This document shows, piece by piece, positions 1-64,000 of a stretch of 64,000 bases of DNA (the stretch's first letter is position 1; each line of letters starts with the position of its first letter). The stretch comes from Acanthopagrus schlegelii (taxonomy: Eukaryota). The DNA is taken from contig CM085480.1 of NCBI GenBank assembly GCA_041753875.1, positions 5,799,958 to 5,863,957 on the forward strand, given 5' to 3'. The translations under genes were made by a program, and so were the position numbers. The notes under the pieces are model-generated. The model was not told where the DNA came from, ran no database searches, and saw only the letters and a list, made by a program, of their open reading frames with translations.

Positions 1-473
1 TTAAATGAAGAGACACTCTGCAATTATGAATAACTAACGCTAGAGCAGCAGTTTAGCATATTTTGTCATTACAGTTAGAGAACTTAACAAGTCTTCCAAG
101 TTACGCAATAAATACAGTATGTTCTTTAATGAACAAACAGCAGTCGCCTCTACAAAGGCTTGATATTTTGTTGGTCCATGTGTCCAGCCTGACGAGTCGA
201 CGACCTGCCACCGGAGCGTTTGTTTGTCTTTAAAGAAGTTTTTTTTCTGGCCTTTTTGGGGAACTTACTAAAACAACTAATGCTGGACAATCTCTTCAGG
301 AAACACTACAAAGACACCTGTAAAGATGTGGGAGTGACTTGCTAACAATTCAGGACCCAGAAAAATGTGATTTCTCCGAGGCTGATGGACCTCTGTGATG
401 AAACGTTGTGTCAAATCTGTGTTCATGTCAGCGATAAACTTTGTCATGATTCTCTCTGTCACTGCCCTGACAG

Positions 474-630
474 GTACTGGAGAAAAGATGAGCCTAATAA
501 TGGTGGTGGAAATCCCCTGTGGGGTGAGGAGGACTGTGTACACATCAGATCTGGTGTGAATGCCAAAAACAGCTGGAATGATCTGCAGTGTGATACGTCT
601 CTGAAGTGGATCTGTGCCAAAATGTCATGA
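474..630 (+). CDS. Gene A (5' part lies upstream of the window): terminal CRD exon of a C-type lectin. It reads (V)YWRKDEPNNGGGNPLWGEEDCVHIRSGVNAKNSWNDLQCDTSLKWICAKMS*, with EPN and WND motifs.
   Basis: The acceptor is ctgacag|GTACTGG. The frame runs to TGA at 628-630. It is paralogous to exon 6 of genes B to E. C-type lectin hallmarks are present (EPN, GEEDC, WND, C-x-K-W-IC). Confidence 0.8.
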
Positions 631-1763
631 GTTTTGAAAGGACTTTCTTTCTTTTTTTCACGGAAAAGCTGAAATTGATTTGCTTGTTATTAATGTGAAC
701 TAGCTAAATTTAGCATTTGTACCCCTTATTCTATCATAAAGATTGGCTTTTAATAGGGAGATAGTAATAATAATAAAGTTGCTTGATCTCTTATCAGAAA
801 GGTCTGCATGTCATGTGTTGTGGAAATTCTACTTTGTGAGGTTGAGAGTTGCTAAGTCTCCGAAGAACATCAGACTTCAGCGTATGAATCAGATCTCTTT
901 AATAACATGCAGCGTGGAGAGAAGTTAAAAGCGTTCTCTCTCTAACTCTAAAATGTTATTGCTTAAGTACAGAAACAGAGAGGAGGTTACCTTCATTTAC
1001 AACAGCCATAAAACTTTTTCTTTACATAACAAAGACTCTTTGCTGTTTGGGTGTATCCTGTCCTTCCCAGGATAGTGACTCTTTGATGCAACAGATGGGA
1101 CAGCAAATGTCATCTTATCTACATTTCTGTATCTTCCCATGTAGGGGATGTGCCCCCACCTGTAGCTCTCTGACACCTCAATCAACATGACATTCTCCCC
1201 TCCTCCTCTCACATCCTCCTCTGACATCAGTCAATATGCCATTCTTTTCACCAAACAGTACAAAAATCCAACCAAAATCAATGGATCAGTGTAGATTTCA
1301 CTACTAGTTGGTGATCAACAGGCTCAGCACCTCAGAATTTGAGGCTACTCTCAAAATTCCAAAAGACATATTGGATATTTACTCTGGATATTTAATATGG
1401 TTGTTAATGTCCACATTATTAAACATCATGGCCAGGCATCTTTTTTAATTTCAACATAACCCTGTTGGAAATGTGTCACACAAGAAATATAATACAGCAA
1501 AATGACTTTCTTTATTTTATTGCCTCAGGTGACAACTATTCAACTTTAATGGAACAAAATAATTTAACATAACTTAATTAACTAGGTGCAGGTCCCTGTG
1601 AGGTGGGATAAACAAGAGGGTGACACACTGCAGATACTGCTCTGGGGACAGACCTTCACCCTCACCACCTGAGGAGACAGCAAACAAGACCGGCAGGGTG
1701 GGTTATACAGCAACGCAACGCAAAAAATAAGCTGAACCCAACACAACCACACACACGCATAGC

Positions 1764-2451
1764 CTACTTACGTGTCCCTGTCTTCAAGCGCAAGTTAAAT
1801 CCTTGAACATCTGATGCAATGCCACACTTCACATTGGCTCTTGCACAGGAGCATCCTCGGGCACACATGCTTTTCTTGCAGCGGCAGTATTTGCTACGTT
1901 TGAGTTCAGAAGGTTTTGCCTCTTTCAGCATCATGGTTGCCACCAATTTGCCATTGATATGTTGTCTCCCAAAATCAGTGGCAGTTGGTTAGGTTAGCTG
2001 AACCATGTGTGCTCGCTTACACACAGCCAACTGATGCTGGGCTCGGCAAAGGTGCGATAGGAAGGCATCTTCAGTTGGTGGAAGGCAACGCATCTTTCCT
2101 TTGATGCTCACAAAGAGAGGGGCTCGCAGTGCATCTACAGTACCACCAAAGTCACTCCTGTCATAGAGTGACACCATGTATCGCCGTGCAGCTGTTATAA
2201 CCTCCTCCTGAACATTCAGGCTTTCCTCAGGGTCACCGTACCTGCACAGCAGCAGAAGGTCTGTCAGTTGTGTAGACCTGCCTTTTTCCTCTTCTGTACA
2301 GATAGCTCACTGTGTCACATCCAGTAAGTATGTAGGTGCTGAGGAGAAGGCATATAAGATCTGAAGCTGTAACATCATACTTCCCCGCCAGAGTTTCAAG
2401 GATGGCATGAGCAGGTAGCAAGATATCCATCGTCTTCACCCACAGCTTCAA
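1764..2451 (-). pseudogene. Frameshifted ORF fragment of unknown, probably TE-derived, protein with a C-terminal tesmin/TSO1-like CXC motif (CRCKKSMCARGCSCARANVKC)
   Basis: Three consecutive minus-strand ORFs at 2451-2233, 2177-1989 and 1946-1764. The reading frame is restored by a one-nucleotide shift between the first two. The CxCKKSxC....CxC pattern resembles a CXC domain. Confidence 0.35.
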
Positions 2452-2815
2452 TCTACTGAATAAAGCTAATCTGTTGGGGAGGCATGGGCAGCTCAGAACA
2501 AGTCACTTCCTGCAGGATGCACACTTATTCTTGGTGGAATCTTTTGTGATCCTGGTCGCACTGTCCTCTTGTCAGCGGATTGTCAGGTTGAGCTCTCAGA
2601 ACTTTCCTATGAGAAACATGAGGAGGCAGATACCAGGATGTTTGCTCACATTGCATACTGTAAATTATGCACCACAAATGGGCTGTAGTGGTTGCGACAG
2701 ACTCAGATGTGATCATGATGTGCATGTACTGCATCACACACATGGATGGGCTGCAGGAGCTGTGAGAGAAGACGATGGATATCTTCCTACCTGTCCATAC
2801 CATCACAGAAGCTCT

Positions 2816-2841
2816 TGTGTGCGTGTGTGTGTGTGTGTGTT
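2816..2841. repeat. (GT)13 microsatellite
   Basis: Direct reading. It produces the HTHTHT artifact in ORF 2525-3067. Confidence 0.9.
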
Positions 2842-4502
2842 TGAAATCAAAGCAAAATAGAACCTCCACAGCAACATTCCATTCCGGACCTATATTAAGG
2901 GCAAGTTCACAGGACAACAATTCTTCAGTCTGATTTTCCATCGAACGCAGACACAGCCGTGTTATTGTGAGAAAGAAAAGTGAGGAACGACGTGACGATA
3001 TCTGTTTATCAGAGACAGCATTTTTCTGAGACAGAATAGCCAAACGAAATGGGAAAGACTTATCCAAGAGCTCAAAGACACCAAAGAGCAGCTGAGGAAG
3101 CAGAAATCCTTGAAGGGAATGTATCTCAACAGGGGGAAAGGGACCACCAGAGAGCTGGAGCGGCTGAGAAAGTACAGCGATGAGTTAACTCTCCGCAATG
3201 CAAAGATAGCTACTCAGGTGAGGGACAACACCAGGCAGAAGGATGTTATAAAGATTACGAGGAGCTGAAGGTTGCCCATTTAATTAACAAGGAGAAGTTT
3301 CAAGCTGACCTCCAGGCAGAGAGGCATGCGTCTGTTCATGATACATGCATACCAAATGTCATTCATGTATGCATGTAGGAAGGGGAGCTTGGATTTTTAA
3401 AACACCTTTGATCAGTTATCCTCAGGAGGGCATTGGCAATAATTGTACAGTTTCGTGTTAATCTTACCTACCAATGTGGAGATATAAAATACTGCAATTT
3501 AAAGAGCGCTACCTTGTGGTCATCGCCCAAAATTTTGCACAGAGTCTCAGGGGCTCATGGGGAAGTAGTCACCTGAGTTTCATGTCATTCAGACCCACCA
3601 ATGTGGAGATATGCAACACTTCCACTTTGGAACAAAATCTGCAGGAAGTTGTTATTTAATGACTTGAGTATTGTTTGGAATCTCAAAATTATTTTAATAA
3701 CTTTTTGTCAGGAGGGTCAATAGATACTGTGTGTAAAGTTTGGTGCAAATCGGTGAAATCGCCTGAGAGGAGTTGGAAAAAGTAGGTTTGCGAAGTTTTG
3801 CGAATTTGCTGAAAAAAATGGCAGGCAGAAATGGGCGTGGCTTATATCATGAGATTAAGCACAATTCAGTGAATGTATGGATATAAAGCTTTTGAATGTG
3901 TGACAAAGTATAAGAATTATAAGCCAAAACACACTTTCCTTGATTATAGTGCCACCTAATGGTGGAAATTACGGATGGCAATAGATTATGAAATTTTCTG
4001 GCAGGTGTGACGTTTATTCAAAGTTTAGTGAGTTTTGGGGCATGTTCAGGCAGTGAAAAATGCAGACAAAAAATCGACACTGCAAAAACAAAAGGGCCCG
4101 AGCAGGTCTCGACCTGCGAGGTCCCTGTAAAGATGGGTTTTTAATATAAAAATGGGTTCTAGAGGTTCAGCACACATTAATTCACTCCTGTTTTGAGGTA
4201 GTTTAAAGTCAGCGATCCAACATGAAATATTCCATTAATTCATCCTGAAATATATATGCAATGTATCGCAACCATTTCAAGGTTTTAGAAAAGGTTCAAT
4301 TGAAAAGGACCACAGACAGTCGCGTGCCATTACACAGATGTGGAACTTAAAGGTATTGAGCTGGTGGTGGATGTTTCCTGTGCAAGCTATTTTGTCACCT
4401 CTAAAAACTGATGACTTCCTGAAAACCGTGAGAGACGTTGAATCCACCATCATCATATACATGCGCTGACCGTTTAGGAGAGAGCTGGTTACCTTTTGAG
4501 CG

Positions 4503-4572
4503 ATGGAGGAGATCTATGCAAATGTTGATTACAACAAGCCTGTCGACCCAACACCTTCAACAAATCAGACAG
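4503..4572 (+). CDS. Gene B exon 1: cytoplasmic tail MEEIYANVDYNKPVDPTPSTNQT, exits in phase 1
   Basis: ATG at 4503, followed by the donor cag|GTAAGA. The same exon recurs at 18584, 36572 and 50700. Confidence 0.75.
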
Positions 4573-4666
4573 GTAAGAATGCTCACTCACACACATGGGT
4601 TGTGCATATTGATGTTGTGTATTATCCTGTGTTATGATCATGATATCATGTCCTCTCTGTGTTCAG

Positions 4667-4768
4667 GTCCCAGGAGCTCAGAGAGCAGGCTTCATGGAGC
4701 CGTGGTTCTCTGTCTGGGGCTGCTCAGTGTTGTCCTGCTGGTTGGACTCATCAGCCTCGGTGTCACCT
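4667..4768 (+). CDS. Gene B exon 2: signal-anchor/TM segment GPRSSESRLHGAVVLCLGLLSVVLLVGLISLGVT
   Basis: Acceptor tgttcag|GTCC and donor cct|GTGAGT. It is 102 nt long and keeps the phase. The hydrophobic stretch fits a type II membrane anchor. Confidence 0.8.
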
Positions 4769-5178
4769 GTGAGTCTGTTTTTCATCAGTCAGTGTCGGGG
4801 TGAACTTGTGAGAGATGCTCGTGTCTTTATGAATATGATTTTACAGCCATGGTAAATATATTCCAGCAGCTAACGCAGCAAAATGACATATTTGAACATC
4901 TGTGGATGATGAAGAGATGAACCATGTTTGAATTCAGGTGCAGGTTGCTCAGTATTTAGATATTTGCTGGGGAAACATCAGAGCATATTATTATAAAGAC
5001 TGTACATCACTGTTTGGACTTCAAATTCATTTCAGCCCTCAGGTTGATATTTCATAGACTGCATGAGCAGAATGAACATCTTCCTCTGTCAGGACAAATT
5101 AGGATGATTTTGACTCAAATATAGAACCTTTAGTCAGTATTGGTATCAATGCATGAGTGAATCTTGATTTAATTTCAG

Positions 5179-5304
5179 ACCGGGATTTAGCTGCAGAACA
5201 CTCCACTGTCAAAGCCAACCTGACGGAGCGTCTCCAGGCCAGTAATGACAAGCTGTCCTCAGTATCCAAAGAGCTGGACAGACTTCAGAGTTTGTCCAAA
5301 CAGA
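5179..5304 (+). CDS. Gene B exon 3: coiled-coil neck (Y)RDLAAEHSTVKANLTERLQASNDKLSSVSKELDRLQSLSKQ
   Basis: Acceptor aatttcag|AC and donor caga|GTGAGT. It is 126 nt long and phase-consistent. The sequence has a heptad-like leucine pattern. Confidence 0.8.
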
Positions 5305-5894
5305 GTGAGTGCTCGCCTGCCTGTGTGTGTTCTGCACAGCTGTCTGTTAACATGAAGGACAGGAGCTGCCACGGCCTCATTTATAGAACACCTATATACA
5401 GAGACTGTGCTGATCAGACACTCTCACTTCTGTCAGTTACATTTATGGCCGGTTTGACTTGTACCAATAACTTTATTTATTTTTTAATTCCTTCAAGCAG
5501 GAATATATATATAAGTTAAAGCACCTTTTTACTTGGATATCTTAACAAGTTCCAGATTATAGTGTTTTTTTTAATGCTATGTCTTCAGTGTGGCCACTGA
5601 CTCTGTGACAGGATCCTTCCTCAGCTTCACACTTTCACTTCCCTATAAGGTTGTGAACCACCTAATGAAAGTGCAGCCTTTTCTAGGGTGGAATACAATA
5701 TTTTTCGCTCTATGAAGATTGTTCCTTTTTTTCGAGCAATTAAAAAAAATGATCTAGTCAATTACAAGCTTTGTGATTAATTAATCAAAATCAATCACAT
5801 ATGGAGCCGATATTTTAACCTTCAGTCCTCCGGTTGTATACAAATTCATAATTGCACAAAACATTGCTCCTGTAAATAGTTCCATGGGCATTTT

Positions 5895-6300
5895 AATGCA
5901 GCACCACTCCATTGTGGTTTGGTATTAATATCCATGCTAAACTTTTCAAATGCATTCATTCCTGTAGTAGTCTATTCTTTATAGTACATACATTCTAAAT
6001 GTCTATTTTTATTCCAGTGTCATAAAGAGGCCGTCTTTGTAGCAGGAATATTGGTCAGGTCGAAGCATTTATGTGTGCAGCGTTTGAGTCCGGGACAAAT
6101 TTCATCAGGGGGGACAGCAGAGTGTATTGTCATCTTCATTGACATCATTCAGCAGGAAAATTATTCTTGAAATTAAACGTGCAAATAACAACAGAAACAG
6201 CTGACAGGCCCTTACACAAAAAGTGAAGACATAAATTAAAGCGGACATCTGCTGCGACAATTTCTTATATACAGGCCACTCATTTAAAGAAAAAAATGAA
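5895..6300. repeat. Interspersed repeat family (about 400-450 bp)
   Basis: A homologous copy lies at 34840-35290. It differs from this one, so it is not a tandem-duplication duplicate. A fragment lies at 16960-17010. Copy-2 duplicates lie at 37965-38370 and 49090-49140. Confidence 0.55.
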
Positions 6301-7819
6301 ATAATAGATGTCTACCAAACTGAGATAAAAGCAGTCCATGGTTATGTTTTCTAACTTTAGCCGCTATATACATGTAATAAACATGCAAATGAATAGAACA
6401 CTCTTTTAAAGGTCCCATATTATACTGTTTTTCATGTATTTCACACAGCTGTCAGAGGTCCAACAACACTGTATTCGATATGCATTGCCCCAAACCATCC
6501 ATAGTCCTGAATTTCAGCTGTCTAAAAGTCCCTCAATTGAGCTCTACTGAATGCAGGCTGTTCAGGCTGCAGGCTAATGAGCTCTGTCTTGCCTGTTACA
6601 CACCCCTCTCCGGGGGAGGATGACGCTTGCGCTACCGGTAGCATGCACTTGTGTTTTGCAGTGGATGTATGGCTATGGCTCGCGGTGATGCTTTTGTTCA
6701 ACCATACCAGTTTGACCCAGAACTGGACCCAGAAGGAGAGGCTCCTGAGGAAGTACAGACCTTGTGGCTGCAGCAGGATGTTTCAGAATGGTTAGTGTGT
6801 CTGAATGATGTTAGTTTGTTCATATGTATTACAATTACTGCCATGTAGCTAATGGCTAACAGCTAGTGAAAGCTGTGTTTGTCTCCAACACAGTCTCTAA
6901 ACTCTTGGACACTGTTAGCATCGTCTCTGTCTCCAGTCTGCACGTTTCCAGATTTTTTACTGTGACAACCAAGCTCCATCATGAAATTATTAATATTAAA
7001 CTCACTTGAAACACAATTGCATTGTGGACCAAAGCAGAGCTAACGATTAACTAACCAAGTTCCAGCTGACCTCACCACTCGTAGGTAACTGTAAACACTA
7101 TCAAACCGCAGCGACACTTACCTGTGGCTCAGGTGCAGTTGCTGGGTCCGGTATGGTTGGGACTGATCTTTGTGCGAGGGTCAGTGTCGAGGCAAAGCCA
7201 GCTTTGTACTGACACTCGTTACTGAAGCTGTCTGATGTTAAGTGGTTAGCACACACACACAAACTAACACAACCCGTAGCCGGCACGTTGTCGTTAAAAA
7301 ATGAAACGCAACCACTGTCTCCTCTGTTGTTCTGTAGCTGGGACAGAATATAGGCACTGATGTTGATTTTTACAACCAACAATAGAGTAATTTGCGTGTC
7401 TAACTCTGAGCGACGACATTGCGAAACATTGCTATCTTACAGCTGGACACACCGAACTTCACCTTGGGGATGGACGCCCCCCTCTCGGATATCTACTATC
7501 ATTGTGCAGAGGAAGCCTGTCTATGTAAATGGCTACTTTCATTACGTAATGAAAGGAGCTGAATCTCAACAGACTGTAGGAGCGCTGTTTTACCAGTGGG
7601 TGGGCTGCAGAGACCATGCAGGAATCTGGTTTTACCAGTGGGTGGGCTGCAGAGACCATGCAGGACTCGTTTGCTTTCCTCATTCTGGGAGTTGGCAGGC
7701 TCAGGGAGGACCAGCTTATATATGTAGACACCAGAGAAAATGTGTTTTTCATAATATGGGACCTTTAAATGAACGTCAGGCCACTTCTTTGCATTTCAAA
7801 GTCACATGCGTAAAATAAA

Positions 7820-7970
7820 GTTGGATTCTGGAGGTTCCCCACACATTCATTCACTCCTGTTTTGAGGTAGTTTAAAGTCAATGATCCAACATGAAATAAT
7901 CCATTCATTCCTCCTAAAATCAAATCTATATCATCCAACTATTTCAAGGTTTTAGGTTTTATTTTTCGTA
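7820..7970. repeat. Short interspersed element (about 150 bp, SINE/MITE-like) with core CACACATTCATTCACTCCTGTTTTGAGGTAGTTTAAAGTCA
   Basis: The same about 150-bp sequence occurs at 4150-4300 and 39888-40038. A partial copy lies at 36250-36345. The two partial copies sit at the left edges of the duplicated segments. Confidence 0.6.
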
Positions 7971-8369
7971 TTCATTTTTACCTTCGAAGGTGTTAGTTAA
8001 GGTTTGGGTTTTTAGGAAGAAAGAAAACAGCCTTGTAGAATGAACATGTTTTTACAGTTCAAACGGGGAAAGAGGTGGGACCAACTCTTCAACACATCTT
8101 AATGACGTAACAATGCGCAAATCTTCAGTAGAGATCAATACCTTCCATTTCAAAGATTTAAAGGTTTTTGTTACATAAAAAAGATTCTGATTTTGATGAG
8201 TTATTTTGTTCCATTATGATTAAAGCAAATATAAATTAGTAGTGAATATCAGTTTGAACATCAGATAACAACAGTTTCATCCAAAGAACATACACTTAAT
8301 CCACAACCTCCCAAGCTGAGCAACATGGACCTTGTCTGATCTTTAACGTCACTTTGATGCTTTTTCCAG

Positions 8370-8512
8370 AGAGAACTTGTCCTGCAGGATGGCAGATGTT
8401 CAGTTGCACCTGCTATCTCTTCTCCACTAAGACTGATTCTTGGGAAAATGGCAGACAAGACTGCAGAGACAGAGGAGCAGAGCTGGTGACCATTGACACT
8501 GATGAAGAACAG
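8370..8512 (+). CDS. Gene B exon 4: CRD exon 1 (K)RTCPAGWQMFSCTCYLFSTKTDSWENGRQDCRDRGAELVTIDTDEEQ
   Basis: Acceptor ttccag|AG and donor aacag|GTAGTG. It is 143 nt long and ends in phase 0. The CPxGW start and Cys pattern mark a C-type lectin-like domain. Confidence 0.85.
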
Positions 8513-10667
8513 GTAGTGAGGAGTTTTTCCTTACAGAGCCTCGATAGATTGTAAAGTCCTCTGAGACAAATTTGTGACTTGTAAATAAAATTGACTCCTA
8601 CATGCCTTCTTACCTTCCTACATACTTTATGCGCACCTCCGTTTTTGCCCCCCAAAAAAGTAAAGGAACAAATTACTGAGAGACAGAGAGATCACACAAC
8701 ATTAATCAGAAACAGTCAGCGAGCCTGGCAGGAGTTGAGCCACTTGACAGAACGCACAAAAGTGAGATTCTTATGGTGAGTGCACATGAGGACAAGATGG
8801 GCAGCTCCCTCCAGCCAATGTCTCTGTTCTTGGAGGGCGAAAACAACGGCCCTTTGCCAATGTTGCAGGGGTCATGAGAGGAAAGCACAGGCAGGAAGCT
8901 TTTGTTCATTGCTGTGACAGGACGGCTCCTGCTCCGGTGTCAGAGGAGTCAACCTCTGGATCCAAATATTGATACCAACGTTGGTGTTGACTTTGCTCCT
9001 CCTACCCCCTCTTCTGTTTTGATGTTCTGTACTGTCACATGACTCAGCAGCACTAGGCAAACAAGCAGACAGAGCAGAAGAATGGCAGAGAGGAAGAGGA
9101 GCACCACGTGGCTATATTTTCAGGCCGTAAATGAAGCAACTGCAAGCTGTATAATTTGCAAAAAGGCTGTAAGATAAAGTAGTAACACAAGAAGGGCTAC
9201 AGAAACAGAGCCCAGGCCCCCGACCCAGAGGCAGAGGTCATTGGCAGAGGCCTTTCAGTCTGGCAGAGAATATAGTGGTGAAAGTAGTATTTTAGTCATC
9301 TTTGGGATTAGTTAATATTAATTTTCAAAGTGAAACTGGTCTGGTCTTGTATAAATTATGCTAAGACCTTGATATAATAGATTTATCCCATTAAAACACA
9401 TTTAAATGAATACATTTACTGGAATTGAAACAAATATAGTGAATATAATATGAGTCAGATTTGATTGAGTAAAATTTGCCTTTTGTGTTAACTGTGTATG
9501 CTTACTATAATCAAACTTCAAGTGGATGTTTTTCACACTTTATTATTTTATCATTTCACTTAGCTGATTCCCCAAGAGTTTCCGAACACTCTCCCTACAA
9601 AAAATAACACACAGAGGAGCCTGCTGTGCACCAGCAGACTTGTAACCACGGTAACGGAGGATGCCAGATAACCAAGATGTCACATTCAAATAACAACAAC
9701 TTAATCCCTGATTGTTCTATTTCTAGTACCACTAAATTTAAATGACGAGTGCCTCATGCAGATCACTGTAGTAACCCGAGTAACAAACAATATTCCTCAC
9801 ATTGCGGTAGACAGAGTTACCGTGAAATCATTATCCAGTGCAATGTGGAAATGTTAATTCTTTAAACCAATTCAACCACTTCAGAGCGTCCTGAACACAA
9901 ACTAATGTTATAACCACCCAGTCACTTGAAAGGCACTTTTGCTAACCAGTAGCCATAAAGACAGAGCTAAACACTGGAGTTAGTATACAAGCTAACAAGT
10001 TAGATTTACCATCAAGCTTCGGAGCTCGACTGCAACAGGGGTCCTTACTTGTCCAGCAGAAAAGCCACTAACTCTGCGCTGCTCTTGAGTCCTTACAAAT
10101 CCCACAGTTCCCTCCACCTCTGAAATGACGCTCCGATATTTATCCTTGTTTTCTCTGTGGCTCAGTCCAATTCTGTCCTTTTACACTGCTTTTCTTCCTC
10201 AGTCTTCTCATTTCTTCTCTTTGACATGGGCAGTGGTGGGGCATTGTTCAGCTCTGTTGTTGTTGTCTGTTCTCCACCATTATTTACAGTTTAGGCTTGA
10301 ACTTATCTGACCAGGGTGAGAGCAGGCATGGTGCCTGCTTGGGGGAGGGGTACAGCCCAGTACATGCTGCATGAGGGAGGGGGGCTGCCAGCAGCATGCA
10401 CATGAGTGATTGATACTTCTCAGCCACTCCCCTTAGCTGTGATTGGTTGTACTGAGCCATAGCACAATATAACATCTGCAAATCAAATTGGGGCCACTGG
10501 GTGGAGCCACAGACAGTGGATTTGTGCACAGCTGACCTGTATCTTATTCAGGTGCTCATAAAAGTTTGATATGAATGTTATTGTATTGCTCAGATGAATC
10601 CCTATTAAATGTAATATGGTTCAGAATTAACTGGAAATAATGGCTTTATTTCCTTTACTTCGGACAG

Positions 10668-10771
10668 GAATTCATCTCTAAAATCATCAAGGAAGATACT
10701 TGGATTGGTTTGAATGACAGAGACAAGGAGGGGACCTGGAGATGGATAGATGGAACTCCGCCAACTGTGGT
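10668..10771 (+). CDS. Gene B exon 5: CRD exon 2 EFISKIIKEDTWIGLNDRDKEGTWRWIDGTPPTV(V)
   Basis: Acceptor cggacag|GAATTC and donor gtggt|GTAAGG. It is 104 nt long. The WIGL and WxWxDG motifs are present. Confidence 0.85.
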
Positions 10772-10875
10772 GTAAGGCAAACAGTAGCAGACTCTACATT
10801 ACTAGAGTCATTTCTGTCTGATTGAACAATTGTTATCAGAATCCGACTGACTCACTTCCTTTAATAACCTCCTAG

Positions 10876-11032
10876 GTACTGGTTTGAAACACAGCCTGAT
10901 AATGGTGGTGGAAACCCAAAGTGGGGCGAAGAGGACTGTATACACCTCATATTTGGTGAGAATGCCAAAAGGAACTGGAATGATCTGCGATGTGACAAGT
11001 CTCTGAAGTGGATCTGTGCCAAAATGCCTTAG
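10876..11032 (+). CDS. Gene B exon 6: CRD exon 3 YWFETQPDNGGGNPKWGEEDCIHLIFGENAKRNWNDLRCDKSLKWICAKMP*, with QPD and WND
   Basis: Acceptor cctcctag|GTACTGG, with TAG at 11030-11032. The frame is continuous with exon 5. Confidence 0.85.
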
Positions 11033-11186
11033 TTTTGAAACAAAGCAATGACAATGAAAGTGAGATGATTATGAAAATGTCAGAGAGAGAAAGAGTAGAC
11101 AACATGTTTAGGGGTGTTATTGAGCATTTAGCATGTGTATACCTTATTCTATCATAAAGACAGGCTGTTAATAGGAGGATAATAAT

Positions 11187-11192
11187 AATAAA
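11187..11192 (+). promoter_or_regulatory. AATAAA polyadenylation signal in the gene B 3'UTR
   Basis: A second AATAAA lies at 11251-11256. A conserved 3'UTR block with AATAAA is shared with gene A at 772-777 and gene C at 31922-31927. Confidence 0.5.
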
Positions 11193-11649
11193 GTTGCTTG
11201 ATATCATATCTGAAGGATCTGCATGTCTTGTCAAAATTCTTGTTGCACAAAATAAATGCAGCAGCCAGTTTCCACGACACAGCCAAGAGCTTTCAGTGTA
11301 AGAACCCTAATGTATTTGTACTTAACTTTTCAAGGTGATGATACTGTACACAAGATATCTGATGTGAAAGTTACTATGTTGTTCCCCATCAAATAGAATG
11401 TATGTTCCTGAAAGAGCTCATGTAGCTCTAATTCTAACTCTGGTGACAAGACTACACAACTTAACAACCCAAGTATGCTTATACTTAATTTTTTTCAGTC
11501 AGGACAACTTGTTCAATAAAGACCTTTATGCTAACATTCACCGCTTTGACCAATTCAGACGCACCAATTTTTCTAACTATTATGACCCCTCTCTCAAATT
11601 AGTTACTATAACATTTCAAAGTCCATCTCTAAATTTCTAAAGCTATGAT

Positions 11650-12420
11650 TTAACGGCGACAAGTTGTTTTTCCTGATGGTGAGTGTGGGAACGTGGTGAT
11701 CTTTGTGTTGACATGTCCAGGAGCCCGGAGCCATTAATCAGCTCTCTGTGTGCCTTAAAGGTTAACTGAGTTTGGCCCTCATGCCAGATGATGCCTTTTT
11801 GTCAAATGCCCTCTCATAATGTTACTGGTGCTGCAGAATAAACCTCCCCTCTTCTTCCTGCTTTAAGTACCAACGGCCTGCAGGCATAATTCAATCACCT
11901 CGATTGCAGGGCGGTGCTGCGCAGACCTATATGTAAGTGCGTGCCTTCCTCATCAGATGTGTGTCTGCTGCCCTGTTATATGGAGCCTGGTTTCCGCGTT
12001 GGCGGCGTGGTTGTTTCCGAAGCTGTGTTTGTCGGATCGTATTTTCCCACTGAGATTGTAAGCGGAGCTGGCCTGTGTGCTGGCTGAAGGGACTGGGTTG
12101 GAGCCCAGAGTCCGTGCTTATCGACCTGAGCGTAACGGCCCGTGTGCGCTCGGCGTTGCTTTGCTGAGCTGCTGCGCTTCATCCCCGGTGTCTCTCACTC
12201 CCGTTGACGGGGCCGCTGCACGGGAAACCTTCCGGCCAAGCTGGACACCACGGCAGGTGGTTTATTCCCAACCATAAGCCGTCTGCTCGCTGGGAATCCC
12301 CGCTGTTCTGTCTGCGCCGTTCCGTCTGCATTGTCTGTCCACGCTGCTCTGCTTTACTCTGTCCGCTCACGCTACACCGAGCATAATTAAAGGAGCATTC
12401 AGGACTTTTATTTAACTAGG
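11650..12420. other. CpG-rich island in an otherwise AT-rich intergenic region
   Basis: There is a dense run of CG dinucleotides, for example ccgcgttggcggcgtgg...cgtaacggcccgtgtgcgctcggcg. Both-strand ORFs here are GC artifacts. The copy-2 duplicate lies at 43720-44490. Confidence 0.5.
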
Positions 12421-13785
12421 ACATGACCATTGGATTGTCGGTACAGGATCACTTCATTCATTTTTCATTTATGTTTTTTTGTTGTAACCCCCAGTGTTTA
12501 ATTTTATATTTTCCTTATTCCATTATTCATTTAGCCCATTGGTCATAGTGTCTGTGTGAAGCACAAGTAAACCCAGTGCTGACATCCTGACCCTATTCCA
12601 GTGTGGTAGTGCTCTTTGAAGCCAGTGTGGTGTTTTGCGCTGTGCCCACCTTCCATGACTTGATTTTATTAATGTTTGCTGATTCTCTTTCATCAAACAG
12701 CTGCTGAGCCTGAGCGGGTGGCTGACTGATCCCTTTGGTGGCGGTCACCTTCACTTCCTTTTTCAGCAGCGTGCAATGTGGTGCGATCTGATGGTGTGTG
12801 TGTGGGTTTTGGTGTGTCTCATTGGACCCCTTCCCCTCTCCATCAGCTAGTCACCTTTGCTGGGAGGCCCACAGCCCTGCGCACTACACCTTTAATTTTG
12901 ATTATACTTTTGAGTGAAGGTTATGGGGCCAAAAGAATAACTGTGCAATATTGGGCTAAAAGGGTAACTGTGCAATAAAATTTACAAAATCTCCACCAGA
13001 CTATAATACTTTTAAAGAATTGTGTTCATTTAAAGAGATTAAATAAACATGTGTATTTTTGGAAGCACATGAGTGATTTTGGACCTGTGACCTTTTCTGT
13101 GTAGTACCATTTAAAATTTAAGTTCTTTTAAAATGTAAACCCTTGCTGCTTCGCCACAATAAGTAGAGACCATAGGCTAACCCATAAGCCAGAGGTAAAT
13201 GCCTATAGGTGGTTCCAGAAGAGCACAACTCTGGATGAGAGGATTCCTTTCAAGGGGAAATTCAGCAATATCAAGCAATATATGCGAGGCAAGTCAAACC
13301 CATGGGGATTCAAAGTGTGGGTGAGAATTGGAATCTCTGGTGTGACTTCAGTTTCTACCAAGGCAGTGTCAGTGGAATACGAGCCGAATCTGAACTTGGA
13401 TTGTCAGGTCATGCTGTGATGAAGCTTGCTTCCACACTTCCAGATGTAACCTTTTAAGAAGGTACAGAGTACACAGGGGCTTCAATGAAGAGGCCACAAC
13501 AGACAGTGTGAGTCATACATGCCATTTATTTTATTACAACTACAACTCTAAGAACACAGGCAAGAGGAGACAAGAGGCCAGACAGTCATACTAAATATAT
13601 CATTATAAACCCAACACACTTCAGAAAAAACACCACATTACTACAGTGTGCAACCACAAACAATATCACCATCTAAAGTGAACTCCCAGCATCAGCCTCG
13701 CCAGCTGCAGCACTAGAGACAAAAGGAGACAGAATGTTAACACTCTAAAAGAATTCCAGTCCTATAAAAAACTATTATATATATA

Positions 13786-13836
13786 TATATTGATATATAT
13801 ATATATCTATATATATATATTGATATATATATATAT

Positions 13837-13880
<44 letters not shown>

Positions 13881-13892
13881 ATATATATATAT

Positions 13893-13928
<36 letters not shown>

Positions 13929-13997
13929 ATATATATATATATATATATATATTGATATATGAATATATATATATATATATATATTGATATATGAATA

Positions 13998-14048
<51 letters not shown>

Positions 14049-14098
14049 ATATATATATATATATATATTGATATATGAATATATATGTATATATATAT
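13786..14098. repeat. (TA)n / (TATATATATTGA)n compound microsatellite
   Basis: Direct reading. The ORF 13790-13987, which reads IYIYIY..., is an artifact of it. Confidence 0.95.
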
Positions 14099-15199
14099 AA
14101 ATTTAAATTTAAAATGTTTTTTTTATATATATATATTTAAATGAGCATGAGGCCACTTCTTTGCATTTCAAAGTGAACAAATACATTTAAAAGCTCACGT
14201 GTGTTCCTTAGATTAAAAAAAACAAAACATGGCTAATGAATTGTCTCCTGTTGAGACTTAGGTTTCCTCAGCCCAGGTTTGTCTAACGCCGGACAAAACA
14301 ACGTGAACATGGTGTACTATATTTTGGGGCGGTATCTATATTTAAATTTGAGGGCAAATGCTCAGCAACACCCACATGAAATTCAATGAGATCTCACGTG
14401 GTGTGGTGTTTAAAAAAAAAAGAAAGAAAGAAATAGAATGAAAAAAACATAAAGGGAATAATCCCCACTGTAAGTACTAGCACGTTATTTATCCATGCCT
14501 TTAAAATGCCTTGTGTCTTTTATAAGACTTTGTTTCAGGCCTGAGCGGTGGGAGGAGGTGAAGAGAGCGGTGGACTGGGTCTGCTGGGCTGACCGGCTGC
14601 CCATTACTGGTCCACTGAGCAGACACACAAAACGCATAGCTGTAGCCTTGTTAGAGGAGAGAAGGTAAAAACTTTCAACTAGAAATGTTTTCAAACACAA
14701 CTGAACTCATTTGTTTGCCTTACCTGCTGTTAAATAACTAAATACAGTATGCTTTCTGCAGTTAGCAGATTTCTTAAAGTTCCCATGAAACGTATAGTGC
14801 ACTGCTGTCGGCTGCGGCATGGTTGCGTGTCCTGTAAAAACAGCAGCAAGAAAGGGGCACGTCCCGAATATTGATTGACGTTTACAATAGTTGATAGTGC
14901 CTAATGTGCATTACTGAATCTGGCCATACAAGCAATCTAAGTAAACACAGCTGAACCAGTACATGTCCACAGGATCCATCGTTTCCACGCTTACCATTCA
15001 TTGTCTGTGTGTAACCGGATCAACCTTGTGTGTTGAATCAAATGTGTATATAATTACACAAAATCTGTTACTGCCTGACAAGAAAAAAAAATGCCTCCAA
15101 ATCCATTATGTGTAGACTGTGTGTGTAGCTCGAGGCGCCTACTCTTGAATTTCTTCTTCTGTGGTCCTTGCTATAAATGCCCACCTCTGCCCTTTCGTA

Positions 15200-15900
15200 C
15201 AATGTTCCTGTAGGAGAGGTGGGTGTCATTGTTTCATTCAGTTGATAATCACCCTAAACCATCTTATTGTTTCACTTTGTTTATTATATGTATTTCTGGG
15301 CTCTGTCATGACTCTAGAGTCAGGTCCTTGTGTTGCTCTGATTATGTTTTTGTTTTTGTCTTATATTCGCTTGTCTTGGTATCATGTCTTTGTATCATGT
15401 CTTGTGTCATGTTTTGTTTTTCCATGCCCTCTTGTGTCTCTTGTCCTTTAAGTCTTTCCTGTGGTCTGCCGTCTGTCTCCCTCTGTCTGTCAGCCTTGTT
15501 CCCTCCTGGTCTGCTCCTCTGTGCTCCTCCCCCTCGTTATCACACCTGGCCTCGTCCCTCCTCTCTCTCCTCACCTGTTCCTTGTCATGTCATTAGTGTC
15601 TGTGTATTTAGTCTGTGTGTTTCCTTCACTCCCTGTCCGGTCGTCTTTTGTTTCTATTCTGTCTTTGGTTGTTCACGCTCCTGCTCATGCTCCTGTTTCC
15701 TTTTTGGTAGGTTTTGAATTTTTTTTGCTTTTTTTTTTTTCCATGTTTGATTTGACATTTGACTTTGATTTGAACTTTGTATTTTTGCTTTGCTGCTTTG
15801 TCTCGTCCTTGGTTGCTACTTTGTTTTTCATCCCTGTTTGTCTGCTTTTGGTTTTTGTAAACAGCTTTTAAATAAAAGCTCGCCTATTGTTCCCCTGATC
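15200..15900. repeat. Pyrimidine-rich (CT/CTGT) low-complexity tract
   Basis: Strong C+T skew with repeated tgtct and cctct motifs. The overlapping + ORFs 15161-15871 are low-complexity artifacts. The copy-2 counterpart is at 47330-48000. Confidence 0.7.
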
Positions 15901-15979
15901 TTGCCTCCTGTGTAACTGCGTTTGGGTCCACCTCCCCTTCCATAGTCTTCCCTATTTACCCCAACCTTACAGTCTCAAT

Positions 15980-16013
15980 GTTGTTGTTGTTGTTATTGTT
16001 GTTGTTGTTATTA
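15980..16013. repeat. (GTT)n microsatellite
   Basis: Direct reading. The copy-2 counterpart is at 48110-48135. Confidence 0.9.
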
Positions 16014-17514
16014 TGTCTGTTCCTGTCTAATAATGTATACATGTCAACAGAGTAGCATTTAAAAATAGTAGTTTTTAACAGTTGAAAGCCGCTCGCTTAA
16101 AGTCATGACAAAACGAACTTTTGGGTTTGTTTTTATTTTATTTGTATAGGGGCTGTAGTGGACTGTCTGATGCACATAGAGGTTCTGCTTGTTAATCTTT
16201 CAGTCGGGTATGTTTTGCTGAATATGTGGTTTATTCACTGTAAGATATTTTTGCTATGTAGTCGCCCCTTTGGTACAATTCTCCTGTGGGAGAGGAGCTT
16301 GAGTGGACAGTATTATTTACATGGAGGATCTGCTTGTTGTTCTCTCTGTCAGAATAAACGGGGATCATGTCCAAAGAGGTCCCGGTGTCACAGCATCATT
16401 CAAACCAACACAACGCAGAAGCACACCGGTCACACGTGTAAGCAGCCATTTCAAAAGAGAAGGTGCCGTAATGCCTGCATCTCATTTGCATAAAGTTAAA
16501 GTCTACGCTACTTTATGCAACATCCAGCAGCAGTTTCTCTAGAGACTCCTGAGAAGCAAACCACTGTTGAGCTAGAATTAAGATGGATTCTGCAACTGCC
16601 TGGCATATTTCTCACCTAACATGTCTTCAGAAATGCATTTCAATGAGATGTTCTTAAAATAAGCAAAGGTTTCCAAATGAGCCACCAAATTGGTCTGTTT
16701 TGAAATCCTAAATTTGATTTGTGTTGTGCTGCTCTGGAATGGCAGTGTGCTTTGACAAGATTCAGCTCAAGGAACTGAAACAAATTGTTGTTGAACTATG
16801 AGGCTGCTACACCACTTCTCTCTTTGTTTTTCTCAAGATGGATATAAACGTCACATGTTTCTAATGAGCTACTGACACTTCGTTTGAGCTGTGTCTTTAG
16901 CTGATTGTGATCAGATGTTTCCTTAAGACAAACATGTTTATACAGCAATTAAACCATCTACAGTTTTAATGTCTAATTTTATTCCAGTGTCATGAAGAGG
17001 CCGACTTAAAATAGAAAAATAATTAATAGGAGGTGTACCAAATTAAAATAAAAGCAGTTTATGGGTTGTTTTTTTTACTTTCGCAGTTTTATACATGGAA
17101 TTAACGTTCAAATGACTTGAACACAGTCTTTAAAATTAACTTGTGGCCATTTCTTTGCATTTCAAAATTAAGAAATGAATAAAAAAAATCTTAGATGTTT
17201 CTGTTGTTTTACCATGATGTACTTATTTTATCATCACCAGTTTGTATATATGAAATGTCAGATTTATGTTGATCAATTGCATGTACTTTAGTGGGACTTG
17301 TTTAAGAAGCCCATAAACTACATTTTACATGGAATTAGTGTACGTGCAAATGTAAGTGAACAACCAAACCACGTTTATTCAAATGTTTAATTGGACTTTA
17401 CAGTCTTACAGTCTGGAAATACAGCAGGGATCACAGCCTGATCTGAATCTGTTCATCTTGGTCCATTTATGTGTATAAAGTAAAAATAGTCTATAATGTC
17501 TCCACAGTCACAAT

Positions 17515-18406
17515 AAGATTGAGACACAGCCAAGGCCGAGAGGACAGGCGGAAGAGAGTAGTGACAGCCCATCAGTCTGGGAGGGCTATACGGCAGCATC
17601 TGGGACAAATTTGCACGCATCTACAATCGGACAAAAACTGAATAGCCATGACAATTGTGGGAGGATTGCTAGAAGGAAGCCTCTGCTCTCAAAAAGAACA
17701 AAGCTGACCGTTTCAACTTTGCCAGAGAGCACTTGGACAAACCAGAGACTTTTGGAAGTCCATTCTCTGGACAGATGAGTCATGTGAAGGTCTGGGGCTG
17801 CTTTTCTGCTTCTGGACCTGGATGACTCCATATTATCCAGGGAACCATGAATTCTCAGGCCTGTCAACAAATTCTTGACCAGAATCTCCTGCCATCAGTC
17901 AGGGAGTTGAAGCTGGGGCGAAAATGGATTGTGCAACATGACAATGACCCAAAGCATTCCAGCAAAACGACAAAGGAATAGCTTCAGAGAAACAGGATTC
18001 GTACTCTGGATTGGCTCAGTCAAAGTCTGGACCTTAATCCAATTGAAATGTTGTGGCGAGACCTGAAGAAGTTGGTACATGCCACATGTTCCTCCAACCT
18101 CTCTCAACTGGCTGAGTTCTGCAAGGAGGAGTGGAGGAGCAAACATCCCCATAAACAGATGTGAGAGACTGAATGAGTGAGAGAGTAATGGCTTACTTTT
18201 GCACGTTAGATTTTCATTTTTGTGAAATAAAACTCTTTTGTTGAATTAAATGAAGACATATCCCGTGTGTGTGTGTGTGTGTCCATTATTTTAAATGTCT
18301 GCTTTACAAATTGGGATCTTAATGTATGTTTAATATGGTTATTTTAACGTTTTTTACAAAAACAGTGACTGTCTGGAGGGTTCACAAACTTTCATGCAGC
18401 ACTGTA
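17515..18406 (+). mobile_element. Tc1/mariner (Tc1-like) transposon remnant. It is 5'-truncated, carries internal deletions and stops, and ends with a terminal ...CAGCACTGTA repeat.
   Basis: It translates to ...[112 protein letters not shown]. This is the DDE transposase of the Tc1 family, as in Sleeping Beauty. Confidence 0.85.
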
Positions 18407-18583
18407 CCATTACACAGATGTGGAACTTAAAGATATTGAGCTGGTGGTGGATGTTTCCTGTGCAAACTATTTTCATCACCTTTAAAAACATGTGACTTCC
18501 TGAAAACCGTGAGAGATGTTGAATCCACCATCATCATATACATGCGCTGACCGTTCAGGAGAGAGCTGGTTACCTTTTGAGCG

Positions 18584-18653
18584 ATGGAGGAGATCTATGC
18601 AAATGTTGATTACAACAAGCCTGTCGACCCAACACCTTCAACAAATCAGACAG
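18584..18653 (+). CDS. Gene C exon 1: cytoplasmic tail MEEIYANVDYNKPVDPTPSTNQT
   Basis: Identical to B exon 1. ATG at 18584, with a GTAAGA donor. Confidence 0.75.
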
Positions 18654-18747
18654 GTAAGAATGCTCACTCACACACATGGGTTGTGCATATTGATGTTGTG
18701 TATTATCCTGTGTTATGATCATGATATCATGTCCTCTCTGTGTTCAG

Positions 18748-18849
18748 GTCCCAGGAGCTCAGAGAGGAGGCTTCATGGAGCCGTGGTTCTCTGTCTGGGG
18801 CTGCTCAGTGTTGTCCTGCTGGTTGGACTCATCAGCCTCGGTGTCACCT
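18748..18849 (+). CDS. Gene C exon 2: TM anchor (GPRSSERRLHGAVVLCLGLLSVVLLVGLISLGVT)
   Basis: Same splice sites as B exon 2, 102 nt long. Confidence 0.8.
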
Positions 18850-19258
18850 GTGAGTCTGTTTTTCATCAGTCAGTGTCGGGTGAACTTGTGAGAGATACTC
18901 GTGTCTTTATGAATATGATTTTACAGCCATGGTAAATATATTCCAGCAGCTAATGCAGCAAAATGACATATTTGAACATCTGTGGATGATGAAGAGCTGA
19001 ACCATGTTTGAATTCAGGTGCAGGTTGCTCAGTATTTAGATATTTGCTGGGGAAACATCAGAGCATATTATTATAAAGACTGTACAACACTGTTTGGACT
19101 TCAAGTTCATTTCAGCCCTCAGGTTGATATTTCATAGACTGCATGAGCAGAATGAACATCTTCCTCTGTCAGGACAAATTAGGATGATTTTGACTCAAAT
19201 ATAGAACCTTTAGTCAGTATTGGTATCAGTGCATGAGTGAATCTTGATTTAATTTCAG

Positions 19259-19426
19259 ACTGGGATTTAGCTGCAGAACACTCCACTGTCAAAGCCAACC
19301 TGACGGAGCGTCTCCAGGCCAGTAATGACAAGCTGTCCTCTGTGTCTGAAGAGAGAGACCTGCTGAATGCCAACCTCACTTCAGTGTCCAAAGAGCTGGA
19401 CAGACTTCAGAGTTTGTCCAAACAGA
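19259..19426 (+). CDS. Gene C exon 3: neck, 14 aa longer than in gene B (...DKLSSVSEERDLLNANLTSVSKELDRLQSLSKQ)
   Basis: 168 nt long, which is 126 plus a 42-nt in-frame insertion duplicating two heptads. Same acceptor and donor as B exon 3. Confidence 0.8.
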
Positions 19427-20264
19427 GTGAGTGCTCGCCTGCCTGTGTGTGTTCTGCACAGCTGTCTGTTAACATGAAGGACAGGAGCTGCCACGGCCTC
19501 ATTTATAGAACACCTATATACAGAGACTGTGCTGATCAGACACTTGTATCCCACTCTCACTTCTGTAAATTACATTCATGTACCCATGACTTTATTCATT
19601 CTTTCAATTCATTCAAACAGGAATATATTTAAGTTAATGCACCTTTTTTACTTGGATAGTTTAATAGTTTCCATATCATATATTTTTTTTTAATATAACG
19701 CTATGTCTTCAGTGTGGCCACTGACTGTGACATGATCCTTCTTGAGTTTCACACTTGAAAGACTTTCAATTCCCTATAACATTGTGTGAACCACCCAATG
19801 AGAGTGCAGCCTTTTTAAGGGTGGAGTCCAATTTACAATATTTTCCCCCTCTTGAGACCTTTCCTTATTGCCTTACTTTTTGAGTTCATTGAGTTGGAAA
19901 TGATACTAATGAAATTATTGTGAGGGAGCACAAAAGTATTGCTTCTATTGAAGACCTGAGAGGCAAGTCATCCAAACAGTTAGGGAACTTCAAAAGATAA
20001 CCCCCCTGTAAATATTTTTTCCACCTTGTGTCATAAACATGACAGGGGAAACAATCTAGATTTTAAATAGTCTGTGAAATAGTAAGTGCTGTCAAGCAAT
20101 TTAGAAAATGATCTAATCAATTACAAGCTTTGTGATTAATTAAGCAAATCATGGGGTGTCTTGAGTTAGAGAAGACATCTTATACATCTCTCATCTATTT
20201 ATAGATGGAGCATTCAGCTAGAGTCATTTCCTTGTAATTGCTTGTCTAGCAGCAATACCAAATA

Positions 20265-23050
20265 AGAGTTTCGTTTTAATATTTCAACATAAAAGCCCAA
20301 AAAGCCATTCCAAATATAGTAACTAATTCTGAATAAATCTTACGCCAAAAGGCATTTACTTTTGGACAGGCCCAGAACAAGTGATAGTGGTTTGGCTTCC
20401 TGGGAGTACAAACACACTCTACAAACACTCCTAACCCTTCCAGCCAAACACCCTCCATGCAACTGAGCTCGATATCCTTCACTGAAATTCACAATATTCC
20501 TTCCAAACTTCTTATGAGATAAAACTGTTAGATTCCCTCTCCTATTTTTGTTTATATAGGTGGAGCTTGTTAACTTGATCTCTTGAAGAGCCCTGTATAG
20601 TCTTGAAATTACTTTAAGCCCTGAATCACTTTTACAGGCACTAATAAGAACTTTCAATATGCTATTTTCAAATGTCTTTTTGCATTACCTGTTTCCATTA
20701 AATTCTTAAGTCTTTTATACCCTAAGAAAGCCTGGATTGGAACAGCTCCTGACACCTTCTCTTCAATGTCTTTCCATCTTGCCGGTAATCATGATTGCAC
20801 CAACTATACAAAATGTTCAGTTGGGCTGAAATACAATATTCTTTCAGGCAGGGGAGTGTAAGTCCTCCATTGTTTTTCGTCAGTTGAAGTTGAAATCTTG
20901 GCCTTGTTTTTTTCCCCTTGCCAGATGTATCTAGATAGTAGTTTATCCCATTCATTGAACTGTCTATCTGTAATTTCAACTGGAACAGTCTGAAACAAAT
21001 ATAGCACCCTAGGTAATATAGTCATTTTTACCGACTCAATCCGTGACTCAAAACCTAATACTGGGATTAAATTCCACCTCCTTATGTCTTCCTTCATCTT
21101 TTGGCTGAACAAATCATAATCTAAATCATACAAATTGGTTAGCTATCTTGGTATGTTTACTCCCAAATATTTAATAGGATTGATATCCCAATTTAATCTG
21201 AACTTGGGGCTAATGATCTGCCTAGGTCTATAGTTGAAACTTAAAATTTGGGACTTTGAAATATTCAGTTTGTATCCTGATACCAAGCTAAAGGCATCCA
21301 AAAATGACAACAATTACAAGATTGGGTGCGACAAGTAGATAAAAACGTCAACTTAATGCCTCAATTAAAATTGCAAACAGTAACAGATTTAGTGGACAGC
21401 CCTGTCTAGTCCCTCTTTCTAGGCCAAATGACTTTGATACTTCTCTGTTTATTTTTACTCTTGCCTTTTGGTTATTATAGGCTTTAATAGTTTCAATAAA
21501 GGTCTTTTGAAATTCAAATTTTCCTAATACACTATATAAGAATTCCCAGCTGACGCTTGCCTGAAGTTTATTTTCTTAACATTATCTATTACATGTAACG
21601 TCCAGCGAATGTTATCTTGTGTCTGCCTTTGCTGGATAAAGCTTGTCTGGTCCAGACTTATTATCTGGGGGAGGTCTTTTTGCCAAAATGTGTGTAAAGA
21701 TTTTGTAATCCTGATGGAGCACACTCACTGGCCAATAACTTCCACACTCAGTTTTGTCTTTCCCCTCTTTTGGAGTCAGAGAAATCACTGCATCTCTAAA
21801 AGAAGGAGGAGTTATGCCAGTCCTAACAACATGGCTGTATGTGTCCTTCATGAATGGGGTCAGCAAATTAATTTTAATTTTAATTTCTTTGTACCACTCC
21901 GAAGGGAAACCATTGGGCCTTGCTGCCTTATTGTGTTTTAATTTGATATTGCCTTTTTAATTCCTTCATCGGTCATTTCTTTAGTTAAACCTTTATTTTG
22001 TTTGTCCCCCACTTTAGGTAGAGTTATCAGGTCTAAGAAAGCTTCCGTCTTTGTTTCATCTACTATAGATTGTGTATACAAGCTTTTATAAAAAGTTGCA
22101 AAAGATTGCTGTATATCTTTTTTATTATATTGAATGGAATATGTTTTAAGGTCCCTTATTTTATTAATTGTGTTTTCAGCCTCTTGCTTTTTTAATTTGT
22201 AAGCTAGCAGTTTAGCTGTTTTTCCCCCTGCTACATAGCACCTTTGTTGAAGGAAGATCATCTTTTTTTCAATGTCGTTTGAGTAGATTTCATTCAATTC
22301 ATTTTATTTTTGTCCATCTTTGTTTTTGTTGCTTGACTCATTGTATTTTTATGCATGTCCCAATTTTTCTACTGTTTTTTTTTTAGTAGCCTATAATCTC
22401 CCTCCCAAGAACCTCTTTGCAGGCATCCCGCAGAATAAGTGGGGACACTCCCCCCTTATCATTTTCGTCAATGTATTCTCATCCTTATTTGCCGTCTCCT
22501 TTGATTCAGGATCTCTATGTTTAATCTCCAAATAGTATCCTTTTTCCACGACTTAATATAAATCCATGACAACTGGGTCCCTATCCTGCAATCTATCGCT
22601 CTATATAAATCTTAATCGATAGAAGTTGAGCCTCGAGTAAACACTAGGTGGGCGTGAAAAAAAAAGAGTCCCTTTTTGTGGGGTTCAGATCTTACCAAAC
22701 ATCAGAGAGCCCCAGCTCCTCATCATTAATTTGATATTTTGGTAGTTTTTCTTCTTCCCTGAATAAAAATGTTTCGATGTGTCGAGAGTCTGGTGAAGTC
22801 TAACATTAAGGTCTCCACTACAGTTTATAATACCCTGAGCCTCAGAGCTGACCAACTCAAAAATTTGTTTTTTAAAATTTCCATTCAGATCCTGGGGGGG
22901 GGGCATAAACATCTATTAAAGTAGCCAGAACATCTTGCAGATATCCCCGGACTAATACAAATCTCCAAGTCTCTGTCTTTCTTTTCATATGTGCACTTAA
23001 AATGTGAAATGAATTAAAATTGTTACCACTCGTAGAACCCTGACTGCAGG
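20265..23050 (-). mobile_element. L1-like non-LTR retrotransposon (LINE) on the minus strand. It spans ORF2 from the C-terminal end of the endonuclease domain, through the RT, to the C-terminal zinc knuckle, with frameshifts.
   Basis: Minus-strand ORFs cover these parts in order. First, GDLNVRLHQTLDTS, the endonuclease C-terminus. Next, ISLTPKEGKDKTECGSYWPVSVLHQDYKIFTHILAKRLEKILPQIISLDQTGFIQQRQ, the RT. Then MTILPRVLYLFQTVPVE..YIWQGEKNKAKI, the thumb. Last, CTPRKPNHYHLFWACPKVNAFWRKIY, the C-terminal C2HC-like motif. Confidence 0.8.
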
Positions 23051-26000
23051 AGGATAAATATTGGTTAAATCCCCATCACTTGGGATGCAGTGGAGGAGTG
23101 CAGACTGTGTTGGTGAGCTCTCGGTGGTGGAACCTATCATCTGCTTTTATCCTGATTTAACCTCACACATCTTTGGTTTATCTGCAAGAGGTGAAGCCAA
23201 TAAGAGCACTTTTATATGGCAAGCTACAATTTTCAGCATACAAAGCGAAAGAAAGCTGCAACTCAAATTTCACGGTACCTGCATGCTGTAACCATAAGAA
23301 ACATGGCGGACGGGGAAAAAGAAATATCCTTCAGCAAATTTCTCGATGCTATTCAAGAAACTAAAAATGACCTCACAAAACATTTTGACAAGAAAACAGC
23401 ATACAAACAACGTTAACGAAAATCGAGTCCTCACTCTCTACGCTGGCGGAACATGTCAAGGAGATGCACACACGAGTGAGTACGACAACGAAGACGATAT
23501 CAAAGATACCCACGACCGTGTTGCTGAAATGGAGAAACTGATAACGCACCTCAAAGACAAAACTGACAATTTAGGAAACCGCAGCAGGAGGTCTAACATT
23601 GGATAGTAAATGTTCCGGAACAAGCAGTGGGTCGTCATACCATAGGATTTTTGAAAAGGTTTATACTGCAAGTCCTGGGTAACGATCACCTCACCTGTTA
23701 CACTGGAAAGAGCGCCCTGCATGGGGAAAAAGTTGGACAGACTGCAGCCCCTCATCACCAAATTCCTGAACTTCAGAAGTAAAGGAGAGATGACATGGAG
23801 AACAAAAGAATATTCTTTTACCCAGATTATAGCGCAAACCTGCAGCGTAGGAGAGACGTGAAGCGGACGCTGCGAGAGAAGGTGGTGGAATACGCTCTGA
23901 TCTACCCAGCCCAGCTTCACATCAAACATCTGGGAACCGTCAAGTTTTTTCTCCATTCCAGCCCAAGTGCAACGTTTTTTGAAAGAACTCCCAAGTGAGT
24001 AGCCTGACCAAAGTTACCGTTATAGACACTGATGAGGAAGAAAGGAGGAAAACAAAGGACTACAATCTGACTACACTACAAGACTTGGCTATGAAAAGGT
24101 ACAACATCAAATCTCTCCAACGTAGGAAGGCAAAACGGCTATGAAACAATATTACGCTAATATTACGCAGGCTAAGCTGTGAAAAATTAACAAACAAAAT
24201 ATCATTCCAATAGAGGAAAGAAAAGGCTATAAACTTAACTGCAAGACTGAGCTGCACTATAAAATGATTAACAAAAAATCACTCTCTAAGAGGCAAAAGA
24301 AAATACAGAATTACTGACAAGGAAAGACAAGGGTTGTGGTGAAAGTATATATACTATAAAATTAAAATACATGAGGGTGATGGGGAACAGGTGGACACAA
24401 TCAGGAATTGGGGAGACGTTCAGACTGGTGACACATGAGGAAGGGCAAGTGACCTGAAATGAGTTGCTTTTCAAAATAAAACAGGAAGTTCACGAGAAAA
24501 AAACAAAGACAAACCTCACCGCTGTGTGACACCCACAAGGCAAAACAAATTAGAAAGAGACTAACCAAATTGGAAAGAGATATTAAAAAGCAGGGAACAG
24601 GATTACATTGCCACCAAAAAGGAAGAACACCTTAATGCACTAACAAAAACAAGGATTCAATATAATAATGTACTAACAAAGAGGAAGCAGCTATGCCCAG
24701 CAATAGATATCACTATTATGAATTTGGGAACAAAACAAGTAAACTCTTGGCTTGGCAAATTAAAAAGGAAACACCTGATAACTGTAGACACTCAATATTA
24801 ACAGAGGGGGGCAGACTCCTTGATAATTCACTATCCATAAATGCAGAATTCAAACAATTTTACAAAGATTTATATAAAACTGGGCAGGATGCTGATAATA
24901 TTGGAGCAAAAAGGTTCATGGATGGAATAACCCTTCCCAAATTACAAGATGAGGGCAGAGATCTGCTTGATGCAGATATATCAGAAATGGATATACTCCA
25001 AGCAACAATCACACTGCTACCAAAACCGGGTAAGGACAAACAGAAATGTGACTCATACAGACTCCTCAGCCTCTTAAATGCAGATTATAAGATACAATCC
25101 AAACTAATTGCTCTAACACACGCTGACGAAACAGGCTTTGTTACAAACAGGCACGGAGCAGATATTGTGCAGCGACTGCTCCACATACTGAACACTGCTC
25201 AAAAAAAATCAAAATCCTATGCTAATAATGTCTATGGATCCAAAGCATTTGACAGGATTGGACCAAGCTTTCTATTTCAGACTCTAGAGGCTATGGGCTT
25301 TGGAGAGAAATTCACTCATTCACTCATTCACTCTGTTTAATGCCCCCAAAGCTAATATTTTAACAAATGACATTGTACCTATCACTTTCTCATTATCCAG
25401 AGGGTGCAGGTAAGGCTGTCCAAGCTCCCCCCTGCTCTTTGCACTTGCAATTGAACCGTTAACCATCGGCATCCACTCCAACACCCCCATAACCGGAATT
25501 TATTTGGCACAAATAAACATAAACTTTCTCTATATGCAGATGATCTCCTATTATATATAACTGATCCACACACATCAGTCCCCCCTTTTTTGGAATGCCT
25601 CAAAGAATATAGTGCAGTTTCAGGGTATAAATTCAATTACACTAATAGCGAGATTTAACCACTAAATATACAAGACAACAGTATTAGAGCTCTCACTGAC
25701 CCACTGAAATGGCGCAACATTGGTTTCAAATATTTGGGTATGATAATTGGTAAATTGCTTGAGCATATATTTAAAAAGAACTATATAAAATTATTGGAAC
25801 AAATCAAACTTAACCTTCAAAGACTGATTGATCTCCCACTGTCTCTCATAGGCAGAATTAATACTATAAAAATGAACATTTTGCCCAAGTTTATTTACCT
25901 ATTTCAGTGTCCCCCACTGAATGTTCCCAAGAGTTTCTTCAAAGAGCTTAACAAAATTATACTCCTTTTATATTGCAAAGGAAAAACCCAAAGTTTAAAC

Positions 26001-27065
26001 ACATCTCTCTACAGGCTTCATATTCAAGAGGAGGACTTAATCTACCAAATTTTAGGAATTATTATCTTGCTTCATAGTACCCATCAATCTGGATCTGGCT
26101 GCATGCAGAGAACAGTGAGGTTAGATGGGTCCCAATAGAACAACACAAGATGAAGTCTATGCCTCTAAAGGATATTCCATTCTTAGGTACAAAAAAATGT
26201 TTAGCCACACTCACGAACAATTCAATAATACTGAACACATTTTCTACTTGGCAATAATCTCACTCACTTCTTGACACAAATATTTCTTTTCTTGGAAGGG
26301 CCTCTTTGTGGGTAATCCCAACCTCTCACACCACATAGCTGAGTCAATGTTGCGGGGGTGGAGGGACATAGAAATCCAAACAGTTGCTGATTTATACATT
26401 AATGATTCATTTACTAATTTCCAAAAACTAAATGAAAATTTCAACCTTCCCAAAGTTAGTTTCTTCAAATTCCTACAAATTAGAGACTGGGTTAAGGAGA
26501 AATCCAAAGAAACATTCCCATATATCCCAAAAGAATCTCCTCTTGAAACCCACCTAACAAATTACACAGATCAACAAAAGGAAAAAAATATATATATGGT
26601 ATCATCAGTGGAAAGTTGCCTTTTTATGATAAAACATTTACAAAGGGGAAATGGGAAACAGACCTAGGCTGTATTAATGAGGAGGCAGACTGGCATCATC
26701 TATTGGAACAGGCACAGACTGTACTAACCTCCACAAAACACAGGCAAATTCAATTCAAAATATTCCATAGGCCATACTACACCTCTTACAGTTTACATAT
26801 TCATTTGTGTATGTTTCTATTGTAAAATCCAACTTTCAGTGTATCAAACTGTAGATGCTTGCTATACACCATAAACATCAGCTCTTCTGGAGCTACTGTT
26901 GATCAAAACAAATCTTACAAAAAAAAAAATCTCCATCACTTAAGTTTTTCGTGTTCTGATTCTGTTAAATGGGCCTCTGGTAAGAAAGCTACGTCCACCC
27001 CCTCCCTCTTCAATTTTGTCATAACCTTGCTCCTTCTGATGGGATTTTCAAACCATTGACATTGT
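23050..27065 (+). mobile_element. Second L1-like LINE on the plus strand. It has a 5'UTR and a disrupted ORF1 from ATG 23303. Its ORF2 lacks most of the endonuclease but retains the RT.
   Basis: ORF1-like sequence includes ...NRSRRSNI.. and YPAQLHIKHLGTVKFF, which resemble the L1 ORF1p RRNNIRIIG and CTD motifs. ORF2 RT sequence includes ITLLPKPGKDKQKCDSYRLLSLLNADYKIQSKLIA..DETGFV and [34 protein letters not shown], and it also carries a thumb region and a C-terminal region. Confidence 0.8.
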
Positions 27066-28300
27066 ACGTGATTATTTTAGTTGACTTCATACCTTACATT
27101 TAGTTTTGTTGTTTTAAGCCCCTGTACGCCTGTAACTGAGTCATATCTTACACCCCTGGTGCTGTAAAGAATGATACCACAAACCATAAGGGAAACAAAA
27201 CTGTTAACCTGCATCACATCACAATCAATAACATCGTCATCCAAAATTAAGGCCTCTTTGATGGCCTCCTGGCTCTGATGGAATGTGAGTCCGACCACAA
27301 AACCTGTCCTCCATAAGCCCTTACTCTCATCTTGCTGATGCAATCAATGTCATGTACAGGAATATGTTTGATACTAGAATGTCCAAAAAATTATTCACTG
27401 CACTGTAAAAGATAACTAAAGAATGCTATAACTATATGAATGTCATTTTTGAATTTGATTGATCTTGGCGGGGCATCCATCGGAGGATTTGAGGCGAGTG
27501 CCCGGTGCGCTCTCTTGATAATTAGCGCTGCAGAGGGAGGGAGCTCCTGGCCCTTCAACAGTAAATCTTCCACCAAAGTAATCACCGATGTCATGTTTTC
27601 TTCAGCTCCTTCTTTTACCCCATGTATTCTGACATTGTCATGAAATGAGGACCCCTGTATATCAGTCAACTTAGCCTCCGTTTGTACATGAAGCGTCACC
27701 AGCTCCGATAAAACATCCTCTGCTGACTGGATTCAGGTCTCGGCTGCTTTGATTCGTTTCTCTGCTTCTTCCATAATGTTACGACCCTCTAAAAAAAAGA
27801 CAGCTCGTCCACAGAAGGCCCCACATAATTAATCAGTCAGGAAAATCCCAATAATTGACCACTTTATTTATAGTGCAAGCCACATTCCTTCCTCTTTTAA
27901 GTCTTCCCCTCAATTATCAAATAAGGGCCACCTGGGAGAAAGCACAACACAACAAACAAAATGGTCAACAGAATCTCTGGTTATACCTTTCCCATCCAGC
28001 AGGGGGGGAGTATGTAAATGTTGTTGTCAGTATCCTCTCGCATGCTGTTTACTTAGCAGTCCTTCCTGAATTCTCTTAGTTCTTTCAGTATTACATCCAG
28101 CCTTTCGTGTTTGTCCCGACTCTGCGTCGGTCTGCATACTGGTCTCCATCCTGCTAATGCTGCTAACTTGCAGCGGATGACCTTCTCTTCGTCATCGTGT
28201 TTCTTACTTTGTGCAAGTATTTTCTTCCCCTTTCTGATGGGCATGCTCTATCAAATGTTTTTTGTTGTTGTTGACTATACTGCAGTTTTTATTCATGCTT
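27066..28300 (-). mobile_element. L1-like ORF1 region (coiled-coil plus RRM-like/CTD) on the minus strand. It is probably the 5' portion of the minus-strand LINE at 20265-23050, split by the plus-strand LINE.
   Basis: Minus-strand ORFs read NVRIHGVKEGAEENMTSVITLVEDLL..IKRAHRALASNPP..PRSIKFKNDIHIVIAF and FVVGLTFHQSQEAIKEALILDDDV. These match L1 ORF1p conserved blocks. Confidence 0.6.
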
Positions 28301-28371
28301 GTCGTTTATTGATTGTTTTTGTACTTGTAAGGCAACCTTGAGTGCCATGACAGGCACCATCAAATAAAATG

Positions 28372-28379
28372 TATTATTA

Positions 28380-28413
<34 letters not shown>

Positions 28414-28414
28414 C
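28372..28414. repeat. (ATT)n microsatellite
   Basis: Direct reading. The copy-2 counterpart is at about 60437-60467. Confidence 0.9.
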
Positions 28415-28829
28415 ATAGTCATTCGCCCATTAAAACTCAGCTTGCTTTGACATTACTTTAATAAATTTGAGTTTATCAGACGTTTTTGAAATATTGCTGT
28501 AGGGAGCCTGCTGCCTAAGCTGCCATTATGTCACCCGCAAGAACGGAAGTCCTCAGCATAAAGATTTAACAATGTGCAAATATTGAGAGGAGATCAATAG
28601 CTTCAGTTTCTAAGATTGAAGTTATTGTCATTGAAAAATATTTTGACTTTGATGAGTTATTTTGTTCCGTTCTTATTTAAGTAAATATAAATATATAGTG
28701 AATATCAATTAGCACATCAGTTAACAACATTTTCATCCAAAGAACATGCATTTAATCCACAACCTCCCAAGCTGGACAACATGGACGTTGTCTGATTTTG
28801 AATGTTACTTTTTTTGATGCTTTTTCTAG

Positions 28830-28972
28830 AGAGAACTTGTCCTGCAGGATGGAAGATGTTCAGTTGCACCTGCTATCTCTTCTCTGCAAAGACTGATTCT
28901 TGGGAAAATGGCAGACAAGACTGCAGAGACAGAGGAGCAGAGCTGGTGACCATTGACACTGATGAAAAACAG
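28830..28972 (+). CDS. Gene C exon 4: CRD exon 1 (N/K)RTCPAGWKMFSCTCYLFSAKTDSWENGRQDCRDRGAELVTIDTDEKQ
   Basis: Acceptor tttctag|AG and donor aacag|GTAGTG. It is 143 nt long. The flanking intron sequence is homologous to gene B at 8200-8350. Confidence 0.8.
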
Positions 28973-29249
28973 GTAGTGAGGAGTTTTTCTTTATATTGCT
29001 TAGATTGTGGAGTCCCCTGAGACAAATGTTTGATGTGAATAAAACTGACCCCTGCATGCCTTCTTACCTTCCTAAATACTTTATGTGCACCTCAGTTTTT
29101 GCCCCCCATAAAAGTAAGGGAACAAATTACTGAGAGGCAGAAAGATCACACGACATTAATCAGAAACAAAGCCCAGCAAACCTGGCAGGAGTTCATCCAC
29201 TTGACAAAACACAGATAGGCGAGAGTGTGATGGTCAGTCCATGCGAGGA

Positions 29250-30300
29250 CATTATTCCTCCTGACTCTGGGAGAAGATGAGAATATGATCTAAATAAGTG
29301 AACACAAACCAGTTGTCACTGAGAACATCGTTGACCAAGGCCTGGAAGACAACAGGGGAATTGGTGGGACCAAAAGTCATGACTTGGTACTCTAAATGGC
29401 CGAGAGGATCGTCTACTAATTTCCTTCTCGTATGTGCACCCACTGATAAGCATTTCCAGGATGGCAGCCTGGTGGAGAGGTCCAAACGCTGAGTTGATGA
29501 TAGGGAGGGGGTATTTGTTTTTGACTGTTGTTTCATTCATACCTTTGTAGTCGATGGCCTTATAGATCCATCTTTTTTTAGCCACAACAAAAAAGGAAGA
29601 GTGGTGAATGAGTCTGGTGGGTATGTAAGCTGGTGATATGAGTCTCCTTTGCATCTTGTTTAGGGCGGGTAAGGTTGTAAAGACAGCTTGTAGGAAGAGT
29701 GGCACCAGGAAGTAGGTCAATCTAAGAGTTATATGGTCTGTGAGAGTGCATGGCCCTTGCTAAATATGTCGCTAGGGTTGTGATAGTTGGAGGGAACAGA
29801 GGAAAGGTCATTGTGTTCAGGGGTGGCAGGAGTGGAGTGGTAGCAGGAGGGGGCAGCAGAGTGAAGGCATGGGAATGACGAAATACACTCCATGTGATGA
29901 TTCTTGAAGCTGACCAATCAATATGGGTGTTGTGCATCTAAAGCCACAGGAGACCTAAGACAACTGGGGAGTGAGGTGAAGGGCTTACAACAAAATGTAT
30001 TGTCTCTCTATGAAAATGGAAAGAATGGAAAGAAGGAGAGTGGGTGGAACAGTACAATGAGTGATTTGAGCAGGTAATCTACCACCAAGTGCAAAAACAA
30101 AACCTTGGGAGAAGGAAGAGTCTCAGTGGGAATGTTAGCTTGGCAGACAAAGTCAGAGTCAATTACGTTATTGTCAGTACCCGAGTCAGTCAGTACCTGA
30201 AGTGGGAGAGTCTGTAGCTTGAGGCGAGAGGGCATAGAGGAGGTAGGAGTCAATCGGCTCATCAGCGCCCCGCTGTTGTGTGATGACACTGGTCTTTTAT
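29250..30300 (-). mobile_element. Ty3/gypsy-type LTR-retrotransposon pol fragment with aspartic protease plus the N-terminal RT. It is truncated after YLDHILIFS and carries frameshifts.
   Basis: Minus-strand ORFs read VLTDSGTDNNVIDSDFV, the protease D-S/T-G motif. They also read [66 protein letters not shown], the RT with a YxDD-like box. Confidence 0.8.
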
Positions 30301-31314
30301 GCAGCTATGCGCAGAGGAAGATGGCATGAATCAATCAAATTCCTTTATTGTCCCGCATGGCGCATGGCGCATGGCGTCGGTGTTCGGTCTCCGCTTGGTA
30401 ACAGATTGTTAATGTGGGGTTGAACCCAGAGGCAGTAGGACAGTTCAAAGTCAACATTCTCATGGCCTAGTTCATGAGCCATGAACAAAACAAGAGAGAC
30501 ACAAGGTGTAAACTGCAAAACTGAACCAAGTTATTAGCAAAGTAACCAAACGATACTTAAAGTCCTGATCTGACCTGAACAGGCCGACGCCAACTAAACA
30601 AAAAAAGGTGCTCCCAGGGGTGTTGATTATCACACCAGGAACCTGCAGGACAACAGACAAACATGAGGGAAAACACACACACCCACACACAGCAGGCCCT
30701 GCTAAAGCATGCGGGCCATCACACCATAAGGAATGGAACAAGCTGGCACAGGAGCAGTGAAGAGACAGGGTTAATACAGCAGGGGTTGATGAGATGATGA
30801 CATGCAGGCGTGTCCCTCAGCTGCAGCAGGCACAAGTCAGTGGACACAGACTCACACTAGGGAGGAGCAGGTGATGGAGGAAGGAGGGGGAGCAAACAGA
30901 TGTTATCAAATAACTAGCCCACATGGTAATCGTATGACTTCAGACTAACCAGAACGAAGCATTTTACGACACTCTGTTATACACGTTACTATACATTGAT
31001 CAATGTAAAAAGTTGTAAAATGAGAGTTAGAATAGTTTGTCACTAAATACGGATTGGTGATAAAAGTGTCTCCGTGTTCGATGTGATGAAGTTTGGTTTC
31101 ATTTGGTCTCATTTGGACACTTGTTAGCAACTGACTTTCTAAGACATGTAAACACTTATAAATCAAATGTAAAGTAAAAATATTTATTATATTCTGTTGT
31201 ACTCATAAAAGTTTGAAGTGAATGTTACTGTACTGTTCAGATGAATCCATATTAAATTTGATATGGTTCAGAATTAAATAGAAACAATGGCTTTATTTCC
31301 TTTACCTTGAACAG

Positions 31315-31421
31315 GAGTTAATCTCTAAATTCATCAAGGAAGATACTTGGATTGGTTTGAATGACAAAGACGAGGAGGGGACCTGGAGATGGATAGATGG
31401 AACTCCATCACCGACTGTGGT
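31315..31421 (+). CDS. Gene C exon 5: CRD exon 2 ELISKFIKEDTWIGLNDKDEEGTWRWIDGTPSPTV(V)
   Basis: Acceptor gaacag|GAGTTA and donor gtggt|GTAAGG. It is 107 nt long, one codon more than in gene B. Confidence 0.8.
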
Positions 31422-31532
31422 GTAAGGCAAAGAGAAGATGTTCAACACCTGATTTCAATATAGACACATATACAATGTTTGAATAATAGTTATCAGAATC
31501 AGACTGACTCACTTCCTTTAATAACCTCCTAG

Positions 31533-31690
31533 GTACTGGTTGGAAACACAGCCTGATAATGGTGGTGGAGACGCAAAGTGGGGCGAAGAGGACTGTATAC
31601 ACCTCGTATTTGGTGTGAATGTAAAAAAAAAACTGGAATGATGTGCGGTGTGATAAGCCTTTGAAGTGGATCTGTGCCAAAATGCCTTAG
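31533..31690 (+). pseudogene. Gene C exon 6, frameshifted. It reads YWLETQPDNGGGDAKWGEEDCIHLVFGVNVKKK then shifts to a premature TGA at 31639-31641. The homologous stop is at 31688-31690.
   Basis: At 31621-31633 the sequence is GT followed by 10 A's then CTGG. The intact copy at 63730-63745 reads gtcaaaaaaaactgg. One extra A plus a C-to-A change shifts the frame. This removes the WND motif and the last conserved Cys residues. Confidence 0.7.
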
Positions 31691-31726
31691 TATTTACATG
31701 AGCTTTGAAACAAAGCATTTATGAAT

Positions 31727-31728
<2 letters not shown>

Positions 31729-31792
<64 letters not shown>
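31729..31792. repeat. (GA)32 microsatellite in the gene C 3'UTR
   Basis: Direct reading. Confidence 0.95.
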
Positions 31793-31797
<5 letters not shown>

Positions 31798-32575
31798 ACA
31801 GAAAAGCTGAAATTGTATTTCTTGTAATTACATGAGAATAAGCTAATACTTAGCATGAGCATTTAGCATTTGTACCCGTTATTCTATCATAAAGACAGGC
31901 TTTTAATGATCAGATAATTATAATAAAGTTGTTTGATATCATATCTGAAGGATCTGCATGTCTTGTCAAAATTCTTGTTGCACAAAATAAATGCAGCAGC
32001 CAGTTTCCACGACACAGCCAAGAACTTTCAGTGTAAGTACCCTGTATTTGTAATTAACATTTCAAGGTGATGATACTGACACAAGATATCTGTGAAGGTT
32101 ACTACCGGTATGTCGTATGTCTCTATCAAATGGAAATCACATGTATGTTCCTGAAAGAGCTCATGTTACACTTATAAGGTCCACAAAATAATAATTGGTT
32201 AACTCTGGGGACAATACACAGCTTAACAACCTAAATATGCTTATAGTGAATTACCAAGTACTTTACAGTAATTCATGGTAATTCTACCACTACAACATGC
32301 CATTATGTCACTGATTTAAACTATTTCTAAGTAATTTTGCCACATTACAACATAATTAGCAGGCTGTAAATTAAGGGGTTACCAAACCTACTACTTTAAA
32401 TATATATTAATTATTACCACAGTTGTTGTACCTATGTTATACTGAGTGAATATTTGCTATATAAATTTTGACCATCCAGATTTAACTTTTTTTCAATAAG
32501 GACAACTTGTTCAATAAAGACCTTTAAACTCAGATTCACTACTTTGACCAATTCAGACGCACTAATTTTCCCACT

Positions 32576-32577
<2 letters not shown>

Positions 32578-32627
<50 letters not shown>

Positions 32628-32632
32628 TAATA
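32578..32632. repeat. (TAA)n microsatellite
   Basis: Direct reading. Confidence 0.9.
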
Positions 32633-35600
32633 ATCTCTCTGATTACTTTATAATTACTGTAACATTTCAAAGTCCATTTCAACAAACAGTATATTTATGC
32701 CAGTAGCAGAGGTGATACTGCAAATTCTGAGCCTGAGCTCGGCTGTTGTTGAGGTCAGCAAGTAAGTCCTCAGTTGCCAAAACCATTTCTTTAAAAGAAA
32801 ATTCAATGGAAAGTCAACTCAAATCATAGTATACCAATTCATTATTTCTTTTTTCTTTCATTTACATGTTTCCCCAAATTTCTTTTACTATACAGTTTTT
32901 TAGAAAAGAAAAACATTTTTTTAGAAAAAAACTGTATAGTAAGCTCAAATGACATTGTAATAGTATTGTCAGGGTCCTTTTGAATGAAACTGGGCTAAAG
33001 AAACATGGTCTGAAATATGTGAAAATATGCTCCTTTTTTTAAAATCACACAGGATCCGCGCTGTATCTGGATTTTATATAAGGTAACCCACAACTGCGTT
33101 GTAACACTGCATCATATCTGCAATTAGATAGCAGCCTCTGCTCCCTGTATTCTGTGGCTCAAACTTAATTCCACTGAAGTGAATATCTGTTCATTATTGT
33201 CTTTGGCTATGTACCACCATGAAGTTAGACATTAAAATAGAATGAATGAAAAGCTCACTGAACAATGCATTTCCTGTGACTAGCCTACCAAATTAAAGTC
33301 TTTTTCAACCCCATTTTGCCAGTTAAATGCTTTAATATGAAGTTGTTCAGTTTGCCTCAGCAGTACATGAGGACAACGCTGTACAGATAGAGATCTAGTT
33401 AAAAAGTAGGTAAGAAAACACTGATGCAACCTTACATAAAATATAAATTAAGTCATTCAAGTTATCATATCTCAAGTGAAGACTCGGGGCCTTCAACTTC
33501 CAAGTGCAAGTTGAGTATATATGAGTATCATAAGATAGATAGAACAGAAGGTGGTGGCGGGCATGTTGGATAAAACTATGGACACACGGACACCTGCAGG
33601 GGAAGACGGCCACTCCGGTCCTGCGTTTTCCATGTGCCAGGCTCAGCCGGAGGAAGATGAGCAAGAAGAAGAGGAGATGGATCAGCAGCGGGTACAGGAG
33701 GAAGAGGACGAGGAAAGGGGCGGGCATGGCCACCCACAGCCAACCACTGCAGGCACGGACACTTGCCATGATGCTAATGCTAACACTGACATTAGCCAAC
33801 AACCCGGGGATGGACCACGGCGCCCCATCAGGAAAATTCACCCTTCAAGGCTGATGGCAGAGATCTTTCAGTGCTGCCTGGTTGACACATACAGCTGGCG
33901 TGAATATTTGGTTGAGATGGACGCTACTCTTTTCTTTTTTTTCACAGACCCTGCCCATGACCTCTACAAACAAAGGACAAAGACTTTGGATGTTCAGTGC
34001 ATAGCTAGGCCACTTGCTTCAAATTCAGTGCGGCTACAGAGCATTTTCTGTCTGCTGAACTTTTCCCGCCTGGCGTAAAGAAAACCGCCCAATCTGGCAA
34101 CACCGGTTTTGACTCTTGGCTGTTGTGTGGAAGACTATATATGGCTTTAGGATAACCGTATCTCTTTAAAAGATACAGCTTACTGAATGACAAAAGAAAA
34201 AACAAAAGACATTTTTTCCCTCGCTGATAGTTTCCCTATAGAGCACTGTCTGGCTGAGTGACACCTCACGTAATATCTTGAACATGAAGTGCTGAATCCC
34301 AATCGTATTGAAAAATCATGCACAGCACCCCCATCAAACTGTTTAATAGTGCCACACAGACATTAAGGGCGAGGCCCTCTCCTTCAGCATGTGTTTTGGC
34401 AATTTCACAATCAATCTGCACAGGTGTGTAAATGGTAGGTTACCACAATCTAAACATCAGGTACGTTCTAATAGAGAATTCCGTATTGATAATACTATGG
34501 CAATTTTAAACAGCTTAATGGGAGTGCTGTTCTTGATTTTTTCTTTTTTGCTTATTGTCATTTAACTGAAAGCAAATCAGAATTTCTCAAAATGGCTGTT
34601 GCCTAGTCAGCAGGTCATCCAAACTATGAAGTCACCGTCAACCCAACAGCTCCTTGGCCTTCGATCTAAAGAGGGTGTGTGACTCATTTTCTCCCCCTCT
34701 GTTTTCTTTGCAGTTGCAGTTACATTTTACAGGTCGTATTTGTCTGCCACAGCATTGATATCTTCCCTTAACGCACAAATAAGTGAAGCCATTTAAATCA
34801 TTGTGGTACCAGCTACACATAAATAATTTAAATCTCAGATGTCATAATATAGTTCCTGAATAAACTTTTCAAATGTATTTAGTCCTGTAGTAGTCTATTC
34901 TTTATGGCATAAACTGTCTTAATGTCTATTTTTATTCCAGTGTCATGAAGAAGATGACTTTGCAGCAGAAATATTGGTTGGTTCGAGGCATTCACGTGAG
35001 CAGCGTTTGAGTCCAAGACAAATAAAGTACATTGTTGTCTTCGTCGTCTACGACATTATTCGGCAAACATGTCATTTGTTATTGAAACACAGGCAGATTA
35101 AGCTGCTTAAAACATTGTTTTTGACAGAACAAAGAACAAATTGTTCTTGACATTAAATGTGCAAATAAGAGAAGCAGTTGACAGGCCATTACGCACAAGG
35201 TTAAATAAGCTAAACTAAATAAACCGCACATTTGCTGCAACATTTTCTTGAATAAAGGCCACTCGTTTGAAAAATAAAAAAAGCGAGCTTTATTAACAAA
35301 GCTGAGTTCTGAATATGAAAATCCAAAACAAAAGGCAACAAAAACAAGAAGAGTGGGCAGGAGCAAATAAAATAAAGAAGTACAAAAAGTAACAATTAAA
35401 CTGCTGAAGGAAGAAGCACAGGGAACACAGGCAGGGACTCAGGGAAGATGAAACAACATGGAGAGAAGACGGAGTCCGCGAAACGGACAGGTGAGTGAAG
35501 GAACGGAAAAACACTGGGAGGGAAAAACACAAAGGAGGAATCGAAAGCAAGACGAGACACATGAGGGAAAATTTTCAAATTAAGACAGATTGATGATATT

Positions 35601-36571
35601 CCCCACTGCTCTGAAGACTTGCTTAGATACAATGCTGGTGGTCATATTGCCATGTATTTTCTGGTAACCTTTGCAAGTAGGTACATCGGGTATCTGGACC
35701 GGTTGTTGTTGCACCAAGCAAGAAGATGTGAAGTCCAGGGCTTCCTTGAGCACAGAGTCTTGGGGATGGGTTTTAACTGGGTCTGGTCTCTTGTTTTGCT
35801 GAGGAGGTGGGCCAGCTTCTTTTTCTTGTCTCTGTCTGTTGAAGCACTGGGTCTTGGCTGCACAGCTCCATCGTCCTGCTCATCGAAATTCTTTCCCTCG
35901 TCATCAAGCTCATAGCCAAACAGGAAAAAAAGACATCTCAGGGTTTTTTTGTAGGTTGAAGCCAACAGGTGCACAGTGCGTCGTTCTGGATGGCACGTTC
36001 TCCGATCAGGAAGTTAAACTGCCTCTGTGTCACTGTGTCAAACATGCATGGTGTGAAGAAAAGAGGGGGTGTGACTTGACTGTGTCACCATGGTAATGCA
36101 GTAACAGCGGCAGGCCTGCTAAAAAACACTTGCATTTTGTAGTAGAATAAGAGTGAGAATACAACAAACATTATAATGTATATATCATATATCATATATA
36201 ATATTATATAATTAATAAATATTCATTCATTCATCAGGAAAAGGGATCTCTGATGGATTCTGGTGGTTCACCACACATTTATTCACTCCTGTTTTGAGTT
36301 AGTTTAAAGTCAACAATCCAATGCAATAGTCCATTTATTTTTTAGAAAAGTGCCAATTGAAAAGGACCACAGACTTATTTGGACATGTTTGTGTACCATT
36401 ACACAGATTTGGAACTTAAAGATATTGAGTTGGTGGTTTATGTTTCCTGTGCAAGCTATTTTGTCACCTCTAAAAACTGATGACTTCCTGAAAACCGTGA
36501 GAGATGTTGAATCCACCATCATCATATACATGCGCTGACCGTTCAGGAGACAGCCGGTTACCTTTTGAGCG

Positions 36572-36641
36572 ATGGAGGAGATCTATGCAAATGTTGATTA
36601 CAACAAGCCTGTCGACCCAACACCTTCAACAAATCAGACAG
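36572..36641 (+). CDS. Gene D exon 1: the duplicate of gene B in copy 2 of the duplicated segment
   Basis: Same sequence and splice sites as 4503-4572, offset about 32068. Confidence 0.75.
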
Positions 36642-36735
36642 GTAAGAATGCTCACACACACACATGGGTTGTGCATATTGATGTTGTGTATTATCCTGTG
36701 TTATGATCATGATATCATGTCCTCTCTGTGTTCAG

Positions 36736-36837
36736 GTCCCAGGAGCTCAGAGAGGAGGCTTCATGGAGCCGTGGTTCTCTGTCTGGGGCTGCTCAGTGTT
36801 GTCCTGCTGGTTGGACTCATCAGCCTCGGTGTCACCT
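36736..36837 (+). CDS. Gene D exon 2: TM anchor
   Basis: Homolog of 4667-4768. Confidence 0.8.
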
Positions 36838-37246
36838 GTGAGTCTGTTTTTCATCAGTCAGTGTCGGGTGAACTTGTGAGAGATGCTCGTGTCTTTATGA
36901 ATATGATTTTACAGCCATGGTAAATATATTCCAGCAGCTAACGCAGCAAAATGACATATTTGAACATCTGTGGATGATGAAGAGCTGAACCATGTTTGAA
37001 TTCAGGTGCAGGTTGCTCAGTATTTAGATATTTGCTGGGGAAACATCAGAGCATATTATTATAAAGACTGTACATCACTGTTTGGACTTCAAGTTCATTT
37101 CAGCCCTCAGGTTGATATTTCATAGACTGCATGAGCAGAATGAACATCTTCCTCTGTCAGGACAAATTAGGATGATTTTGACTCAAATATAGAACCTTTA
37201 GTCAGTATTGGTATCAATGCATGAGTGAATCTTGATTTAATTTCAG

Positions 37247-37372
37247 ACTGGGATTTAGCTGCAGAACACTCCACTGTCAAAGCCAACCTGACGGAGCGTC
37301 TCCAGGCCAGTAATGACAAGCTGTCCTCAGTATCCAAAGAGCTGGACAGACTTCAGAGTTTGTCCAAACAGA
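37247..37372 (+). CDS. Gene D exon 3: neck, 126-nt form
   Basis: Homolog of 5179-5304, reading DWD where B reads DRD. Confidence 0.8.
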
Positions 37373-40300
37373 GTGAGTGCTCGCCTGCCTGTGTGTGTTC
37401 TGCACAGCTGTCTGTTAACATGAAGGACAGGAGCTGCCACGGCCTCATTTATAGAACACCTATATACAGAGACTGTGCTGATCAGACACTCTCACTTCTG
37501 TCAGTTACATTTATGGCCGGTTTGACTTGTACCAATAACTTTATTCATTTTTTAATTCCTTCAAGCAGGAATATATATATAAGTTAAAGCACCTTTTTAC
37601 TTGGATATCTTAACAAGTTCCAGATTATAGTGTTTTTTTTAATGCTATGTCTTCAGTGTGGCCACTGACTCTGTGACAGGATCCTTCCTCAGCTTCACAC
37701 TTTCACTTCCCTATAAGGTTGTGAACCACCTAATGAAAGTGCAGCCTTTTCTAGGGTGGAATACAATATTTTTCGCTCTTTGAAGATTGTTCCTTTTTGT
37801 CGAGCAATTAAAAAAAATGATCTTGTCAATTACAAGCTTTGTGATTAATTAATCAAAATCAATCACATATGGAGCCGATATTTTAACCTTCAGTCCTCCG
37901 GTTGTATACAAATTCATAATTGCACAAAACATTGCTCCTGTAAATAGTTCCATGGGCATTTTAATGCAGCACCACTCCATTGTGGTTTGGTATTAATATC
38001 CATGCTAAACTTTTCAAATGCATTCATTCCTGTAGTAGTCTATTCTTTATAGTACATACATTCTAAATGTCTATTTTTATTCCAGTGTCATAAAGAGGCC
38101 GTCTTTGTAGCAGGAATATTGGTCAGGTCGAAGCATTTATGTGTGCAGCGTTTGAGTCCGGGACAAATTTCATCAGGGGGGACAGCAGAGTGTATTGTCA
38201 TCTTCATTGACATCATTCAGCAGGAAAATTATTCTTGAAATTAAACGTGCAAATAACAACAGAAACAGCTGACAGGCCCTTAAACAAAAAGTGAAGACAT
38301 AAATTAAAGCGGACATCTGCTGCGACAATTTCTTATATACAGGCCACTCATTTAAAGAAAAAAATGAAATAATAGATGTCTACCAAACTGAGATAAAAGC
38401 AGTCCATGGTTATGTTTTCTAACTTTAGCCGCTATATACATGTAATAAACATGCAAATGAATAGAACACTCTTTTAAAGGTCCCATATTATACTGTTTTT
38501 CATGTATTTCACACAGCTGTCAGAGGTCCAACAACACTGTATTCGATATGCATTGCCCCAAACCATCCATAGTCCTGAATTTCAGCTGTCTAAAAGTCCC
38601 TCAATTGAGCTCTACTGAATGCAGGCTGTTCAGGCTGCAGGCTAATGAGCTCTGTCTTGCCTGTTACACACCCCTCTCCGGGGGAGGATGACGCTTGCGC
38701 TACCGGTAGCATGCACTTGTGTTTTGCAGTGGATGTATGGCTATGGCTCGCGGTGATGCTTTTGTTCAACCATACCAGTTTGACCCAGAACTGGACCCAG
38801 AAGGAGAGGCTCCTGAGGAAGTACAGACCTTGTGGCTGCAGCAGGATGTTTCAGAATGGTTAGTGTGTCTGAATGATGTTAGTTTGTTCATATGTATTAC
38901 AATTACTGCCATGTAGCTAATGGCTAACAGCTAGTGAAAGCTGTGTTTGTCTCCAACACAGTCTCTAAACTCTTGGACACTGTTAGCATCGTCTCTGTCT
39001 CCAGTCTGCACGTTTCCAGATTTTTTACTGTGACAACCAAGCTCCATCATAAAATGATTAATATTAAACTCACTTGAAACACAATTGCATTGTGGACCAA
39101 AGCAGAGCTAACTATTAACTAACCAAGTTCCAGCTGACCTCACCACTCGTAGGTAACTGTAAATACTATCAAACCGCAGCGACACTTACCTGTGGCTCAG
39201 GTGCAGTTGCTGGGTCCGGTATGGTTGGGACTGATCTTTGTGCGAGGGTCAGTGTCGAGGCAAAGCCAGCTTTGTACTGACACTCGTTACTGAAGCTGTC
39301 TGATGTTAAGTGGTTAGCACACACACACAAACTAACACAACCCGTAGCCGGCACGTTGTCGTTAAAAAATGAAACGCAACCACTGTCTCCTCTGTTGTTC
39401 TGTAGCTGGGACAGAATATAGGCACTGATGTTGATTTTTACAACCAACAATAGAGTAATTTGCGTGTCTAACTCTGAGCGACGACATTGCTAAACATTGC
39501 TATCTTACAGCTGGACACACAGAACTTCACCTTGGGGATGGACGCCCCCCTCTCGGATATCTACTATCATTGTGCAGAGGAAGCCTGTCTATGTAAATGG
39601 CTACTTTCATTACGTAATGAAAGGAGCTGAATCTCAACAGACTGTAGGAGCGCTGTTTTACCAGTGGGTGGGCTGCAGAGACCATGCAGGAATCTGGTTT
39701 TACCAGTGGGTGGGCTGCAGAGACCATGCAGGACTCGTTTGCTTTCCTCATTCTGGGAGTTGGCAGGCTCAGGGAGGACCAGCTTATATATGTAGACACC
39801 AGAGAAAATGTGTTTTTCATAATATGGGACCTTTAAATGAACGTCAGGCCACTTCTTTGCATTTCAAAGTCACATGCGTAAAATAAAGTTGGATTCTGGA
39901 GGTTCCCCACACATTCATTCACTCCTGTTTTGAGGTAGTTTAAAGTCAATGATCCAACATGAAATAATCCATTCATTCCTCCTAAAATCAAATCTATATC
40001 ATCCAACTATTTCAAGGTTTTAGGTTTTATTTTTCGTATTCATTTTTACCTTTGAAGGTGTTAGTTAAGGTTTGGGTTTTTAGGAAGAAAGAAAACAGCC
40101 TTGTAGAATGAACATGTTTTTACAGTTCAAACGGGGAAAGAGGTGGGACCAACTCTTCAACACATCTTAATGACGTAACAATGCGCAAATCTTCAGTAGA
40201 GATCAATACCTTCCATTTCAAAGATTTAAAGGTTTTTGTTACATAAAAAAGATTCTGATTTTGATGAGTTATTTTGTTCCATTATGATTAAAGCAAATAT

Positions 40301-40437
40301 AAATTAGTAGTGAATATCAGTTTGAACATCAGATAACAACAGTTTCATCCAAAGAACATACACTTAATCCACAACCTCCCAAGCTGAGCAACATGGACCT
40401 TGTCTGATCTTTAACGTCACTTTGATGCTTTTTCCAG

Positions 40438-40580
40438 AGAGAACTTGTCCTGCAGGATGGCAGATGTTCAGTTGCACCTGCTATCTCTTCTCCACTAAGA
40501 CTGATTCTTGGGAAAATGGCAGACAAGACTGCAGAGACAGAGGAGCAGAGCTGGTGACCATTGACACTGATGAAGAACAG
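40438..40580 (+). CDS. Gene D exon 4: CRD exon 1
   Basis: Identical to 8370-8512. Confidence 0.85.
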
Positions 40581-42735
40581 GTAGTGAGGAGTTTTTCCTT
40601 ACAGAGCCTCGATAGATTGTAAAGTCCTCTGAGACAAATTTGTGACTTGTAAATAAAATTGACTCCTACATGCCTTCTTACCTTCCTACATACTTTATGC
40701 GCACCTCCGTTTTTGCCCCCCAAAAAAGTAAAGGAACAAATTACTGAGAGACAGAGAGATCACACAACATTAATCAGAAACAGTCAGCGAGCCTGGCAGG
40801 AGTTGAGCCACTTGACAGAACGCACAAAAGTGAGATTCTTATGGTGAGTGCACATGAGGACAAGATGGGCAGCTCCCTCCAGCCAATGTCTCTGTTCTTG
40901 GAGGGCGAAAACAACGGCCCTTTGCCAATGTTGCAGGGGTCATGAGAGGAAAGCACAGGCAGGAAGCTTTTGTTCATTGCTGTGACAGGACGGCTCCTGC
41001 TCCGGTGTCAGAGGAGTCAACCTCTGGATCCAAATATTGATACCAACGTTGGTGTTGACTTTGCTCCTCCTACCCCCTCTTCTGTTTTGATGTTCTGTAC
41101 TGTCACATGACTCAGCAGCACTAGGCAAACAAGCAGACAGAGCAGAAGAATGGCAGAGAGGAAGAGGAGCACCACGTGGCTATATTTTCAGGCCGTAAAT
41201 GAAGCAACTGCAAGCTGTATAATTTGCAAAAAGGCTGTAAGATAAAGTAGTAACACAAGAAGGGCTACAGAAACAGAGCCCAGGCCCCCGACCCAGAGGC
41301 AGAGGTCATTGGCAGAGGCCTTTCAGTCTGGCAGAGAATATAGTGGTGAAAGTAGTATTTTAGTCATCTTTGGGATTAGTTAATATTAATTTTCAAAGTG
41401 AAACTGGTCTGGTCTTGTATAAATTATGCTAAGACCTTGATATAATAGATTTATCCCATTAAAACACATTTAAATGAATACATTTACTGGAATTGAAACA
41501 AATATAGTGAATATAATATGAGTCAGATTTGATTGAGTAAAATTTGCCTTTTGTGTTAACTGTGTATGCTTACTATAATCAAACTTCAAGTGGATGTTTT
41601 TCACACTTTATTATTTTATCATTTCACTTAGCTGATTCCCCAAGAGTTTCCGAACACTCTCCCTACAAAAAATAACACACAGAGGAGCCTGCTGTGCACG
41701 AGCAGACTTGTAACCACGGTAACGGAGGATGCCAGATAACCAAGATGTCACATTCAAATAACAACAACTTAATCCCTGATTGTTCTATTTCTAGTACCAC
41801 TAAATTTAAATGACGAGTGCCTCATGCAGATCACTGTAGTAACCCGAGTAACAAACAATATTCCTCACATTGCGGTAGACAGAGTTACCATGAAATCATT
41901 ATCCAGTGCAATGTGGAAATGTTAATTCTTTAAACCAATTCAACCACTTCAGAGCGTCCTGAACACAAACTAATGTTATAACCACCCAGTCACTTGAAAG
42001 GCACTTTTGCTAACCAGTAGCCATAAAGACAGAGCTAAACACTGGAGTTAGTATACAAGCTAACAAGTTAGATTTACCATCAAGCTACGGAGCTCGACTG
42101 CAACAGGGGTCCTTACTTGTCCAGCAGAAAAGCCACTAACTCTGCGTTGCTCTTGAGCCCTTACAAATCCCACAGTTCCCTCCACCTCTGAAATGACGCT
42201 CCGATATTTATCCTTGTTTTCTCTGTGGCTCAGTCCAATTCTGTCCTTTTACACTGCTTTTCTTCCTCAGTCTTCTCATTTCTTCTCTTTGACATGGGCA
42301 GTGGTGGGGCATTGTTCAGCTCTGTTGTTGTTGTCTGTTCTCCACCATTATTTACAGTTTAGGCTTGAACTTATCTGACCAGGGTGAGAGCAGGCATGGT
42401 GCCTGCTTGGGGGAGGGGTACTGCCCAGTACATGCTGCATGAGGGAGGGGGGCTGCCAGCAGCATGCACATGAGTGATTGATACTTCTCAGCCACTCCCC
42501 TTAGCTGTGATTGGTTGTACTGAGCCATAGCACAATATAACATCTGCAAATCAAATTGAGGCCACTGGGTGGAGCCACAGACAGTGGATTTTTGCACAGC
42601 TGACCTGTATCTTATTCAGGTGCTCATAAAAGTTTGATATGCATGTTATTGTATTGCTCAGATGAATCCCTATTAAATGTAATATGGTTCAGAATTAACT
42701 GGAAATAATGGCTTTTTTTCCTTTACTTCGGACAG

Positions 42736-42839
42736 GAATTCATCTCTAAAATCATCAAGGAAGATACTTGGATTGGTTTGAATGACAGAGACAAGGAGGG
42801 GACCTGGAGATGGATAGATGGAACTCCGCCAACTGTGGT
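42736..42839 (+). CDS. Gene D exon 5: CRD exon 2
   Basis: Homolog of 10668-10771. Confidence 0.85.
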
Positions 42840-42943
42840 GTAAGGCAAACAGTAGCAGACTCTACATTACTAGAGTCATTTCTGTCTGATTGAACAATTG
42901 TTATCAGAATCCGACTGACTCACTTCCTTTAATAACCTCCTAG

Positions 42944-43100
42944 GTACTGGTTTGAAACACAGCCTGATAATGGTGGTGGAAACCCAAAGTGGGGCGAAGA
43001 GGACTGTATACACCTCATATTTGGTGAGAATGCCAAAAGGAACTGGAATGATCTGCGATGTGACAAGTCTCTGAAGTGGATCTGTGCCAAAATGCCTTAG
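42944..43100 (+). CDS. Gene D exon 6: CRD exon 3 with QPD and WND, stop TAG at 43098-43100
   Basis: Homolog of 10876-11032. Confidence 0.85.
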
Positions 43101-45821
43101 TTTTGAAACAAAGCAATGACAATGAAAGTGAGATGATTATGAAAATGTCAGAGAGAGAAAGAGTAGACAACATGTTTAGGGGTGTTATTGAGCATTTAGC
43201 ATGTGTATACCTTATTCTATCATAAAGACAGGCTGTTAATAGGAGGATAATAATAATAAAGTTGTTTGATATCATATCTGAAGGATCTGCATGTCTTGTC
43301 AAAATTCTTGTTGCACAAAATAAATGCAGCAGCCAGTTTCCACGACACAGCCAAGAGCTTTCAGTGTAAGAACCCTAATGTATTTGTACTTAACTTTTCA
43401 AGGTGATGATACTGTACACAAGATATCTGATGTGAAAGTTACTATGTTGTTCCCCATCAAATAGAATGTATGTTCCTGAAAGAGCTCATGTAGCTCTAAT
43501 TCTAACTCTGGTGACAAGACTACAAAACTTAACAACCCAAGTATGCTTATACTTAATTTTTTTCAGTCAGGACAACTTGTTCAATAAAGACCTTTATGCT
43601 AACATTCACCGCTTTGACCAATTCAGACGCACCAATTTTTCTAACTATTATGACCCCTCTCTCAGATTAGTTACTATAACATTTCAAAGTCCAGCTCTAA
43701 ATTTCTAAAGCTATGATTTAACGGCGACAAGTTGTTTTTCCTGATGGTGAGTGTGGGAACGTGGTGATCTTTGTGTTGACATGTCCAGGAGCCCGGAGCC
43801 ATTAATCAGCTCTCTGTGTGCCTTAAAGGTTAACTGAGTTTGACCCTCATGCCAGATGATGCCTTTTTGTCAAATGCCCTCTCATAATGTTACTGGTGCT
43901 GCAGAATAAACCTCCCCTCTTCTTCCTGCTTTAAGTACCAACGGCCTGCAGGCATAATTCAATCACCTTGATTGCAGGGCGGTGCTGCGCAGACCTATAT
44001 GTAAGTGCGTGCCTTCCTCATCAGATGTGTGTCTGCTGCCCTGTTATATGGAGCCTGGTTTCCGCGTTGGCGGCGTGGTTGTTTCCGAAGCTGTGTGTGT
44101 CGGATCGTATTTTCCCACTGAGATTGTAAGCGGAGCTGGCCTGTGTGCTGGCTGAAGGGACTGGGTTGGAGCCCAGAGTCCGTGCTTAACGACCTGAGCG
44201 TAACGGCCCGTGTGCGCTCGGCGTTGCTTTGCTGAGCTGCTGCGCTTCATCCCCGGTGTCTCTCACTCCCGTTGACGGGGCCGCTGCACGGGAAACCTTC
44301 CGGCCAAGCTGGACACCACGGCAGGTGGTTTATTCCCAACCATAAGCCGTCTGCTCGCTGGGAATCCCCGCTGTTCTGTCTGCGCTGTTCCGTCTGCATT
44401 GTCTGTCCACGCTGCTCTGCTTTACTCTGTCCGCTCACGCTACACCGAGCATAATTAAAGGAGCATTCAGGACTTTTATTTAACTAGGACATGACCATTG
44501 GATTGTCGGTACAGGATCACTTCATTCATTTTTCATTTATGTTTTTTTGTTGTAACCCCCAGTGTTTAATTTTATATTTTCCTTATTCCATTATTCATTT
44601 AGCCCATTGGTCATAGTGTCTGTGTGAAGCACAAGTAAACCCAGTGCTGACATCCTGACCCTATTCCAGTGTGGTAGTGCTCTTTGAAGCCAGTGTGGTG
44701 TTTTGCGCTGTGCCCACCTTCCATGACTTGATTTTATTAATGTTTGCTGATTCTTTCATCAAACAGCTGCTGAGCCTGAGCGGGTGGCTGACTGATCCCT
44801 TTGGTGGCGGTCACCTTCACTTCCTTTTTCAGCAGCGTGCAATGTGGTGTGATCTGATGGTGTGTGTGTGTGGGGGGGGGGGGGTTTCCTGTTTGGTGTG
44901 TCTCATTGGACCCCTTCCCCTCTCCATCAGCTAGTCACCTTTGCTGGGAGGCCCACAGCCCTGCGCACTACACCTTTTAATTTTGATTATACTTTTGAGT
45001 GAAGGTTATGGGGCCAAAAGAATAACTGTGCAATATTGGGCTAAAAGGGTAACTCCACCAGAGTACAATACTATTAAAGAATTGTATTCATTTAAAGAGC
45101 TTAAATAAACTTGTGTATTTTTGGAAGCACATGAGTGATTTTGGACCTGTGACCTTTTCTGTGTAGTACCATTTAAAATTTAAGTTAAAATGTAAACCCT
45201 TGCTGCTTCGCCACAATAAGTAGAGAGCATAGGCTAACCCATAAGCCAGAGGTAAATGCCTATAGGTGGTTCCAGAAGAGCACAACTCTGGATGAGAGGA
45301 TTCCTTTCAAGGGGAAATCAAGCAATATATGCGAGGCAAGCCAAACCCATGGGGATTCAAAGTGTGGGTGAGAATTAGAATCTCTGGTGTGACTTCAGTT
45401 TCTACCACGGCAGTGTCAGTGGAATACGAGCCGAATCTGAACTTGGATTGTCAGGTCATGCTGTGATGAAGCTTGCTTCCACACTTCCAGATGTAACCTT
45501 TTAAGAAGGTACAGAGTACACAGGGGCTTCAATGAAGAGGCCACAACAGACAGTGTGAGTCATACATGCCATTTATTTTATTACAACTAAAACTCTAAGA
45601 ACACAGGCAAGAGGAGACAAGAGGCCAGACAGTCATACTAAATATATCATTATAAACCCAACACACTTCAGAAAAAACACCACATTACTACAGTGTGCAA
45701 CCACAAACAATATCACCATCTAAAGTGAACTCTCAGCATCAGCCTCGCCAGCTGCAGCACTAGAGACAAAAGGAGACAGAATGTTAACACTCTAAAAGAA
45801 TTCCAGTCCTATAAAAAACTA

Positions 45822-46232
<411 letters not shown>

Positions 46233-49200
46233 AATTTAAATTTAAAATGTTTTTTTATATATATATATATTTAAATGAGCATGAGGCCACTTCTTTGCAT
46301 TTCAAAGTGAAGAAATACATTTAAAAGCTCACGTGTGTTCCTTAGATTAAAAAAAACAAAACATGGCTAATGAATTGTCTCCTGTTGAGACTTAGGTTTC
46401 CTCAGCCCAGGTTTGTCTAACGCCGGACAAAACAACGTGAACATGGTGTACTATATTTTGGGGCGGTATCTCTATTTAAATTTGAGGGCAAATGCTCAGC
46501 AACACCCACATGAAATTCAATGAGATCTCACGTGGTGTGGTGTTTAAAAAAAAAAGAAACAAAAGAAATAGAATGAAAAAAACATAAAGGGAATAATCCC
46601 CACTGTAAGTACTAGCACGTTATTTATCCATGCCTTTAAAATGCCTTGTGTCTTTTATAAGACTTTGTTTCAGGCCTGAGCGGTGGGAGGAGGTGAAGAG
46701 AGCGGTGGACTGGGTCTGCTGGGCTGACCGGCTGCCCATTACTGGTCCACTGAGCAGACACACAAAACGCATAGCTGTAGCCTTGTTAGAGGAGAGAAGG
46801 TAAAAACTTTCAACTAGAAATGTTTTCAAACACAACTGAACTCATTTGTTTGCCTTACCTGCTGTTAAATAACTAAATACAGTATGCTTTCTGCAGTTAG
46901 CAGATTTCTTAAAGTTCCCATGAAACGTATAGTGCACTGCTGTCGGCTGCGGCATGGTTGCGTGTCCTGTAAAAACAGCAGCAATAAAGGGGCACGTCCC
47001 GAATATTGATTGACGTTTACAATAGTTGATAGTGCCTAATGTGCATTACTGAATCTGGCCAGACAAGCAATCTAAGTAAACACAGCTGAACCAGTACATG
47101 TCCACAGGATCCATCGTTTCCACGCTTACCATTCATTGTCTGTGTGTAACCGGATCAACCTTGTGTGTTGAATCAAATGTGTATATAATTACACAAAATC
47201 TGTTACTGCCTGACAAGAAAATGCCTCCAAATCCATTATGTGTAGACTGTGTGTGTAGCTCAAGGCGCCTACTCTTGAATTTCTTCTTCTGTGGTCCTTG
47301 CTATAAATGCCCACCTCTGCCCTTTCGTACAATGTTCCTGTAGGAGAGGTGGGTGTCATTGTTTCATTCAGTTGATAATCACCCTAAACCATCTTATTGT
47401 TTCACTTTGTTTATTATATGTATTTCTGGGCTCTGTCATGACTCTAGAGTCAGGTCCTTGTGTTGCTCTGATTATGTTTTTGTTTTTGTCTTATATTCGC
47501 TTGTCTTGGTATCATGTCTTTGTATCATGTCTTGTGTCATGTTTTGTTTTTCCATGCCCTCTTGTGTCTCTTGTCCTTTAAGTCTTTCCTGTGGTCTGCC
47601 GTCTGTCTCCCTCTGTCTGTCAGCCTTGTTCCCTCCTGGTCTGCTCCTCTGTGCTCCTCCCCCTCGTTATCACACCTGGCCTCCTCCCTCCTCTCTCCTC
47701 ACCTGTTCCTCGTCATGTCATTAGTGTCTGTATATTTAGTCTGTGTGTTTCCTTCACTCCCTGTCCGGTCGTCTTTTGTTTCTATTCTGTCTTTGGTTGT
47801 TCACGCTCCTGCTCATGCTCCTGTTTCCTTTTTGGTAGGTTTTGAATTTTTTTTTTGCTTTTTTTTTTTTCCATGTTTGATTTGACATTTGACTTTGATT
47901 TGAACTTTGTATTTTTGCTTTGCTGCTTTGTCTCGTCCTTGGTTGCTACTTTGTTTTTCATCCCTGTTTGTCTGCTTTTGGTTTTTGTAAACAGCTTTTA
48001 AATAAAAGCTCGCCTATTGTTCCCCTGATCTTGCCTCCTGTGTAACTGCGTTTGGGTCCACCTCCCCTTCCATAGTCTTCCCTATTTACCCCAACCTTAC
48101 AGTCTCAATGTTGTTATTGTTGTTGTTGTTATTATGTCTGTTCCTGTCTAATAATGTATACATGTCAACAGAGTAGCATTTAAAAATAGTAGTTTTAACA
48201 GTTGAAAGCCGCTCGCTTAAAGTCATGACAAAACGAACTTTTGGGTTTGTTTTTATTTTATTTGTATAGGGGCTGTAGTGGACTGTCTGATGCACATAGA
48301 GGTTCTGCTTGTTAATCTTTCAGTCGGGTATGTTTTGCTGAATATGTGGTTTATTCACTGTAAGATATTTTTGCTATGTAGTCGCCCCTTTGGTACAATT
48401 CTCCTGTGGGAGAGGAGCTTGAGTGGACAGTATTATTTACATGGAGGATCTGCTTGTTGTTCTCTCTGTCAGAATAAACGGGGATCATGTCCAAAGAGGT
48501 CCCGGTGTCACAGCATCATTCAAACCAACACAACGCAGAAGCACACCGGTCACACGTGTAAGCAGCCATTTCAAAAGAGAAGGTGCAGTAATGCCTGCAT
48601 CTCATTTGCATAAAGTTAAAGTCTACGCTACTTTATGCAACATCCAGCAGCAGTTTCTCTAGAGACTACTGAGAAGCAAACCACCGTTGAGCTAGAATTA
48701 AGATGGATTCTGCAACTGCCTGGCATATTTCTCACCTAACATGTCTTCAGAAATGCATTTCAATGAGATGTTCTTAAAATAAGCAAAGGTTTCCAAATGA
48801 GCCACCAAATTGGTCTGTTTTGAAATCCTAAATTTGATTTGTGTTGTGCTGCTCTGGAATGGCAGTGTGCTTTGACAAGATTCAGCTCAAGGAACTGAAA
48901 CAAATTGTTGTTGAACTATGAGGCTGCTACACCACTTCTCTTTTTGTTTTTCTCAAGATGGATATAAACGTCACATGTTTCTAATGAGCTACTGACACTT
49001 CGTTTGAGCTGTGTCTTTAGCTGGTTGTGATCAGATGTTTCCTTAAGACAAACATGTTTATACAGCAATTAAACCATCTACAGTTTTAATGTCTAATTTT
49101 ATTCCAGTGTCATGAAGAGGCCGACTTAAAATAGAAAAATAATTAATAGGAGGTGTACCAAATTAAAATAAAAGCAGTTTATGGGTTGTTTTTTTTACTT

Positions 49201-49632
49201 TTGCAGTTTTATACATGGAATTAACATTCAAATGACTTGAACACAGTCTTTAAAATTAACTTGTGGCCATTTCTTTGCATTTCAAAATTAAGAAATGAAT
49301 AAAAAAAAATCTTAGATGTTTCTGTTTTACCATGATGTACTTATTTTATCATCACCAGTTTGTATATATGACATGTCAGATTTATGTTGATCAATTGCAT
49401 GTACTTTAGTGGGACTTGTTTAAGAAGCCCATAAACTACATTTTACATGGAATTAGTGTACGTGCAAATGTAAGTGAACAACCAAACCACGTTTATTCAA
49501 ATGTTTAATTGGACTTTACAGTCTTACAGTCTGGAAATACAGCAGGGATCACAGCCTGATCTGAATCTGTTCATCTTGGTCCATTTATGTGTATAAAGTA
49601 AAAATAGTCTATAATGTCTCCACAGTCACAAT

Positions 49633-50522
49633 AAGATTGAGACACAGCCAAGGCCGAGAGGACAGGCAGAAGAGAGTAGTGACAGCCCATCAGTCTGGGA
49701 GGGCTATAAGGCAGCATCTGGGACAAATGTGCACGCATCTACAATCGGACAAAAACTGAATAGCCATGACAATTGTGGGAGGATTGCTAGAAGGAAGCCT
49801 CTGCTCTCAAAAAGAACAAAGCTGACCGTTTCAACTTTGCCAGAGAGCACTTGGACAAACCAGAGCCTTTTGGAAGTCCATTCTCTGGACAGATGAGTCA
49901 TGTGAAGGTCTGGGGCTGCTTTTCTGCTTCTGGACCTGGAGGACTCCATATTATCCAGGGAACCATGAATTCTCAGGCCTGTCAACAAATTCTTGACCAG
50001 AATCTCCTGCCATCAGTCAGGGAGTTGAAGCTGGGGCGAAAATGGATTGTGCAACATGACAATGACCCAAAGCATTCCAGCAAAACTACAAAGGAATAGC
50101 TTCAGAGAAACAGGATTCGTACTCTGGATTGGCTCAGTCAAAGTCTGGACCTTAATCCAATTGAAATGTTGTGGCGAGACCTGAAGAAGTTGGTACATGC
50201 CACATGTTCCTCCAACCTCTCTCAACTGGCTGAGTTCTGCAAGGAGGAGTGGAGGAGCAAACATCCCCATAAACAGATGTGAGAGACTGAATGAGTGAGA
50301 GAGTAATGGCTTACTTTTGCACGTTAGATTTTCATTTTTTGAAATAAATCTCTTTTGTTGAATTAAATGAAGACATATCCCATGTGTGTGTGTGTGTGTC
50401 CATTATTTTAAATGTCTGCTTTACAAATTGGGATCTTAATGTATGTTTAATATGGTTATTTTAACGTTTTTTACAAAAACAGTGACTGTCTGGAGGGTTC
50501 ACAAACTTTCATGCAGCACTGT
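49633..50522 (+). mobile_element. Tc1-like remnant, the copy-2 duplicate of 17515-18406
   Basis: Near-identical sequence at an offset of about 32117. ORF 49851-50099 encodes the Tc1 transposase core. Confidence 0.85.
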
Positions 50523-50699
50523 ACCATTACACAGATGTGGAACTTAAAGATATTGAGCTGGTGGTGGATGTTTCCTGTGCAACTATTTTCATCACCTTTA
50601 AAAACATGTGACTTCCTGAAAACACTGAGAGATGTTGAATCCACCATCATCATATACATGCGCTGACCGTTTAGGAGAGAGCTGGTTACCTTTTGAGCG

Positions 50700-50769
50700 A
50701 TGGAGGAGATCTATGGAAATGTTGATTACAACAAGCCTGTCGACCCAACACCTTCAACAAATCAGACAG
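50700..50769 (+). CDS. Gene E exon 1: MEEIYGNVDYNKPVDPTPSTNQT, with A6G relative to gene B
   Basis: ATG at 50700, donor cag|GTAAGA. Confidence 0.75.
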
Positions 50770-50863
50770 GTAAGAATGCTCACACACACACATGGGTTGT
50801 GCATATTGATGTTGTGTATTATCCTGTGTTATGATCATGATATCATGTCCTCTCTGTGTTCAG

Positions 50864-50965
50864 GTCCCAGGAGCTCAGAGAGGAGGCTTCATGGAGCCGT
50901 GGTTCTCTGTCTGGGGCTGCTCAGTGTTGTCCTGCTGGTTGGACTCATCAGCCTCGGTGTCACCT
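50864..50965 (+). CDS. Gene E exon 2: TM anchor
   Basis: Homolog of 18748-18849. Confidence 0.8.
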
Positions 50966-51374
50966 GTGAGTCTGTTTTTCATCAGTCAGTGTCGGGTGAA
51001 CTTGTGAGAGATGCTCGTGTCTTTATGAATATGATTTTACAGCCATGGTAAATATATTCCAGCAGCTAATGCAGCAAAATGACATATTTGAACATCTGTG
51101 GATGATGAAGAGCTGAACCATGTTTGAATTCAGGTGCAGGTTGCTCAGTATTTAGATATTTGCTGGGGAAACATCAGAGCATATTATTATAAAGACTGTA
51201 CAACACTGTTTGGACTTCAAGTTCATTTCAGCCCTCAGGTTGATATTTCATAGACTGCATGAGCAGAATGAACATCTTCCTCTGTCAGGACAAATTAGGA
51301 TGATTTTGACTCAAATATAGAACCTTTAGTCAGTATTGGTATCAGTGCATGAGTGAATCTTGATTTAATTTCAG

Positions 51375-51542
51375 ACTGGGATTTAGCTGCAGAACACTCC
51401 ACTGTCAAAGCCAACCTGACGGAGCGTCTCCAGGCCAGTAATGACAAGCTGTCCTCTGTGTCTGAAGAGAGAGACCAGCTGAATGCCAACCTCACTTCAG
51501 TGTCCAAAGAGCTGGACAGACTTCAGAGTTTGTCCAAACAGA
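51375..51542 (+). CDS. Gene E exon 3: neck, 168-nt long form (…SEERDQLNANLT…)
   Basis: Homolog of 19259-19426. Confidence 0.8.
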
Positions 51543-52375
51543 GTGAGTGCTCGCCTGCCTGTGTGTGTTCTGCACAGCTGTCTGTTAACATGAAGGACAG
51601 GAGCTGCCACGGCCTCATTTATAGAACACCTATATACAGAGACTGTGCTGATCAGACACTTGTATCCCACTCTCACTTCTGTAAATTACATTCATGTACC
51701 CATGACTTTATTCATTCTTTCAATTCATTCAAACAGGAATATATTTAAGTTAATGCACCTTTTTTACTTGGATATTTTAATAGTTTCCATATCATATATT
51801 ATTATTTTTTTCTAACGCTATGTCTTCAGTGTGGCCACTGACTGTGACAGGATCCTTCTTGAGTTTCACACTTGAAAGACTTTCAATTCCCTATAACATT
51901 GTGTGAACCACCCAATGAGAGTGCAGCCTTTTTAAGGGTGGAGTCCAATTTACAATATTTTCCCCCTCTTGAGACCTTTCCTTATTGCCTTACTTTTTGA
52001 GTTCATTGAGTTGGAAATGATACTAATGAAATTATTGTGAGGGAGCACAAAAGTATTGCTTCTATTGAAGACCTGAGAGGCAAGTCATCCAAACAGTTAG
52101 GGAACTTCAAAAGATAACCCCCCTGTAAATATTTTTTCCACCTTGTGTCATAAACATGACAGGGGAAACAATCTAGATTTTAAATAGTCTGTGAAAGTGC
52201 TGTCAAGCAATTTAGAAAATAATCTAATCAATTACAAGCTTTGTGATTAATTAAGCAAATCATGGGGTGTCTTGAGTTAGAGAAGACATCTTATACATCT
52301 CTCATCTATTTATAGATGGAGCATTCAGCTAGAGTCATTTCCTTGTAATTGCTTTTCTAGCAGCAATACCAAATA

Positions 52376-55165
52376 AGAGTTTCGTTTTAATATTTCAACA
52401 TAAAAGCCCAAAAAGCCATTCCAAATATAGTAACTAATTCTGAATAAATCTTACGCCAAAAGGCATTTACTTTTGGACAGGCCCAGAACAAGTGATAGTG
52501 GTTTGGCTTCCTGGGAGTACAAACACACTCTACAAACACTCCTAACCCTTCCAGCCAAACACCCTCCATGCAACTGAGCTCGATATCCTTCACTGAAATT
52601 CACAATATTCCTTCCAAACTTCTTATGAGATAAAACTGTTAGATTCCCTCTCCTATTTTTGTTTATATAGGTGGAGCTTGTTAACTTGATCTCTTGAAGA
52701 GCCCTGTATAGTCTTGAAATTACTTTAAGCCCTGAATCACTTTTACAGGCACTAATAAGAACCTTCAACATGCTATTTTCAAATGTCTTTTTGCATTACC
52801 TGTTTCCATTAAATTCTTAAGTCTTTTATACCCTAAGCGAGCCTGGATTAGAACAGCTCCTGACACCTTCTCTTCAATGTCTTTCCATCTTGCCGGTAAT
52901 CATGATTGCACCAACTATACAAAAACTTCAGTTGGGCTGATATACAATATTCTTTCAGGCAGGGGAGTGCAAGTCCTCCTTTGTTTTTCGTCAAGTTGAA
53001 ATCTTGGCCTTGTTTTTTTTCCCTTGCCAGATGTATCTAGATAGTAGTTTATCCCATTCATTGAACTGTCTATCTGTAATTTCAACTGAAACAGTCTGAA
53101 ACAAATATAGCACCCTAGGTAATATAGTCATTTTTACCGACTCAATCCGTGACTCAAAACCTAATACTGGGATTAAATTCTACCTCCTTATGTCTTCCTT
53201 CATCTTTTGACTGAACAAGTCATAATCTAAATCATACAAATTGGTTAGCTATTTTGGTATGTTTACTCCCAAATATTTAATAGGATTGATATCCCAATTT
53301 AATCTGAACTTGGGGCTAATGATCTGCCTAGGTCTATAGTTGAAACTTAAAATTTGGGACTTTGAAATATTCAGTTTGTATCCTGATACCAAGCTAAAGG
53401 CATCCAAAAATGACAACAATTTCAATATTGGGTGCGACAAGTAGATAAAAACGTCAACTTAATGCCTCAATTAAAATTGCAAACAGTAACAGATTTAGTG
53501 GACAGCCCTGTCTAGTCCCTCTTTCTAGGCCAAATGACTTTGATACTTCTCTGTTTATTTTTACTCTTGCCTTTTGGTTATTATAGGCTTTAATAGTTTT
53601 AATAAAGGTCTTTTGAAATTCAAATTTTCCTAATGCACTATATAAGAATTCCCAGCTGACGCTTGCCTGAAGTTTATTTTCTTAACATTATCTATTACAT
53701 GTAACGTCCAGCGAATGTTATCTTGTGTCTGCCTTTGCTGGATAAAGCCTGTCTGGTCCAGACTTATTATCTGGGGAAGGATTTTTTCGAGTCTTTTTGC
53801 CAAAATGTGTGTAAAGATTTTGTAATCCTGATGGAGCACACTCACTGGCCAATAACTTCCACACTCAGTTTTGTCTTTCCCCTCTTTTGGAGTCAGAGAA
53901 ATCACTGCAACTCTAAAAGAAGGAGGAGTTATGCCAGTCCTAACAACATGGCTGTATGTGTCCTTCATGAATGGGGTCAGCAAATAAATTTTAATTTTAA
54001 TTTCTTTGTACCACTCCGAAGGGAAACCATTGGGCCTTGCTGCCTTATTGTGTTTTAATTTGATATTGCCTTTTTAATTCCTTCATCGGTCATTTCTTTA
54101 GTTAAACCTTTATTTTGTTTGTCCCCCACTTTAGGTAGAGTTATCAGGTCTAAGAAAGCTTCCGTCTTTGTTTCATCTACTATAGATTGTGTATATAAGC
54201 TTTTATAAAAAGTTACAAAAGATTGCTGTATATCTTTTTTATTATATTGAATGGAATATGTTTTAAGGTCCCTTATTTTATTAATTGTGTTTTCAGCCTC
54301 TTGCTTTTTTAATTTGTAAGCTAGCAGTTTAGCTGTTTTTCCCCCTGCTACATAGCACCTTTGTTGAAGGAAGATCATCTTTTTTTCAATGTCGTTTGAG
54401 TAGATTTCATTCAATTCATTCTTTTTTTGTCCATCTTTGTTTTTGTTGCTTGACTCATTGTATTTTTATGCATGTTCCAATTTTTCTACTGTTTTTTTTT
54501 AGTAGCCTATAATCTCCCTCCCAAGAACCTCTTTGCAGGCATCCCACAGAATAAGTGGGGACACTCCCCCCTTATCATTTTCGTCAATGTATTCTCATCC
54601 TTATTTGCTGTCTCCTTTGATTCAGGATCTCTATGTTTAATCTCCAAATAGTATCCTTTTTTCCAATACTTAATATAAATCCATGACAACTGGGTCCCTA
54701 TCCTGCAATCTATCGCTCTATATAAATCTTAATCGATAGAAGTTGAGCCTCGAGTAAACACTAGGTGGGCGTGAAAAAAAAAGTCCCTTTTTGTGGGGTT
54801 CAGATCTCACCAAACATCAGAGAGCCCCAGCTCCTCATCATTAATTTGATATTTTGGTAGTTTTTCTTCTCCCCTGAATAAAAATGTTTCGATGTGTCGA
54901 GAGTCTGGTGAAGTCTAACATTAAGGTCTCCACTACAGTTTACAATACCCTGAGCCTCAGAGCTGACCAACTCAAAAATGTGTTTTTTAAAATTTCCATT
55001 CAGATCCTGGGGGAGCATAAACATCTATTAAAGTAGCCAGAACATCTTGCAGATATCCCCGGACTAATACAAATCTCCAAGTCTCTGTCTTTCTTTTCAT
55101 ATGTGCACTTAAAATGTGAAATTATTATATATAATTGTTACCACTCGTAGAACCCTGACTGCAGG
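52376..55165 (-). mobile_element. L1-like LINE on the minus strand, the copy-2 duplicate of 20265-23050
   Basis: ORFs 52387-52593, 53630-53983 and 54055-54414 encode the same RT and C-terminal sequences. Confidence 0.8.
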
Positions 55166-58100
55166 AGGATAAATATTGGTTAAATCCCCATCACTTGGGA
55201 TGCAGTGGAGGAGTGCAGACTGTGTTGGTGAGCTCTCGGTGGTGGAACCTATCATTTGCTTTTATCCAGATTTAACCTCACACATCTTTGGTTTATCTGC
55301 AAGAGGCGAAGCCAATAAGAGCACTTTTATATGGCAAGCTACAATTTTCGGCATACAAAGCGAAAGAAAGCTGCAACTCAAATTTCACGGTACCTGCACG
55401 CTGTAACCATAAGAAACATGGCGGACGGGGAAAAACAAATATCCTTCAGCAAATTTCTCGATGCTATTCAAGAAACTAAAAACGACCTCACAAAACATTT
55501 TGACAAGAAAACAGCATACAAACAACGTTAACGAAAATCGAGTCCTCACTCTCTACGCTGGCGGAACATGTCAAGGAGATGCACACACGAGTGAGTACGA
55601 CAACGAAGACGATATCAAAGATACCCACGACCGTGTTGCTGAAATGGAGAAACTGATAACACACCTCAAAGACAAAACTGACAATTTAGGAAACCGCAGC
55701 AGGAGGTCTAACATTGGATAGTAAATGTTCCGGAACAAGCAGTGGGTCGTCATACCATAGGATTTTTGAAAAGGTTTATACTGCAAGTCCTGGGTAACGA
55801 TCACCTCACCTGTTACACTGGAAAGAGCGCACTGCATGGGGAAAAAGTTGGACAGACTGCAGCCCCTCATCACCAAATTCCTGAACTTCAGAAGTAAAGG
55901 AGAGATGACATAGAGAACAAAAGAATATTCTTTTACCCAGATTATAGCGCAAACCTGCAGCGTAGGAGAGACGTGAAGCGGACGCTGCGAGAGAAGGTGG
56001 TGGAATACGCTCTGATCTACCCAGCCCAGCTTCACATCAAACATCTGGGAACCGTCAAGTTTTTCTCCATTCCAGCCCAAGTGCAACGTTTTTTGAAAGA
56101 ACTCCCAAGTGAGTAGCCTGACCAAAGTTACCGTTATAGACACTGATGAGGAAGAAAGGAGGAAAACAAAGGACTACAATCTGACTACACTACAAGACTT
56201 GGCTATGAAAAGGTACAAAATCAAATCTCCAACGTAGGAAGGCAAAACGGCTATGAAACAATATTACGCTAATATTACGCAGGCTAAGCTGTGAAAAATT
56301 AACAAACAAAATATCATTCCAATAGAGGAAAGAAAAGGCTATAAACTTAACTGCAAGACTGAGCTGTACTATAAAATGATTAACAAAAAATCACTCTCTA
56401 AGAAGCAAAAGAAAATACAGAATTACTGACAAGGAAAGACAAGGGTTGTGGTGAAAGTATATATACTATAAAATTAAAATACATGAGGGTGATGGGGAAC
56501 AGGTGGACACAATCAGGAATTGGGGAGACGTTCAGACTGGTGACACATGAGGAAGGGCAAGTGACCTGAAATGAGTTGCTTTTCAAAATAAAACAGGAAG
56601 TTCACGAGAAAAAAACAAAGACAAACCTCACCGCTGTGTGACACCCACAAGGCAAAACAAATTAGAAAGAGACTAACCAAATTGGAAAGAGATATTAAAA
56701 AGCAGGGAACAGGATTACATTGCCACCAAAAAGGAAGAACACCTTAATGCACTAACAAAAACAAGGATTCAATATAATAATGTACTAACAAAGAGGAAGC
56801 AGCTATGCCCAGCACTAGATATCACTATTATGAATTTGGGAACAAAACAAGTAAACTCTTGGCTTGGCAAATTAAAAAGGAAACACCTGATAACTGTAGA
56901 CACTCAATATTAACAGAGGGGGGCAGACTCCTTGATAATTCACTATCCATAAATGCAGAATTCAAACAATTTTACAAAGATTTATATAAAACTGGGCAGG
57001 ATGCTGATAATATTGGAGCAAAAAGGTTCATGGATGGAATAACCCTTCCCAAATTACAAGATGAGGGCAGAGATCTGCTTGATGCAGATATATCAAAAAT
57101 GGATATACTCCAAGCAACAATCACACTGCTACCAAAACCGGGTAAGGACAAACAGAAATGTGACTCATACAGACTCCTCAGCCTCTTAAATGCAGATTAT
57201 AAGATACAATCCAAACTAATTGCTCTAACACACACTGACGAAACAGGCTTTGTTACAAACAGGCACGGAGCAGATATTGTGCAGCGACTGCTCCACATAC
57301 TGAACACTGCTCAAAAAATATCAAAATCCTATGCTAATGATGTCTATGGATCCAAAGCATTTGACAGGATTGGACCAAGCTTTCTATTTCAGACTCTAGA
57401 GGCTATGGGCTTTGGAGAGAAATTCACTCATTCACTCATTCACTCTGTTTAATGCCCCCAAAGCTAATATTTTAACAAATGACATTGTACCTATCACTTT
57501 CTCATTATCCAGAGGGTGCTGGTAAGGCTGTCCAAGCTCCCCCCTGCTCTTTGCACTTGCAATTGAACCGTTAACCATCGGCATCCACTCCAACACCCCC
57601 ATAACCGGAATTTATTTGGCACAAATAAACAAACTTTCTCTGTATGCAGATGATCTCCTATTATATATAACTGATCCACACACATCAGTCCCCCCTCTAT
57701 TGAAATGCCTCAAAGAATATAGTGCAGTTTCAGGGTATAAATTCAATGACACTAATAGCGAGATTTAACCACTAAATATACAAGACAACAGTATTAGAGC
57801 TCTCACTGACCCACTGAAATGGCGCAACATTGGTTCCAAATATTTGGGTATACAAATTGGTAAATTGGTTGAGCATATATTTAAAAAGAACTACATAAAA
57901 TTATTGGAACAAACCAAACTTAACCTTCAAAGACTGATTGATCTCCCACTGTCTCTCATAGGCAGAATTAATACTATAAAAATGAACATTTTGCCCAAGT
58001 TTATTTACCTATTTCAGTGTCCCCCACTGAATGTTCCCAAGAGTTTCTTCAAAGAGCTTAACAAAATTATACTCCTTTTATATTGCAAAGGAAAAACCCA

Positions 58101-59131
58101 AAGTTTAAACACATCTCTCTACAGGCTCCATATTCAAGATGACGACTTAATCTACCAAATTTTAGGAATTATTATCTTGCTTCATAGTACCCATCAATCT
58201 GGATCTGGCTGCATGCAGAGAACAGTGAGGTTAGATGGGTCCCAATAGAACAACACAAGATGAAGTCTATGCCTCTAAAGGATATTCCATTCTTAGGTAC
58301 AAAAAAATGTTTAGCCACACTCACGAACAATTCAATAATACTGAACAAATTTTCTACTTGGCAATAATCTCACTCACTTCTTGACACAAATATTTCTTTT
58401 CTTAGAAGGGCCTCTTTGTGGGTAATCCCAACCTCTCACACCACATAGCTGAGTCAATGTTGCGGGGGTGGAGGGACATAGAAATCCAAACAGTTGCTGA
58501 TTTATACATTAATGATTCATTTACTAATTTCCAAAAACTAAATGAAAATTTCAACCTTCCCAAAGTTAGTTTCTTCAAATTCCTACAAATTAGAGACTGG
58601 GTTAAGGAGAAATCCAAAGAAACATTCCCATATATCCCAAAAGAATCTCCTCTTGAAACCCACCTAACAAATTACACAGATCAACAAAAGGAAAAAAATA
58701 TATATATGGTATCATCAGTGGAAAGTTGCCTTTTTATGATTATTTTAATTATTATTTTAATGACTATTGGAACAGGCACAGACTGTACTAACCTCCACAA
58801 AACACAGGCAAATTCAATTCAAATGATTCCATAGGCCATACTACACCCCTTACAGTTTACATATACATTTGTGTATGTTTCTATTGTAAAATCCAACTTT
58901 CAGTGTATCAAACTGTAGATGCTTGCTATACACCATAAACATCAGCTCTTCTGGAGCTACTGTTGATAAAAACAAATCTTACAAAAAAAAAAAAATCTCC
59001 ATCACTTAAGTTTTTCGTGTTCTGATTCTGTTAAATGGGCCTCTGGTAAGAAAGCTACGTCCACCCCCTCCCTCTTCAATTTTGTCATAACCTTGCTCCT
59101 TCTGATGGGATTTTCAAACCATTGACATTGT
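55165..59131 (+). mobile_element. L1-like LINE on the plus strand, the copy-2 duplicate of 23050-27065
   Basis: ORF1 ATG at 55418. RT ORFs at 56805-57452 and 57844-58248. Confidence 0.8.
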
Positions 59132-60360
59132 ACGTGATTATTTTAGTTGACTTCATACCTTATATTTAGTTTTGTTGTTTTAAGCCCCTGTACGCCTGTA
59201 ACTGAGTCATATCTTACACCCCTGGTGCTGTAAAGAATGATACCACAAACCATAAGGGAAACAAAACTGTTAACCTGCATCACATCACAATCAATAACAT
59301 TGTCATCCAAAATTAAGGCCTCTTTGATGGCCTCCTGGCTCTGATGGAATGTGAGTCCGACCACAAAACCTGTCCTCCATAAGCCCTTACTCTCATCTTG
59401 CTGATGCAATCAATGTCATGTACAGGAATATGTTTGATACTAGAATGTCCAAAAAATTATTCACTGCACTGTAAAAGATAACTAAAGAATGCTATAACTA
59501 TATGAATGTCATTTTTGAATTTGATTGATCTTGGCGGGGCATCCATCGGAGGATTTGAGGCGAGTGCCCGGTGCGCTCTCTTGATAATTAGCGCTGCAGA
59601 GGGAGGGAGCTCCTGGCCCTTCAACAGTAAATCTTCCACCAAAGTAATCACCAATGTCATATTTTTTTCAGCTCCTTCTTTTACCCATGTATTCTGACAT
59701 TGTCATGACATGAGGGCCCCTCTATATCAGTCAACTTAGCCTCCGTTTGTACATGAAGCGTCACCAGCTCCGATAAAACATCCTCTGCTGACTGGATTCA
59801 GGTCTCGGCTGCTTTGATTCATTTCTCTGCTTCTTCCATAATGTTACGACCCTCTAAAAAAAAGACAGCTCGTCCACAGAAGGCCCCACATAATTAATCA
59901 GTCAGGAAAATCCCAATAATTAACCAATTTATTTATAGTGCAAGCCACATTCCTTCCTCTTTTAAGTCTTCCCCTCAGTTATCAAATAAGGGCCACCTGG
60001 GAGAAAGCACAACACAACAAACAAAATGGTCAACAGAATCTCTGGTTATACCTTTCCCATCCAGCAGGGGGGGAGTATGTAAATGTTGTTGTCAATATCC
60101 TCTCGCATGCTGTTTACTTAGCAGTCCTTCCTGAATTCTCTTAGTTCTTTCAGTATTACATCCAGGTTAGCCTTTCGTGTTTGTCCCGACTCTGCGTCGG
60201 TCTGCATACTGGTCTCCATCCTGCTAATGCTGCTAACTTGCAGCGGATGACCTTCTCTTCGTCATCGTGTTTCTTACTTTGTGCGGGTATTTCTTCCCCT
60301 TTCTGATGGGCATGCTCTATCAAATGTTTTTTTTTTGTTGTTGACTATACTGCTGTTTTT
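59132..60360 (-). mobile_element. L1-like ORF1 fragment on the minus strand, the copy-2 duplicate of 27066-28300
   Basis: ORFs 59143-59409 and 59457-59660 on the minus strand. Confidence 0.6.
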
Positions 60361-60853
60361 ATTCATGCTTGTTGTTTATTGATTGTTTTTGTACTTGAAG
60401 TAAGGCAACCTTGAGTGCCATGACAGGCACCATCAAATAAAATGTATTATTATTATTATTATTATTATAGTCATTCGCCCATTATAACTCAGCTTGCTTT
60501 GACATTACTTTAATAAATCTGAGTTTATCAGACGTTAAATATTGCTGTAGGGAGCCTGCTGCCTAAGCTGCCATTATGTCACCCGCAAGAACGGAAGTCC
60601 TCAGCATAAAGATTTAACAATGTGCAAATATTGAGAGGAGATCAATAGCTTCAGTTTCTAAGATTGAAGTTATTGTCATTGAAAAATATTCTGATTTTTA
60701 TGAGTTATTTTGTTCCATTCTGATTTAAGTAAATATAAATATATACTGAATATCAATTAGCACATCAGTTAACAACATTTTCCACAACCTCCCAAGCTGG
60801 ACAACATGGACGTTGTCTGATTTTGAATGTTACTTTTTTGATGCTTTTTCTAG

Positions 60854-60996
60854 ACAGAACTTGTCCTGCAGGATGGAAGATGTTCAGTTGCACCTGCTAT
60901 CTCTTCTCCACTGAGACTGATTCTTGGGAAAATGGCAGACAAGACTGCAGAGACAGAGGAGCAGAGCTGGTGACCATTGACACTGATGAAAAACAG
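60854..60996 (+). CDS. Gene E exon 4: CRD exon 1 (N)RTCPAGWKMFSCTCYLFSTETDSWENGRQDCRDRGAELVTIDTDEKQ
   Basis: Acceptor tttctag|AC and donor aacag|GTAGTG, 143 nt long. Confidence 0.8.
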
Positions 60997-61274
60997 GTAG
61001 TGAGGAGTTTTTCCTTATATTGCTTAGATTGTGGAGTCCCCTGAGACAAATGTTTGATGTAAATAAAACTGACCCCTGCATGCCTTCTTACCTTCCTAAA
61101 TACTTTATGTGCACCTCAGTTTTTGCCCCCCATAAAAGTAAGGGAACAAATAACTGAGAGACAGAGAGATCACAAGGACATTAATAAGAAACAAAGCCCA
61201 GCAAACCTGGCAGGAGTTCATCCACTTGACCTAACACAGATAGGCGAGAGTGTGATGGTCAGTCCATGCGAGGA

Positions 61275-62325
61275 CATTATTCCTCCTGACTCTGGGAGAA
61301 GATGAGAATATGATCTAAATAAGTGAACACAAACCAGTTGTCACTGAGAACATCGTTGACCAAGGCCTGGAAGACAACAGGGGAATTGGTGCGACCAAAA
61401 GTCATGACTTGGTACTCTAAATGGCCGAGAGGATCGTCTACTAATTTCCTTCTCGTATGTGCACCCACTGATAAGCATTTCCAGGATGGCAGCCTGGTGG
61501 AGAGGTCCAAACGCTGAGTTGATGATAGGGAGGGGGTATTTGTTTTTGACTGTTGTTTCATTCATACCTTTGTAGTCGATGGCCTTATAGATCCATCTTT
61601 TTTTAGCCACATCAAAAAAGGAAGAGGGGCGAATGAGTCTGGTGGGTATGTAAGCTGTTGATATGAGTCTCCTTTGCATCTTGTTTAGGGCGGGTAAGGT
61701 TGTAAAGACAGCTTGTAGGAAGAGTAGCACCAGGAAGTAGGTCAATCTAAGAGTTATATGGTCTGTGAGAGTGCATGGCCCTTGCTAAATATGTCGCTAG
61801 GGTTGTGATAGTTGGAGGGAACAGAGGAAAGGTCATTGTGTTCAGGGGTGGCAGGAGTGGAGTGGTAGCAGGAGGGGGCAGCAGAGTGAAGGCATGGGAA
61901 TGACAAAATACACTCCATGTGATGATTCTTGAAGCTGACCAATCAATATGGGTGTTGTGCATCTAAAGCCACAGGAGACCTAAGACAACTGGGGAGTGAG
62001 GTGAAGGGCTTACAACAAAATGTATTGTCTCTCTATGAAAATGGAAAGAATGGAAAGAAGGAGAGTGGGTGGAACAGTACAATGAGTGATTTGAGCAGGT
62101 AATCTACCACCAAGTGCAAAAACAAAACCTTAGGAGAGGGAAGAGTCTCAGTGGGAATGTTAGCTTGGCAGACAAAGTCAGAGTCAATTACGTTATTGTC
62201 AGTACCCGAGTCAGTCAGTACCTGAAGTGGGAGAGTCTGTAGCTTGAGGCGAGAGGGCGTAGAGGAGGTAGGAGTCAATCGGCTCATCAGCGCCCCGCTG
62301 TTGTGTGATGACACTGGTCTTTTAT
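61275..62325 (-). mobile_element. Gypsy-type pol fragment, the copy-2 duplicate of 29250-30300
   Basis: ORFs 61277-61561, 61341-61745 and 62033-62314 on the minus strand encode the same sequences. Confidence 0.8.
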
Positions 62326-63433
62326 GCAGCTATGCGCAGAGGAAGATGGCATGAATCAATCAAATTCCTTTATTGTCCCGCATGGTGCATTGCGGCGGTG
62401 TTCGGTCTCCGCTTGGTAACAGATTGTTAATGTGGGGTTGAACCCAGAGGCAGTAGGACAGTTCAAAGTCAACATTCTCTGGCCTAGTTCATGAGCCATG
62501 AACAAAACAAGAGAGACACAAGGTGTAAACTGCAAAACTGAACCAAGTTATTAGCAAAGTAACCAAACGATACTTAAAGTCCTGATCTGACCTAAACAGG
62601 CCGACGCCAACTAAACAAAAAAAAGGTGCTCTTAAACAGGAAAGCCAAAAACAAGAGAGCTAAAAGCAGAAGAGAGGGCATCTCAAACACAGCCAGGTCA
62701 TAAATACTCCTGGGAGGACTGATCAGGTGCTCCCAGGGGTGTTGATTATCACACCAGGAACCTGCAGGACAACAGACAAACATGAGGGAAAACACACACA
62801 CCCACACACAGCAGGCCCTGCTAAAGCATGCGGGCCATCACACCATAAGGAATGGAACAAGCTGGCACAGGAGCAGTGAAGAGACAGGGTTAATACAGCA
62901 GGGGTTGATGAGATGATGACATGCAGGCGTGTCCCTCAGCTGCAGCAGGCACAAGTCAGTGGACACAGACTCACACTAGGGAGGAGCAGGTGATGGAGGA
63001 AGGAGGGGGAGCAAACAGATGTTATCAAATAACTAGCCCACATGGTAATCGTATGACTTCAGACTAACCAGAACGAAGCATTTTACGACACTCTGTTATA
63101 CACGTTACTATACATTGATCAATGTAAAAAGTTGTAAAATGAGAGTTAGAATAGTTTGTCACTAAATACGGATTGGTGATAAAAGTGTCTCCGTGTTCGA
63201 TGTGATGAAGTTTGGTTTCATTTGGTCTCATTTGGACACTTGTTAGCAACTGACTTTCTAAGACATGTAAACACTTATAAATCAAATGTAAAGTAAAAAT
63301 ATTTATTATATTCTGTTGTACTCATAAAAGTTTGAAGTGAATGTTACTGTACTGTTCAGATGAATCCATATTAAATTTGATATGGTTCAGAATTAAATAG
63401 AAACAATGGCATTATTTCCTTTACCTTGAACAG

Positions 63434-63540
63434 GAGTTGATCTCTAAATTCATCAAGGAAGATACTTGGATTGGTTTGAATGACAAAGACGAGGAGGGGA
63501 CCTGGAGATGGATAGATGGAACTCCATCACCGACTGTGGT
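63434..63540 (+). CDS. Gene E exon 5: CRD exon 2 ELISKFIKEDTWIGLNDKDEEGTWRWIDGTPSPTV(V)
   Basis: Homolog of 31315-31421. Confidence 0.8.
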
Positions 63541-63651
63541 GTAAGGCAAAGAGAAGATGTTCAACACCTGATTTCAATATTGACACATATACAATGTTTG
63601 AATAATAGTTATCAGAATCAGACTGACTCACTTCCTTTAATAACCTCCTAG

Positions 63652-63808
63652 GTACTGGTTGGAAAAACAGCCTGATAATGGTGGTCGAAGCCAAAAGTGG
63701 GGCGAAGAGGACTGTATACACCTCGTATTTGGTGTGAATGTCAAAAAAAACTGGAATGATGTGCGGTGTGATAAGCCTTTGAAGTGGATCTGTGCCAAAA
63801 TGCCTTAG
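63652..63808 (+). CDS. Gene E exon 6, intact: YWLEKQPDNGGRSQKWGEEDCIHLVFGVNVKKNWNDVRCDKPLKWICAKMP*
   Basis: The frame is continuous to TAG at 63806-63808. It has no homopolymer frameshift, unlike gene C. Confidence 0.8.
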
Positions 63809-63844
63809 TATTTACATGAACTTTGAAACAAAGCATTTATGAAT

Positions 63845-63983
<139 letters not shown>

Positions 63984-64000
63984 ACTGTCTGGCTGAGTGA

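What the first reader, a model, noticed from the sequence alone, without database searches (positions are those of the whole stretch)
474..63808. Paralogs differ in the predicted sugar-specificity motif: EPN in gene A versus QPD in genes B to E
Gene A's terminal exon reads KDEPNNGGG...NSWNDLQC, with EPN and WND. The four complete genes read ETQPDNGGG...NWNDLRC, with QPD and WND. In C-type lectin CRDs the EPN tripeptide with WND coordinates Ca2+ and selects mannose, GlcNAc or fucose-type equatorial 3,4-OH. QPD selects galactose or GalNAc. The cluster thus appears to have diversified ligand specificity among adjacent paralogs.
Basis: partly seen in the sequence, partly recalled or inferred. Interest (0 to 1): 0.7.

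Follow-up and report, generated by a model that had tools for sequence, protein, structure and literature searches.

The report
Seabream lectin-receptor array, EPN versus QPD
This is a tandem array of already-annotated black seabream immune sugar-receptor genes in which one gene carries the mannose-type EPN motif and its neighbours the galactose-type QPD motif: real and correctly placed, but ordinary for this fast-evolving fish gene family.

Summary
The window is Acanthopagrus schlegelii DNA holding a tandem array of type II membrane C-type lectin genes that GenBank already annotates (KAM8749958 onward). Gene A's last exon (474-630) encodes EPN and WND. Genes B and D encode ETQPDNGGG...NWNDLRC. 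Two details are wrong. Gene C has an A10 run (A9 in E) that shifts the frame just before WND. Gene E reads EKQPDNGGR...NWNDVRC. B/C and D/E are two copies of a ~32 kb repeat, so there are about three distinct QPD domains, not four.

Alignment with verified DC-SIGN, Mincle and ASGPR sequences, plus AlphaFold models, puts the tripeptides at the canonical Ca2+ site 2 in the long loop. All five Ca2+ ligands are present. Gene A is a complete gene (KAM8749958.1, 247 aa).

Across 117 related fish domains, QPD is the majority (88) and EPN (14) recurs in several lineages, so motif switching is common here. The literature already notes QPD in fish Mincle-like receptors. A mannose-type versus galactose-type preference is a sound prediction but untested, and a teleost EPN lectin is reported to be inhibited by both sugars.

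Verdict: new members of a known kind, low to moderate interest.

The parts
474..630 (+). Gene A, terminal (6th) exon with stop codon. EPN codons at 490-498, WND at 574-582. The rest of the gene lies upstream of the window. Paralogy to B-E runs from 472 to about 816 (exon plus proximal 3'UTR).
   Evidence: The C-terminus is identical to KAM8749958.1 / P0134, a 247-aa 'CD209 antigen-like protein C' of A. schlegelii.
4503..11032 (+). Gene B (233 aa). Exons 4503-4572, 4667-4768, 5179-5304, 8370-8512, 10668-10771, 10876-11032. QPD at 10892-10900, WND at 10976-10984.
   Evidence: all introns GT-AG, and the product is identical to P0011 = KAM8749959.1. Pfam Lectin_C E = 3.5e-24.
18584..31690 (+). Gene C. 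Exons 18584-18653, 18748-18849, 19259-19426, 28830-28972, 31315-31421, and 31533-31641 as read (premature stop). With one A removed, the exon runs to the stop at about 31690 and gives 248 aa. QPD at 31549-31557.
   Evidence: The frame-corrected product is identical to KAM8749963.1 / P0131.
31623..31632 (+). A10 homopolymer in gene C's last exon (A9 in gene E). The extra A shifts the frame just before WND.
36572..43100 (+). Gene D (233 aa), repeat copy of B with an identical CRD. Exons 36572-36641, 36736-36837, 37247-37372, 40438-40580, 42736-42839, 42944-43100. QPD at 42960-42968, WND at 43044-43052.
   Evidence: product identical to P0012 = KAM8749960.1 / KAM8749964.1. B and D differ at 40 of 6777 nt, two of them in exons.
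50700..63808 (+). Gene E (248 aa), repeat copy of C. Exons 50700-50769, 50864-50965, 51375-51542, 60854-60996, 63434-63540, 63652-63808. QPD at 63668-63676, WND at 63752-63760. The loop reads EKQPDNGGRSQKW.
   Evidence: The nearest annotated product is KAM8749965.1 (P0016), differing at one residue.
31547..31574 (+). 28-nt stretch of gene C encoding the loop around and after QPD. It holds 6 of the 12 C-versus-E differences found in 1188 nt (GGGDAK versus GGRSQK). The counterpart in E is about 63666-63693.
   Evidence: Clustering P = 1.4e-7 for a fixed window, 1.6e-4 after Bonferroni correction.
4324..31793 (+). Unit 1 of a ~32 kb tandem duplication (genes B and C). It matches 36393-63911 (genes D and E) at 96.7-99% identity.
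4423..5380 (+). 5' block of gene B (5' flank, exons 1-3, introns 1-2). It is 98-100% identical to gene C's 5' block, introns included, apart from a 42-nt indel in exon 3. Downstream the two genes fall to 70-87% identity. This is an inferred gene-conversion or recombination tract.

Best explanation
The window holds part of a tandem array of group II C-type lectin receptor genes of black seabream. These are type II membrane proteins: a short cytoplasmic tail with a conserved MEEIYxNV motif, one transmembrane helix, a coiled-coil neck and a C-terminal long-form CRD.

Every CRD keeps the full canonical Ca2+ site 2: E/Q-P-N/D, the Glu of EEDC, and the N and D of WND. It also keeps the auxiliary site residues. 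These proteins are therefore expected to bind sugars through a Ca2+-coordinated pair of vicinal hydroxyls.

Gene A carries EPN, which predicts equatorial 3,4-OH sugars (Man, Glc, GlcNAc, Fuc). Genes B, D and E, and C if its frame is intact, carry QPD, which predicts Gal/GalNAc type. The switch takes two single-base changes (GAG CCT AAT versus CAG CCT GAT).

The array grows by segmental duplication: a 32 kb unit with one B-type and one C/E-type gene, at least two copies here and more in the annotated assembly. The 5' halves of the genes are kept nearly identical, probably by gene conversion. Exons 5 and 6, which encode the sugar-binding face, stay divergent.

Shown: gene structures, motif positions, duplication structure and family distribution. 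Inferred: the sugar preference, the gene conversion, and an immune pattern-recognition role.
For: - Identity and annotation: (KAM8749958-66).
- Gene models with GT-AG introns and exact matches to annotated proteins.
- Lectin_C domain.
- Canonical motif placement against PDB-verified DC-SIGN, Mincle and ASGPR.
- Family invariants in 75 sequences (P189, E201, C203, W216, N217, D218, with N191, D202, D164 and E168 near-invariant).
- AlphaFold models with CRD pLDDT above 90, the motif in the loop between beta2 (158-163) and beta3 (203-206), and WND on beta4.
- Foldseek best hits are SRCL, Mincle, DC-SIGN(R), MGL and ASGPR CRDs at TM 0.85-0.89 and 1.7-2.5 A.
- 32 kb duplication.
- Mosaic identity: A versus B is 145/147 in exons 1-4 but 25/35 and 35/51 in exons 5 and 6. 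B versus C DNA is 98-100% and then 70-87%.
- The EPN/QPD rule is from PMC9630629.
- Expanded, tandemly clustered DC-SIGN/Mincle-like group II genes in fish are described in PMC514892.
Against: - No binding data exist for these proteins.
- A teleost EPN/WYD DC-SIGN-like CRD was inhibited by both mannose and galactose (PMC11084180), so the rule may be leaky in fish.
- The QPD genes do not have Trp at the ASGPR-aligned QPD+2 position. Their loop Trp is 7 residues after D and is shared with EPN gene A, so high-affinity Gal binding is not assured.
- Gene C is frameshifted in this sequence.
- Gene E's product matches no annotated protein exactly, so copy content may vary between assemblies or haplotypes.
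- Expression of individual copies was not tested.
Confidence: 0.8

Rival explanations
1. The motif difference is real but has little functional effect. These teleost CRDs bind broadly (mannose, galactose, LPS, PGN). Effective specificity is set by the hypervariable residues flanking the Ca2+ site and by oligomer geometry, not by EPN versus QPD.
For: - PMC11084180 reports an EPN-type teleost CRD inhibited by both D-mannose and D-galactose.
- Family variability peaks at residues 185-187 and 207-214, which flank the site.
- C and E differ almost only in the loop after QPD.
- The loop Trp and Gly-rich segment are the same in the EPN and QPD genes.
Against: The EPN/QPD rule rests on structure and mutagenesis in many CTLDs (PMC9630629; the MBP-A EPN-to-QPD switch is from established knowledge). 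All five Ca2+ ligands are intact. Agglutination-inhibition at 250 mM sugar is a crude assay.
Confidence: 0.25
2. Much of the apparent paralog diversity is not functional. Gene C is a pseudogene. Some near-identical copies may be assembly duplications or unexpressed. On this reading the locus offers only two or three working CRD types.
For: - The A10 frameshift removes WND and two cysteines from C.
- B and D CRDs are identical.
- Units are 97-99% identical.
- Window gene E matches no annotated protein exactly, whereas B, D, the A exon and the frame-corrected C do.
Against: - The GenBank annotation lists at least four B-type and at least five C/E-type products with distinct sequences, so several copies are real in at least one assembly.
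- The intact C-type protein exists (KAM8749963.1).
- A 1-nt homopolymer difference is a common sequencing error.
- Copies differ by scattered substitutions, not by none.
Confidence: 0.3
3. Gene A's EPN exon is an orphan relic rather than part of a working gene.
For: - Only the last exon lies in the window.
- No exon 5 or intron 5 homology exists upstream within the window, nor within 1.9 kb upstream in the A. latus contig L001. That intron is only about 100 bp in B-E.
- The exon differs from A. latus at about the flanking rate, with 2 of 3 changes nonsynonymous.
Against: - KAM8749958.1 (A. schlegelii) and XP_036965343.1 (A. latus RefSeq) are full-length 247-aa models ending in exactly this exon.
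- The reading frame, the AG acceptor with its polypyrimidine tract, all cysteines and all Ca2+ ligands are intact.
Confidence: 0.05

Closest known systems
Teleost 'DC-SIGN subgroup' of group II CTLD receptors (Fugu DC-SIGN-F1 to F8, with F2-F5 in a tandem cluster; Zelensky & Gready 2004, PMC514892)
   Same: Type II membrane proteins with one long-form CRD. They are over-represented and tandemly duplicated in fish, have no one-to-one mammalian ortholog, and most retain the Ca2+/carbohydrate-binding residues.
   Different: These are sparid-specific copies that form their own clade. The array here is built from a 32 kb two-gene unit, and its 5' halves are homogenised.
Fish 'Mincle-like' receptors with non-EPN motifs (Lates calcarifer QPD, Lutjanus peru EPD; discussed in PMC11929736)
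   Same: Same family. L. calcarifer proteins P0002 and P0003 are 64-65% identical to the gene B CRD and carry QPDNGGRDLRWGEEDC. The replacement of EPN by QPD has already been noted, along with its implied change in ligand.
   Different: Here both motifs occur in adjacent genes of one array, and at about 91% identity within one species pair (P0134 or P0018 versus P0133).
Mammalian Mincle (CLEC4E) and T. rubripes Mincle (PDB 3wh2, 4kzv, 9kpl)
   Same: Best sequence and fold matches for the CRD. Gene A shares EPN and WND.
   Different: There is no transmembrane Arg for FcRgamma pairing. The hydrophobic-groove residues after WND (Mincle CFLNYF) are replaced by CD(K/T)SLKW. B-E have QPD. The tail carries a conserved Tyr motif. 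The NCBI name 'CLEC4E-like' reflects similarity, not orthology.
ASGPR H1 / MGL (CLEC10A) / SRCL, the QPD galactose-type group II receptors (PDB 1dv8, 6py1, 2ox9)
   Same: QPD and WND at Ca2+ site 2. There are 10 residues between QPD and EDC, the same loop length as ASGPR, and the loop is Gly-rich and contains a Trp. SRCL is the top Foldseek hit for the QPD model.
   Different: Trp is not at the ASGPR W243-aligned position (QPD+2) but 7 residues after D. The same loop occurs in EPN gene A, so it is a family trait rather than a galactose adaptation.
DC-SIGN / DC-SIGNR and the mouse SIGNR cluster (CD209 family)
   Same: Type II receptor with a coiled-coil neck of variable repeat number and a C-terminal CRD. 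It is a tandem multigene cluster whose paralogs differ in ligand preference.
   Different: The neck units are unrelated to the 23-residue DC-SIGN repeats (here a 14-aa insert and whole-exon duplications). There are no LL or tri-acidic tail motifs. The binding loop is longer.

Membership tests
C-type lectin-like domain (Pfam PF00059), long-form CRD | Significant match to the Lectin_C profile over the whole domain | tested here: met
   Gene B CRD: E = 3.5e-24, 86 bits, profile positions 2-107 of 107. Gene A terminal exon alone: 24.9 bits, above the 22.6 cutoff.
C-type lectin-like domain (Pfam PF00059), long-form CRD | Six canonical cysteines (three disulfides), the WIGL motif, and the double-loop fold | tested here: met
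   C103, C114, C131, C203, C221 and C229 are conserved or invariant in 75 sequences. AlphaFold CRD pLDDT is above 90, with TM 0.85-0.89 to solved CRDs.
Ca2+-dependent carbohydrate-binding CRD (site 2) | All five Ca2+ ligands: E/Q and N/D of the tripeptide around a Pro, the Glu two residues before the beta3 Cys, and the N and D of WND | tested here: met
   Alignment A1 with DC-SIGN, Mincle and ASGPR and the family invariants. This holds for A, B, D and E. In C it is met only if the A10 frameshift is ignored.
Ca2+-dependent carbohydrate-binding CRD (site 2) | Measured Ca2+-dependent, EDTA-reversible sugar binding | not testable with these tools
   Needs recombinant protein.
Group II CTLD receptors (type II membrane, neck, single CRD) | N-terminal cytoplasmic tail, single TM helix, helical neck, C-terminal CRD | tested here: met
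   There is a 22-residue hydrophobic stretch (AVVLCLGLLSVVLLVGLISLGV) preceded by RSSERR. The model shows a continuous helix at 33-100 followed by the CRD.
Mincle / CLEC4E orthologs | EPN motif | tested here: not met
   B, C, D and E have QPD. Only A has EPN.
Mincle / CLEC4E orthologs | Hydrophobic groove next to the sugar site (human F198, L199, Y201, F202) and a charged TM Arg for FcRgamma | tested here: not met
   The aligned residues after WND are C-D-K/T-S-L-K-W, against C-F-L-N-Y-F in Mincle. No Arg or Lys lies within the TM stretch. Feature definitions are from PMC9630629 and PMC11929736.
ASGPR/MGL-type galactose receptors | QPD and WND | tested here: met
   B, D and E.
ASGPR/MGL-type galactose receptors | Trp two residues after QPD (ASGPR W243) that stacks on galactose | tested here: not met
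   The aligned position is Gly. The loop Trp lies 7 residues after D. Whether it reaches the sugar in 3D was not assessed.
DC-SIGN (CD209) orthologs | 23-residue neck repeats and di-leucine / tri-acidic tail motifs | tested here: not met
   The neck is LAAEHSTVKANLTERLQASNDKLS(SVSEERDLLNANLT)SVSKELDRLQSLSKQ, and the tail is MEEIYANVDYNKPVDPTPSTNQTGPRSSERR. The comparison with DC-SIGN motifs relies on established knowledge.

The most novel reading that the evidence does not exclude
The sparid array behaves as a germline-diversified glycan-receptor repertoire. Recombination or gene conversion keeps the signalling, TM, neck and first-CRD-exon half nearly identical among paralogs. Short cassettes on the sugar-binding face are kept or exchanged as distinct variants under diversifying selection. 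These cassettes are the EPN/QPD tripeptide, the 3 residues before it, the loop after it, and the beta3-beta4 segment. EPN<->QPD flips recur in at least 6 percomorph lineages. The 5-of-8-nt cluster between the otherwise ~99% identical genes C and E would then be a micro-conversion of such a cassette; the E-like GGQSQK variant is also present in Pagrus major.
Probability: 0.35. Interest if true: 0.45.

Novelty: new member of a known kind. Interest (0 to 1): 0.25.

Why it matters
If the predicted split holds, black seabream, an aquaculture species, would carry mannose-type and galactose-type pattern-recognition receptors side by side, with nearly identical tails and necks. That makes a convenient natural experiment for how two base changes and a few loop residues retune glycan recognition. 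It could also provide candidate markers for disease resistance. It opens no new question: the EPN/QPD rule, tandem expansion of this receptor group in fish, and QPD in fish Mincle-like proteins are all already published.

Tried and rejected
1. Orphan-exon hypothesis for gene A. I suspected this because no exon 5 lies within the window or within 1.9 kb upstream in L001, and a 52-aa search returned only a prokaryote-style ORF. It was rejected when the full-length search and cluster look-up recovered XP_036965343.1 and KAM8749958.1 ending in exactly this exon. The word-indexed search was not exhaustive, so its negative result was uninformative.
2. The look-up of encoding contigs for P0011 and P0001 returned nothing. 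The upstream part of gene A in A. schlegelii could therefore not be read as DNA.
3. dN/dS on the 51-codon terminal exon gave 0.38-0.95 between paralog types, and 1.35 for C versus E. The sample is too small to claim positive selection, so I report it only as weak constraint.
4. Constraint on the A exon against A. latus: 3 substitutions (2 nonsynonymous) in the 139 exon bases compared (474-612), about the same rate as the flanks. This is uninformative.
5. Rfam scan of the window: no hits.
6. Pfam scan of ORFs of at least 150 aa: only a reverse-transcriptase fragment.
7. Fold searches do not separate the EPN model from the QPD model, so they say nothing about specificity.


Full report
[quoted passage not shown] Its cluster holds KAM8749959, 60, 62 and 64. 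The window is therefore black seabream nuclear DNA. GC content is about 40%.

**Gene models.** Mapping P0001 onto the window with tblastn and reading the junctions gave four six-exon genes on the + strand, all with GT-AG introns.
- B: 4503-11032, 233 aa, identical to KAM8749959.1.
- C: 18584 to about 31690.
- D: 36572-43100, 233 aa, identical to KAM8749960.1 / KAM8749964.1.
- E: 50700-63808, 248 aa.
- Exon layout: exon 1 is the tail, exon 2 the TM segment, exon 3 the neck, and exons 4-6 the CRD.

Self-comparison shows that 4324-31793 and 36393-63911 are two copies of a ~32 kb tandem unit at 96.7-99% identity. B/D and C/E are therefore recent repeat copies. B and D differ at 40 of 6777 nt and have identical CRDs.

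**Checking the observation.**
- EPN (490-498) and WND (574-582) are present in gene A's last exon. QPD and WND are present in B, D and E.
- Gene C has QPD, but an A10 run at 31623-31632 (A9 in E) shifts the frame to ...NVKKKLE*. This removes WND and the last two cysteines.
- With one A removed, C's product is identical to the annotated KAM8749963.1. The extra A is thus either a copy-specific disabling mutation or a homopolymer sequencing error.

**Is gene A real?**
- Only its last exon (474-630) is in the window. Paralogy to B-E covers just 472-816.
- There is no exon 5 or intron 5 homology upstream. That intron is only about 100 bp in B-E.
- A metagenome contig, L001, is 96.9% identical to window 1-2840. 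It extends 1.5 kb further upstream and also lacks the exon.
- I first suspected an orphan exon, and a 52-aa search found no annotated protein. A control search with full-length E overturned this. It recovered A. latus XP_036965343.1 (P0018, 247 aa), which ends in exactly the L001 version of the exon.
- The cluster look-up then gave KAM8749958.1 (P0134, A. schlegelii, 247 aa), whose C-terminus is identical to the window exon. Its accession immediately precedes gene B's.
- Gene A is therefore a complete annotated gene with a long last intron. L001-L003 are probably A. latus host DNA.

**Are the tripeptides at the sugar site?**
- In the joint alignment, the seabream EPN/QPD share columns with DC-SIGN and Mincle EPN and with ASGPR QPD. 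The Pro, E-D-C and W-N-D columns are invariant.
- Across 75 family members P189, E201, C203, W216, N217, D218, C221 and C229 are invariant. N191, D202, D164 and E168 (the auxiliary Ca2+ site) are at least 90% conserved.
- AlphaFold models of the QPD protein (P0001) and the EPN ortholog (P0018) have CRD pLDDT above 90. They place the tripeptide in the long loop between beta2 and beta3, and WND on beta4.
- Foldseek finds SRCL, Mincle, DC-SIGN(R), MGL and ASGPR CRDs at TM 0.85-0.89 and 1.7-2.5 A.

**What this does and does not say about specificity.**
- The EPN/QPD rule (PMC9630629) predicts Man/Glc/GlcNAc/Fuc type for A and Gal/GalNAc type for B-E.
- The loop between the tripeptide and EDC is 10 residues long, as in ASGPR (4-5 in DC-SIGN and Mincle). 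It is Gly-rich and contains a Trp.
- That Trp is not at the ASGPR W243-aligned position, and the same loop occurs in EPN gene A. It is a family trait, not a galactose adaptation.
- A largemouth bass EPN/WYD CRD was inhibited by both mannose and galactose (PMC11084180).
- The predicted preference is therefore reasonable but unproven.

**Family context.**
- Of 117 related percomorph CRDs, 88 have QPD and 14 have EPN. The rest are variants such as KPD, PPD, QPN and MPN.
- On a neighbour-joining tree with the motif columns masked, QPD is ancestral and EPN needs about 10 changes.
- Independently of the tree, 6 of the 14 EPN proteins have a non-EPN nearest relative.
- Sparid sequences form one clade with two subclades. 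One is QPD-only (B, C/E, S. aurata P0020). The other is mixed (gene A ortholog EPN; S. aurata P0014 QPD; S. aurata P0017 EPN).
- Gene A is 90.9% identical over its full length to an A. latus QPD paralog.
- The EPN/QPD split thus predates the species, and motif switching is common in this family.
- The literature already records the expanded, tandemly clustered DC-SIGN/Mincle-like group in Fugu (PMC514892). It also records that EPN is 'not faithfully conserved' in fish Mincle-like proteins, with QPD in Lates calcarifer (PMC11929736).

**Pattern of divergence.**
- A and B are 145/147 identical in exons 1-4 but 25/35 and 35/51 in exons 5 and 6.
- At the DNA level, B and C are 98-100% identical over 4423-5380, introns included, and then drop to 70-87%. 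This points to a 5' conversion or recombination tract rather than protein-level constraint alone.
- C and E differ at 12 sites in 1188 nt. Six of them fall in 28 nt encoding the loop around QPD, GGGDAK versus GGRSQK. The clustering has P = 1.4e-7 for a fixed window and 1.6e-4 after correction.
- An E-like GGQSQK loop occurs in Pagrus major, which favours exchange of an old variant over a burst of new mutations.
- Family-wide entropy peaks at residues 185-187 and 207-214, which flank the Ca2+ site.
- Terminal-exon dN/dS is 0.4-1.3, but from only 51 codons.

**Membership.** These are group II long-form CRD receptors.
- Not Mincle orthologs: QPD in B-E, no TM Arg, and groove residues not conserved.
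- Not DC-SIGN orthologs: a different neck and different tail motifs.
- Not ASGPR/MGL orthologs: the Trp is not aligned.
- The NCBI names 'CLEC4E-like' and 'CD209-like' are similarity labels only.

**Verdict.** The genes are already annotated, and the phenomenon is known for fish group II lectins. Interest is low to moderate. The more distinctive features are the mosaic homogenisation and the loop-cassette differences between near-identical copies.

Noticed in passing
window 31547-31574 versus 63666-63693: Genes C and E are ~99% identical over 1.2 kb, yet 6 of their 12 differences (5 of them within 8 nt) fall in the loop right after QPD, GGGDAK versus GGRSQK. A third variant, GGRSRK, is annotated as KAM8749961.1, and an E-like GGQSQK occurs in Pagrus major. 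This looks like micro gene conversion of a binding-loop cassette.
   Followed up: partly
window 4423-5380 versus 18503-19460: The 5' block of B (5' flank, exons 1-3, introns 1-2) is 98-100% identical to that of C, introns included, while the rest of the two genes is 70-87% identical. At the protein level A and B are 145/147 identical in exons 1-4 but about 70% in exons 5-6. The signalling/neck half appears homogenised and the binding half kept divergent.
   Followed up: partly
window 31623-31632: An A10 homopolymer (A9 in E) frameshifts gene C just before WND. The frame-corrected protein is exactly KAM8749963.1, so this is either a copy-specific pseudogene or a homopolymer sequencing error.
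   Followed up: partly
window 1-473 and L001:1-1987: Gene A's last intron exceeds 1.9 kb and shares no homology with the ~100 bp intron 5 of B-E. Homology to the paralogs begins exactly at the AG acceptor (472). L001:734-1189 resembles window 3533-4066, a stretch between A and B.
   Followed up: partly
window 4503-4572 (exon 1 of B; likewise 18584, 36572, 50700): The cytoplasmic tail starts MEEIYANVDY. M1, I4, Y5 and N7 are at least 90% conserved across 75 percomorph homologs. It is a Tyr-based motif preceded by acidic residues (hemITAM-, ITIM- or YxxPhi-like) whose function is untested.
   Followed up: no
window 19259-19426 and 51375-51542 (neck exon 3 of C and E) versus 5179-5304 (B): C, E and A carry a 14-aa neck insert (SVSEERDLLNANLT, which adds an NLT glycosylation sequon) that B and D lack. 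In other copies the whole neck exon is duplicated: 2x in KAM8749966.1 and up to 4x in S. aurata P0014. Neck length is thus variable, as with DC-SIGN neck polymorphism.
   Followed up: no
window 24693-25340 and 56805-57452: A 215-aa ORF with a partial reverse-transcriptase domain (RVT_1, E = 1.6e-8) lies inside the 9.4 kb intron 3 of C and, as a duplicate, of E. This retroelement fragment helps explain why that intron is three times longer than in B and D.
   Followed up: partly
window 13776-14099, 45820-46270, 31730-31793, 63848-63982: Long (TA)n microsatellites lie between the B-type and C-type genes of each unit. Perfect (GA)n runs start about 40 nt after the stop codons of C and E, and their lengths differ between the two repeat units (32 versus 67.5 copies).
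   Followed up: no
window 50700-63808 (gene E product): The window's E protein is not identical to any annotated A. schlegelii protein: 1 residue from KAM8749965.1, and 3 residues from KAM8749961.1, all in the last exon. B, D, the A exon and the frame-corrected C all match exactly. This suggests a different haplotype or assembly, or a mis-assembled array.
   Followed up: no
L001, L002, L003 (ENA metagenome assemblies ERZ13706759, ERZ13706763, ERZ13706748): These 'metagenome' contigs are fish host DNA. L001 is 96.9% identical to the window, and all three encode the A. latus version of gene A's last exon. A prokaryotic gene caller annotated them as an 87-aa protein (P0009).
   Followed up: yes

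Follow-up and report, generated by a model that had tools for sequence, protein, structure and literature searches.

Probable recurrent gene conversion of the tail, anchor and neck module in a tandem array of black porgy C-type lectin genes

The tandem C-type lectin genes of Acanthopagrus schlegelii (black porgy) share a ~1.0-kb segment for the cytoplasmic tail, membrane anchor and neck. To judge from the sequence comparisons, this segment has very probably been copied repeatedly between paralogs via non-allelic (ectopic) gene conversion, leaving the remainder, with the CRD, unhomogenised. Outside this tract the genes, including their CRD exons, keep an old, paralog-specific identity that is trans-species.

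The window (the whole stretch of 64,000 nt that was analysed) holds type II transmembrane C-type lectin genes arranged in tandem in the order A, B, C, B', C', and all features described here lie on the + strand. The names CLEC4E-like and CD209-like are automatic database annotations. Gene A, the upstream paralog, is represented by its last exon (472-630, with EPN/WND motifs), its 5' module lying off the window. The CRD part of gene B (8370-11032, QPD/WND) consists of exon 4 (8370-8512), exon 5 (10668-10771) and exon 6 (10876-11032), and exons 1-6 of this gene form an intact ORF of 233 aa. The CRD part of gene C (28830-31690) likewise consists of exon 4 (28830-28972), exon 5 (31315-31421) and exon 6 (31533-31690), the last of which carries a +1 frameshift within a 10-A run (31623-31632). 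Of C and C', only the duplicate C' is intact, and its exon 6 reads LEKQPDNGGRSQK.

Splice sites in the six-exon gene models are canonical, and three exons together encode the CRD. A C-terminal C-type lectin domain is found, with Pfam Lectin_C matches (E = 1.4e-23 for gene B, and 4.1e-21) and the Ca2+/sugar-site motifs QPD...WND in B and C and EPN...WND in A. The membrane anchor is a single hydrophobic stretch, AVVLCLGLLSVVLLVGLISLGV, which includes no charged residue, and the protein also has an N-terminal cytoplasmic tail and a leucine-rich, heptad-like neck; both anchor and neck were assigned by direct reading of the translation. By CRD, anchor and neck, B and C are predicted members of the group II type II transmembrane C-type lectin receptors (CD209/CLEC4/ASGR-like).

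Site patterns place the tract at 4412-5433 in gene B and at 18493-19566 in gene C, the latter containing a 42-nt neck segment (19339-19380), missing in B after 5258, and an 11-nt segment (19541-19551). In gene B the tract starts ~90 nt upstream of the ATG, and includes the 3' part of the 5'UTR, exon 1 (4503-4572), intron 1, exon 2 (4667-4768), intron 2, exon 3 (5179-5304) and the first ~115-130 nt of intron 3; its core ends at 5417, where the 11-nt indel specific to B orthologs begins. The encoded part of the protein is the cytoplasmic tail (MEEIYANV...), the membrane anchor and the coiled-coil neck. B and C are 98.9% identical across the tract (11/1021 mismatches, a divergence of 1.1%), with introns and exons equally identical. 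The uniform divergence along the gene pair that would speak against gene conversion is not seen: noncoding divergence is 1.1% in the tract (8/723) and 16.0% in the other alignable noncoding sequence (251/1568; Fisher p = 1e-33), and pS is 0.014 in exons 1-3 vs 0.143 in exons 5-6. There is no footprint of GC-biased conversion, GC being 40.0% both in the tract introns and in the remainder of intron 3. No simple-sequence repeat was seen at the 5417-5433 boundary.

The tract lies within a colinear block of older homology (4324-5720 in B, 18404-19860 in C). The left flank (4324-4411; C counterpart 18404-18492) is ~9% diverged, with 8/88 mismatches and six fixed differences clustered at 4386-4411, and the right flank within intron 3 (5434-5720; C counterpart 19567-19860) is 16-17% diverged and indel-rich. 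Further 3' only a ~45-nt similar island remains (about 5745-5790 vs 20104-20150), after a ~250-nt insertion in C. The earlier note had described 4328-5800 and 18414-20160 as matching almost base for base, apart from a 42-nt neck indel and a few SNPs. This description holds inside the tract, where the differences amount to 11 substitutions, the 42-nt neck indel and a further indel of 1 nt, but not across the span claimed, as the left and right flanks are only ~91% and ~83-84% identical. The motif CCATTACACAGATGTGGAAC, at which the homology was said to start abruptly, is the right one, but it is located at 4327 (B) and 18407 (C) instead of 4328 and 18414. It was also correct that in gene C this start directly follows the 3' terminus of a Tc1 element, here an inverted repeat and TA at 18378-18406.

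The element concerned is a decayed, 5'-truncated Tc1/mariner copy (17480-18406), in which the 3' inverted repeat (18378-18404) is followed by TA and adjoins the B/C homology start. It retains transposase remnants (DDE_3, E = 2.3e-8; HTH_Tnp_Tc3_2, E = 2.1e-5), its TIR occurs twice against 0 expected, and the same element is present upstream of C', ending at 50521. A search upstream of gene C revealed no 5' TIR, and beyond the element the upstream sequence of C does not match that of B. Due to the 5' truncation of the element, the original C promoter flank is unrecoverable here. The sudden onset of homology at the left end in C marks the Tc1 insertion breakpoint and is no conversion boundary.

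The two flanks bear on the possibility of a single unequal crossover or partial segmental duplication, which would produce a chimera of one paralog's 5' end and another's CRD exons with one breakpoint in intron 3. Unequal crossover does act in the module, where the 32-kb duplication has its left junction (about 4487-4500), and the B/C left flank, cut short by the Tc1 element, extends over no more than 88 nt; for this pair taken by itself, the second (left) switch point is defined by 8 mismatches. Nevertheless, B/C identity falls again on the 5' side over 4324-4411, and the A/B pair of A. latus repeats the same two switch points, with 6.6% divergence in a 287-nt upstream flank (4150-4436), ~0.4% over 4436-5414, and then a loss of homology. 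Two switch points make a single crossover unlikely. Moreover, one such event cannot give species-specific modules in seven Sparus aurata genes and in at least three Acanthopagrus paralog types.

These modules come from a comparison of the loci of A. latus, S. aurata and Pagrus major with that of A. schlegelii, in which the Acanthopagrus set includes six modules (four from A. schlegelii, two from A. latus) and that of S. aurata seven. In A. latus, a homolog search with the C' protein turned up P0007 (A) and P0012 (B) as the only annotated matches, and no ortholog of gene C. The six Acanthopagrus 5' modules differ from one another by 0.7-1.5% in the tract. The module of the A. latus gene A ortholog is also 0.7-1.5% from the B and C modules, and private variants are common to A. 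latus A and B. The S. aurata modules are 2.7-4.8% from each other and 5.6-7.4% from those of Acanthopagrus, and the homogenised unit in this species has similar limits, about -100 to +1100.

A phylogeny of the 5' module against the CRD module across paralogs and relatives, proposed in the earlier note, yields two different groupings. The 5' modules cluster by species (bootstrap 100%) and exon-5 blocks of one CRD type group together irrespective of species (bootstrap 100%), the bootstrap contrast for the tract and exon-5 block groupings being 100% vs 0%. Tract and CRD-block phylogenies are thus incongruent across three genera, with paralogs closer inside the tract and orthologs closer outside it. 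In the exon-5 block the nearest neighbour of A. schlegelii B is the S. aurata gene sau_6 (8.6%) and that of A. latus A is sau_2/5 (8.3%), with A-type and B-type blocks ~20% apart. Sau_2 and sau_5 have identical exon-5 blocks and modules that are 3.7% different, which a single crossover cannot give either. The two-sided identity step and this recurrent cross-species homogenisation bear out the gene conversion reading put forward from the first inspection.

Comparison between genera also addresses purifying selection that would act on the entire module and its introns 1-2 (through regulatory elements or an ncRNA, for example), with no sequence exchange. Divergence of the tract between A. latus and A. 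schlegelii orthologs (0.9%) is lower than the regional mean of 2.4% (Poisson p ~ 1e-4), a value still inside the 0.8-4.8% range of 500-nt windows, and constraint or rate heterogeneity may therefore add to the identity. Isoforms retaining intron 1 are also annotated in related species. However, divergence of the tract introns reaches 6.8% when Acanthopagrus is compared with S. aurata and ~10% in the comparison with P. major, as against 0.7% among Acanthopagrus paralogs and 3.6% among the seven S. aurata paralogs, so the identity of the paralogs does not come from constraint. Species-specific variants are common to paralogs, while constraint would give no species-wise clustering, and an Rfam search for an embedded ncRNA gave no family in the tract, only two chance-level matches (21-22 bits vs gathering scores of 47-83). 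Selection without exchange is thus a very improbable source of the pattern.

The CRD exons of B and C diverge by 3.5% (exon 4), 6.7% (exon 5) and 8.9% (exon 6), with a mean of 6.4%, so that the ~10% initially given for them approximates exon 6 only. The exon-6 sequences quoted with that figure do differ between B and C, but the gene C peptide skipped the frameshift. The introns flanking exons 4-6 are 15-22% diverged and the 3'UTR 16%. These values decide against B and C being young whole-gene duplicates in which positive selection on the CRD drove fast divergence of the 3' halves, in a birth-and-death process lacking conversion. CRD pN/pS is fairly high (0.65, B vs C') and the changes between C and C' are clustered in the sugar-binding loop, both in favour of such a history. 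The excess divergence, however, is found at neutral sites (the introns, the 3'UTR and the pS of exons 5-6), and in the exon-5 block B is nearer to sau_6 than to C (8.6% vs 11.3%). The 3' halves are therefore old, and a recent origin of the pair is highly improbable.

Exon 4 was considered as a second B/C conversion tract. B and C' have 0 synonymous differences in its 28 synonymous sites, with flanking introns at 15-16%. As strong conservation of this exon is common to all paralogs and species compared, constraint accounts for its identity equally well. In A. latus A and B, the exon-4 block with its intron flanks is 3-4% diverged vs ~20% in the exon-5 block, which suggests exchange across the exon-4 block between these two genes.

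The second 32-kb unit of the array carries the tract at 36481-37501 (B', the copy of B) and at 50609-51671 (C', the copy of C). The left junction of the tandem duplication (36253-36570) is visible as a step in the B/B' comparison: the upstream part of B' is ~9.5% from B 4150-4490, and 3' of about B 4500 the two are 0.6% diverged. The crossover point, at about 4487-4500, is therefore inside the 5' module. Inside the tract, four differences are fixed between B/B' and C/C', and these patterns recur in both duplicated units, so that homogenisation preceded the 32-kb duplication. The last B/C homogenisation is accordingly older than this duplication but of similar age (~1%, vs ~16% for the B/C split).

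The four copies also bear on an assembly or polishing artefact, in which the repetitive nature of the array would have let the reads of one paralog overwrite the other. Tandem arrays collapse easily in assembly, and the annotated A. schlegelii proteins P0001 and P0005 are one residue each away from the genes of the window, meaning that assemblies or haplotypes do differ. Yet the tract in each of B, C, B' and C' has substitutions private to that copy, the indels of 42 and 11 nt are specific to particular copies, and the same pattern is present in the independent A. latus and S. aurata assemblies. An artefact is hardly credible under these circumstances.

Gene conversion also fits better than a duplicated module grafted onto foreign CRDs, because the tract sits in older diverged homology on both sides (9% and 16-17%), because A. 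latus A/B has the same two switch points, and because the cross-species clustering shows that homogenisation was recurrent. The likely route would be double-strand-break repair with a neighbouring paralog as template. Once established, such an island could sustain itself, its high identity favouring new exchange and the 16% divergence of the flanks suppressing it. The 3' boundary may be held in part by selection, acting against any conversion that would replace a specialised CRD (EPN in A, QPD in B/C).

The nearly identical tail, transmembrane segment and neck, together with EPN in A vs QPD in B/C, are compatible with a putative coupling of shared signalling and trafficking to distinct heads. 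Under gene conversion, the tail, transmembrane and neck parts would be freely swappable among paralogs, with the sugar-binding heads remaining in separate trans-species lineages, and paralogs of different glycan specificity might have signalling, trafficking or oligomerisation properties in common. A more far-reaching and rather doubtful proposal is that the 5' module is a long-lived, self-perpetuating recombination island with boundaries conserved across Sparidae. It would give lectin heads that differ in sugar specificity (EPN in A, QPD in B/C) one common tail, anchor and coiled-coil neck; it would provide starting points for the unequal crossovers by which the array grows, the junction of the 32-kb duplication lying inside it; and it would be kept by selection, e.g., for mixed oligomers formed through the common neck, or for a common adaptor or trafficking route. 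The 5' module is in addition a likely breakpoint for changes in array copy number. Full-length protein phylogenies and orthology calls of the CLEC4E-like/CD209-like genes studied here are bound to mislead, the orthology signal being present in CRD exons 5-6 only.

A search of the literature on gene conversion in teleost CLEC4/CD209-like arrays found no specific prior description. The closest known system is the "merohomogenization" of paired C-type lectin-like leukocyte receptors, namely KLRC/NKG2, KLRA/Ly49, KLRB, KLRI and APLEC DCIR/DCAR (Fossum et al., 2011; PMC3210942). Both cases involve post-speciation concerted evolution driven by conversion and limited to part of tandem lectin-type receptor genes, and both are demonstrated in the same manner, by paralogs that are closer than orthologs in some exons only. 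The polarity is reversed: merohomogenization acts on the exons for ligand binding and leaves the signalling, transmembrane and stalk parts distinct, whereas in the porgy array it is the exons and introns for tail, transmembrane segment and neck that are homogenised and the CRD exons that remain diverged. If the recombination-island proposal were true, the module would be a reverse-polarity counterpart of this process in NK-cell lectin-like receptors. In addition, the receptors subject to merohomogenization are opposing activating/inhibitory pairs, and the porgy genes, which have the same tail, are not known as such.

The human G-gamma/A-gamma globin genes, reportedly described by Slightom and co-workers in 1980, are said to have undergone 5' gene conversion, with ~1.5 kb at the 5' end near-identical and the 3' part diverged. 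They resemble the porgy genes as tandem paralogs with near-identical 5' exons and introns and a boundary inside an intron. By contrast, the globin boundary lies at a (TG)n simple-sequence hotspot and concerns two genes, while the porgy boundary at 5417-5433 is free of such a repeat and the homogenisation is family-wide across several genera. In MHC class I/II genes, the non-peptide-binding exons are in concerted evolution and the peptide-binding exons keep old lineages. The parallel is that the structural or anchoring part of an immune receptor is homogenised and the ligand-binding part shows divergent trans-species lineages, but MHC molecules belong to another fold and gene family and their diversity is largely allelic, unlike that between the fixed tandem paralogs of the porgy. 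This teleost innate-immune lectin array is a clear and well-bounded but ordinary case of partial-gene concerted evolution; as the mechanism is textbook, the result refines current understanding and does not change it.

The neck offers a further comparison. In DC-SIGN/L-SIGN (CD209/CLEC4M), which are also type II C-type lectins with a repetitive neck, neck length varies, and CLEC4M carries a 23-aa VNTR in one exon that is polymorphic in humans. In the porgy, neck length differs between B and C by the 14-aa (42-nt) indel, a single deletion fixed in B/B', and whole-exon duplications are seen as well, neck exons being duplicated in genes of S. aurata and in P0004 of A. schlegelii.

The window comprises 64 kb of teleost DNA (40% GC, 0 Ns) and includes a young tandem segmental duplication, in which 4152-31793 corresponds to 36253-63911 with 0.97% substitution divergence (264/27103). 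Each duplicated unit carries two six-exon genes. Gene models of B and C were built explicitly and have canonical splice sites. The exons of B are located at 4503-4572, 4667-4768, 5179-5304, 8370-8512, 10668-10771 and 10876-11032 (233-aa product), and those of C at 18584-18653, 18748-18849, 19259-19426, 28830-28972, 31315-31421 and 31533-31690. Their counterparts in the second unit are B' and C', and the last exon of a further paralog, gene A, lies at about 472-630. The proteins contain one Pfam domain, Lectin_C, and share the arrangement into a short tail (MEEIYANVDY...), a hydrophobic anchor, a leucine-rich neck and a carbohydrate-recognition domain (CRD, exons 4-6), from which they are predicted to be type II membrane lectins. 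Close relatives are present in Acanthopagrus latus, Pagrus major and Sparus aurata.

Homology between B and C is colinear over a 5' block (4324-5720 against 18404-19860), and past about 5720 colinearity is lost. The near-identity that the earlier note ascribed to this whole module is real, but limited to about 1 kb. Identity changes in three steps: the left flank (4324-4411), short at 88 nt, has 8/88 mismatches (9%); the tract from 4412 to 5433, comprising exons 1-3, introns 1 and 2 and the start of intron 3, has 11/1021 (1.1%), together with a 1-nt indel and a 42-nt neck indel; and the right flank (5434-5720) shows 16-17% divergence and numerous indels. Divergence of the CRD exons is 3.5%, 6.7% and 8.9% (mean 6.4%), less than the 10% or so first estimated. 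Neutral sites are the informative comparison for separating exchange from chance or constraint. Noncoding differences amount to 8/723 (1.1%) in the tract vs. 251/1568 (16.0%) in the whole of the remaining alignable noncoding sequence (Fisher p = 1e-33), and divergence is thus not uniform along the gene pair. Synonymous divergence is 0.014 in exons 1-3 vs. 0.143 in exons 5-6. Similarity in introns 1 and 2 equals that of the exons, which coding constraint does not account for, and an Rfam search of the tract returned no family. The 3' half, with introns 15-22% diverged and a pS of 0.14, contradicts the view that B and C are young duplicates with fast-evolving CRDs.

The homology had also been said to begin abruptly after the 3' terminus of a Tc1 element in C. 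The anchor motif does directly follow a Tc1-like 3' inverted repeat and TA, but its positions are corrected to 4327 and 18407; the element is 5'-truncated and retains transposase remnants matching DDE_3 and HTH_Tnp_Tc3_2. Between A. latus paralogs homology extends upstream to about B coordinate 4150, so the abrupt start in C marks where the element inserted rather than the edge of a conversion tract. An element of ~150 nt directly upstream of B (4142-4288) is also kept upstream of A. latus gene A and recurs in B intron 3 (7811-7955; also 39879-40023) with 84% identity, some 400 nt ahead of exon 4, and could represent either an interspersed repeat or what is left of an earlier gene start.

The A. 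latus locus (L001) is orthologous to window positions 1-10578, with 2.37% substitution divergence (0.8-4.8% per 500 nt), and includes the 5' module of gene A. All six Acanthopagrus modules show 0.7-1.5% differences within the tract. A. latus A and B have private variants in common at B coordinates 4765, 4819 and 4845, and an 11-nt indel at 5418, common to B, B' and A. latus B, marks the return of orthology. Two switch points separate A. latus A from B, which differ by 6.6% over 4150-4436 and about 0.4% over 4436-5414, after which homology is lost. These upstream switch points, and the family-wide pattern, disfavour a single unequal crossover as the origin of the mosaic. Constraint on the introns could also keep paralogs alike, and orthologous divergence in the tract is indeed rather low (4412-5433 vs. 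L001 27985-29048), at 0.9% against a regional mean of 2.4% (Poisson p ~ 1e-4), with other 500-nt windows of the same alignment down to 0.8-1.2%. This may reflect mild constraint, rate heterogeneity or post-speciation effects.

What contradicts intron constraint is the comparison between genera. The S. aurata array, covered over 142 kb, has seven complete modules. Divergence of the tract introns is 0.7% among Acanthopagrus paralogs and 3.6% among S. aurata paralogs, vs. 6.8% between the genera and ~10% from P. major, a pattern of free evolution across lineages and homogenisation inside each one. The S. aurata modules are 2.7-4.8% apart among themselves and 5.6-7.4% from those of Acanthopagrus. 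The exon-5 block behaves in the opposite way: A-type and B-type are ~20% apart, A. schlegelii B is closest to sau_6 (8.6%), and A. latus A to sau_2/5 (8.3%). Clustering of module and CRD across species, the check proposed in the earlier note, is accordingly incongruent, grouping the module species-wise and the exon-5 block by CRD type, each with 100% bootstrap. The homogenised unit in S. aurata (about -100 to +1100) has limits similar to those in Acanthopagrus. The genes sau_2 (37014/44770) and sau_5 (91310/100642) of the array (L002+L003) form a reverse mosaic, with exon-5 blocks 0.0%, exon-4 blocks 1.0% and modules 3.7% different, which implies that exchange of modules proceeds separately from the gene body. 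Each copy has private mutations, and the pattern recurs in independent assemblies, both of which contradict an assembly artefact.

Two-sided identity steps, neutral-site identity, tree incongruence and recurrence in three genera support recurrent non-allelic gene conversion as the best explanation, that is, a concerted evolution that would be confined to the tail/anchor/neck module and from which the CRD would escape. The conversion first proposed for B and C is thereby extended to a recurrent, family-wide process. Breaks would be repaired with a neighbouring paralog as template, and high identity would promote further exchange in a self-reinforcing manner. A GC-bias footprint of conversion was looked for and not found. 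The sugar-site motif is EPN...WND in gene A (472-630), which we take to be mannose/fucose-type, vs. QPD...WND in B (10876-11032) and C (31533-31690), presumably galactose-type. Heads of different predicted sugar specificity are therefore placed on one homogenised tail and neck, which might combine common signalling and trafficking with different ligand binding, as the earlier note suggests, and selection may act against the overwriting of these specialised heads.

Classic analogues are the human gamma-globin genes, with 5' gene conversion, and the MHC genes, whose non-peptide-binding exons are homogenised. Partial-gene concerted evolution in lectin-type immune receptors is known as "merohomogenization," in which homogenisation affects the exons for ligand binding and leaves the signalling parts distinct (Fossum et al., 2011, PMC3210942). 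In the porgy array this polarity is reversed, with tail, anchor and neck homogenised and the CRD exons diverged. A literature search found no description of this particular array, which adds one more case, in sparid lectins, of a known process.

Timing was approached by aligning B, B', C and C' together. Four substitutions in the tract (4874, 5007, 5149, 5264) and the 42-nt indel are fixed between B/B' and C/C', compared with about 40 substitutions fixed in this way in the 285-nt right flank, and each copy has private changes. The homogenisation of B and C is therefore older than the 32-kb duplication but of similar age, and would be roughly 6% as old as the split of B and C. At sites 4475 and 4587 the patterns are compatible with short post-duplication exchanges or parallel mutation. 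The duplication itself (4152-36252 vs. 36253-64000) is younger than the split of A. latus and A. schlegelii (0.97% vs. 2.37%). Its junction lies at about 36253-36570 (B 4150-4500), where divergence between B and B' drops from 9.5% (4150-4490) to 0.6% (from about 4500 on). The junction therefore falls within the 5' module, shortly before the ATG, a position compatible with unequal crossing-over of paralogous modules. The 5' module is thus a site of crossovers too. Divergence and indels in the duplicated unit peak in a complex AT-rich, microsatellite-like block between B and C (13763-14142 and 45820-46276), where direct and inverted self-matches are numerous.

The 42-nt (14-aa) neck segment (19339-19380) is present in C and C' and missing from B (after 5258) and B'. 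Its retention in A. latus B indicates a deletion specific to A. schlegelii B/B'. Additional complete neck exons, up to four, occur in S. aurata genes (L002+L003 14621-15156, 28195-28653, 72483-72835) and in the annotated A. schlegelii protein P0004, and with the deletion they show that neck length is variable in this lectin family. The CRD exons of C and C' differ at 13/404 sites, nine of them nonsynonymous, vs. 0/404 for B and B'. The changes are clustered in exon 4 (28869-28872 vs. 60893-60897, SAK vs. STE) and, beside the sugar-binding QPD, in exon 6 (31578-31590 vs. 63697-63709, TQPDNGGGDAK in C vs. KQPDNGGRSQK in C'). Three nucleotides of the C' loop variant recur in one P. major paralog and one nucleotide of the C variant in a different one, which points either to micro-conversion by other paralogs or to diversifying selection. 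Exon 6 of C also contains a 10-A run (31623-31632), where C', at about 63742-63750, reads CAAAAAAAA. The resulting +1 frameshift, skipped in the first translation, truncates the CRD of C before WND; C' is intact. The shift is due either to a mutation that makes C a pseudogene or to an assembly error in the homopolymer.

The annotated A. schlegelii proteins P0001 and P0005 show single-residue differences from the window models: P0001 combines Arg30 of B' with Arg59 of B, and residue 6 is E in P0005 but G in C'. P0004 joins a C'-type CRD to two neck exons. These mismatches imply that the reference annotation derives from another haplotype or assembly, or that the array has copies beyond those in the window. 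Databases for A. latus and S. aurata also include alternative-ATG isoforms (MQMLITTSLST...; P0009, P0011, P0012, P0066), in which the 94-nt intron 1 is read through into exon 2 and the MEEIYANV tail is replaced; the same ORF is present in the window (4518-4667, across exon 1, intron 1 and exon 2).

Follow-up and report, generated by a model that had tools for sequence, protein, structure and literature searches.

Nested L1 elements of two lineages in the third intron of a C-type lectin gene of Acanthopagrus schlegelii

The lectin genes and their third introns

The window analyzed here is a stretch of 64,000 nucleotides from contig CM085480.1 of Acanthopagrus schlegelii, to which the coordinates below refer, and it contains a cluster of lectin genes. 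Gene C, the host of the elements described in this work, has a Pfam match to Lectin_C (E-value = 1.4e-20). Its product is 93–94% identical to CLEC4E-like proteins of A. schlegelii, and its homologs in Sparidae are CLEC4E/CD209-like. Exon translations revealed a neck and a hydrophobic, TM-like segment. Based on these features, the host gene encodes a CLEC4E/CD209-like C-type lectin, predicted to be a type II membrane protein whose lectin domain follows a coiled-coil neck. Elsewhere in the window, palindromic self-matches at 13.8–14.1 kb correspond to a (TA)162 microsatellite.

The last base of exon 3 of gene C is 19426, directly upstream of GTGAGT. Intron 3 occupies 19427–28829 (plus strand, 9403 bp), with GT at 19427–19428, AG at 28828–28829 and the terminus ...TTTTTCTAG at 28829. 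The exons join in phase, giving the product ...SLSKQ-K-RTCPAGWKMFSC, which is the start of the Lectin_C domain. LINE-derived sequence accounts for 8405 bp (89%) of this intron. The corresponding intron of the paralog B (5305–8369, plus strand) is 3065 bp long and contains no LINE, so that the C/B ratio is 3.07; both the intron coordinates and the roughly threefold inflation given in a first-pass annotation of the window were confirmed. A second pair of genes shows similar lengths: intron 3 is 3065 bp in gene D (37373–40437) and 9311 bp in gene E (51543–60853).

The sizes given earlier for the introns of B and C hold, whereas the use of gene B as a baseline does not. Intron 3 of gene B has itself gained a TIR element of 1.35 kb (6411–7763) and other blocks, and represents neither the ancestral state nor a pristine baseline. 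Gene C, on the other hand, has lost sequence. Neither gene B nor the Sparus aurata locus (L006), which represents an empty site, has the two LINEs of gene C, and the homology of gene B and Sparus to the gene C intron ends at 20148, next to the outer LINE. A Sparus segment (L006 11543–12705), which is ancestral intron partly retained in gene B, is missing in gene C exactly at this junction. The empty site together with gene B thus shows that gene C lost ancestral intron sequence at the 3' end of the outer element. Both paralogs have therefore contributed, by gain and by loss of sequence, to their difference in intron size. The retrieved A. latus locus (L005) contains orthologs of genes A and B only, and the two insertions are dated only relative to the paralogs and Sparus.

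Two L1 elements of different lineages

In agreement with the first-pass annotation, intron 3 of gene C contains a minus-strand L1 (hereafter M) that is split by a plus-strand L1 (hereafter P). Both carry a reverse transcriptase (RT). The bounds proposed in the first-pass annotation had to be revised. For M they were 20265–23050 and 27066–28300, and the real ones are 20149–23081 and 26942–~28553; for P they were 23050–27065, and the real ones are 23082–26926, a shift of 32 bp at one end and 139 bp at the other. Full-length relatives (L002, L003, and L004) were used to delimit both elements. These references come from other species, with 65–86% DNA identity, and are not a consensus of this genome.

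The 3' portion of M (20149–23081, minus strand) was delimited by tblastn matches to P0002, P0005, P0006, and P0021 and by a blastn alignment that reaches position 5200 of L003. It spans ORF2 from about residue 55 of the endonuclease, through the RT, to residue ~810 of 839, about 30 codons short of the end; no 3' UTR, tail or target-site duplication (TSD) was found at the 3' end of M. The 5' portion (26942–~28553, minus strand) begins ORF2 at ~27099, from where the N-terminus of the endonuclease reaches 26942. The segment 26942–27099 is thus part of the endonuclease of M, and belongs neither to the inner element nor to ORF1. Upstream lies an ORF1 remnant (27403–28244, minus strand; residues ~17–177 of 312), which is interrupted by an unmatched block of 233 bp (27781–28013). 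Considering that an Rfam search of 19000–29500 returned nothing, this block is no recognizable SINE or tRNA-derived element. The 5' UTR (28245–~28553, minus strand) includes (ATT)14 at 28372–28413, and M has its 5' terminus, GACTTCCG..., in common with L003 and L004. M is thus 5'-full-length but truncated at the 3' end.

The domains of M are recognizable but decayed. Pfam searches of whole six-frame translations with masked stops detected only the RT, and endonuclease and ORF1 were assessed through stitched or reference-guided sequences. The RVT_1 match of M (about 21342–21764, minus strand; E-value = 2.7e-4) is under the Pfam cut-off because the copy has decayed, and the stitched endonuclease scored 23.4 bits for Exo_endo_phos against a cut-off of 24.5. 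ORF2, which has at least 25 stops, is collinear with fish L1 ORF2 proteins that carry PF03372 and PF00078 (E-values down to 1e-127). Within ORF1, the stretch 27403–27774 is 55% identical to residues 62–177 of the L003 ORF1. The latter protein matches Transposase_22 (26.7 bits, cut-off 22.4), and the ORF1 fragment from the window, taken alone, has no Pfam match. Across endonuclease and linker, M is only about 90 bp shorter than L003; its endonuclease is complete but decayed. The ~0.5 kb of endonuclease-coding sequence previously thought to be unaccounted for was a consequence of misplaced boundaries.

In terms of the L1 clade, M has an ORF2 with endonuclease and RT and an ORF1 of the coiled-coil/RBD-like type, and a 3' tail and TSD are absent. 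We attribute the missing 3' end to deletion; it bears on the mechanism of integration rather than on family identity. Since M has neither a TSD nor a tail, target-primed reverse transcription (TPRT) is only a putative route of its integration.

P (23082–26926, plus strand; 3845 bp) is complete at its 5' end but has internal deletions. It aligns to L002 by blastn with 75–86% DNA identity over ORF1 and ORF2, and its homologs in Seriola and other percomorphs are 60–83% identical. A 5' UTR (23082–23216, plus strand) precedes ORF1 (23217–24007, plus strand), which was identified by tblastn with the L002 ORF1 and by blastn to L002 1–934. All 282 reference residues of ORF1 are covered (one alignment spans 1–281), with frameshifts and stops. 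An A-rich block of 524 bp follows (24008–24531, plus strand); it is matchless and replaces the 1.5 kb of inter-ORF spacer and endonuclease present in the reference. The ORF2 remnant (24532–26797, plus strand), which includes the RT, has its start at about residue 301 of P0125 and its end at residue 630 of P0068. It contains at least ten stops and an internal deletion of 144 bp (48 codons) at 25002/25003. Fish L1 ORF2 proteins match it with E-values down to 1e-113, and its RVT_1 match (about 25023–25743, plus strand; E-value = 4.7e-13) exceeds the Pfam cut-off.

The 3' end of P (26798–26926, plus strand) consists of 118 bp of matchless sequence and an A11 tail at 26916–26926. The terminus was placed from only the A run and the TSD, since the end is unmatched in L002, the one full-length relative available for P. 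When the 524-bp block and the last 129 bp were compared with L002, L003, and L004 by low-stringency blastn, by Smith–Waterman alignment with shuffles and by collinear global alignment, the scores equaled the shuffled mean. Likewise, P showed no match to residues 1–300 of P0125 or to L002 935–2432, where its endonuclease would be expected. Its relatives P0125 and P0070 carry PF03372, indicating that the family has an endonuclease and that the domain is absent from this copy. The earlier statement that both ORF2s lack a complete endonuclease thus stands for P, in which it is wholly absent, and not for M. P has an RT of the L1 type and an upstream ORF1, and an APE-type endonuclease is missing; an A-rich tail, a TSD and a TT|AAAA-like target are all present.

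M and P belong to different L1 lineages. The ORF2 proteins of M-type references are 43–51% identical to M versus about 27–28% to P, and those of P-type references are 60–83% identical to P versus about 34% to M. Teleost L1-clade families form numerous divergent lineages of about 5.8 kb that are active at the same time and whose 5' termini are conserved (PMC5381506). The present locus is similar in several respects: two lineages with ~27–34% ORF2 identity occur at one site, the reference relatives on retrieved contigs are 5.4–5.7 kb long, the 5' terminus of M is common to relatives from other samples, and ORF1 combines a coiled coil with an L1 RBD-like domain. In contrast to those families (PMC5381506), the M and P copies are old and dead, and are at least duplicated in this genome.

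Junctions of the nest

P is flanked by a 15-bp TSD, AAATC[C/T]CCATCACTT, in which 14 of 15 positions match and which lies at a TT|AAAT site. The 5' copy, AAATCCCCATCACTT (23067–23081, plus strand), is part of the endonuclease sequence of M and is preceded by TT; the 3' copy is AAATCTCCATCACTT (26927–26941, plus strand). When pairs of 60-bp windows with this spacing were placed at random, 1 of 3000 placements gave a 15-mer shared with no more than one mismatch. The 15-mer in question, AAGTGATGGGGATTT, is sequence of the host LINE M, and occurs once in L003.

Excision of P together with one copy of the repeat restores the continuity of M. The endonuclease frame continues over the join, where residues 1–31 and 30–171 of P0005 abut across the two pieces. 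After excision, one protein HSP covers P0005 residues 1–171, and one blastn HSP to L003 1768–3113 spans the join, with an ungapped alignment at the junction. The frame and both alignments through the join indicate a nested insertion rather than two head-to-head insertions. From the sequence, we consider it proven that P lies inside the endonuclease-coding region of M. Both checks named in the first-pass annotation, contiguity of the minus-strand pieces in a consensus, for which relatives served here, and a TSD flanking the insert, gave positive results. Stops and frameshifts, as judged against references from other species, are more numerous in M than in P, and the order of insertion follows from the topology.

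In vertebrate genomes, cases of one L1 inserted into another by TPRT are routinely sorted out by repeat "defragmentation". As in those cases, removal of the insert and of one TSD copy leaves a contiguous host element here, the TSD consists of host-element sequence, and the insert, which is less decayed than its host, ends in an A tail and lies at a TT|AAAT target. There is no essential difference, except that P is 5'-complete yet internally deleted and that M has lost its 3' end and flanking intron. The nest in gene C is ordinary and of little importance beyond annotation. It does offer a teleost case of nested L1 insertion that is resolved to the base.

History of the nest and alternative explanations

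The most reasonable explanation, in which we have high confidence, is that two successive L1 retrotranspositions into intron 3 of gene C, with P nested in M, were followed by a tandem duplication. M would have integrated, 5'-full-length and antisense to gene C, after the B/C duplication, and its 3' end would have been lost together with roughly 0.5–1.1 kb of adjoining ancestral intron, by a later deletion or at integration itself. P would then have entered the endonuclease region of M, sense to the gene, by endonuclease-dependent TPRT: a minus-strand nick at ATTT|AA would have preceded an integration that left the A tail and the 15-bp TSD. The TSD, the tail and the target motif together argue for TPRT in the case of P. 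At present, P is devoid of its entire endonuclease domain, of 144 bp close to the RT and of the C-terminus of ORF2, and both M and P are full of stops and frameshifts and dead. Finally, the whole B–C unit with the nest would have been duplicated in tandem (32 kb), giving D–E. We infer the order of the loss at the 3' end of M and the arrival of P, and likewise the timing of the deletions in P relative to its insertion.

The alternative that survives best, though we regard it as rather unlikely, concerns the arrival of M. The non-classical, endonuclease-independent route of L1 insertion by break repair yields 3'-truncated copies that lack tail and TSD and are accompanied by a target-site deletion. 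M is without the last ~30 codons of ORF2, 3' UTR, tail and TSD, and the ancestral intron corresponding to L006 11543–12705 is gone exactly at the junction. These features are hallmarks of human non-classical L1 loci, 86% of which have target deletions (PMC1920257). However, 18 of the 21 human loci are 5'-truncated by at least 3000 bp (PMC1920257), whereas M is 5'-full-length at 4.5 kb. A single later deletion that took the 3' end of M and neighboring intron sequence accounts for these features equally well; old intronic elements are often deleted, and M and P each have several internal deletions. P, unlike the non-classical insertions (PMC1920257), is clearly endonuclease-dependent.

A second alternative is that P was already endonuclease-less, internally deleted and non-autonomous at insertion, and was mobilized in trans by an intact relative. 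Such an origin would fit the presence of both termini, of a classical TSD and of an endonuclease-type target in an element with no trace of an endonuclease, in which endonuclease and spacer are not simply absent but replaced by the nonhomologous block of 524 bp. On the other hand, the junction of the 48-codon deletion occurs in none of the ~120 related proteins retrieved, and the sole other internally deleted relative has a different junction. The element is also old, with its many stops, so that deletions after insertion are expected. We consider such a non-autonomous origin improbable. We give equally little weight to a broader proposal: that P may represent an endonuclease-less L1 family of sparid fish (ORF1, a novel 524-bp spacer and RT, trans-mobilized and loosely HAL1-like), and/or that M may be one of the rare cases in which a full-length L1 inserted independently of an endonuclease, deleting about 1 kb of intron in the process.

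A whole copy of the nest was observed in gene E (51543–60853, plus strand), with the same breakpoints as in gene C and the same C/T mismatch in the TSD. In this copy, M occupies 52260–55196 and 59008–60601, P occupies 55197–58992, and the TSD copies lie at 55182–55196 and 58993–59007. K2P distances between C and E are 0.010–0.015 for the left flank, for M and for P, with a value of 0.024 for the right flank, which is short; those between the flanks of B and C are 0.10–0.19. Judging from these distances, the nest is probably older than the 32-kb tandem duplication (K2P ~0.013).

It is quite unlikely that the gene E copy is an uncollapsed alternative haplotype set in tandem by the assembler. The 32-kb units are indeed collinear, with an overall blastn identity of 97.5% and, in intron 3, ~1.3% substitutions and small indels, and the retrieved A. 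latus locus spans one unit only. However, a divergence of 1.3–2.5% with many indels of 5–23 bp is high for allelic variation, and such lectin clusters are typically tandemly amplified, with several paralogs in Sparus and A. latus.

The last alternative, that separate 5' (ORF1 and ORF2 start) and 3' L1 fragments flank an unrelated plus-strand L1 by chance, as the count of ~0.5 kb of missing endonuclease in the first-pass annotation seemed to allow, can be dismissed: with one copy of the 15-mer taken out, the M pieces meet exactly, frame and single DNA and protein HSPs run over the join, and the duplicated host-LINE 15-mer stands exactly at the 5' end of P and after its A tail.

The nest also provides a chronology for the lectin cluster: the B/C duplication, the outer L1, the inner L1 and then the 32-kb tandem duplication. 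Considering its A-rich sequence and its sense orientation within an immune lectin gene, P might conceivably influence polyadenylation or the elongation of transcripts.

Nested L1 elements in intron 3 of gene C

Intron 3 of gene C, one of four lectin paralogs (genes B–E), extends exactly from 19427 to 28829, as proposed in the first-pass annotation: GTGAGT follows the end of exon 3 at 19426, the intron closes with TTTTTCTAG (last base 28829), and the exons join in phase (...SLSKQ-K-RTCPAGWKMFSC). It measures 9403 bp, and the same intron has 9311 bp in gene E (51543–60853) and 3065 bp in each of genes B (5305–8369) and D (37373–40437). Pfam searches detected a reverse transcriptase (RT) on each strand: the plus-strand match lies at ~25.0–25.7 kb (E = 4.7e-13), and the minus-strand match, which is weaker, at ~21.3–21.8 kb (E = 2.7e-4). 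The stitched minus-strand translation matched fish proteins with endonuclease and RT domains (E down to 1e-127), and the plus-strand translation matched a different protein set, with Seriola and other percomorphs best (E down to 1e-113). The total of 9403 bp comprises a left flank (722 bp), the 3' portion of M, the outer minus-strand L1 (2933 bp), P, the inner plus-strand L1 (3845 bp), a second copy of the target-site duplication (TSD; 15 bp), the 5' portion of M (1612 bp), and a right flank (276 bp).

One 15-mer was found at both ends of P, as AAATCCCCATCACTT at 23067–23081 and AAATCTCCATCACTT at 26927–26941. An A11 run (26916–26926) directly precedes the 3' copy, and TT precedes the 5' copy, so that the site reads TT/AAAT, the classical L1 endonuclease target. 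As a chance control, pairs of 60-bp segments with the observed spacing were placed at random 3000 times in the window; a shared 15-mer with no more than one mismatch arose once. Hallmarks of L1 insertion have been summarized previously (PMC1920257).

We then rejoined M by removing 23082–26941 (the insert and one repeat copy) and examined frame, protein, and DNA. The minus-strand endonuclease frame is continuous over the join, with ...AFLPEAHLTESEHEKL on one side and K*WGFNQYLSS...RFVLVRGYLQDVLATLIDVYAPP on the other. On the intact window, the M-type reference protein P0005 matched two pieces (residues 1–31 at 26930–27022 and residues 30–171 at 22653–23075) that abut and overlap only in the duplicated 15-mer; after excision, residues 1–171 fell into a single one-frame HSP. 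Similarly, one blastn HSP that starts at 26998, crosses the join, and ends at 21880 was obtained with 1768–3113 of L003, a 5.7-kb relative of M, in which the 15-mer is present once and the base-level alignment is ungapped at the join. Both observations by which nesting was to be judged, contiguity of the minus-strand pieces in relatives and a TSD at the insert ends, were thus made, and the insertion is truly nested. The alternative of two head-to-head insertions is excluded by the frame, by the protein and DNA alignments across the join, and by the single 15-mer in L003. The junctions had been placed at 23050 and 27065, which wrongly gave 171 bp of M to P. Nested L1 insertion is routine in vertebrate genomes, and neither mechanism nor families hold a surprise; this L1-in-L1 nest in a lectin-gene intron is now described to the base.

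Structure and decay of the two elements

M 28551–28481 matches the 5' end of L003 (3–73), and its terminus GACTTCCG(T/G)TCT is common to L003 and L004, another relative, indicating that M is full-length at its 5' end (~28551–28554). This end directly adjoins 28559, where gene B homology resumes. For fish L1 families, conservation of the 5' terminus has been described (PMC5381506). ORF1 starts at ~28244 and keeps residues ~17–177 of 312, its C-terminal half being deleted; relative to L003 it is interrupted by an extra block of 233 bp (27781–28013, minus strand), which ends in a T run on that strand and gave no Rfam match and no recognizable SINE features. ORF2 starts at ~27099, with the endonuclease N-terminus reaching 26942 and resuming at 23081. 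About 0.5 kb of endonuclease had been thought missing, a consequence of the misplaced junctions: across L003 1768–3113 M is only ~90 bp shorter, and therefore its endonuclease is complete in extent, though decayed (23.4 bits for the stitched sequence against Exo_endo_phos, cut-off 24.5 bits). The suggestion that ORF2 of both LINEs lacks a complete endonuclease consequently holds for P only. Homology of M ORF2 extends to 20164 (residue 810 of 839 of P0006, an M-type reference protein), and M ends at 20149, where 3' UTR, tail, and TSD are all lacking. This ORF2 carries at least 25 stops and more numerous frame changes than that of P (at least 10 stops, three frame changes).

P (23082–26926, plus strand) was mapped on L002, a relative that is nearly full-length and in which ORF1 has 282 aa and ORF2 489+781 aa. 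Three segments correspond: 23136–24007 to L002 1–934 (5' UTR and entire ORF1), 24532–25003 to 2433–2907 (ORF2 from ~residue 301), and 25002–26797 to 3052–4889 (remainder of the kept ORF2). Absent are L002 935–2432 (inter-ORF spacer and whole endonuclease), 2908–3051 (a 144-bp deletion), and everything beyond 4889 (ORF2 C-terminus including the zinc knuckle, and 3' UTR). An A-rich block of 524 bp (24008–24531) occupies the place expected for spacer and endonuclease; neither this block nor the final 129 bp (26798–26926; 118 bp, then the A11 tail) showed detectable similarity to L002, the only full-length relative. P thus retains both termini and a TSD, whereas its interior is deleted in part. 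The deletions may predate insertion, P then being a trans-mobilized derivative, or sequence may have been lost afterwards; the 48-codon deletion junction was found in no related protein compared.

M-type references are ~27–28% identical to P and P-type references ~34% identical to M, whereas own relatives match each element at 43–83%. Such divergence is typical among the many co-existing fish L1 families (PMC5381506). Both elements are dead.

Empty site and order of events

In L006, the Sparus aurata lectin locus, intron 3 of a paralog or ortholog is 2090 bp long (10878–12967); 10878–11542 matches gene C 19427–20110, and 12706–12967 matches 28564–28829. Gene C lacks L006 11543–12705, parts of which are kept in gene B (6092–6410 and 7764–7898). 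Hence gene C not only acquired M but was also deprived of ancestral intron sequence, exactly at the missing 3' end of M. A single deletion spanning this end and the adjoining intron is the simplest account; a minority alternative is an endonuclease-independent insertion of M with target deletion (cf. PMC1920257).

Nor is the gene B intron an unaltered baseline. It contains a 1.35-kb non-coding element (6411–7763; copy in gene D) with 22-bp terminal inverted repeats (AGGTCCCATATTAT...). The element occupies a TTAA site, intact in Sparus aurata (L006 ~12541–12546), and resembles a MITE of the piggyBac type or of another type that targets TTAA. Further private blocks and a ~220-bp deletion relative to gene C and Sparus are also present.

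Self-comparison of the window (fish nuclear DNA) revealed a 32-kb tandem repeat (4152–31793 vs. 36253–63911, 97.5% identical), with ~1.3% substitutions inside intron 3. The repeat is probably a real segmental duplication and less likely an uncollapsed haplotype of the assembly. Two paralogs lie in either unit, B and C in the first and D and E in the second, with 81–90% identity over alignable blocks. Between genes C and E, K2P is 0.010–0.015 for the left flank, both halves of M, and P, and 0.024 for the short right flank; all breakpoints, and even a C/T mismatch in the TSD, are identical, so the whole nest is older than the 32-kb duplication. Intron flanks of genes B and C differ more (K2P 0.10–0.19). 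As M is absent from gene B and Sparus, it arrived after the B/C duplication, and the nest topology makes P later than M. The resulting order is B/C duplication, M, P, and the probable 32-kb duplication.

The lectin gene cluster

Genes B–E encode type II C-type lectins: the exon 4–6 translation matched Lectin_C (E = 1.4e-20), and neck plus lectin domain matched CLEC4E-like proteins of Acanthopagrus schlegelii (93–94% identity), Sparus aurata (76–87%), and A. latus (65–82%). These matches identify the host as a sparid sea bream. Compared with gene B (5190–5304), the coiled-coil neck-coding exon 3 of gene C (19237–19426) has 14 additional codons (SEERDLLNANLTSV), which repeat the neck motif internally. 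An LTR-retrotransposon pol fragment in intron 4 of gene C (29252–30289, minus strand) shows a protease-like motif, LTDSGTD, and a weak RVT_1 match (E = 5.8e-6). A (TA)n microsatellite of ~162 units (13776–14099; second-unit copy 45820–46276), located between genes B and C, explains the palindromic self-matches; similar arrays were found in the Sparus locus. In the A. latus locus (L005), a lectin gene at 9820–11791 has a very short intron 3; its 5' part is 97.7% identical to gene C and its exon-4 region only ~86%, which points to exon shuffling or gene conversion between paralogs of the cluster.

What the first reader, a model, noticed from the sequence alone, without database searches (positions are those of the whole stretch)
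31615..31645. Homopolymer frameshift truncates gene C but not its duplicate gene E
Gene C's last exon has GT + A10 + CTGG at 31621-31636, where gene E has GTC + A8 + CTGG at 63730-63745. The extra A gives ...NVKKK-L-E-stop, with TGA at 31639-31641. This removes the WND motif and the two C-terminal cysteines that close the CRD disulfides. Either one duplicate is becoming a pseudogene soon after duplication, or there is a homopolymer sequencing error in one copy.
Basis: seen in the sequence. Interest (0 to 1): 0.6.

Follow-up and report, generated by a model that had tools for sequence, protein, structure and literature searches.

The report
One-base frameshift in duplicated fish lectin gene
One copy of a recently duplicated sea-bream immune lectin gene carries a single extra A in a run of A's that cuts off the end of its sugar-binding domain; this is an ordinary young null allele or pseudogene, or else a one-base assembly error, and only raw reads can tell which.

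Summary
Gene C (18584-31690, six exons) has GT+A10+CTGG at 31621-31636 and a premature TGA at 31639-31641. The window is a tandem array of CLEC4E/CD209-like type II C-type lectin genes from Acanthopagrus schlegelii, built from two ~28-kb units that differ at 1.45% of bases. The extra A replaces the last 19 residues with K-L-E. That removes two core beta-strands, the WND motif and both C-terminal cysteines, which include 6 of the 23 residues invariant in 65 homologues. Nothing else is wrong with gene C: all splice sites are canonical. Deleting one A gives a 248-aa protein identical to KAM8749963.1, an intact array member in the published T2T assembly. That annotation has no gene model at C's position. 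Long homopolymers are the most changeable sites here (9 of 16 runs of 8 or more differ between the units), while short runs show no assembly noise. My estimate is about 0.58 for a real, very young and possibly polymorphic frameshift in a redundant array, and about 0.32 for a consensus error. Reads are needed to decide. Interest is low.

The parts
31623..31632 (+). A10 homopolymer in the last exon of gene C. One A too many relative to the reading frame (the in-frame state would be GTA+A8 = A9, or GTC+A8 as in gene E).
31639..31641 (+). Premature TGA created by the +1 shift. The product is 232 aa ending KKKLE.
31688..31690 (+). Original TAG stop of gene C, reached only if one A is removed. The downstream reading frame NWNDVRCDKPLKWICAKMP* is fully intact.
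18584..31690 (+). Gene C, a CLEC4E/CD209-like type II C-type lectin. Exons are 18584-18653, 18748-18849, 19259-19426, 28830-28972, 31315-31421 and 31533-31690. All introns are GT..AG.
50700..63808 (+). Gene E, the intact tandem duplicate of C (248 aa). Exons are 50700-50769, 50864-50965, 51375-51542, 60854-60996, 63434-63540 and 63652-63808. Its GTC+A8+CTGG is at 63740-63754.
4503..11032 (+). Gene B, a 233-aa paralogue with a shorter neck and no A-run. Its protein is identical to KAM8749959.1.
36572..43100 (+). Gene D, the duplicate of B. Its protein is identical to KAM8749960.1 and KAM8749964.1.
474..630 (+). Last exon of gene A (EPN-type lectin). It is identical to the C-terminus of KAM8749958.1 and lies outside the duplicated unit, so it anchors the window at the start of the array.
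4152..31793 (+). Tandem duplication unit 1 (genes B and C).
36253..63911 (+). Tandem duplication unit 2 (genes D and E). It differs from unit 1 by 401 mismatches in 27,618 aligned bases (1.45%) and 68 gap events.

Best explanation
Gene C is a structurally complete, very recently duplicated member of a tandem array of galactose-type (QPD...WND) CLEC4E/CD209-like type II membrane lectins in the black porgy Acanthopagrus schlegelii. A synonymous GTC>GTA change lengthened a Lys-Lys-Asn A8 run to A9. Replication slippage then added one A (A10). The +1 shift in the last coding exon replaces residues 230-248 with K-L-E-stop. This is shown. It removes strands beta4 and beta5, the WND calcium and sugar ligands, and the cysteines that pair with C145 and C218. 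Those partners follow from the canonical C-type lectin disulfide pattern. The following steps are inferred. The stop lies in the last exon, so the mRNA should escape nonsense-mediated decay. It would then make a membrane-anchored protein with a normal tail, transmembrane helix and neck but an unfoldable lectin domain, which is in effect a null copy. Loss of one copy is tolerated because several near-identical intact copies exist, as expected under birth-and-death evolution of immune lectin arrays. The allele may still be polymorphic.
For: The frameshift and its translation are confirmed.

The lost segment holds invariant W231, N232, D233, C236, W242 and C244. It also holds the strands E231-234 and E240-246 of a confident model, with pLDDT 93 and 90 for the last two 10-residue blocks. 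That model superposes on the Mincle, DC-SIGN and MGL lectin domains, with TM-score 0.90 and rmsd 1.8 A to 4kzv. Pfam coverage drops to positions 2-80 of 107.

The assembly consensus looks clean. In the 7.8-kb B/D segment, none of 122 homopolymer runs of 4 or more differs in length between the two separately assembled copies. The ratio of 1-bp indels to substitutions between units is 19:401, which looks natural.

Long runs really are mutable here: 9 of 16 runs of 8 or more differ between units, against 8 of 155 runs of 5-7. An A9 run is therefore the expected first site of a disabling lesion.

The T2T GenBank annotation numbers the array genes consecutively. KAM8749958 matches the part of gene A that lies in the window, KAM8749959 is B and KAM8749960 is D. 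There is no model where C lies, although four other C/E-type copies (61, 63, 65, 66) are annotated. Redundancy is shown by those copies.
Against: No reads could be inspected. Apart from the extra A, gene C has no other defect, and its restored translation is 100% identical over 248 aa to the intact KAM8749963.1. That is exactly what a one-base consensus error would also look like. A missing gene model in the T2T annotation is weak evidence, because a 232-aa truncated ORF could still have been called and the same annotation contains a chimeric model (KAM8749966.1). I could not establish which assembly the window comes from. Gene E's exact protein is absent from the collection, differing by 3 aa from KAM8749961.1 and 1 aa from KAM8749965.1. 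The sequencing technology behind this exact sequence is therefore unknown.
Confidence: 0.58

Rival explanations
1. Assembly or consensus error. The true sequence of gene C is GTA+A8 (an A9 run) and is in frame. One extra A was introduced by long-read homopolymer miscalling, or by polishing with multi-mapping short reads in a 98.5%-identical tandem repeat. On this reading gene C is a normal functional lectin gene.
For: The lesion sits in the longest coding homopolymer. Removing a single A restores a full-length ORF with no other defect, identical to an annotated intact protein of the same species. The region is a tandem repeat whose ~28-kb units recur every ~32 kb, which I expect to exceed typical HiFi read lengths (the read-length comparison is my own knowledge). 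The only published long-read assembly used hifiasm with HiFi and ONT reads plus short-read polishing (PMC11868651). Homopolymer indels are the dominant residual error class of such assemblies (my own knowledge).
Against: The two copies of the 7.8-kb B/D segment show no homopolymer length disagreement in 122 runs. The indel spectrum between units looks biological. The T2T assembly reports QV 52.95 after k-mer-aware polishing (PMC11868651, abstract and validation). That implies well under 1% error per long run if the window is from that assembly. The T2T annotation lacks a gene at this position, whereas an intact gene would probably have been called like its four siblings.
Confidence: 0.32
2. 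Mosaic or mis-resolved array. The window's B-C-D-E block is a collapsed or haplotype-mixed consensus of two ~64-kb super-units (or two haplotypes) of the array, and the A-run length is a by-product of mixing copies with different run lengths.
For: Proteins in the window match T2T proteins in a mosaic way. B equals 59 and C equals 63. D equals both 60 and 64. E has the exon-1 residue of 61 (G6) but the last exon of 65 and 66. The T2T order 59-60-61 and 62-63-64-65 looks like two super-units differing by only a few residues. B/D divergence (0.43% in introns) is below the reported heterozygosity of 0.59%.
Against: The two units within the window are cleanly distinct (401 fixed differences) with no sign of ambiguous consensus. 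Gene conversion and unequal crossing-over between individuals explain the same mosaic without any error. An out-of-frame run would still have to exist in some real copy.
Confidence: 0.07
3. Functional recoding. The A10 tract is kept out of frame and partly rescued by RNA polymerase II slippage or ribosomal frameshifting on the A-run, which gives adjustable low-level expression of the full-length lectin.
For: A runs of 9 or more are known slippage sites in bacteria, viruses and endosymbionts (my own knowledge). The downstream frame is perfectly preserved.
Against: All other C/E-type copies, namely E, KAM8749961, 63, 65 and 66, are in frame. The out-of-frame state is therefore not conserved. Perfect preservation of the downstream frame is equally expected from a very young lesion. 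No stimulatory element was sought or found.
Confidence: 0.02

Closest known systems
Group II type II transmembrane C-type lectin receptors (Mincle/CLEC4E, DC-SIGN/CD209, MGL/CLEC10A, ASGR1/2)
   Same: The intact copy has a short cytoplasmic tail, one transmembrane helix and a long helical neck (H34-114), followed by a long-form lectin domain with six cysteines. Pfam Lectin_C is matched over positions 2-107 of 107. PDB sequence hits have E about 1e-24 to Mincle and 1e-20 to DC-SIGN and MGL. The predicted fold superposes on Mincle 4kzv at TM-score 0.90 and rmsd 1.8 A. The sources name the proteins 'C-type lectin domain family 4 member E-like' or 'CD209 antigen-like'.
   Different: The sugar motif is QPD...WND, the galactose type seen in MGL and ASGR. 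Mincle and DC-SIGN have the EPN mannose or glucose type. Identity to any solved structure is only 30-38%, so the names are homology labels and not orthology. Gene C as written lacks the last quarter of the domain.
Non-processed (duplicated) pseudogenes and null alleles caused by homopolymer slippage in tandem immune-gene arrays (birth-and-death evolution)
   Same: It is a recent tandem duplicate with introns, splice sites and flanks retained. It has a single frameshift at a mononucleotide run, and several intact paralogues sit nearby.
   Different: There is no second lesion and no evidence yet of relaxed constraint specific to C. Its protein is identical to an intact copy. The germline reality of the lesion is unverified.
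Homopolymer indel errors in long-read genome assemblies (the cause of many 'LOW QUALITY PROTEIN' frameshift annotations)
   Same: It is a single-base length change in a run of 9 or more that breaks an otherwise perfect ORF inside a near-identical repeat.
   Different: Elsewhere in the window the paired copies show no homopolymer noise. The published assembly of this species is HiFi-based and polished, with QV 52.95.

Membership tests
C-type lectin-like domain, long form (Pfam PF00059; group II receptor type) | Full-length match to the Lectin_C profile | tested here: met
   Gene E matches positions 2-107 of 107 with E = 4e-21. Gene C as written matches only 2-80 of 107. The gene family is met, but the C product is a truncated member.
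C-type lectin-like domain, long form (Pfam PF00059; group II receptor type) | Six conserved cysteines forming three disulfides. Canonical pairing gives C117-C128, C145-C244 and C218-C236. | tested here: not met
   Gene E and the restored C have all six. C117, C218, C236 and C244 are invariant, and C128 and C145 are at least 90% conserved in 65 homologues. The C product as written lacks C236 and C244. The pairing is taken from established knowledge and was not measured here.
C-type lectin-like domain, long form (Pfam PF00059; group II receptor type) | Calcium site 2 and sugar-binding motifs (EPN or QPD, plus WND) | tested here: not met
   QPD at 203-205 is present in both C and E. WND at 231-233 is present in E but deleted from the C product.
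C-type lectin-like domain, long form (Pfam PF00059; group II receptor type) | Type II topology with an N-terminal tail, a transmembrane helix and a helical neck | tested here: met
   There is a hydrophobic stretch AVVLCLGLLSVVLLVGLISLGV, and the AlphaFold model has a continuous helix over 34-114. The fold matches a DC-SIGNR fragment containing the lectin domain and two neck repeats (1sl6).
Duplicated (non-processed) pseudogene or null allele | A disabling lesion in a gene copy that retains its exon-intron structure | tested here: met
   There is a +1 frameshift with a premature stop. Six exons have canonical GT..AG borders at the positions found in E.
Duplicated (non-processed) pseudogene or null allele | The lesion is present in germline DNA rather than only in the assembly consensus | not testable with these tools
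   No reads are available. The A. schlegelii assembly is not in the contig index. A metagenome scan gave 0 hits and exact ORF look-ups found nothing.
Duplicated (non-processed) pseudogene or null allele | Relaxed constraint or further decay | tested here: inconclusive
   For restored C against E, dN is 0.019 and dS is 0.025, from 11 non-synonymous and 4 synonymous differences. However, C's residues are shared with the intact KAM8749963.1, so these differences are paralogue diversification and not decay of C.
Assembly homopolymer error | Removing or adding one base of the run restores a conserved full-length ORF | tested here: met
   Deleting one A gives a 248-aa protein identical to KAM8749963.1.
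Assembly homopolymer error | General homopolymer noise in the same assembly region | tested here: not met
   None of 122 runs of 4 or more differs in length between the B and D copies over 7.8 kb. Runs of 5-7 differ in 8 of 155 cases across the whole unit, no more than the 1.45% substitution rate alone predicts.
Programmed slippage or recoding site | The out-of-frame configuration is conserved among paralogues or orthologues | tested here: not met
   Gene E, KAM8749961, 63, 65 and 66, and the closest seabream (sparid) homologues, all read ...KKNWND... or an equivalent in frame.

The most novel reading that the evidence does not exclude
The A10 tract acts as a vertebrate analogue of a contingency locus. 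Slippage at the run, in the germline between A9 and A10 or during transcription, switches or tunes expression of one member of a copy-number-variable lectin array. The truncated product shares an identical transmembrane segment and neck with its paralogues, so it could act as a dominant-negative partner in mixed oligomers.
Probability: 0.03. Interest if true: 0.55.

Novelty: new member of a known kind. Interest (0 to 1): 0.12.

Why it matters
The main value is for annotation. This array member is missing from the deposited protein set of the species. Anyone counting lectin copies, or studying expansion of galactose-type CLEC4-like receptors in seabreams (family Sparidae), needs to know whether this copy is a null allele or an assembly error. 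If the lesion is real, it is a neat snapshot of the first step of gene death in a young tandem array, made more likely by a synonymous change that lengthened a homopolymer. It does not open any long-standing question.

Tried and rejected
1. I tried to fetch the A. schlegelii chromosome around KAM8749962 (P0001) and around gene D's product, to read the A-run in the other array copies. Neither product is on record in the contig index.

2. I ran exact look-ups of the truncated 232-aa C protein, an exon 1-5 read-through model, and the short sense and antisense ORFs that a prokaryotic gene caller would make over the A9, A10 and E versions of the last exon. None is in the 15-billion-protein collection. 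No independent read-derived contig could therefore be found.

3. I scanned JGI metagenome contigs with a pattern that accepts C+A8, A9 and A10. It gave 0 hits.

4. The first homology search, using E's lectin domain, missed the near-identical KAM8749961/63/65 cluster entirely. Absence from that tool's output is not evidence of absence.

5. A search with gene A's last exon returned only host-derived contigs in ENA metagenomes. They are A. latus-like and match window 1-2843 at 96.9%. They were useful only as a divergence yardstick.

6. I considered whether the 32-kb duplication itself is an assembly artefact. I rejected this as the main reading, because the independent T2T annotation lists at least nine consecutive array genes with distinct sequences.

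7. I considered rescue by an alternative splice site or a downstream frame. The frame after the A-run stops after two further codons (L, E), and no other exon-6-like sequence exists in 31.7-36.5 kb.

I used KAM8749965.1 (P0045) instead, which differs from E by one residue.

Full report
**The observation.** Reading the two sites directly and by regex confirms GT+A10+CTGG at 31621-31636, with the run at 31623-31632 and an in-frame TGA at 31639-31641. Relative to E, gene C has a synonymous GTC>GTA change plus one extra A.

**What the window is.** The window has 40% G+C and no ambiguous bases. A self-comparison shows two tandem units, 4152-31793 and 36253-63911, at 97.5-99% identity. A global alignment gives 401 mismatches in 27,618 aligned bases (1.45%) and 68 gap events, 19 of them 1 bp long.

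The lectin domain of E hits fish proteins named 'C-type lectin domain family 4 member E-like' and 'CD209 antigen-like'. The best hit is from Acanthopagrus schlegelii.

Mapping that protein back to the window and reading the exon borders gives four complete six-exon genes, all with GT..AG introns:
- B at 4503-11032
- C at 18584-31690
- D at 36572-43100
- E at 50700-63808

The last exon of a fifth gene, A, lies at 474-630.

B and D are 233 aa. C and E are 248 aa and carry an extra 14-residue neck segment. B is identical to KAM8749959.1 and D is identical to KAM8749960.1 and KAM8749964.1. Gene A's last exon is identical to the C-terminus of KAM8749958.1. These proteins lie on a 32,371,919-bp contig, which is the length of Chr9 in the telomere-to-telomere assembly JBGQWW (PMC11868651).

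**What the frameshift does.** The spliced C coding sequence is 748 nt. It translates normally through residue 229 and then reads K-L-E-stop, giving 232 aa.
- Pfam Lectin_C covers profile positions 2-107 of 107 in E but only 2-80 in C.
- In an alignment of 65 homologues, 23 columns are invariant. Six of them (W231, N232, D233, C236, W242, C244) lie in the lost segment 230-248.
- An AlphaFold model of the near-identical KAM8749965.1 has mean pLDDT 79 and about 80-97 across the lectin domain. It places strands 231-234 and 240-246 in the lost segment.
- The model superposes on the Mincle, DC-SIGN(R), MGL and ASGR lectin domains, with TM-score 0.90 and rmsd 1.8 A to 4kzv. Sequence matches to the same families have E = 1e-17 to 1e-24.

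From the established disulfide pattern of long-form C-type lectin domains, C244 pairs with C145 and C236 pairs with C218. The C product would therefore keep two unpaired cysteines and lack the WND calcium and sugar ligands. Because the stop is in the last exon, I infer that the mRNA escapes nonsense-mediated decay and that a misfolded, membrane-anchored product is made. This was not tested.

**Is gene C otherwise decaying? No.** Splice sites are intact, and the reading frame after the run is fully preserved. Deleting one A gives a 248-aa protein that is, residue for residue, KAM8749963.1, an annotated intact gene of the same array in the T2T assembly.

The 11 non-synonymous and 4 synonymous differences between C and E (dN 0.019, dS 0.025) are therefore differences between two functional paralogue types, not decay. 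They cluster in the lectin-domain exons. The last exon has 7 differences in 157 nt, and exon 4 has 5 in 143, against 1.25% in the introns. Several are next to the QPD motif and in the loop at 209-211.

**How old is the duplication?** Divergence between the units is uneven. It is about 0.4% across B/D, 0.9% in the B-C intergenic region and 1.25% in the C/E introns. Host-derived contigs in ENA metagenomes encode an A. latus-type gene A. They differ from window 1-2843 by 2.2% mismatches, for 96.9% identity including gaps. The duplication is therefore younger than that species split, or it has been homogenised since.

**Real lesion or assembly error?** No reads were accessible. The contig index does not hold this genome. 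Exact look-ups of every ORF version I could construct failed. A metagenome scan found nothing.

The indirect evidence is as follows.
- **(a) Mutability of long runs.** Long homopolymers are the most mutable sites here. Nine of 16 runs of 8 or more differ between the units, against 8 of 155 runs of 5-7. An A9 run created by the GTC>GTA change is where a first disabling mutation would be expected, but it is also where an error would fall.
- **(b) Consensus quality.** The consensus is not noisy. Over the 7.8-kb B/D segment, none of 122 runs of 4 or more differs in length between two copies that were clearly assembled separately, since they differ at about 0.4% of bases. The ratio of 1-bp indels to substitutions (19:401) looks biological.
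- **(c) Quality of the published assembly.** The only gap-free assembly known for the species was built from HiFi and ONT reads with hifiasm. It was polished with short reads and reports QV 52.95 (PMC11868651; PMC13091521).
- **(d) The T2T annotation.** In that annotation the accessions run 58 (A), 59 (B), 60 (D), 61, 62, 63, 64, 65, 66. There is no model where C lies, although four other C/E-type genes are annotated. This fits a defective C in that sequence too. It is weak evidence, because a truncated ORF could still have been called and KAM8749966.1 is an obviously chimeric model.

Against a real lesion stands the complete absence of any second defect, together with identity to an intact copy. 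That is just what a one-base error would leave.

One inconsistency remains unexplained. E's exact protein is not in the collection. It differs from KAM8749961.1, which is positionally expected, at three residues that are all in exon 6. It differs from KAM8749965.1 at one residue. The window is therefore either not the deposited T2T sequence, or the array differs between individuals or haplotypes, or it is partly mosaic.

**Verdict.** I put about 0.58 on a genuine, very young and possibly segregating slippage frameshift that nullifies one redundant array member. I put about 0.32 on a one-base consensus error, about 0.07 on a mosaic or haplotype-mixing artefact, and about 0.02 on functional slippage rescue. 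All other C/E-type copies are in frame, which argues against any conserved recoding. Either main outcome is ordinary: a young pseudogene in an immune lectin array, or a homopolymer indel in an assembly. Interest is low. The practical value is flagging an unannotated array member and a site that needs read-level confirmation.

Noticed in passing
window 4152-31793 vs 36253-63911: Divergence between the two tandem units is very uneven. It is about 0.3-0.5% over the B/D genes (5.1-12 kb) but 1.2-2% over the C/E genes (20-31.8 kb). This suggests gene conversion or homogenisation of the B/D part, or a two-step history. The T2T accession order (59-61, then 62-65) hints at a higher-order ~64-kb duplication.
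   Followed up: partly
window 31533-31690 vs 63652-63808 (last exons), codons 202 and 209-211: Amino-acid differences between C and E cluster beside the QPD motif and in the following loop (T/K at 202, GDA/RSQ at 209-211). The last exon differs at 7 of 157 nt, against 1.25% in the introns. A third variant (T, RSR, A225) occurs in KAM8749961.1. This could be diversifying selection or patchy gene conversion in the sugar-binding loop.
   Followed up: partly
window 31730-31793 and 63848-63981: A (GA)n microsatellite begins about 40 bp after the stop codon of C and of E, with 32 repeats in C and 67 in E. It coincides with the distal boundary of the duplicated unit, because the flanks diverge immediately after it.
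   Followed up: no
window 19259-19426 / 51375-51542 vs 5179-5304 / 37247-37372 (exon 3): C and E carry a 14-residue neck insertion (SVSEERD[L/Q]LNANLT) that is absent from B and D. It looks like a duplicated neck repeat. The GenBank model KAM8749966.1 contains the whole exon-3 segment twice and looks like a chimeric fusion of two neighbouring array members.
   Followed up: partly
window 19427-28829 and 51543-60853 (intron 3 of C and E): Intron 3 is about 9.4 kb in C and E against about 3 kb in B and D. It contains a decayed reverse-transcriptase ORF (24693-25340 and 56805-57452; Pfam RVT_1, E = 1.6e-8) and other broken ORFs.
   Followed up: partly
window 18516-18935, 36504-36923, 50632-51051: A 139-aa ORF stays open from upstream of the ATG through intron 1 into exon 2, in exon 2's frame, in genes C, D and E. 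UniRef models of Sparus aurata (A0A671Z3S2, A0A671Z3L8) start with a near-identical peptide (MQMLITTSLSTQHLQQIRQVRMLTHTHGLCILMLCII, then RGYDHD where the window reads LCYDHD). It may be an intron-retention isoform with an alternative cytoplasmic tail or a recurrent mis-annotation.
   Followed up: no
window 13763-14142 and 45820-46276: There are AT-rich, TA-dinucleotide-rich blocks that match themselves and each other in both orientations, which makes them palindromic low-complexity repeats. They lie in the B-C and D-E intergenic regions, and most large alignment gaps between the units fall around them.
   Followed up: no
L001 (ERZ13706759 NODE_49004), L002, L003 vs window 1-2843: ENA metagenome assemblies contain fish-host contigs that are 96.9-98% identical to the gene A region. 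They encode the A. latus version of the last exon, so they are host contamination in what are presumably gut metagenomes.
   Followed up: partly
window 474-630 vs the B-E last exons: Gene A has an EPN (mannose-type) motif, whereas B, C, D and E have QPD (galactose-type). The duplicated part of the array is therefore specifically the galactose-type lineage. No A. latus QPD-type protein appeared among the 120 best matches listed, so the expansion may be specific to A. schlegelii.
   Followed up: no

Follow-up and report, generated by a model that had tools for sequence, protein, structure and literature searches.

Copy 2 of a tandemly duplicated unit in a fish lectin gene cluster lacks 2,446 bp that copy 1 carries directly behind a (GA)n microsatellite in a lectin-gene 3'UTR. 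Most probably, copy 2 is the derived form, produced after the duplication by a microhomology-mediated deletion at the triplex-prone GA tract. The window, which means here the whole stretch of 64,000 nucleotides that was analysed, is a teleost CD209/CLEC4-like C-type lectin cluster with the genes A, B, C, D and E. It contains no Ns, and no Rfam family was found over the whole window at gathering scores. The coordinates of all features are listed in Table 1.

Table 1. Positions of the features in the window (GA tracts, junctions, duplication units, segment content and genes).
Feature	Position	Strand	Basis and remarks
Tandem duplication unit, copy 1	4324..36392 (32,069 bp)	+	genes B and C with intergenic tail; self-BLAST
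Tandem duplication unit, copy 2	36393..64000 (beyond window end)	+	genes D and E; self-BLAST
Gene D 5' block (upstream region and exons 1-3)	36393..37340	+	~97.6% identity to the blocks at 4324, 18404 and 50521
Gene C, type II transmembrane C-type lectin	18584..31690	+	fish-homologue tblastn, GT-AG exon models, translation
Gene C exons	18584-18653, 18748-18849, 19259-19426, 28830-28972, 31315-31421, 31533-31690	+	
Gene E, duplicate of gene C	50700..63808	+	GT-AG exon models, translation
Gene E exons	50700-50769, 50864-50965, 51375-51542, 60854-60996, 63434-63540, 63652-63808	+	
(GA)32 microsatellite, gene C 3'UTR	31730..31793	+	39 nt past stop codon; TRF-type repeat listing, exact string matching
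(GA)67 microsatellite, copy 2	63848..63981	+	39 nt past gene E stop; exact string matching
Copy-1-only segment, absent from copy 2	31794..34239 (2,446 bp)	+	self-alignment, exact string matching
Right junction, copy 1	34240..34261	+	AGAG (34240-34243) and CACTGTCTGGCTGAGTGA; 22 nt identical to 63979-64000
Copy-2 junction	63979..64000	+	repeat runs straight into sequence located 2,446 bp onward in copy 1
Conserved lectin-family 3'UTR and downstream block	31794..32104	+	BLAST, alignment, poly(A)-signal hexamer scan
(TAA)19 microsatellite	32578..32634	+	inside copy-1-only segment; related-fish contig L001 begins here
hAT-superfamily transposon relic	33541..34165	+	protein matches P0121-P0126; tblastn/blastn to L005, L006, L007
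First canonical AATAAA past the right breakpoint, copy 1	34859..34864	+	hexamer scan

Tandem duplication of the lectin genes

The two copies of the duplication unit are highly similar. In a single gapped alignment, 4324-31793 aligns to 36393-63911 with 56 gaps over 27.5 kb, and the 266 mismatches in 27.7 kb correspond to 0.96% substitutions. According to self-BLAST the copies are aligned unbroken up to the GA repeat, with 30606-31793 equivalent to 62725-63911 at 99.0%. The largest indel elsewhere in the 27.5 kb of aligned copies is 102 bp. Therefore, the 2,446-bp difference is an outlier among the indels between the copies.

The duplication boundary (4324/36393) coincides with the start of a 5' block of ~950 bp common to genes B, C, D and E, which occurs four times in the window (at 4324, 18404, 36393 and 50521) with about 97-99% identity. 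This repeat was also considered as a transposon, a reading that was rejected; it is composed of the upstream region and exons 1-3 of the lectin genes. The block of gene D has the C/E-type base at ~8 sites where gene B is unique and is B-like from about 37350, a pattern expected if the 5' block of B recombined with the one belonging to the gene that lies downstream of C. The unequal crossover behind the duplication probably took place here. As in NAHR within immune-receptor and lectin clusters, there are two direct 32-kb units of high identity, a boundary in pre-existing homology (~950 bp, ~97.6%) and a hybrid element, gene D, at the junction. NAHR accounts for the duplication but not for the deletion, and the crossover point is placed by about 8 informative sites only. 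Because copy 2 (36393) directly follows the tail of copy 1 and opens with the hybrid block of gene D, a tail is also expected after gene E.

Junction at the GA repeat

The original prediction of a segment of ~2.45 kb that is present only in copy 1 and starts exactly where the (GA)n ends was borne out by exact string matching, and (GA)32 forms its left edge. Among the positions given earlier, that of AATAAA at 31922-31927 was exact, but the (GA)n lies at 31730-31793 and not 31729-31792, and the 19-nt match at 34243-34261 and not 34242-34260. Likewise, the expanded tract of copy 2 does run into the sequence of 34243-34261, but its length is (GA)67 by string matching and not (GA)68, TRF reporting 67.5 copies at 63848-63982. 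The tract is thus twice as long in copy 2 (67 vs 32 units), and in genes B and D only AGAGAGAGAAAGAG occupies the corresponding position. A long perfect microsatellite of the kind seen at the join is also a typical place of assembler errors.

In copy 2 the (GA)n is joined directly to CACTGTCTGG. The 19-mer GCACTGTCTGGCTGAGTGA is found at 34243-34261 and 63982-64000, with the identity reaching 3 nt (AGA) further left. When up to 3 mismatches are permitted, these are still the only two sites in the window, and shuffled sequences give an expectation of 0.01. A coincidental match, which the original prediction had named as its possible weakness, was weighed in this way; the junction match is not due to chance, because the 19-mer is otherwise absent from the window and sits at the expected colinear position. 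Copy 2 is seen for 19 nt past the repeat (22 nt of match), up to the window end at 64000. The left flank is colinear over 27.5 kb and the right flank over the 22 nt seen, beyond which colinearity is assumed.

A microhomology of GA type, as predicted, was found at the junction in the form of AGAG at 34240-34243. It is in phase with the repeat, and the next base leftward is T vs G in the repeat. Four matching nucleotides would be expected in about 1/256 of blunt joins and are suggestive of the repair pathway. No GA tract beyond these 4 nt exists at 34240, and a repeat search found no direct repeat (target-site duplication) flanking the segment, whose edges are also free of transposon termini and of the long homology of NAHR. 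The breakpoint does lie at a perfect homopurine-homopyrimidine mirror repeat, (GA)32 in copy 1 and (GA)67 in copy 2.

A technical explanation would fit two coincidences: the breakpoint falls on a 134-bp perfect dinucleotide repeat, and copy 2 opens with a 5' block that an assembler could mis-thread, since the window has it four times with about 97-99% identity. The assembly may be at fault at (GA)67, or the two copies may be haplotypes of one locus that were placed one behind the other by way of the 950-bp block, in which case the 2.45-kb difference would be a heterozygous indel and not a difference between paralogues. The frameshift of gene C in an A10 homopolymer hints that repeat and homopolymer lengths may not be fully reliable. 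Moreover, independent sequence with the copy-2 junction was not found: exact patterns of that junction, and of the post-junction sequence conserved in the window and related contigs, had no match in JGI metagenome contigs, and a composite protein query of all open frames of 30900-32600 retrieved no called genes in any public contig. Nevertheless, this explanation appears unlikely. There are no Ns in the window, the 0.96% substitutions and 56 gaps over 27.5 kb are high for alleles in most fish, and the hybrid block of gene D is consistent with a real crossover. Rather than random sequence, the 22-nt continuation shows a clean microhomology junction, and it does so at the colinear position. Even the haplotype version would leave a real 2.45-kb deletion allele.

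It is also quite improbable that a complex rearrangement was responsible, either a template switch making the duplication and the junction at once or an inversion or translocation of the tail, such that copy 2 does not simply continue as 34262-36392. Copy 2 is visible only to 64000, and replication-based mechanisms use microhomology of this kind and can embed deletions in duplications in one step. However, the ~950 bp in which the duplication boundary falls are highly homologous and show a hybrid pattern, which indicates homologous unequal crossing-over and not a microhomology switch. The difference in (GA)n length and the 0.96% divergence show that time has elapsed, and the junction match keeps both its orientation and the order expected of it.

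Content and polarity of the copy-1-only segment

In copy 1 the repeat is followed by the 3'UTR (TTTTACAGAAAAGCTG...). The claim that the segment holds a conserved 3'UTR with AATAAA was upheld by BLAST: 31856-32104 matches 11121-11376 (91%) and 43189-43444 (91.4%), the 3' regions of genes B and D, and 708-816 matches 11126-11231 at 85%. The first AATAAA, at 31922-31927, is conserved in A, B, C and D, and the second, at 31986-31991, in B, C and D. As to the sequence described earlier as unrelated and GC-rich, it does follow the 3'UTR, but it was recognised as a relic of a hAT transposon.

This relic is 5'-truncated at 33541, internally deleted and degenerate in frame (ORF 33551-34078). The homologous element L006 is complete, with 19-nt inverted repeats at 81-99 and 3405-3423 and an ORF containing DUF4371 and Dimer_Tnp_hAT, and homology to it places 33541-34165 in the hAT superfamily. 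Identity is 84.6% between 33541-33936 and 529-927 of L006, and 95% between 33963-34002 and 2835-2874. The copy in the window is a fragment only, having neither inverted repeats, an 8-bp target-site duplication nor a transposase; the inverted repeats of the L006 family are absent from the entire window. Pfam searches on the ORFs of the segment and of the tail (35619-36096) gave nothing significant, and the exact window ORFs (33551/33563-34078) were absent from the protein collection searched. A 19-nt inverted repeat (32005-32023/34114-34132) was examined as a pair of element termini and treated as chance; the arm at 34114-34132 is internal to the hAT family (~3070 of L006), and the arm at 32005-32023 falls within the 3'UTR block that B and D also have.

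Three independent contigs of a related fish, from three ENA samples (L001, L003 and L004; assemblies ERZ13706696, ERZ13706748 and ERZ13706909), were used to determine polarity. All of them (3/3) have the copy-1 arrangement, carrying 32575-36518 contiguously across 34240 and through TTTCCCTATAGAGCACTGTCTGG. They differ from the window by 2.1-2.6% substitutions, vs 0.96% between copy 1 and copy 2, and because of this larger divergence they behave as an outgroup to the duplication, although they could represent a further paralogue instead of an orthologue. Since 310 bp of the segment are shared with B and D, and since the related contigs span 34240, the difference is read as a deletion in copy 2 and not as an insertion in copy 1.

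The opposite polarity, in which 2.45 kb of transposon or other sequence entered copy 1 and copy 2 is original, is very unlikely. It would agree with the transposon-derived sequence at 33541-34165 inside the segment and with the stretch 32105-32574, which has no homologue elsewhere in the data and, because the related-fish contigs begin at 32575, no support outside copy 1. However, the left 310 bp are the conserved family 3'UTR, whose occurrence in A, B and D as well shows that it predates the C/E duplication. The hAT relic is without termini and reaches neither edge of the segment, and the more diverged related contigs already join 32575-34239 to 34240 onward. Thus termini, a target-site duplication and ancestral absence, the marks of a transposon insertion, were all lacking for copy 1.

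Cut-and-paste elements are known to leave flanking deletions, and hAT-derived sequence lies inside the segment near its right edge. An imprecise hAT excision that took the element and its left flank from copy 2 is nonetheless extremely improbable. The relic is not excisable, because both terminal inverted repeats and the transposase body are missing, and this truncated relic is also fixed in the related genome. Additionally, the part that is homologous to L005, L006 and L007 of the family ends near 34155-34165, leaving a distance of roughly 75 bp to the breakpoint. A deletion mediated by transposon ends was rejected on the same grounds, that relic homology ends before the breakpoint and that the inverted repeats of the family are missing.

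Proposed sequence of events

For a microhomology-mediated deletion in copy 2, the following course may be proposed. Neighbouring lectin genes would have undergone unequal crossover in their near-identical 5' blocks, duplicating the 32-kb unit, and the second copy would then have lost the 2,446 bp immediately 3' of the (GA)n. The left breakpoint would fall within the (GA)n or at its end, where the tract may have stalled replication or broken via triplex (H-DNA) formation, and the right breakpoint at the 4-nt AGAG able to pair with the repeat. Such a pair of breakpoints is characteristic of microhomology-mediated end joining or replication slippage, by either of which repair may have proceeded. 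Along with the segment, the conserved 3'UTR with both AATAAA signals, the (TAA)n and the old hAT relic would have been lost.

H-DNA-forming purine tracts induce large deletions, with breakpoints near the tract and microhomologies of 1-6 bp (PMC3905860). With this c-MYC H-DNA deletion model (PMC3905860; review PMC11667243), the present case shares a breakpoint at a perfect purine-pyrimidine mirror repeat, a deletion of kilobase scale and a short junction microhomology, whose 4 nt are within the reported range. In contrast to the reporter assay, the event here would be a germline one, deduced from two paralogues; the tract is a (GA)n and not the c-MYC sequence, and the case is known from sequence alone. 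Replication slippage between the repeat and AGAG leaves a scar identical to that of H-DNA and end joining.

Coding state and transcript ends of genes C and E

In gene C the frame shifts by +1 within the A10 run (31623-31632), leading to a premature TGA at 31639-31641. As a result of this frameshift, the Pfam Lectin_C match of gene C covers only positions 2-80 of the 107 in the profile. The gene may have become a pseudogene, or the A10 run may contain a homopolymer error. In gene E, the six-exon reading frame of 248 aa is intact with its QPD and WND motifs, and the Lectin_C domain is of full length (profile positions 2-107 of 107, E=4e-21, 76.2 bits against a Pfam cut-off of 22.6). Gene E thus lacks the UTR but, with both frame and domain intact, shows no visible decay. 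Nine of the 12 codon differences between C and E (9/12) are non-synonymous.

The 3'UTR block lies in the absent segment, and gene E would accordingly lack the polyadenylation region usual for the family at the copy-2 junction, in agreement with the original prediction. For annotation, this means that gene E cannot receive the usual 3' end of the family. Because the deletion removed the conserved 3'UTR with both AATAAA signals, read-through and a new end would be needed, and gene E may either use a downstream site or have an unstable mRNA. The first canonical AATAAA of copy 1 past the right breakpoint, at 34859, is ~616 nt beyond the junction position, and its copy-2 equivalent, provided that copy 2 is colinear, would be the candidate replacement poly(A) signal. 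The gene E transcript may thus continue across (GA)67 to a new end, for which this signal is the most plausible candidate. The case resembles divergence of duplicates by replacement of the 3'UTR and poly(A) site, in that a paralogue with an intact frame no longer has its ancestral poly(A) signals, would depend on an AATAAA further downstream and is predicted to have a longer, different 3'UTR. It differs in that the evidence for gene E consists of hexamers and conservation in the genomic sequence.

If the deletion is real, it represents a natural example of a 3'UTR microsatellite seeding a kilobase deletion with a microhomology scar, in which a member of a young gene pair loses its whole transcript-termination region with its coding sequence intact. 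The mechanisms of duplication and deletion are both textbook ones; this is ordinary genome evolution, and no open general question is touched. A further reading, complementary degeneration, is doubtful: gene C would keep its 3' end and lose its frame, and gene E would keep its frame and gain a new 3'UTR of ~0.8 kb opening with (GA)67. Were it true, the deletion would be a source of different post-transcriptional regulation (a new poly(A) site, purine-rich RNA-binding sites) and not neutral damage, and a microsatellite-triggered deletion would be driving regulatory divergence in an immune gene cluster.

Like the vertebrate CD209/CLEC4 type II C-type lectins, genes B-E each encode an N-terminal cytoplasmic tail, a transmembrane helix, a neck and one PF00059 domain. 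The best matches are fish 'CD209 antigen-like' and 'CLEC4E-like' proteins with 55-65% identity, and the likeness is one of domain layout and best fish matches. The sugar-binding motif QPD, as read from the sequence only, is of the galactose type.

Organization of the lectin gene cluster

The window is eukaryotic DNA and represents a teleost gene cluster for C-type lectins of the type II transmembrane kind. A C-type lectin domain built from the last three exons before 63808 was used as query in the protein search, and fish 'CD209 antigen-like' and 'CLEC4E-like' proteins were matched at 55-65% identity. A Sparus aurata entry reached 84% over part of the query only, and no identical protein was found in the collections searched. 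Gene models were obtained by mapping two homologues back with tblastn, followed by GT-AG exon fitting. Neck exon 3 is 42 nt (14 codons) shorter in B (5179-5304) and D (37247-37372) than in C (19259-19426) and E (51375-51542), and thus the paralogues differ in neck length. An RVT_1 reverse-transcriptase ORF (Pfam, E=1.6e-8) at 24693-25340 (+), with its copy within 56800-57450, indicates a retroelement fragment in the 9.4-kb intron 3 of C and E.

Positions of the lectin genes, repeats and parts of the copy-1-only segment in the window
Feature	Position	Strand	Basis or remark
Gene A	ends 627	+	last exon only in window
Gene B	4503-11032	+	tblastn and GT-AG exons
Gene C	18584-31690	+	tblastn and GT-AG exons
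Gene D	36572-43100	+	tblastn and GT-AG exons
Gene E	50700-63808	+	tblastn and GT-AG exons
5' block of B	4324-5280
5' block of C	18404-19360
5' block of D	36393-37350
5' block of E	50521-51476
(GA)32	31730-31793		copy 1; exact string matching
(GA)67	63848-63981		copy 2; exact string matching
19-mer GCACTGTCTGGCTGAGTGA	34243-34261 and 63982-64000		exact string matching
Copy-1-only interval	31794-34239		2,446 bp; exact string matching
Conserved 3'UTR and downstream block	31794-32104		part of copy-1-only segment
AT-rich intergenic DNA	32105-33540		part of copy-1-only segment
(TAA)19	32578-32634		inside AT-rich intergenic stretch
hAT relic	33541-34165 only		5'-truncated, internally deleted, degenerate frame

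A tandem duplication of 32,069 bp was revealed by self-BLAST. Positions 4324-31793 align with 36393-63911, so that D is a copy of B and E a copy of C. In one gapped alignment, copy 1 and copy 2 differ by 266 mismatches in 27.7 kb (0.96%) and by indels of at most 102 bp; the window contains no Ns. These 102 bp, extra in copy 2 (62623-62724; copy-1 site 30606) and located in intron 4 of C/E, rank second in size among the differences between the copies. In each unit the two lectin genes are separated by a very long, imperfect (TA)n array (13776-14099, ~162 units; 45820-46270, ~226 units), unequal in length between the copies.

A ~950-bp block common to B, C, D, and E (~97.6%) starts at 4324, where the duplication has its left edge too. 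A transposon as the identity of this block was rejected, as tblastn mapping placed it on the proximal upstream region and exons 1-3. The 5' block of gene D carries the C/E-type base at ~8 sites where B is unique and is B-like from ~37350, a hybrid pattern that fits a duplication arising by unequal crossover (or gene conversion). Unequal crossing-over between the 5' block of B and that of the gene after C would produce A-B-C-tail-D-E-tail-next gene. With this product, the tail (31794-36392) would have belonged to the duplicated unit, and copy 2 should at first have held the 2,446 bp.

The copy-1-only segment and its junction

The segment and the junction are real. The original prediction placed a segment in copy 1 only, starting at the end of the (GA)n, and this is borne out by exact matching and by a 22-nt identity at the end of the copy-2 repeat (34240-34261 = 63979-64000), which reaches 3 nt further left of the 19-mer. 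The predicted 19-mer match holds as well, with its true site one base further right than claimed. No other site in the window resembles the 19-mer with up to 3 mismatches (0.01 expected by chance). The structural reading was essentially right. Copy 2 is visible for the 19 nt between its repeat and the window end. With the visible sequence stopping at 64000, a one-step complex replicative rearrangement or a non-colinear continuation keeps a low probability.

As had also been claimed, the copy-1 repeat is followed by the 3' end typical of the family. Self-BLAST showed 31856-32104 to be 91% identical to 11121-11376 and 43189-43444, in the B and D regions, with the core also in gene A. In the alignment, A, B, C, and D all retain the AATAAA at 31922-31927, and B, C, and D share a further one at 31986-31991. 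At the microsatellite position B and D carry only AGAGAGAGAAAGAG; the (GA)n therefore expanded within the C/E lineage, starting from a short GA-rich seed.

The GC-rich sequence once called unrelated is a transposon relic matching hAT-family members. Its 175-codon ORF (33551-34078) has no Pfam match and resembles a small family of unannotated metagenome-assembly ORFs at 52-96% identity. One member, L006, is a complete element: inverted repeats of 19 nt form its termini, and its 580-aa ORF encodes DUF4371 together with the hAT dimerisation domain. The window relic has no inverted repeats. The relic stops ~75 bp short of the right breakpoint, and therefore the transposon did not define the deletion; excision of a hAT element fails on the tested features and is scarcely credible. 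In two family members, L005 (~1476-1529) and L006 (~3234-3256), a (CT)n microsatellite occurs just after a conserved ...TATGGCTTTAGGA motif, where the window relic has ATCTCT only. This (CT)n is unrelated to the lectin 3'UTR (GA)n.

Probable deletion from copy 2

Two lines of evidence mark copy 2 as the derived state. The older paralogues share the first 310 bp of the segment on its left side, so this part predates the C/E split. Additionally, three related-fish contigs, each from a different ENA assembly and reached via the ORF search (L001, 3,018 bp; L003, 3,881 bp; L004, 3,025 bp), follow the copy-1 form colinearly, starting at the (TAA)n at 32575 and passing the right breakpoint. All 3 read TTTCCCTATAGAGCACTGTCTGGCTGAGTGA, and in L003 the sequence crosses from one unit to the next (36392|36393) and reaches the 5' block of the following gene. 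Substitutions amount to 2.1-2.6% between contigs and window, compared with 0.96% between the window copies and 0.6-0.75% among the contigs; therefore the contigs behave like a related lineage that diverged earlier than the duplication, although they might instead be another paralogue. In either case, the contiguous form exists outside the window's assembly. Insertion of the 2,446 bp into copy 1 fails on the tested features and is very unlikely.

The contigs also carry 236 bp and 500 bp absent from the window, at 33117 and 33516 (L001 558-794 and 1191-1691; also in L003 and L004), probably small insertions in their lineage or deletions in that of the window. Approximately 50 bp of the larger piece (L001 1288-1340) resembles window 16882-16934 and 49002-49054.

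One end of the junction lies in a perfect homopurine-homopyrimidine repeat and the other at AGAG, which continues the repeat phase for 4 bases before the first mismatch (chance ~1 in 256 for a blunt join), in agreement with the predicted GA-type microhomology. A repeat search found no long homology or flanking direct repeat at the segment edges. Purine tracts able to form H-DNA are known to cause large deletions whose breakpoints lie close to the tract and show microhomologies of 1-6 bp (PMC3905860). From the tract, the AGAG junction and this precedent, we infer that the (GA)n probably broke or stalled a replication fork and that repair by microhomology-mediated joining followed, or that slippage to AGAG occurred; the deletion would have come after the duplication. 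Doubling of the repeat in copy 2 points to the same instability. The main alternative, a technical origin by a misjoin at the long microsatellite or by two haplotypes placed in tandem via the repeated 5' block, is rather unlikely: the extent to which the copies have diverged, the hybrid 5' block of gene D, and the clean, colinear microhomology junction all argue against it.

NAHR duplication in a lectin cluster, microsatellite growth, microhomology deletion at a triplex-prone tract, and 3' end replacement in a duplicate are all known kinds of event; the locus is a new instance, not a new kind.

Consequences for genes C and E

The 3'UTR of gene E before (GA)67 is 39 nt long, and a hexamer scan of it found neither AATAAA nor ATTAAA. 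Provided that copy 2 is colinear, E would meet its first canonical signal at the site corresponding to 34859, ~616 nt beyond the junction, and the putative 3'UTR would be ~0.8 kb. The original suggestion of a downstream poly(A) site or an unstable transcript is reasonable.

The frame of E is intact (248 aa, QPD and WND motifs, Lectin_C profile positions 2-107 of 107). In gene C, which kept its 3'UTR, the last exon carries a +1 frameshift at an A10 run (31623-31632), where E has CA8 (63742-63750); the site reads GTAAAAAAAAAAC in C versus GTCAAAAAAAAC in E. The stop at 31639-31641 cuts the Lectin_C match to positions 2-80, and the lectin domain thereby loses its WND motif and its final two cysteines. 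Either the frameshift is a genuine mutation and C a young pseudogene, or the assembly contains a homopolymer error here. Neither the intact E frame nor this frameshift had been seen originally. The furthest-reaching possibility, of low probability, is complementary degeneration of both copies, with E surviving under a new 3'UTR.

Once the frame is restored, 12 codons distinguish C from E. Of these differences 9 are non-synonymous, including three adjacent changes just after the QPD motif (GDA in C versus RSQ in E; 31572-31586 versus 63691-63705). These changes could reflect diversifying selection or relaxed constraint.
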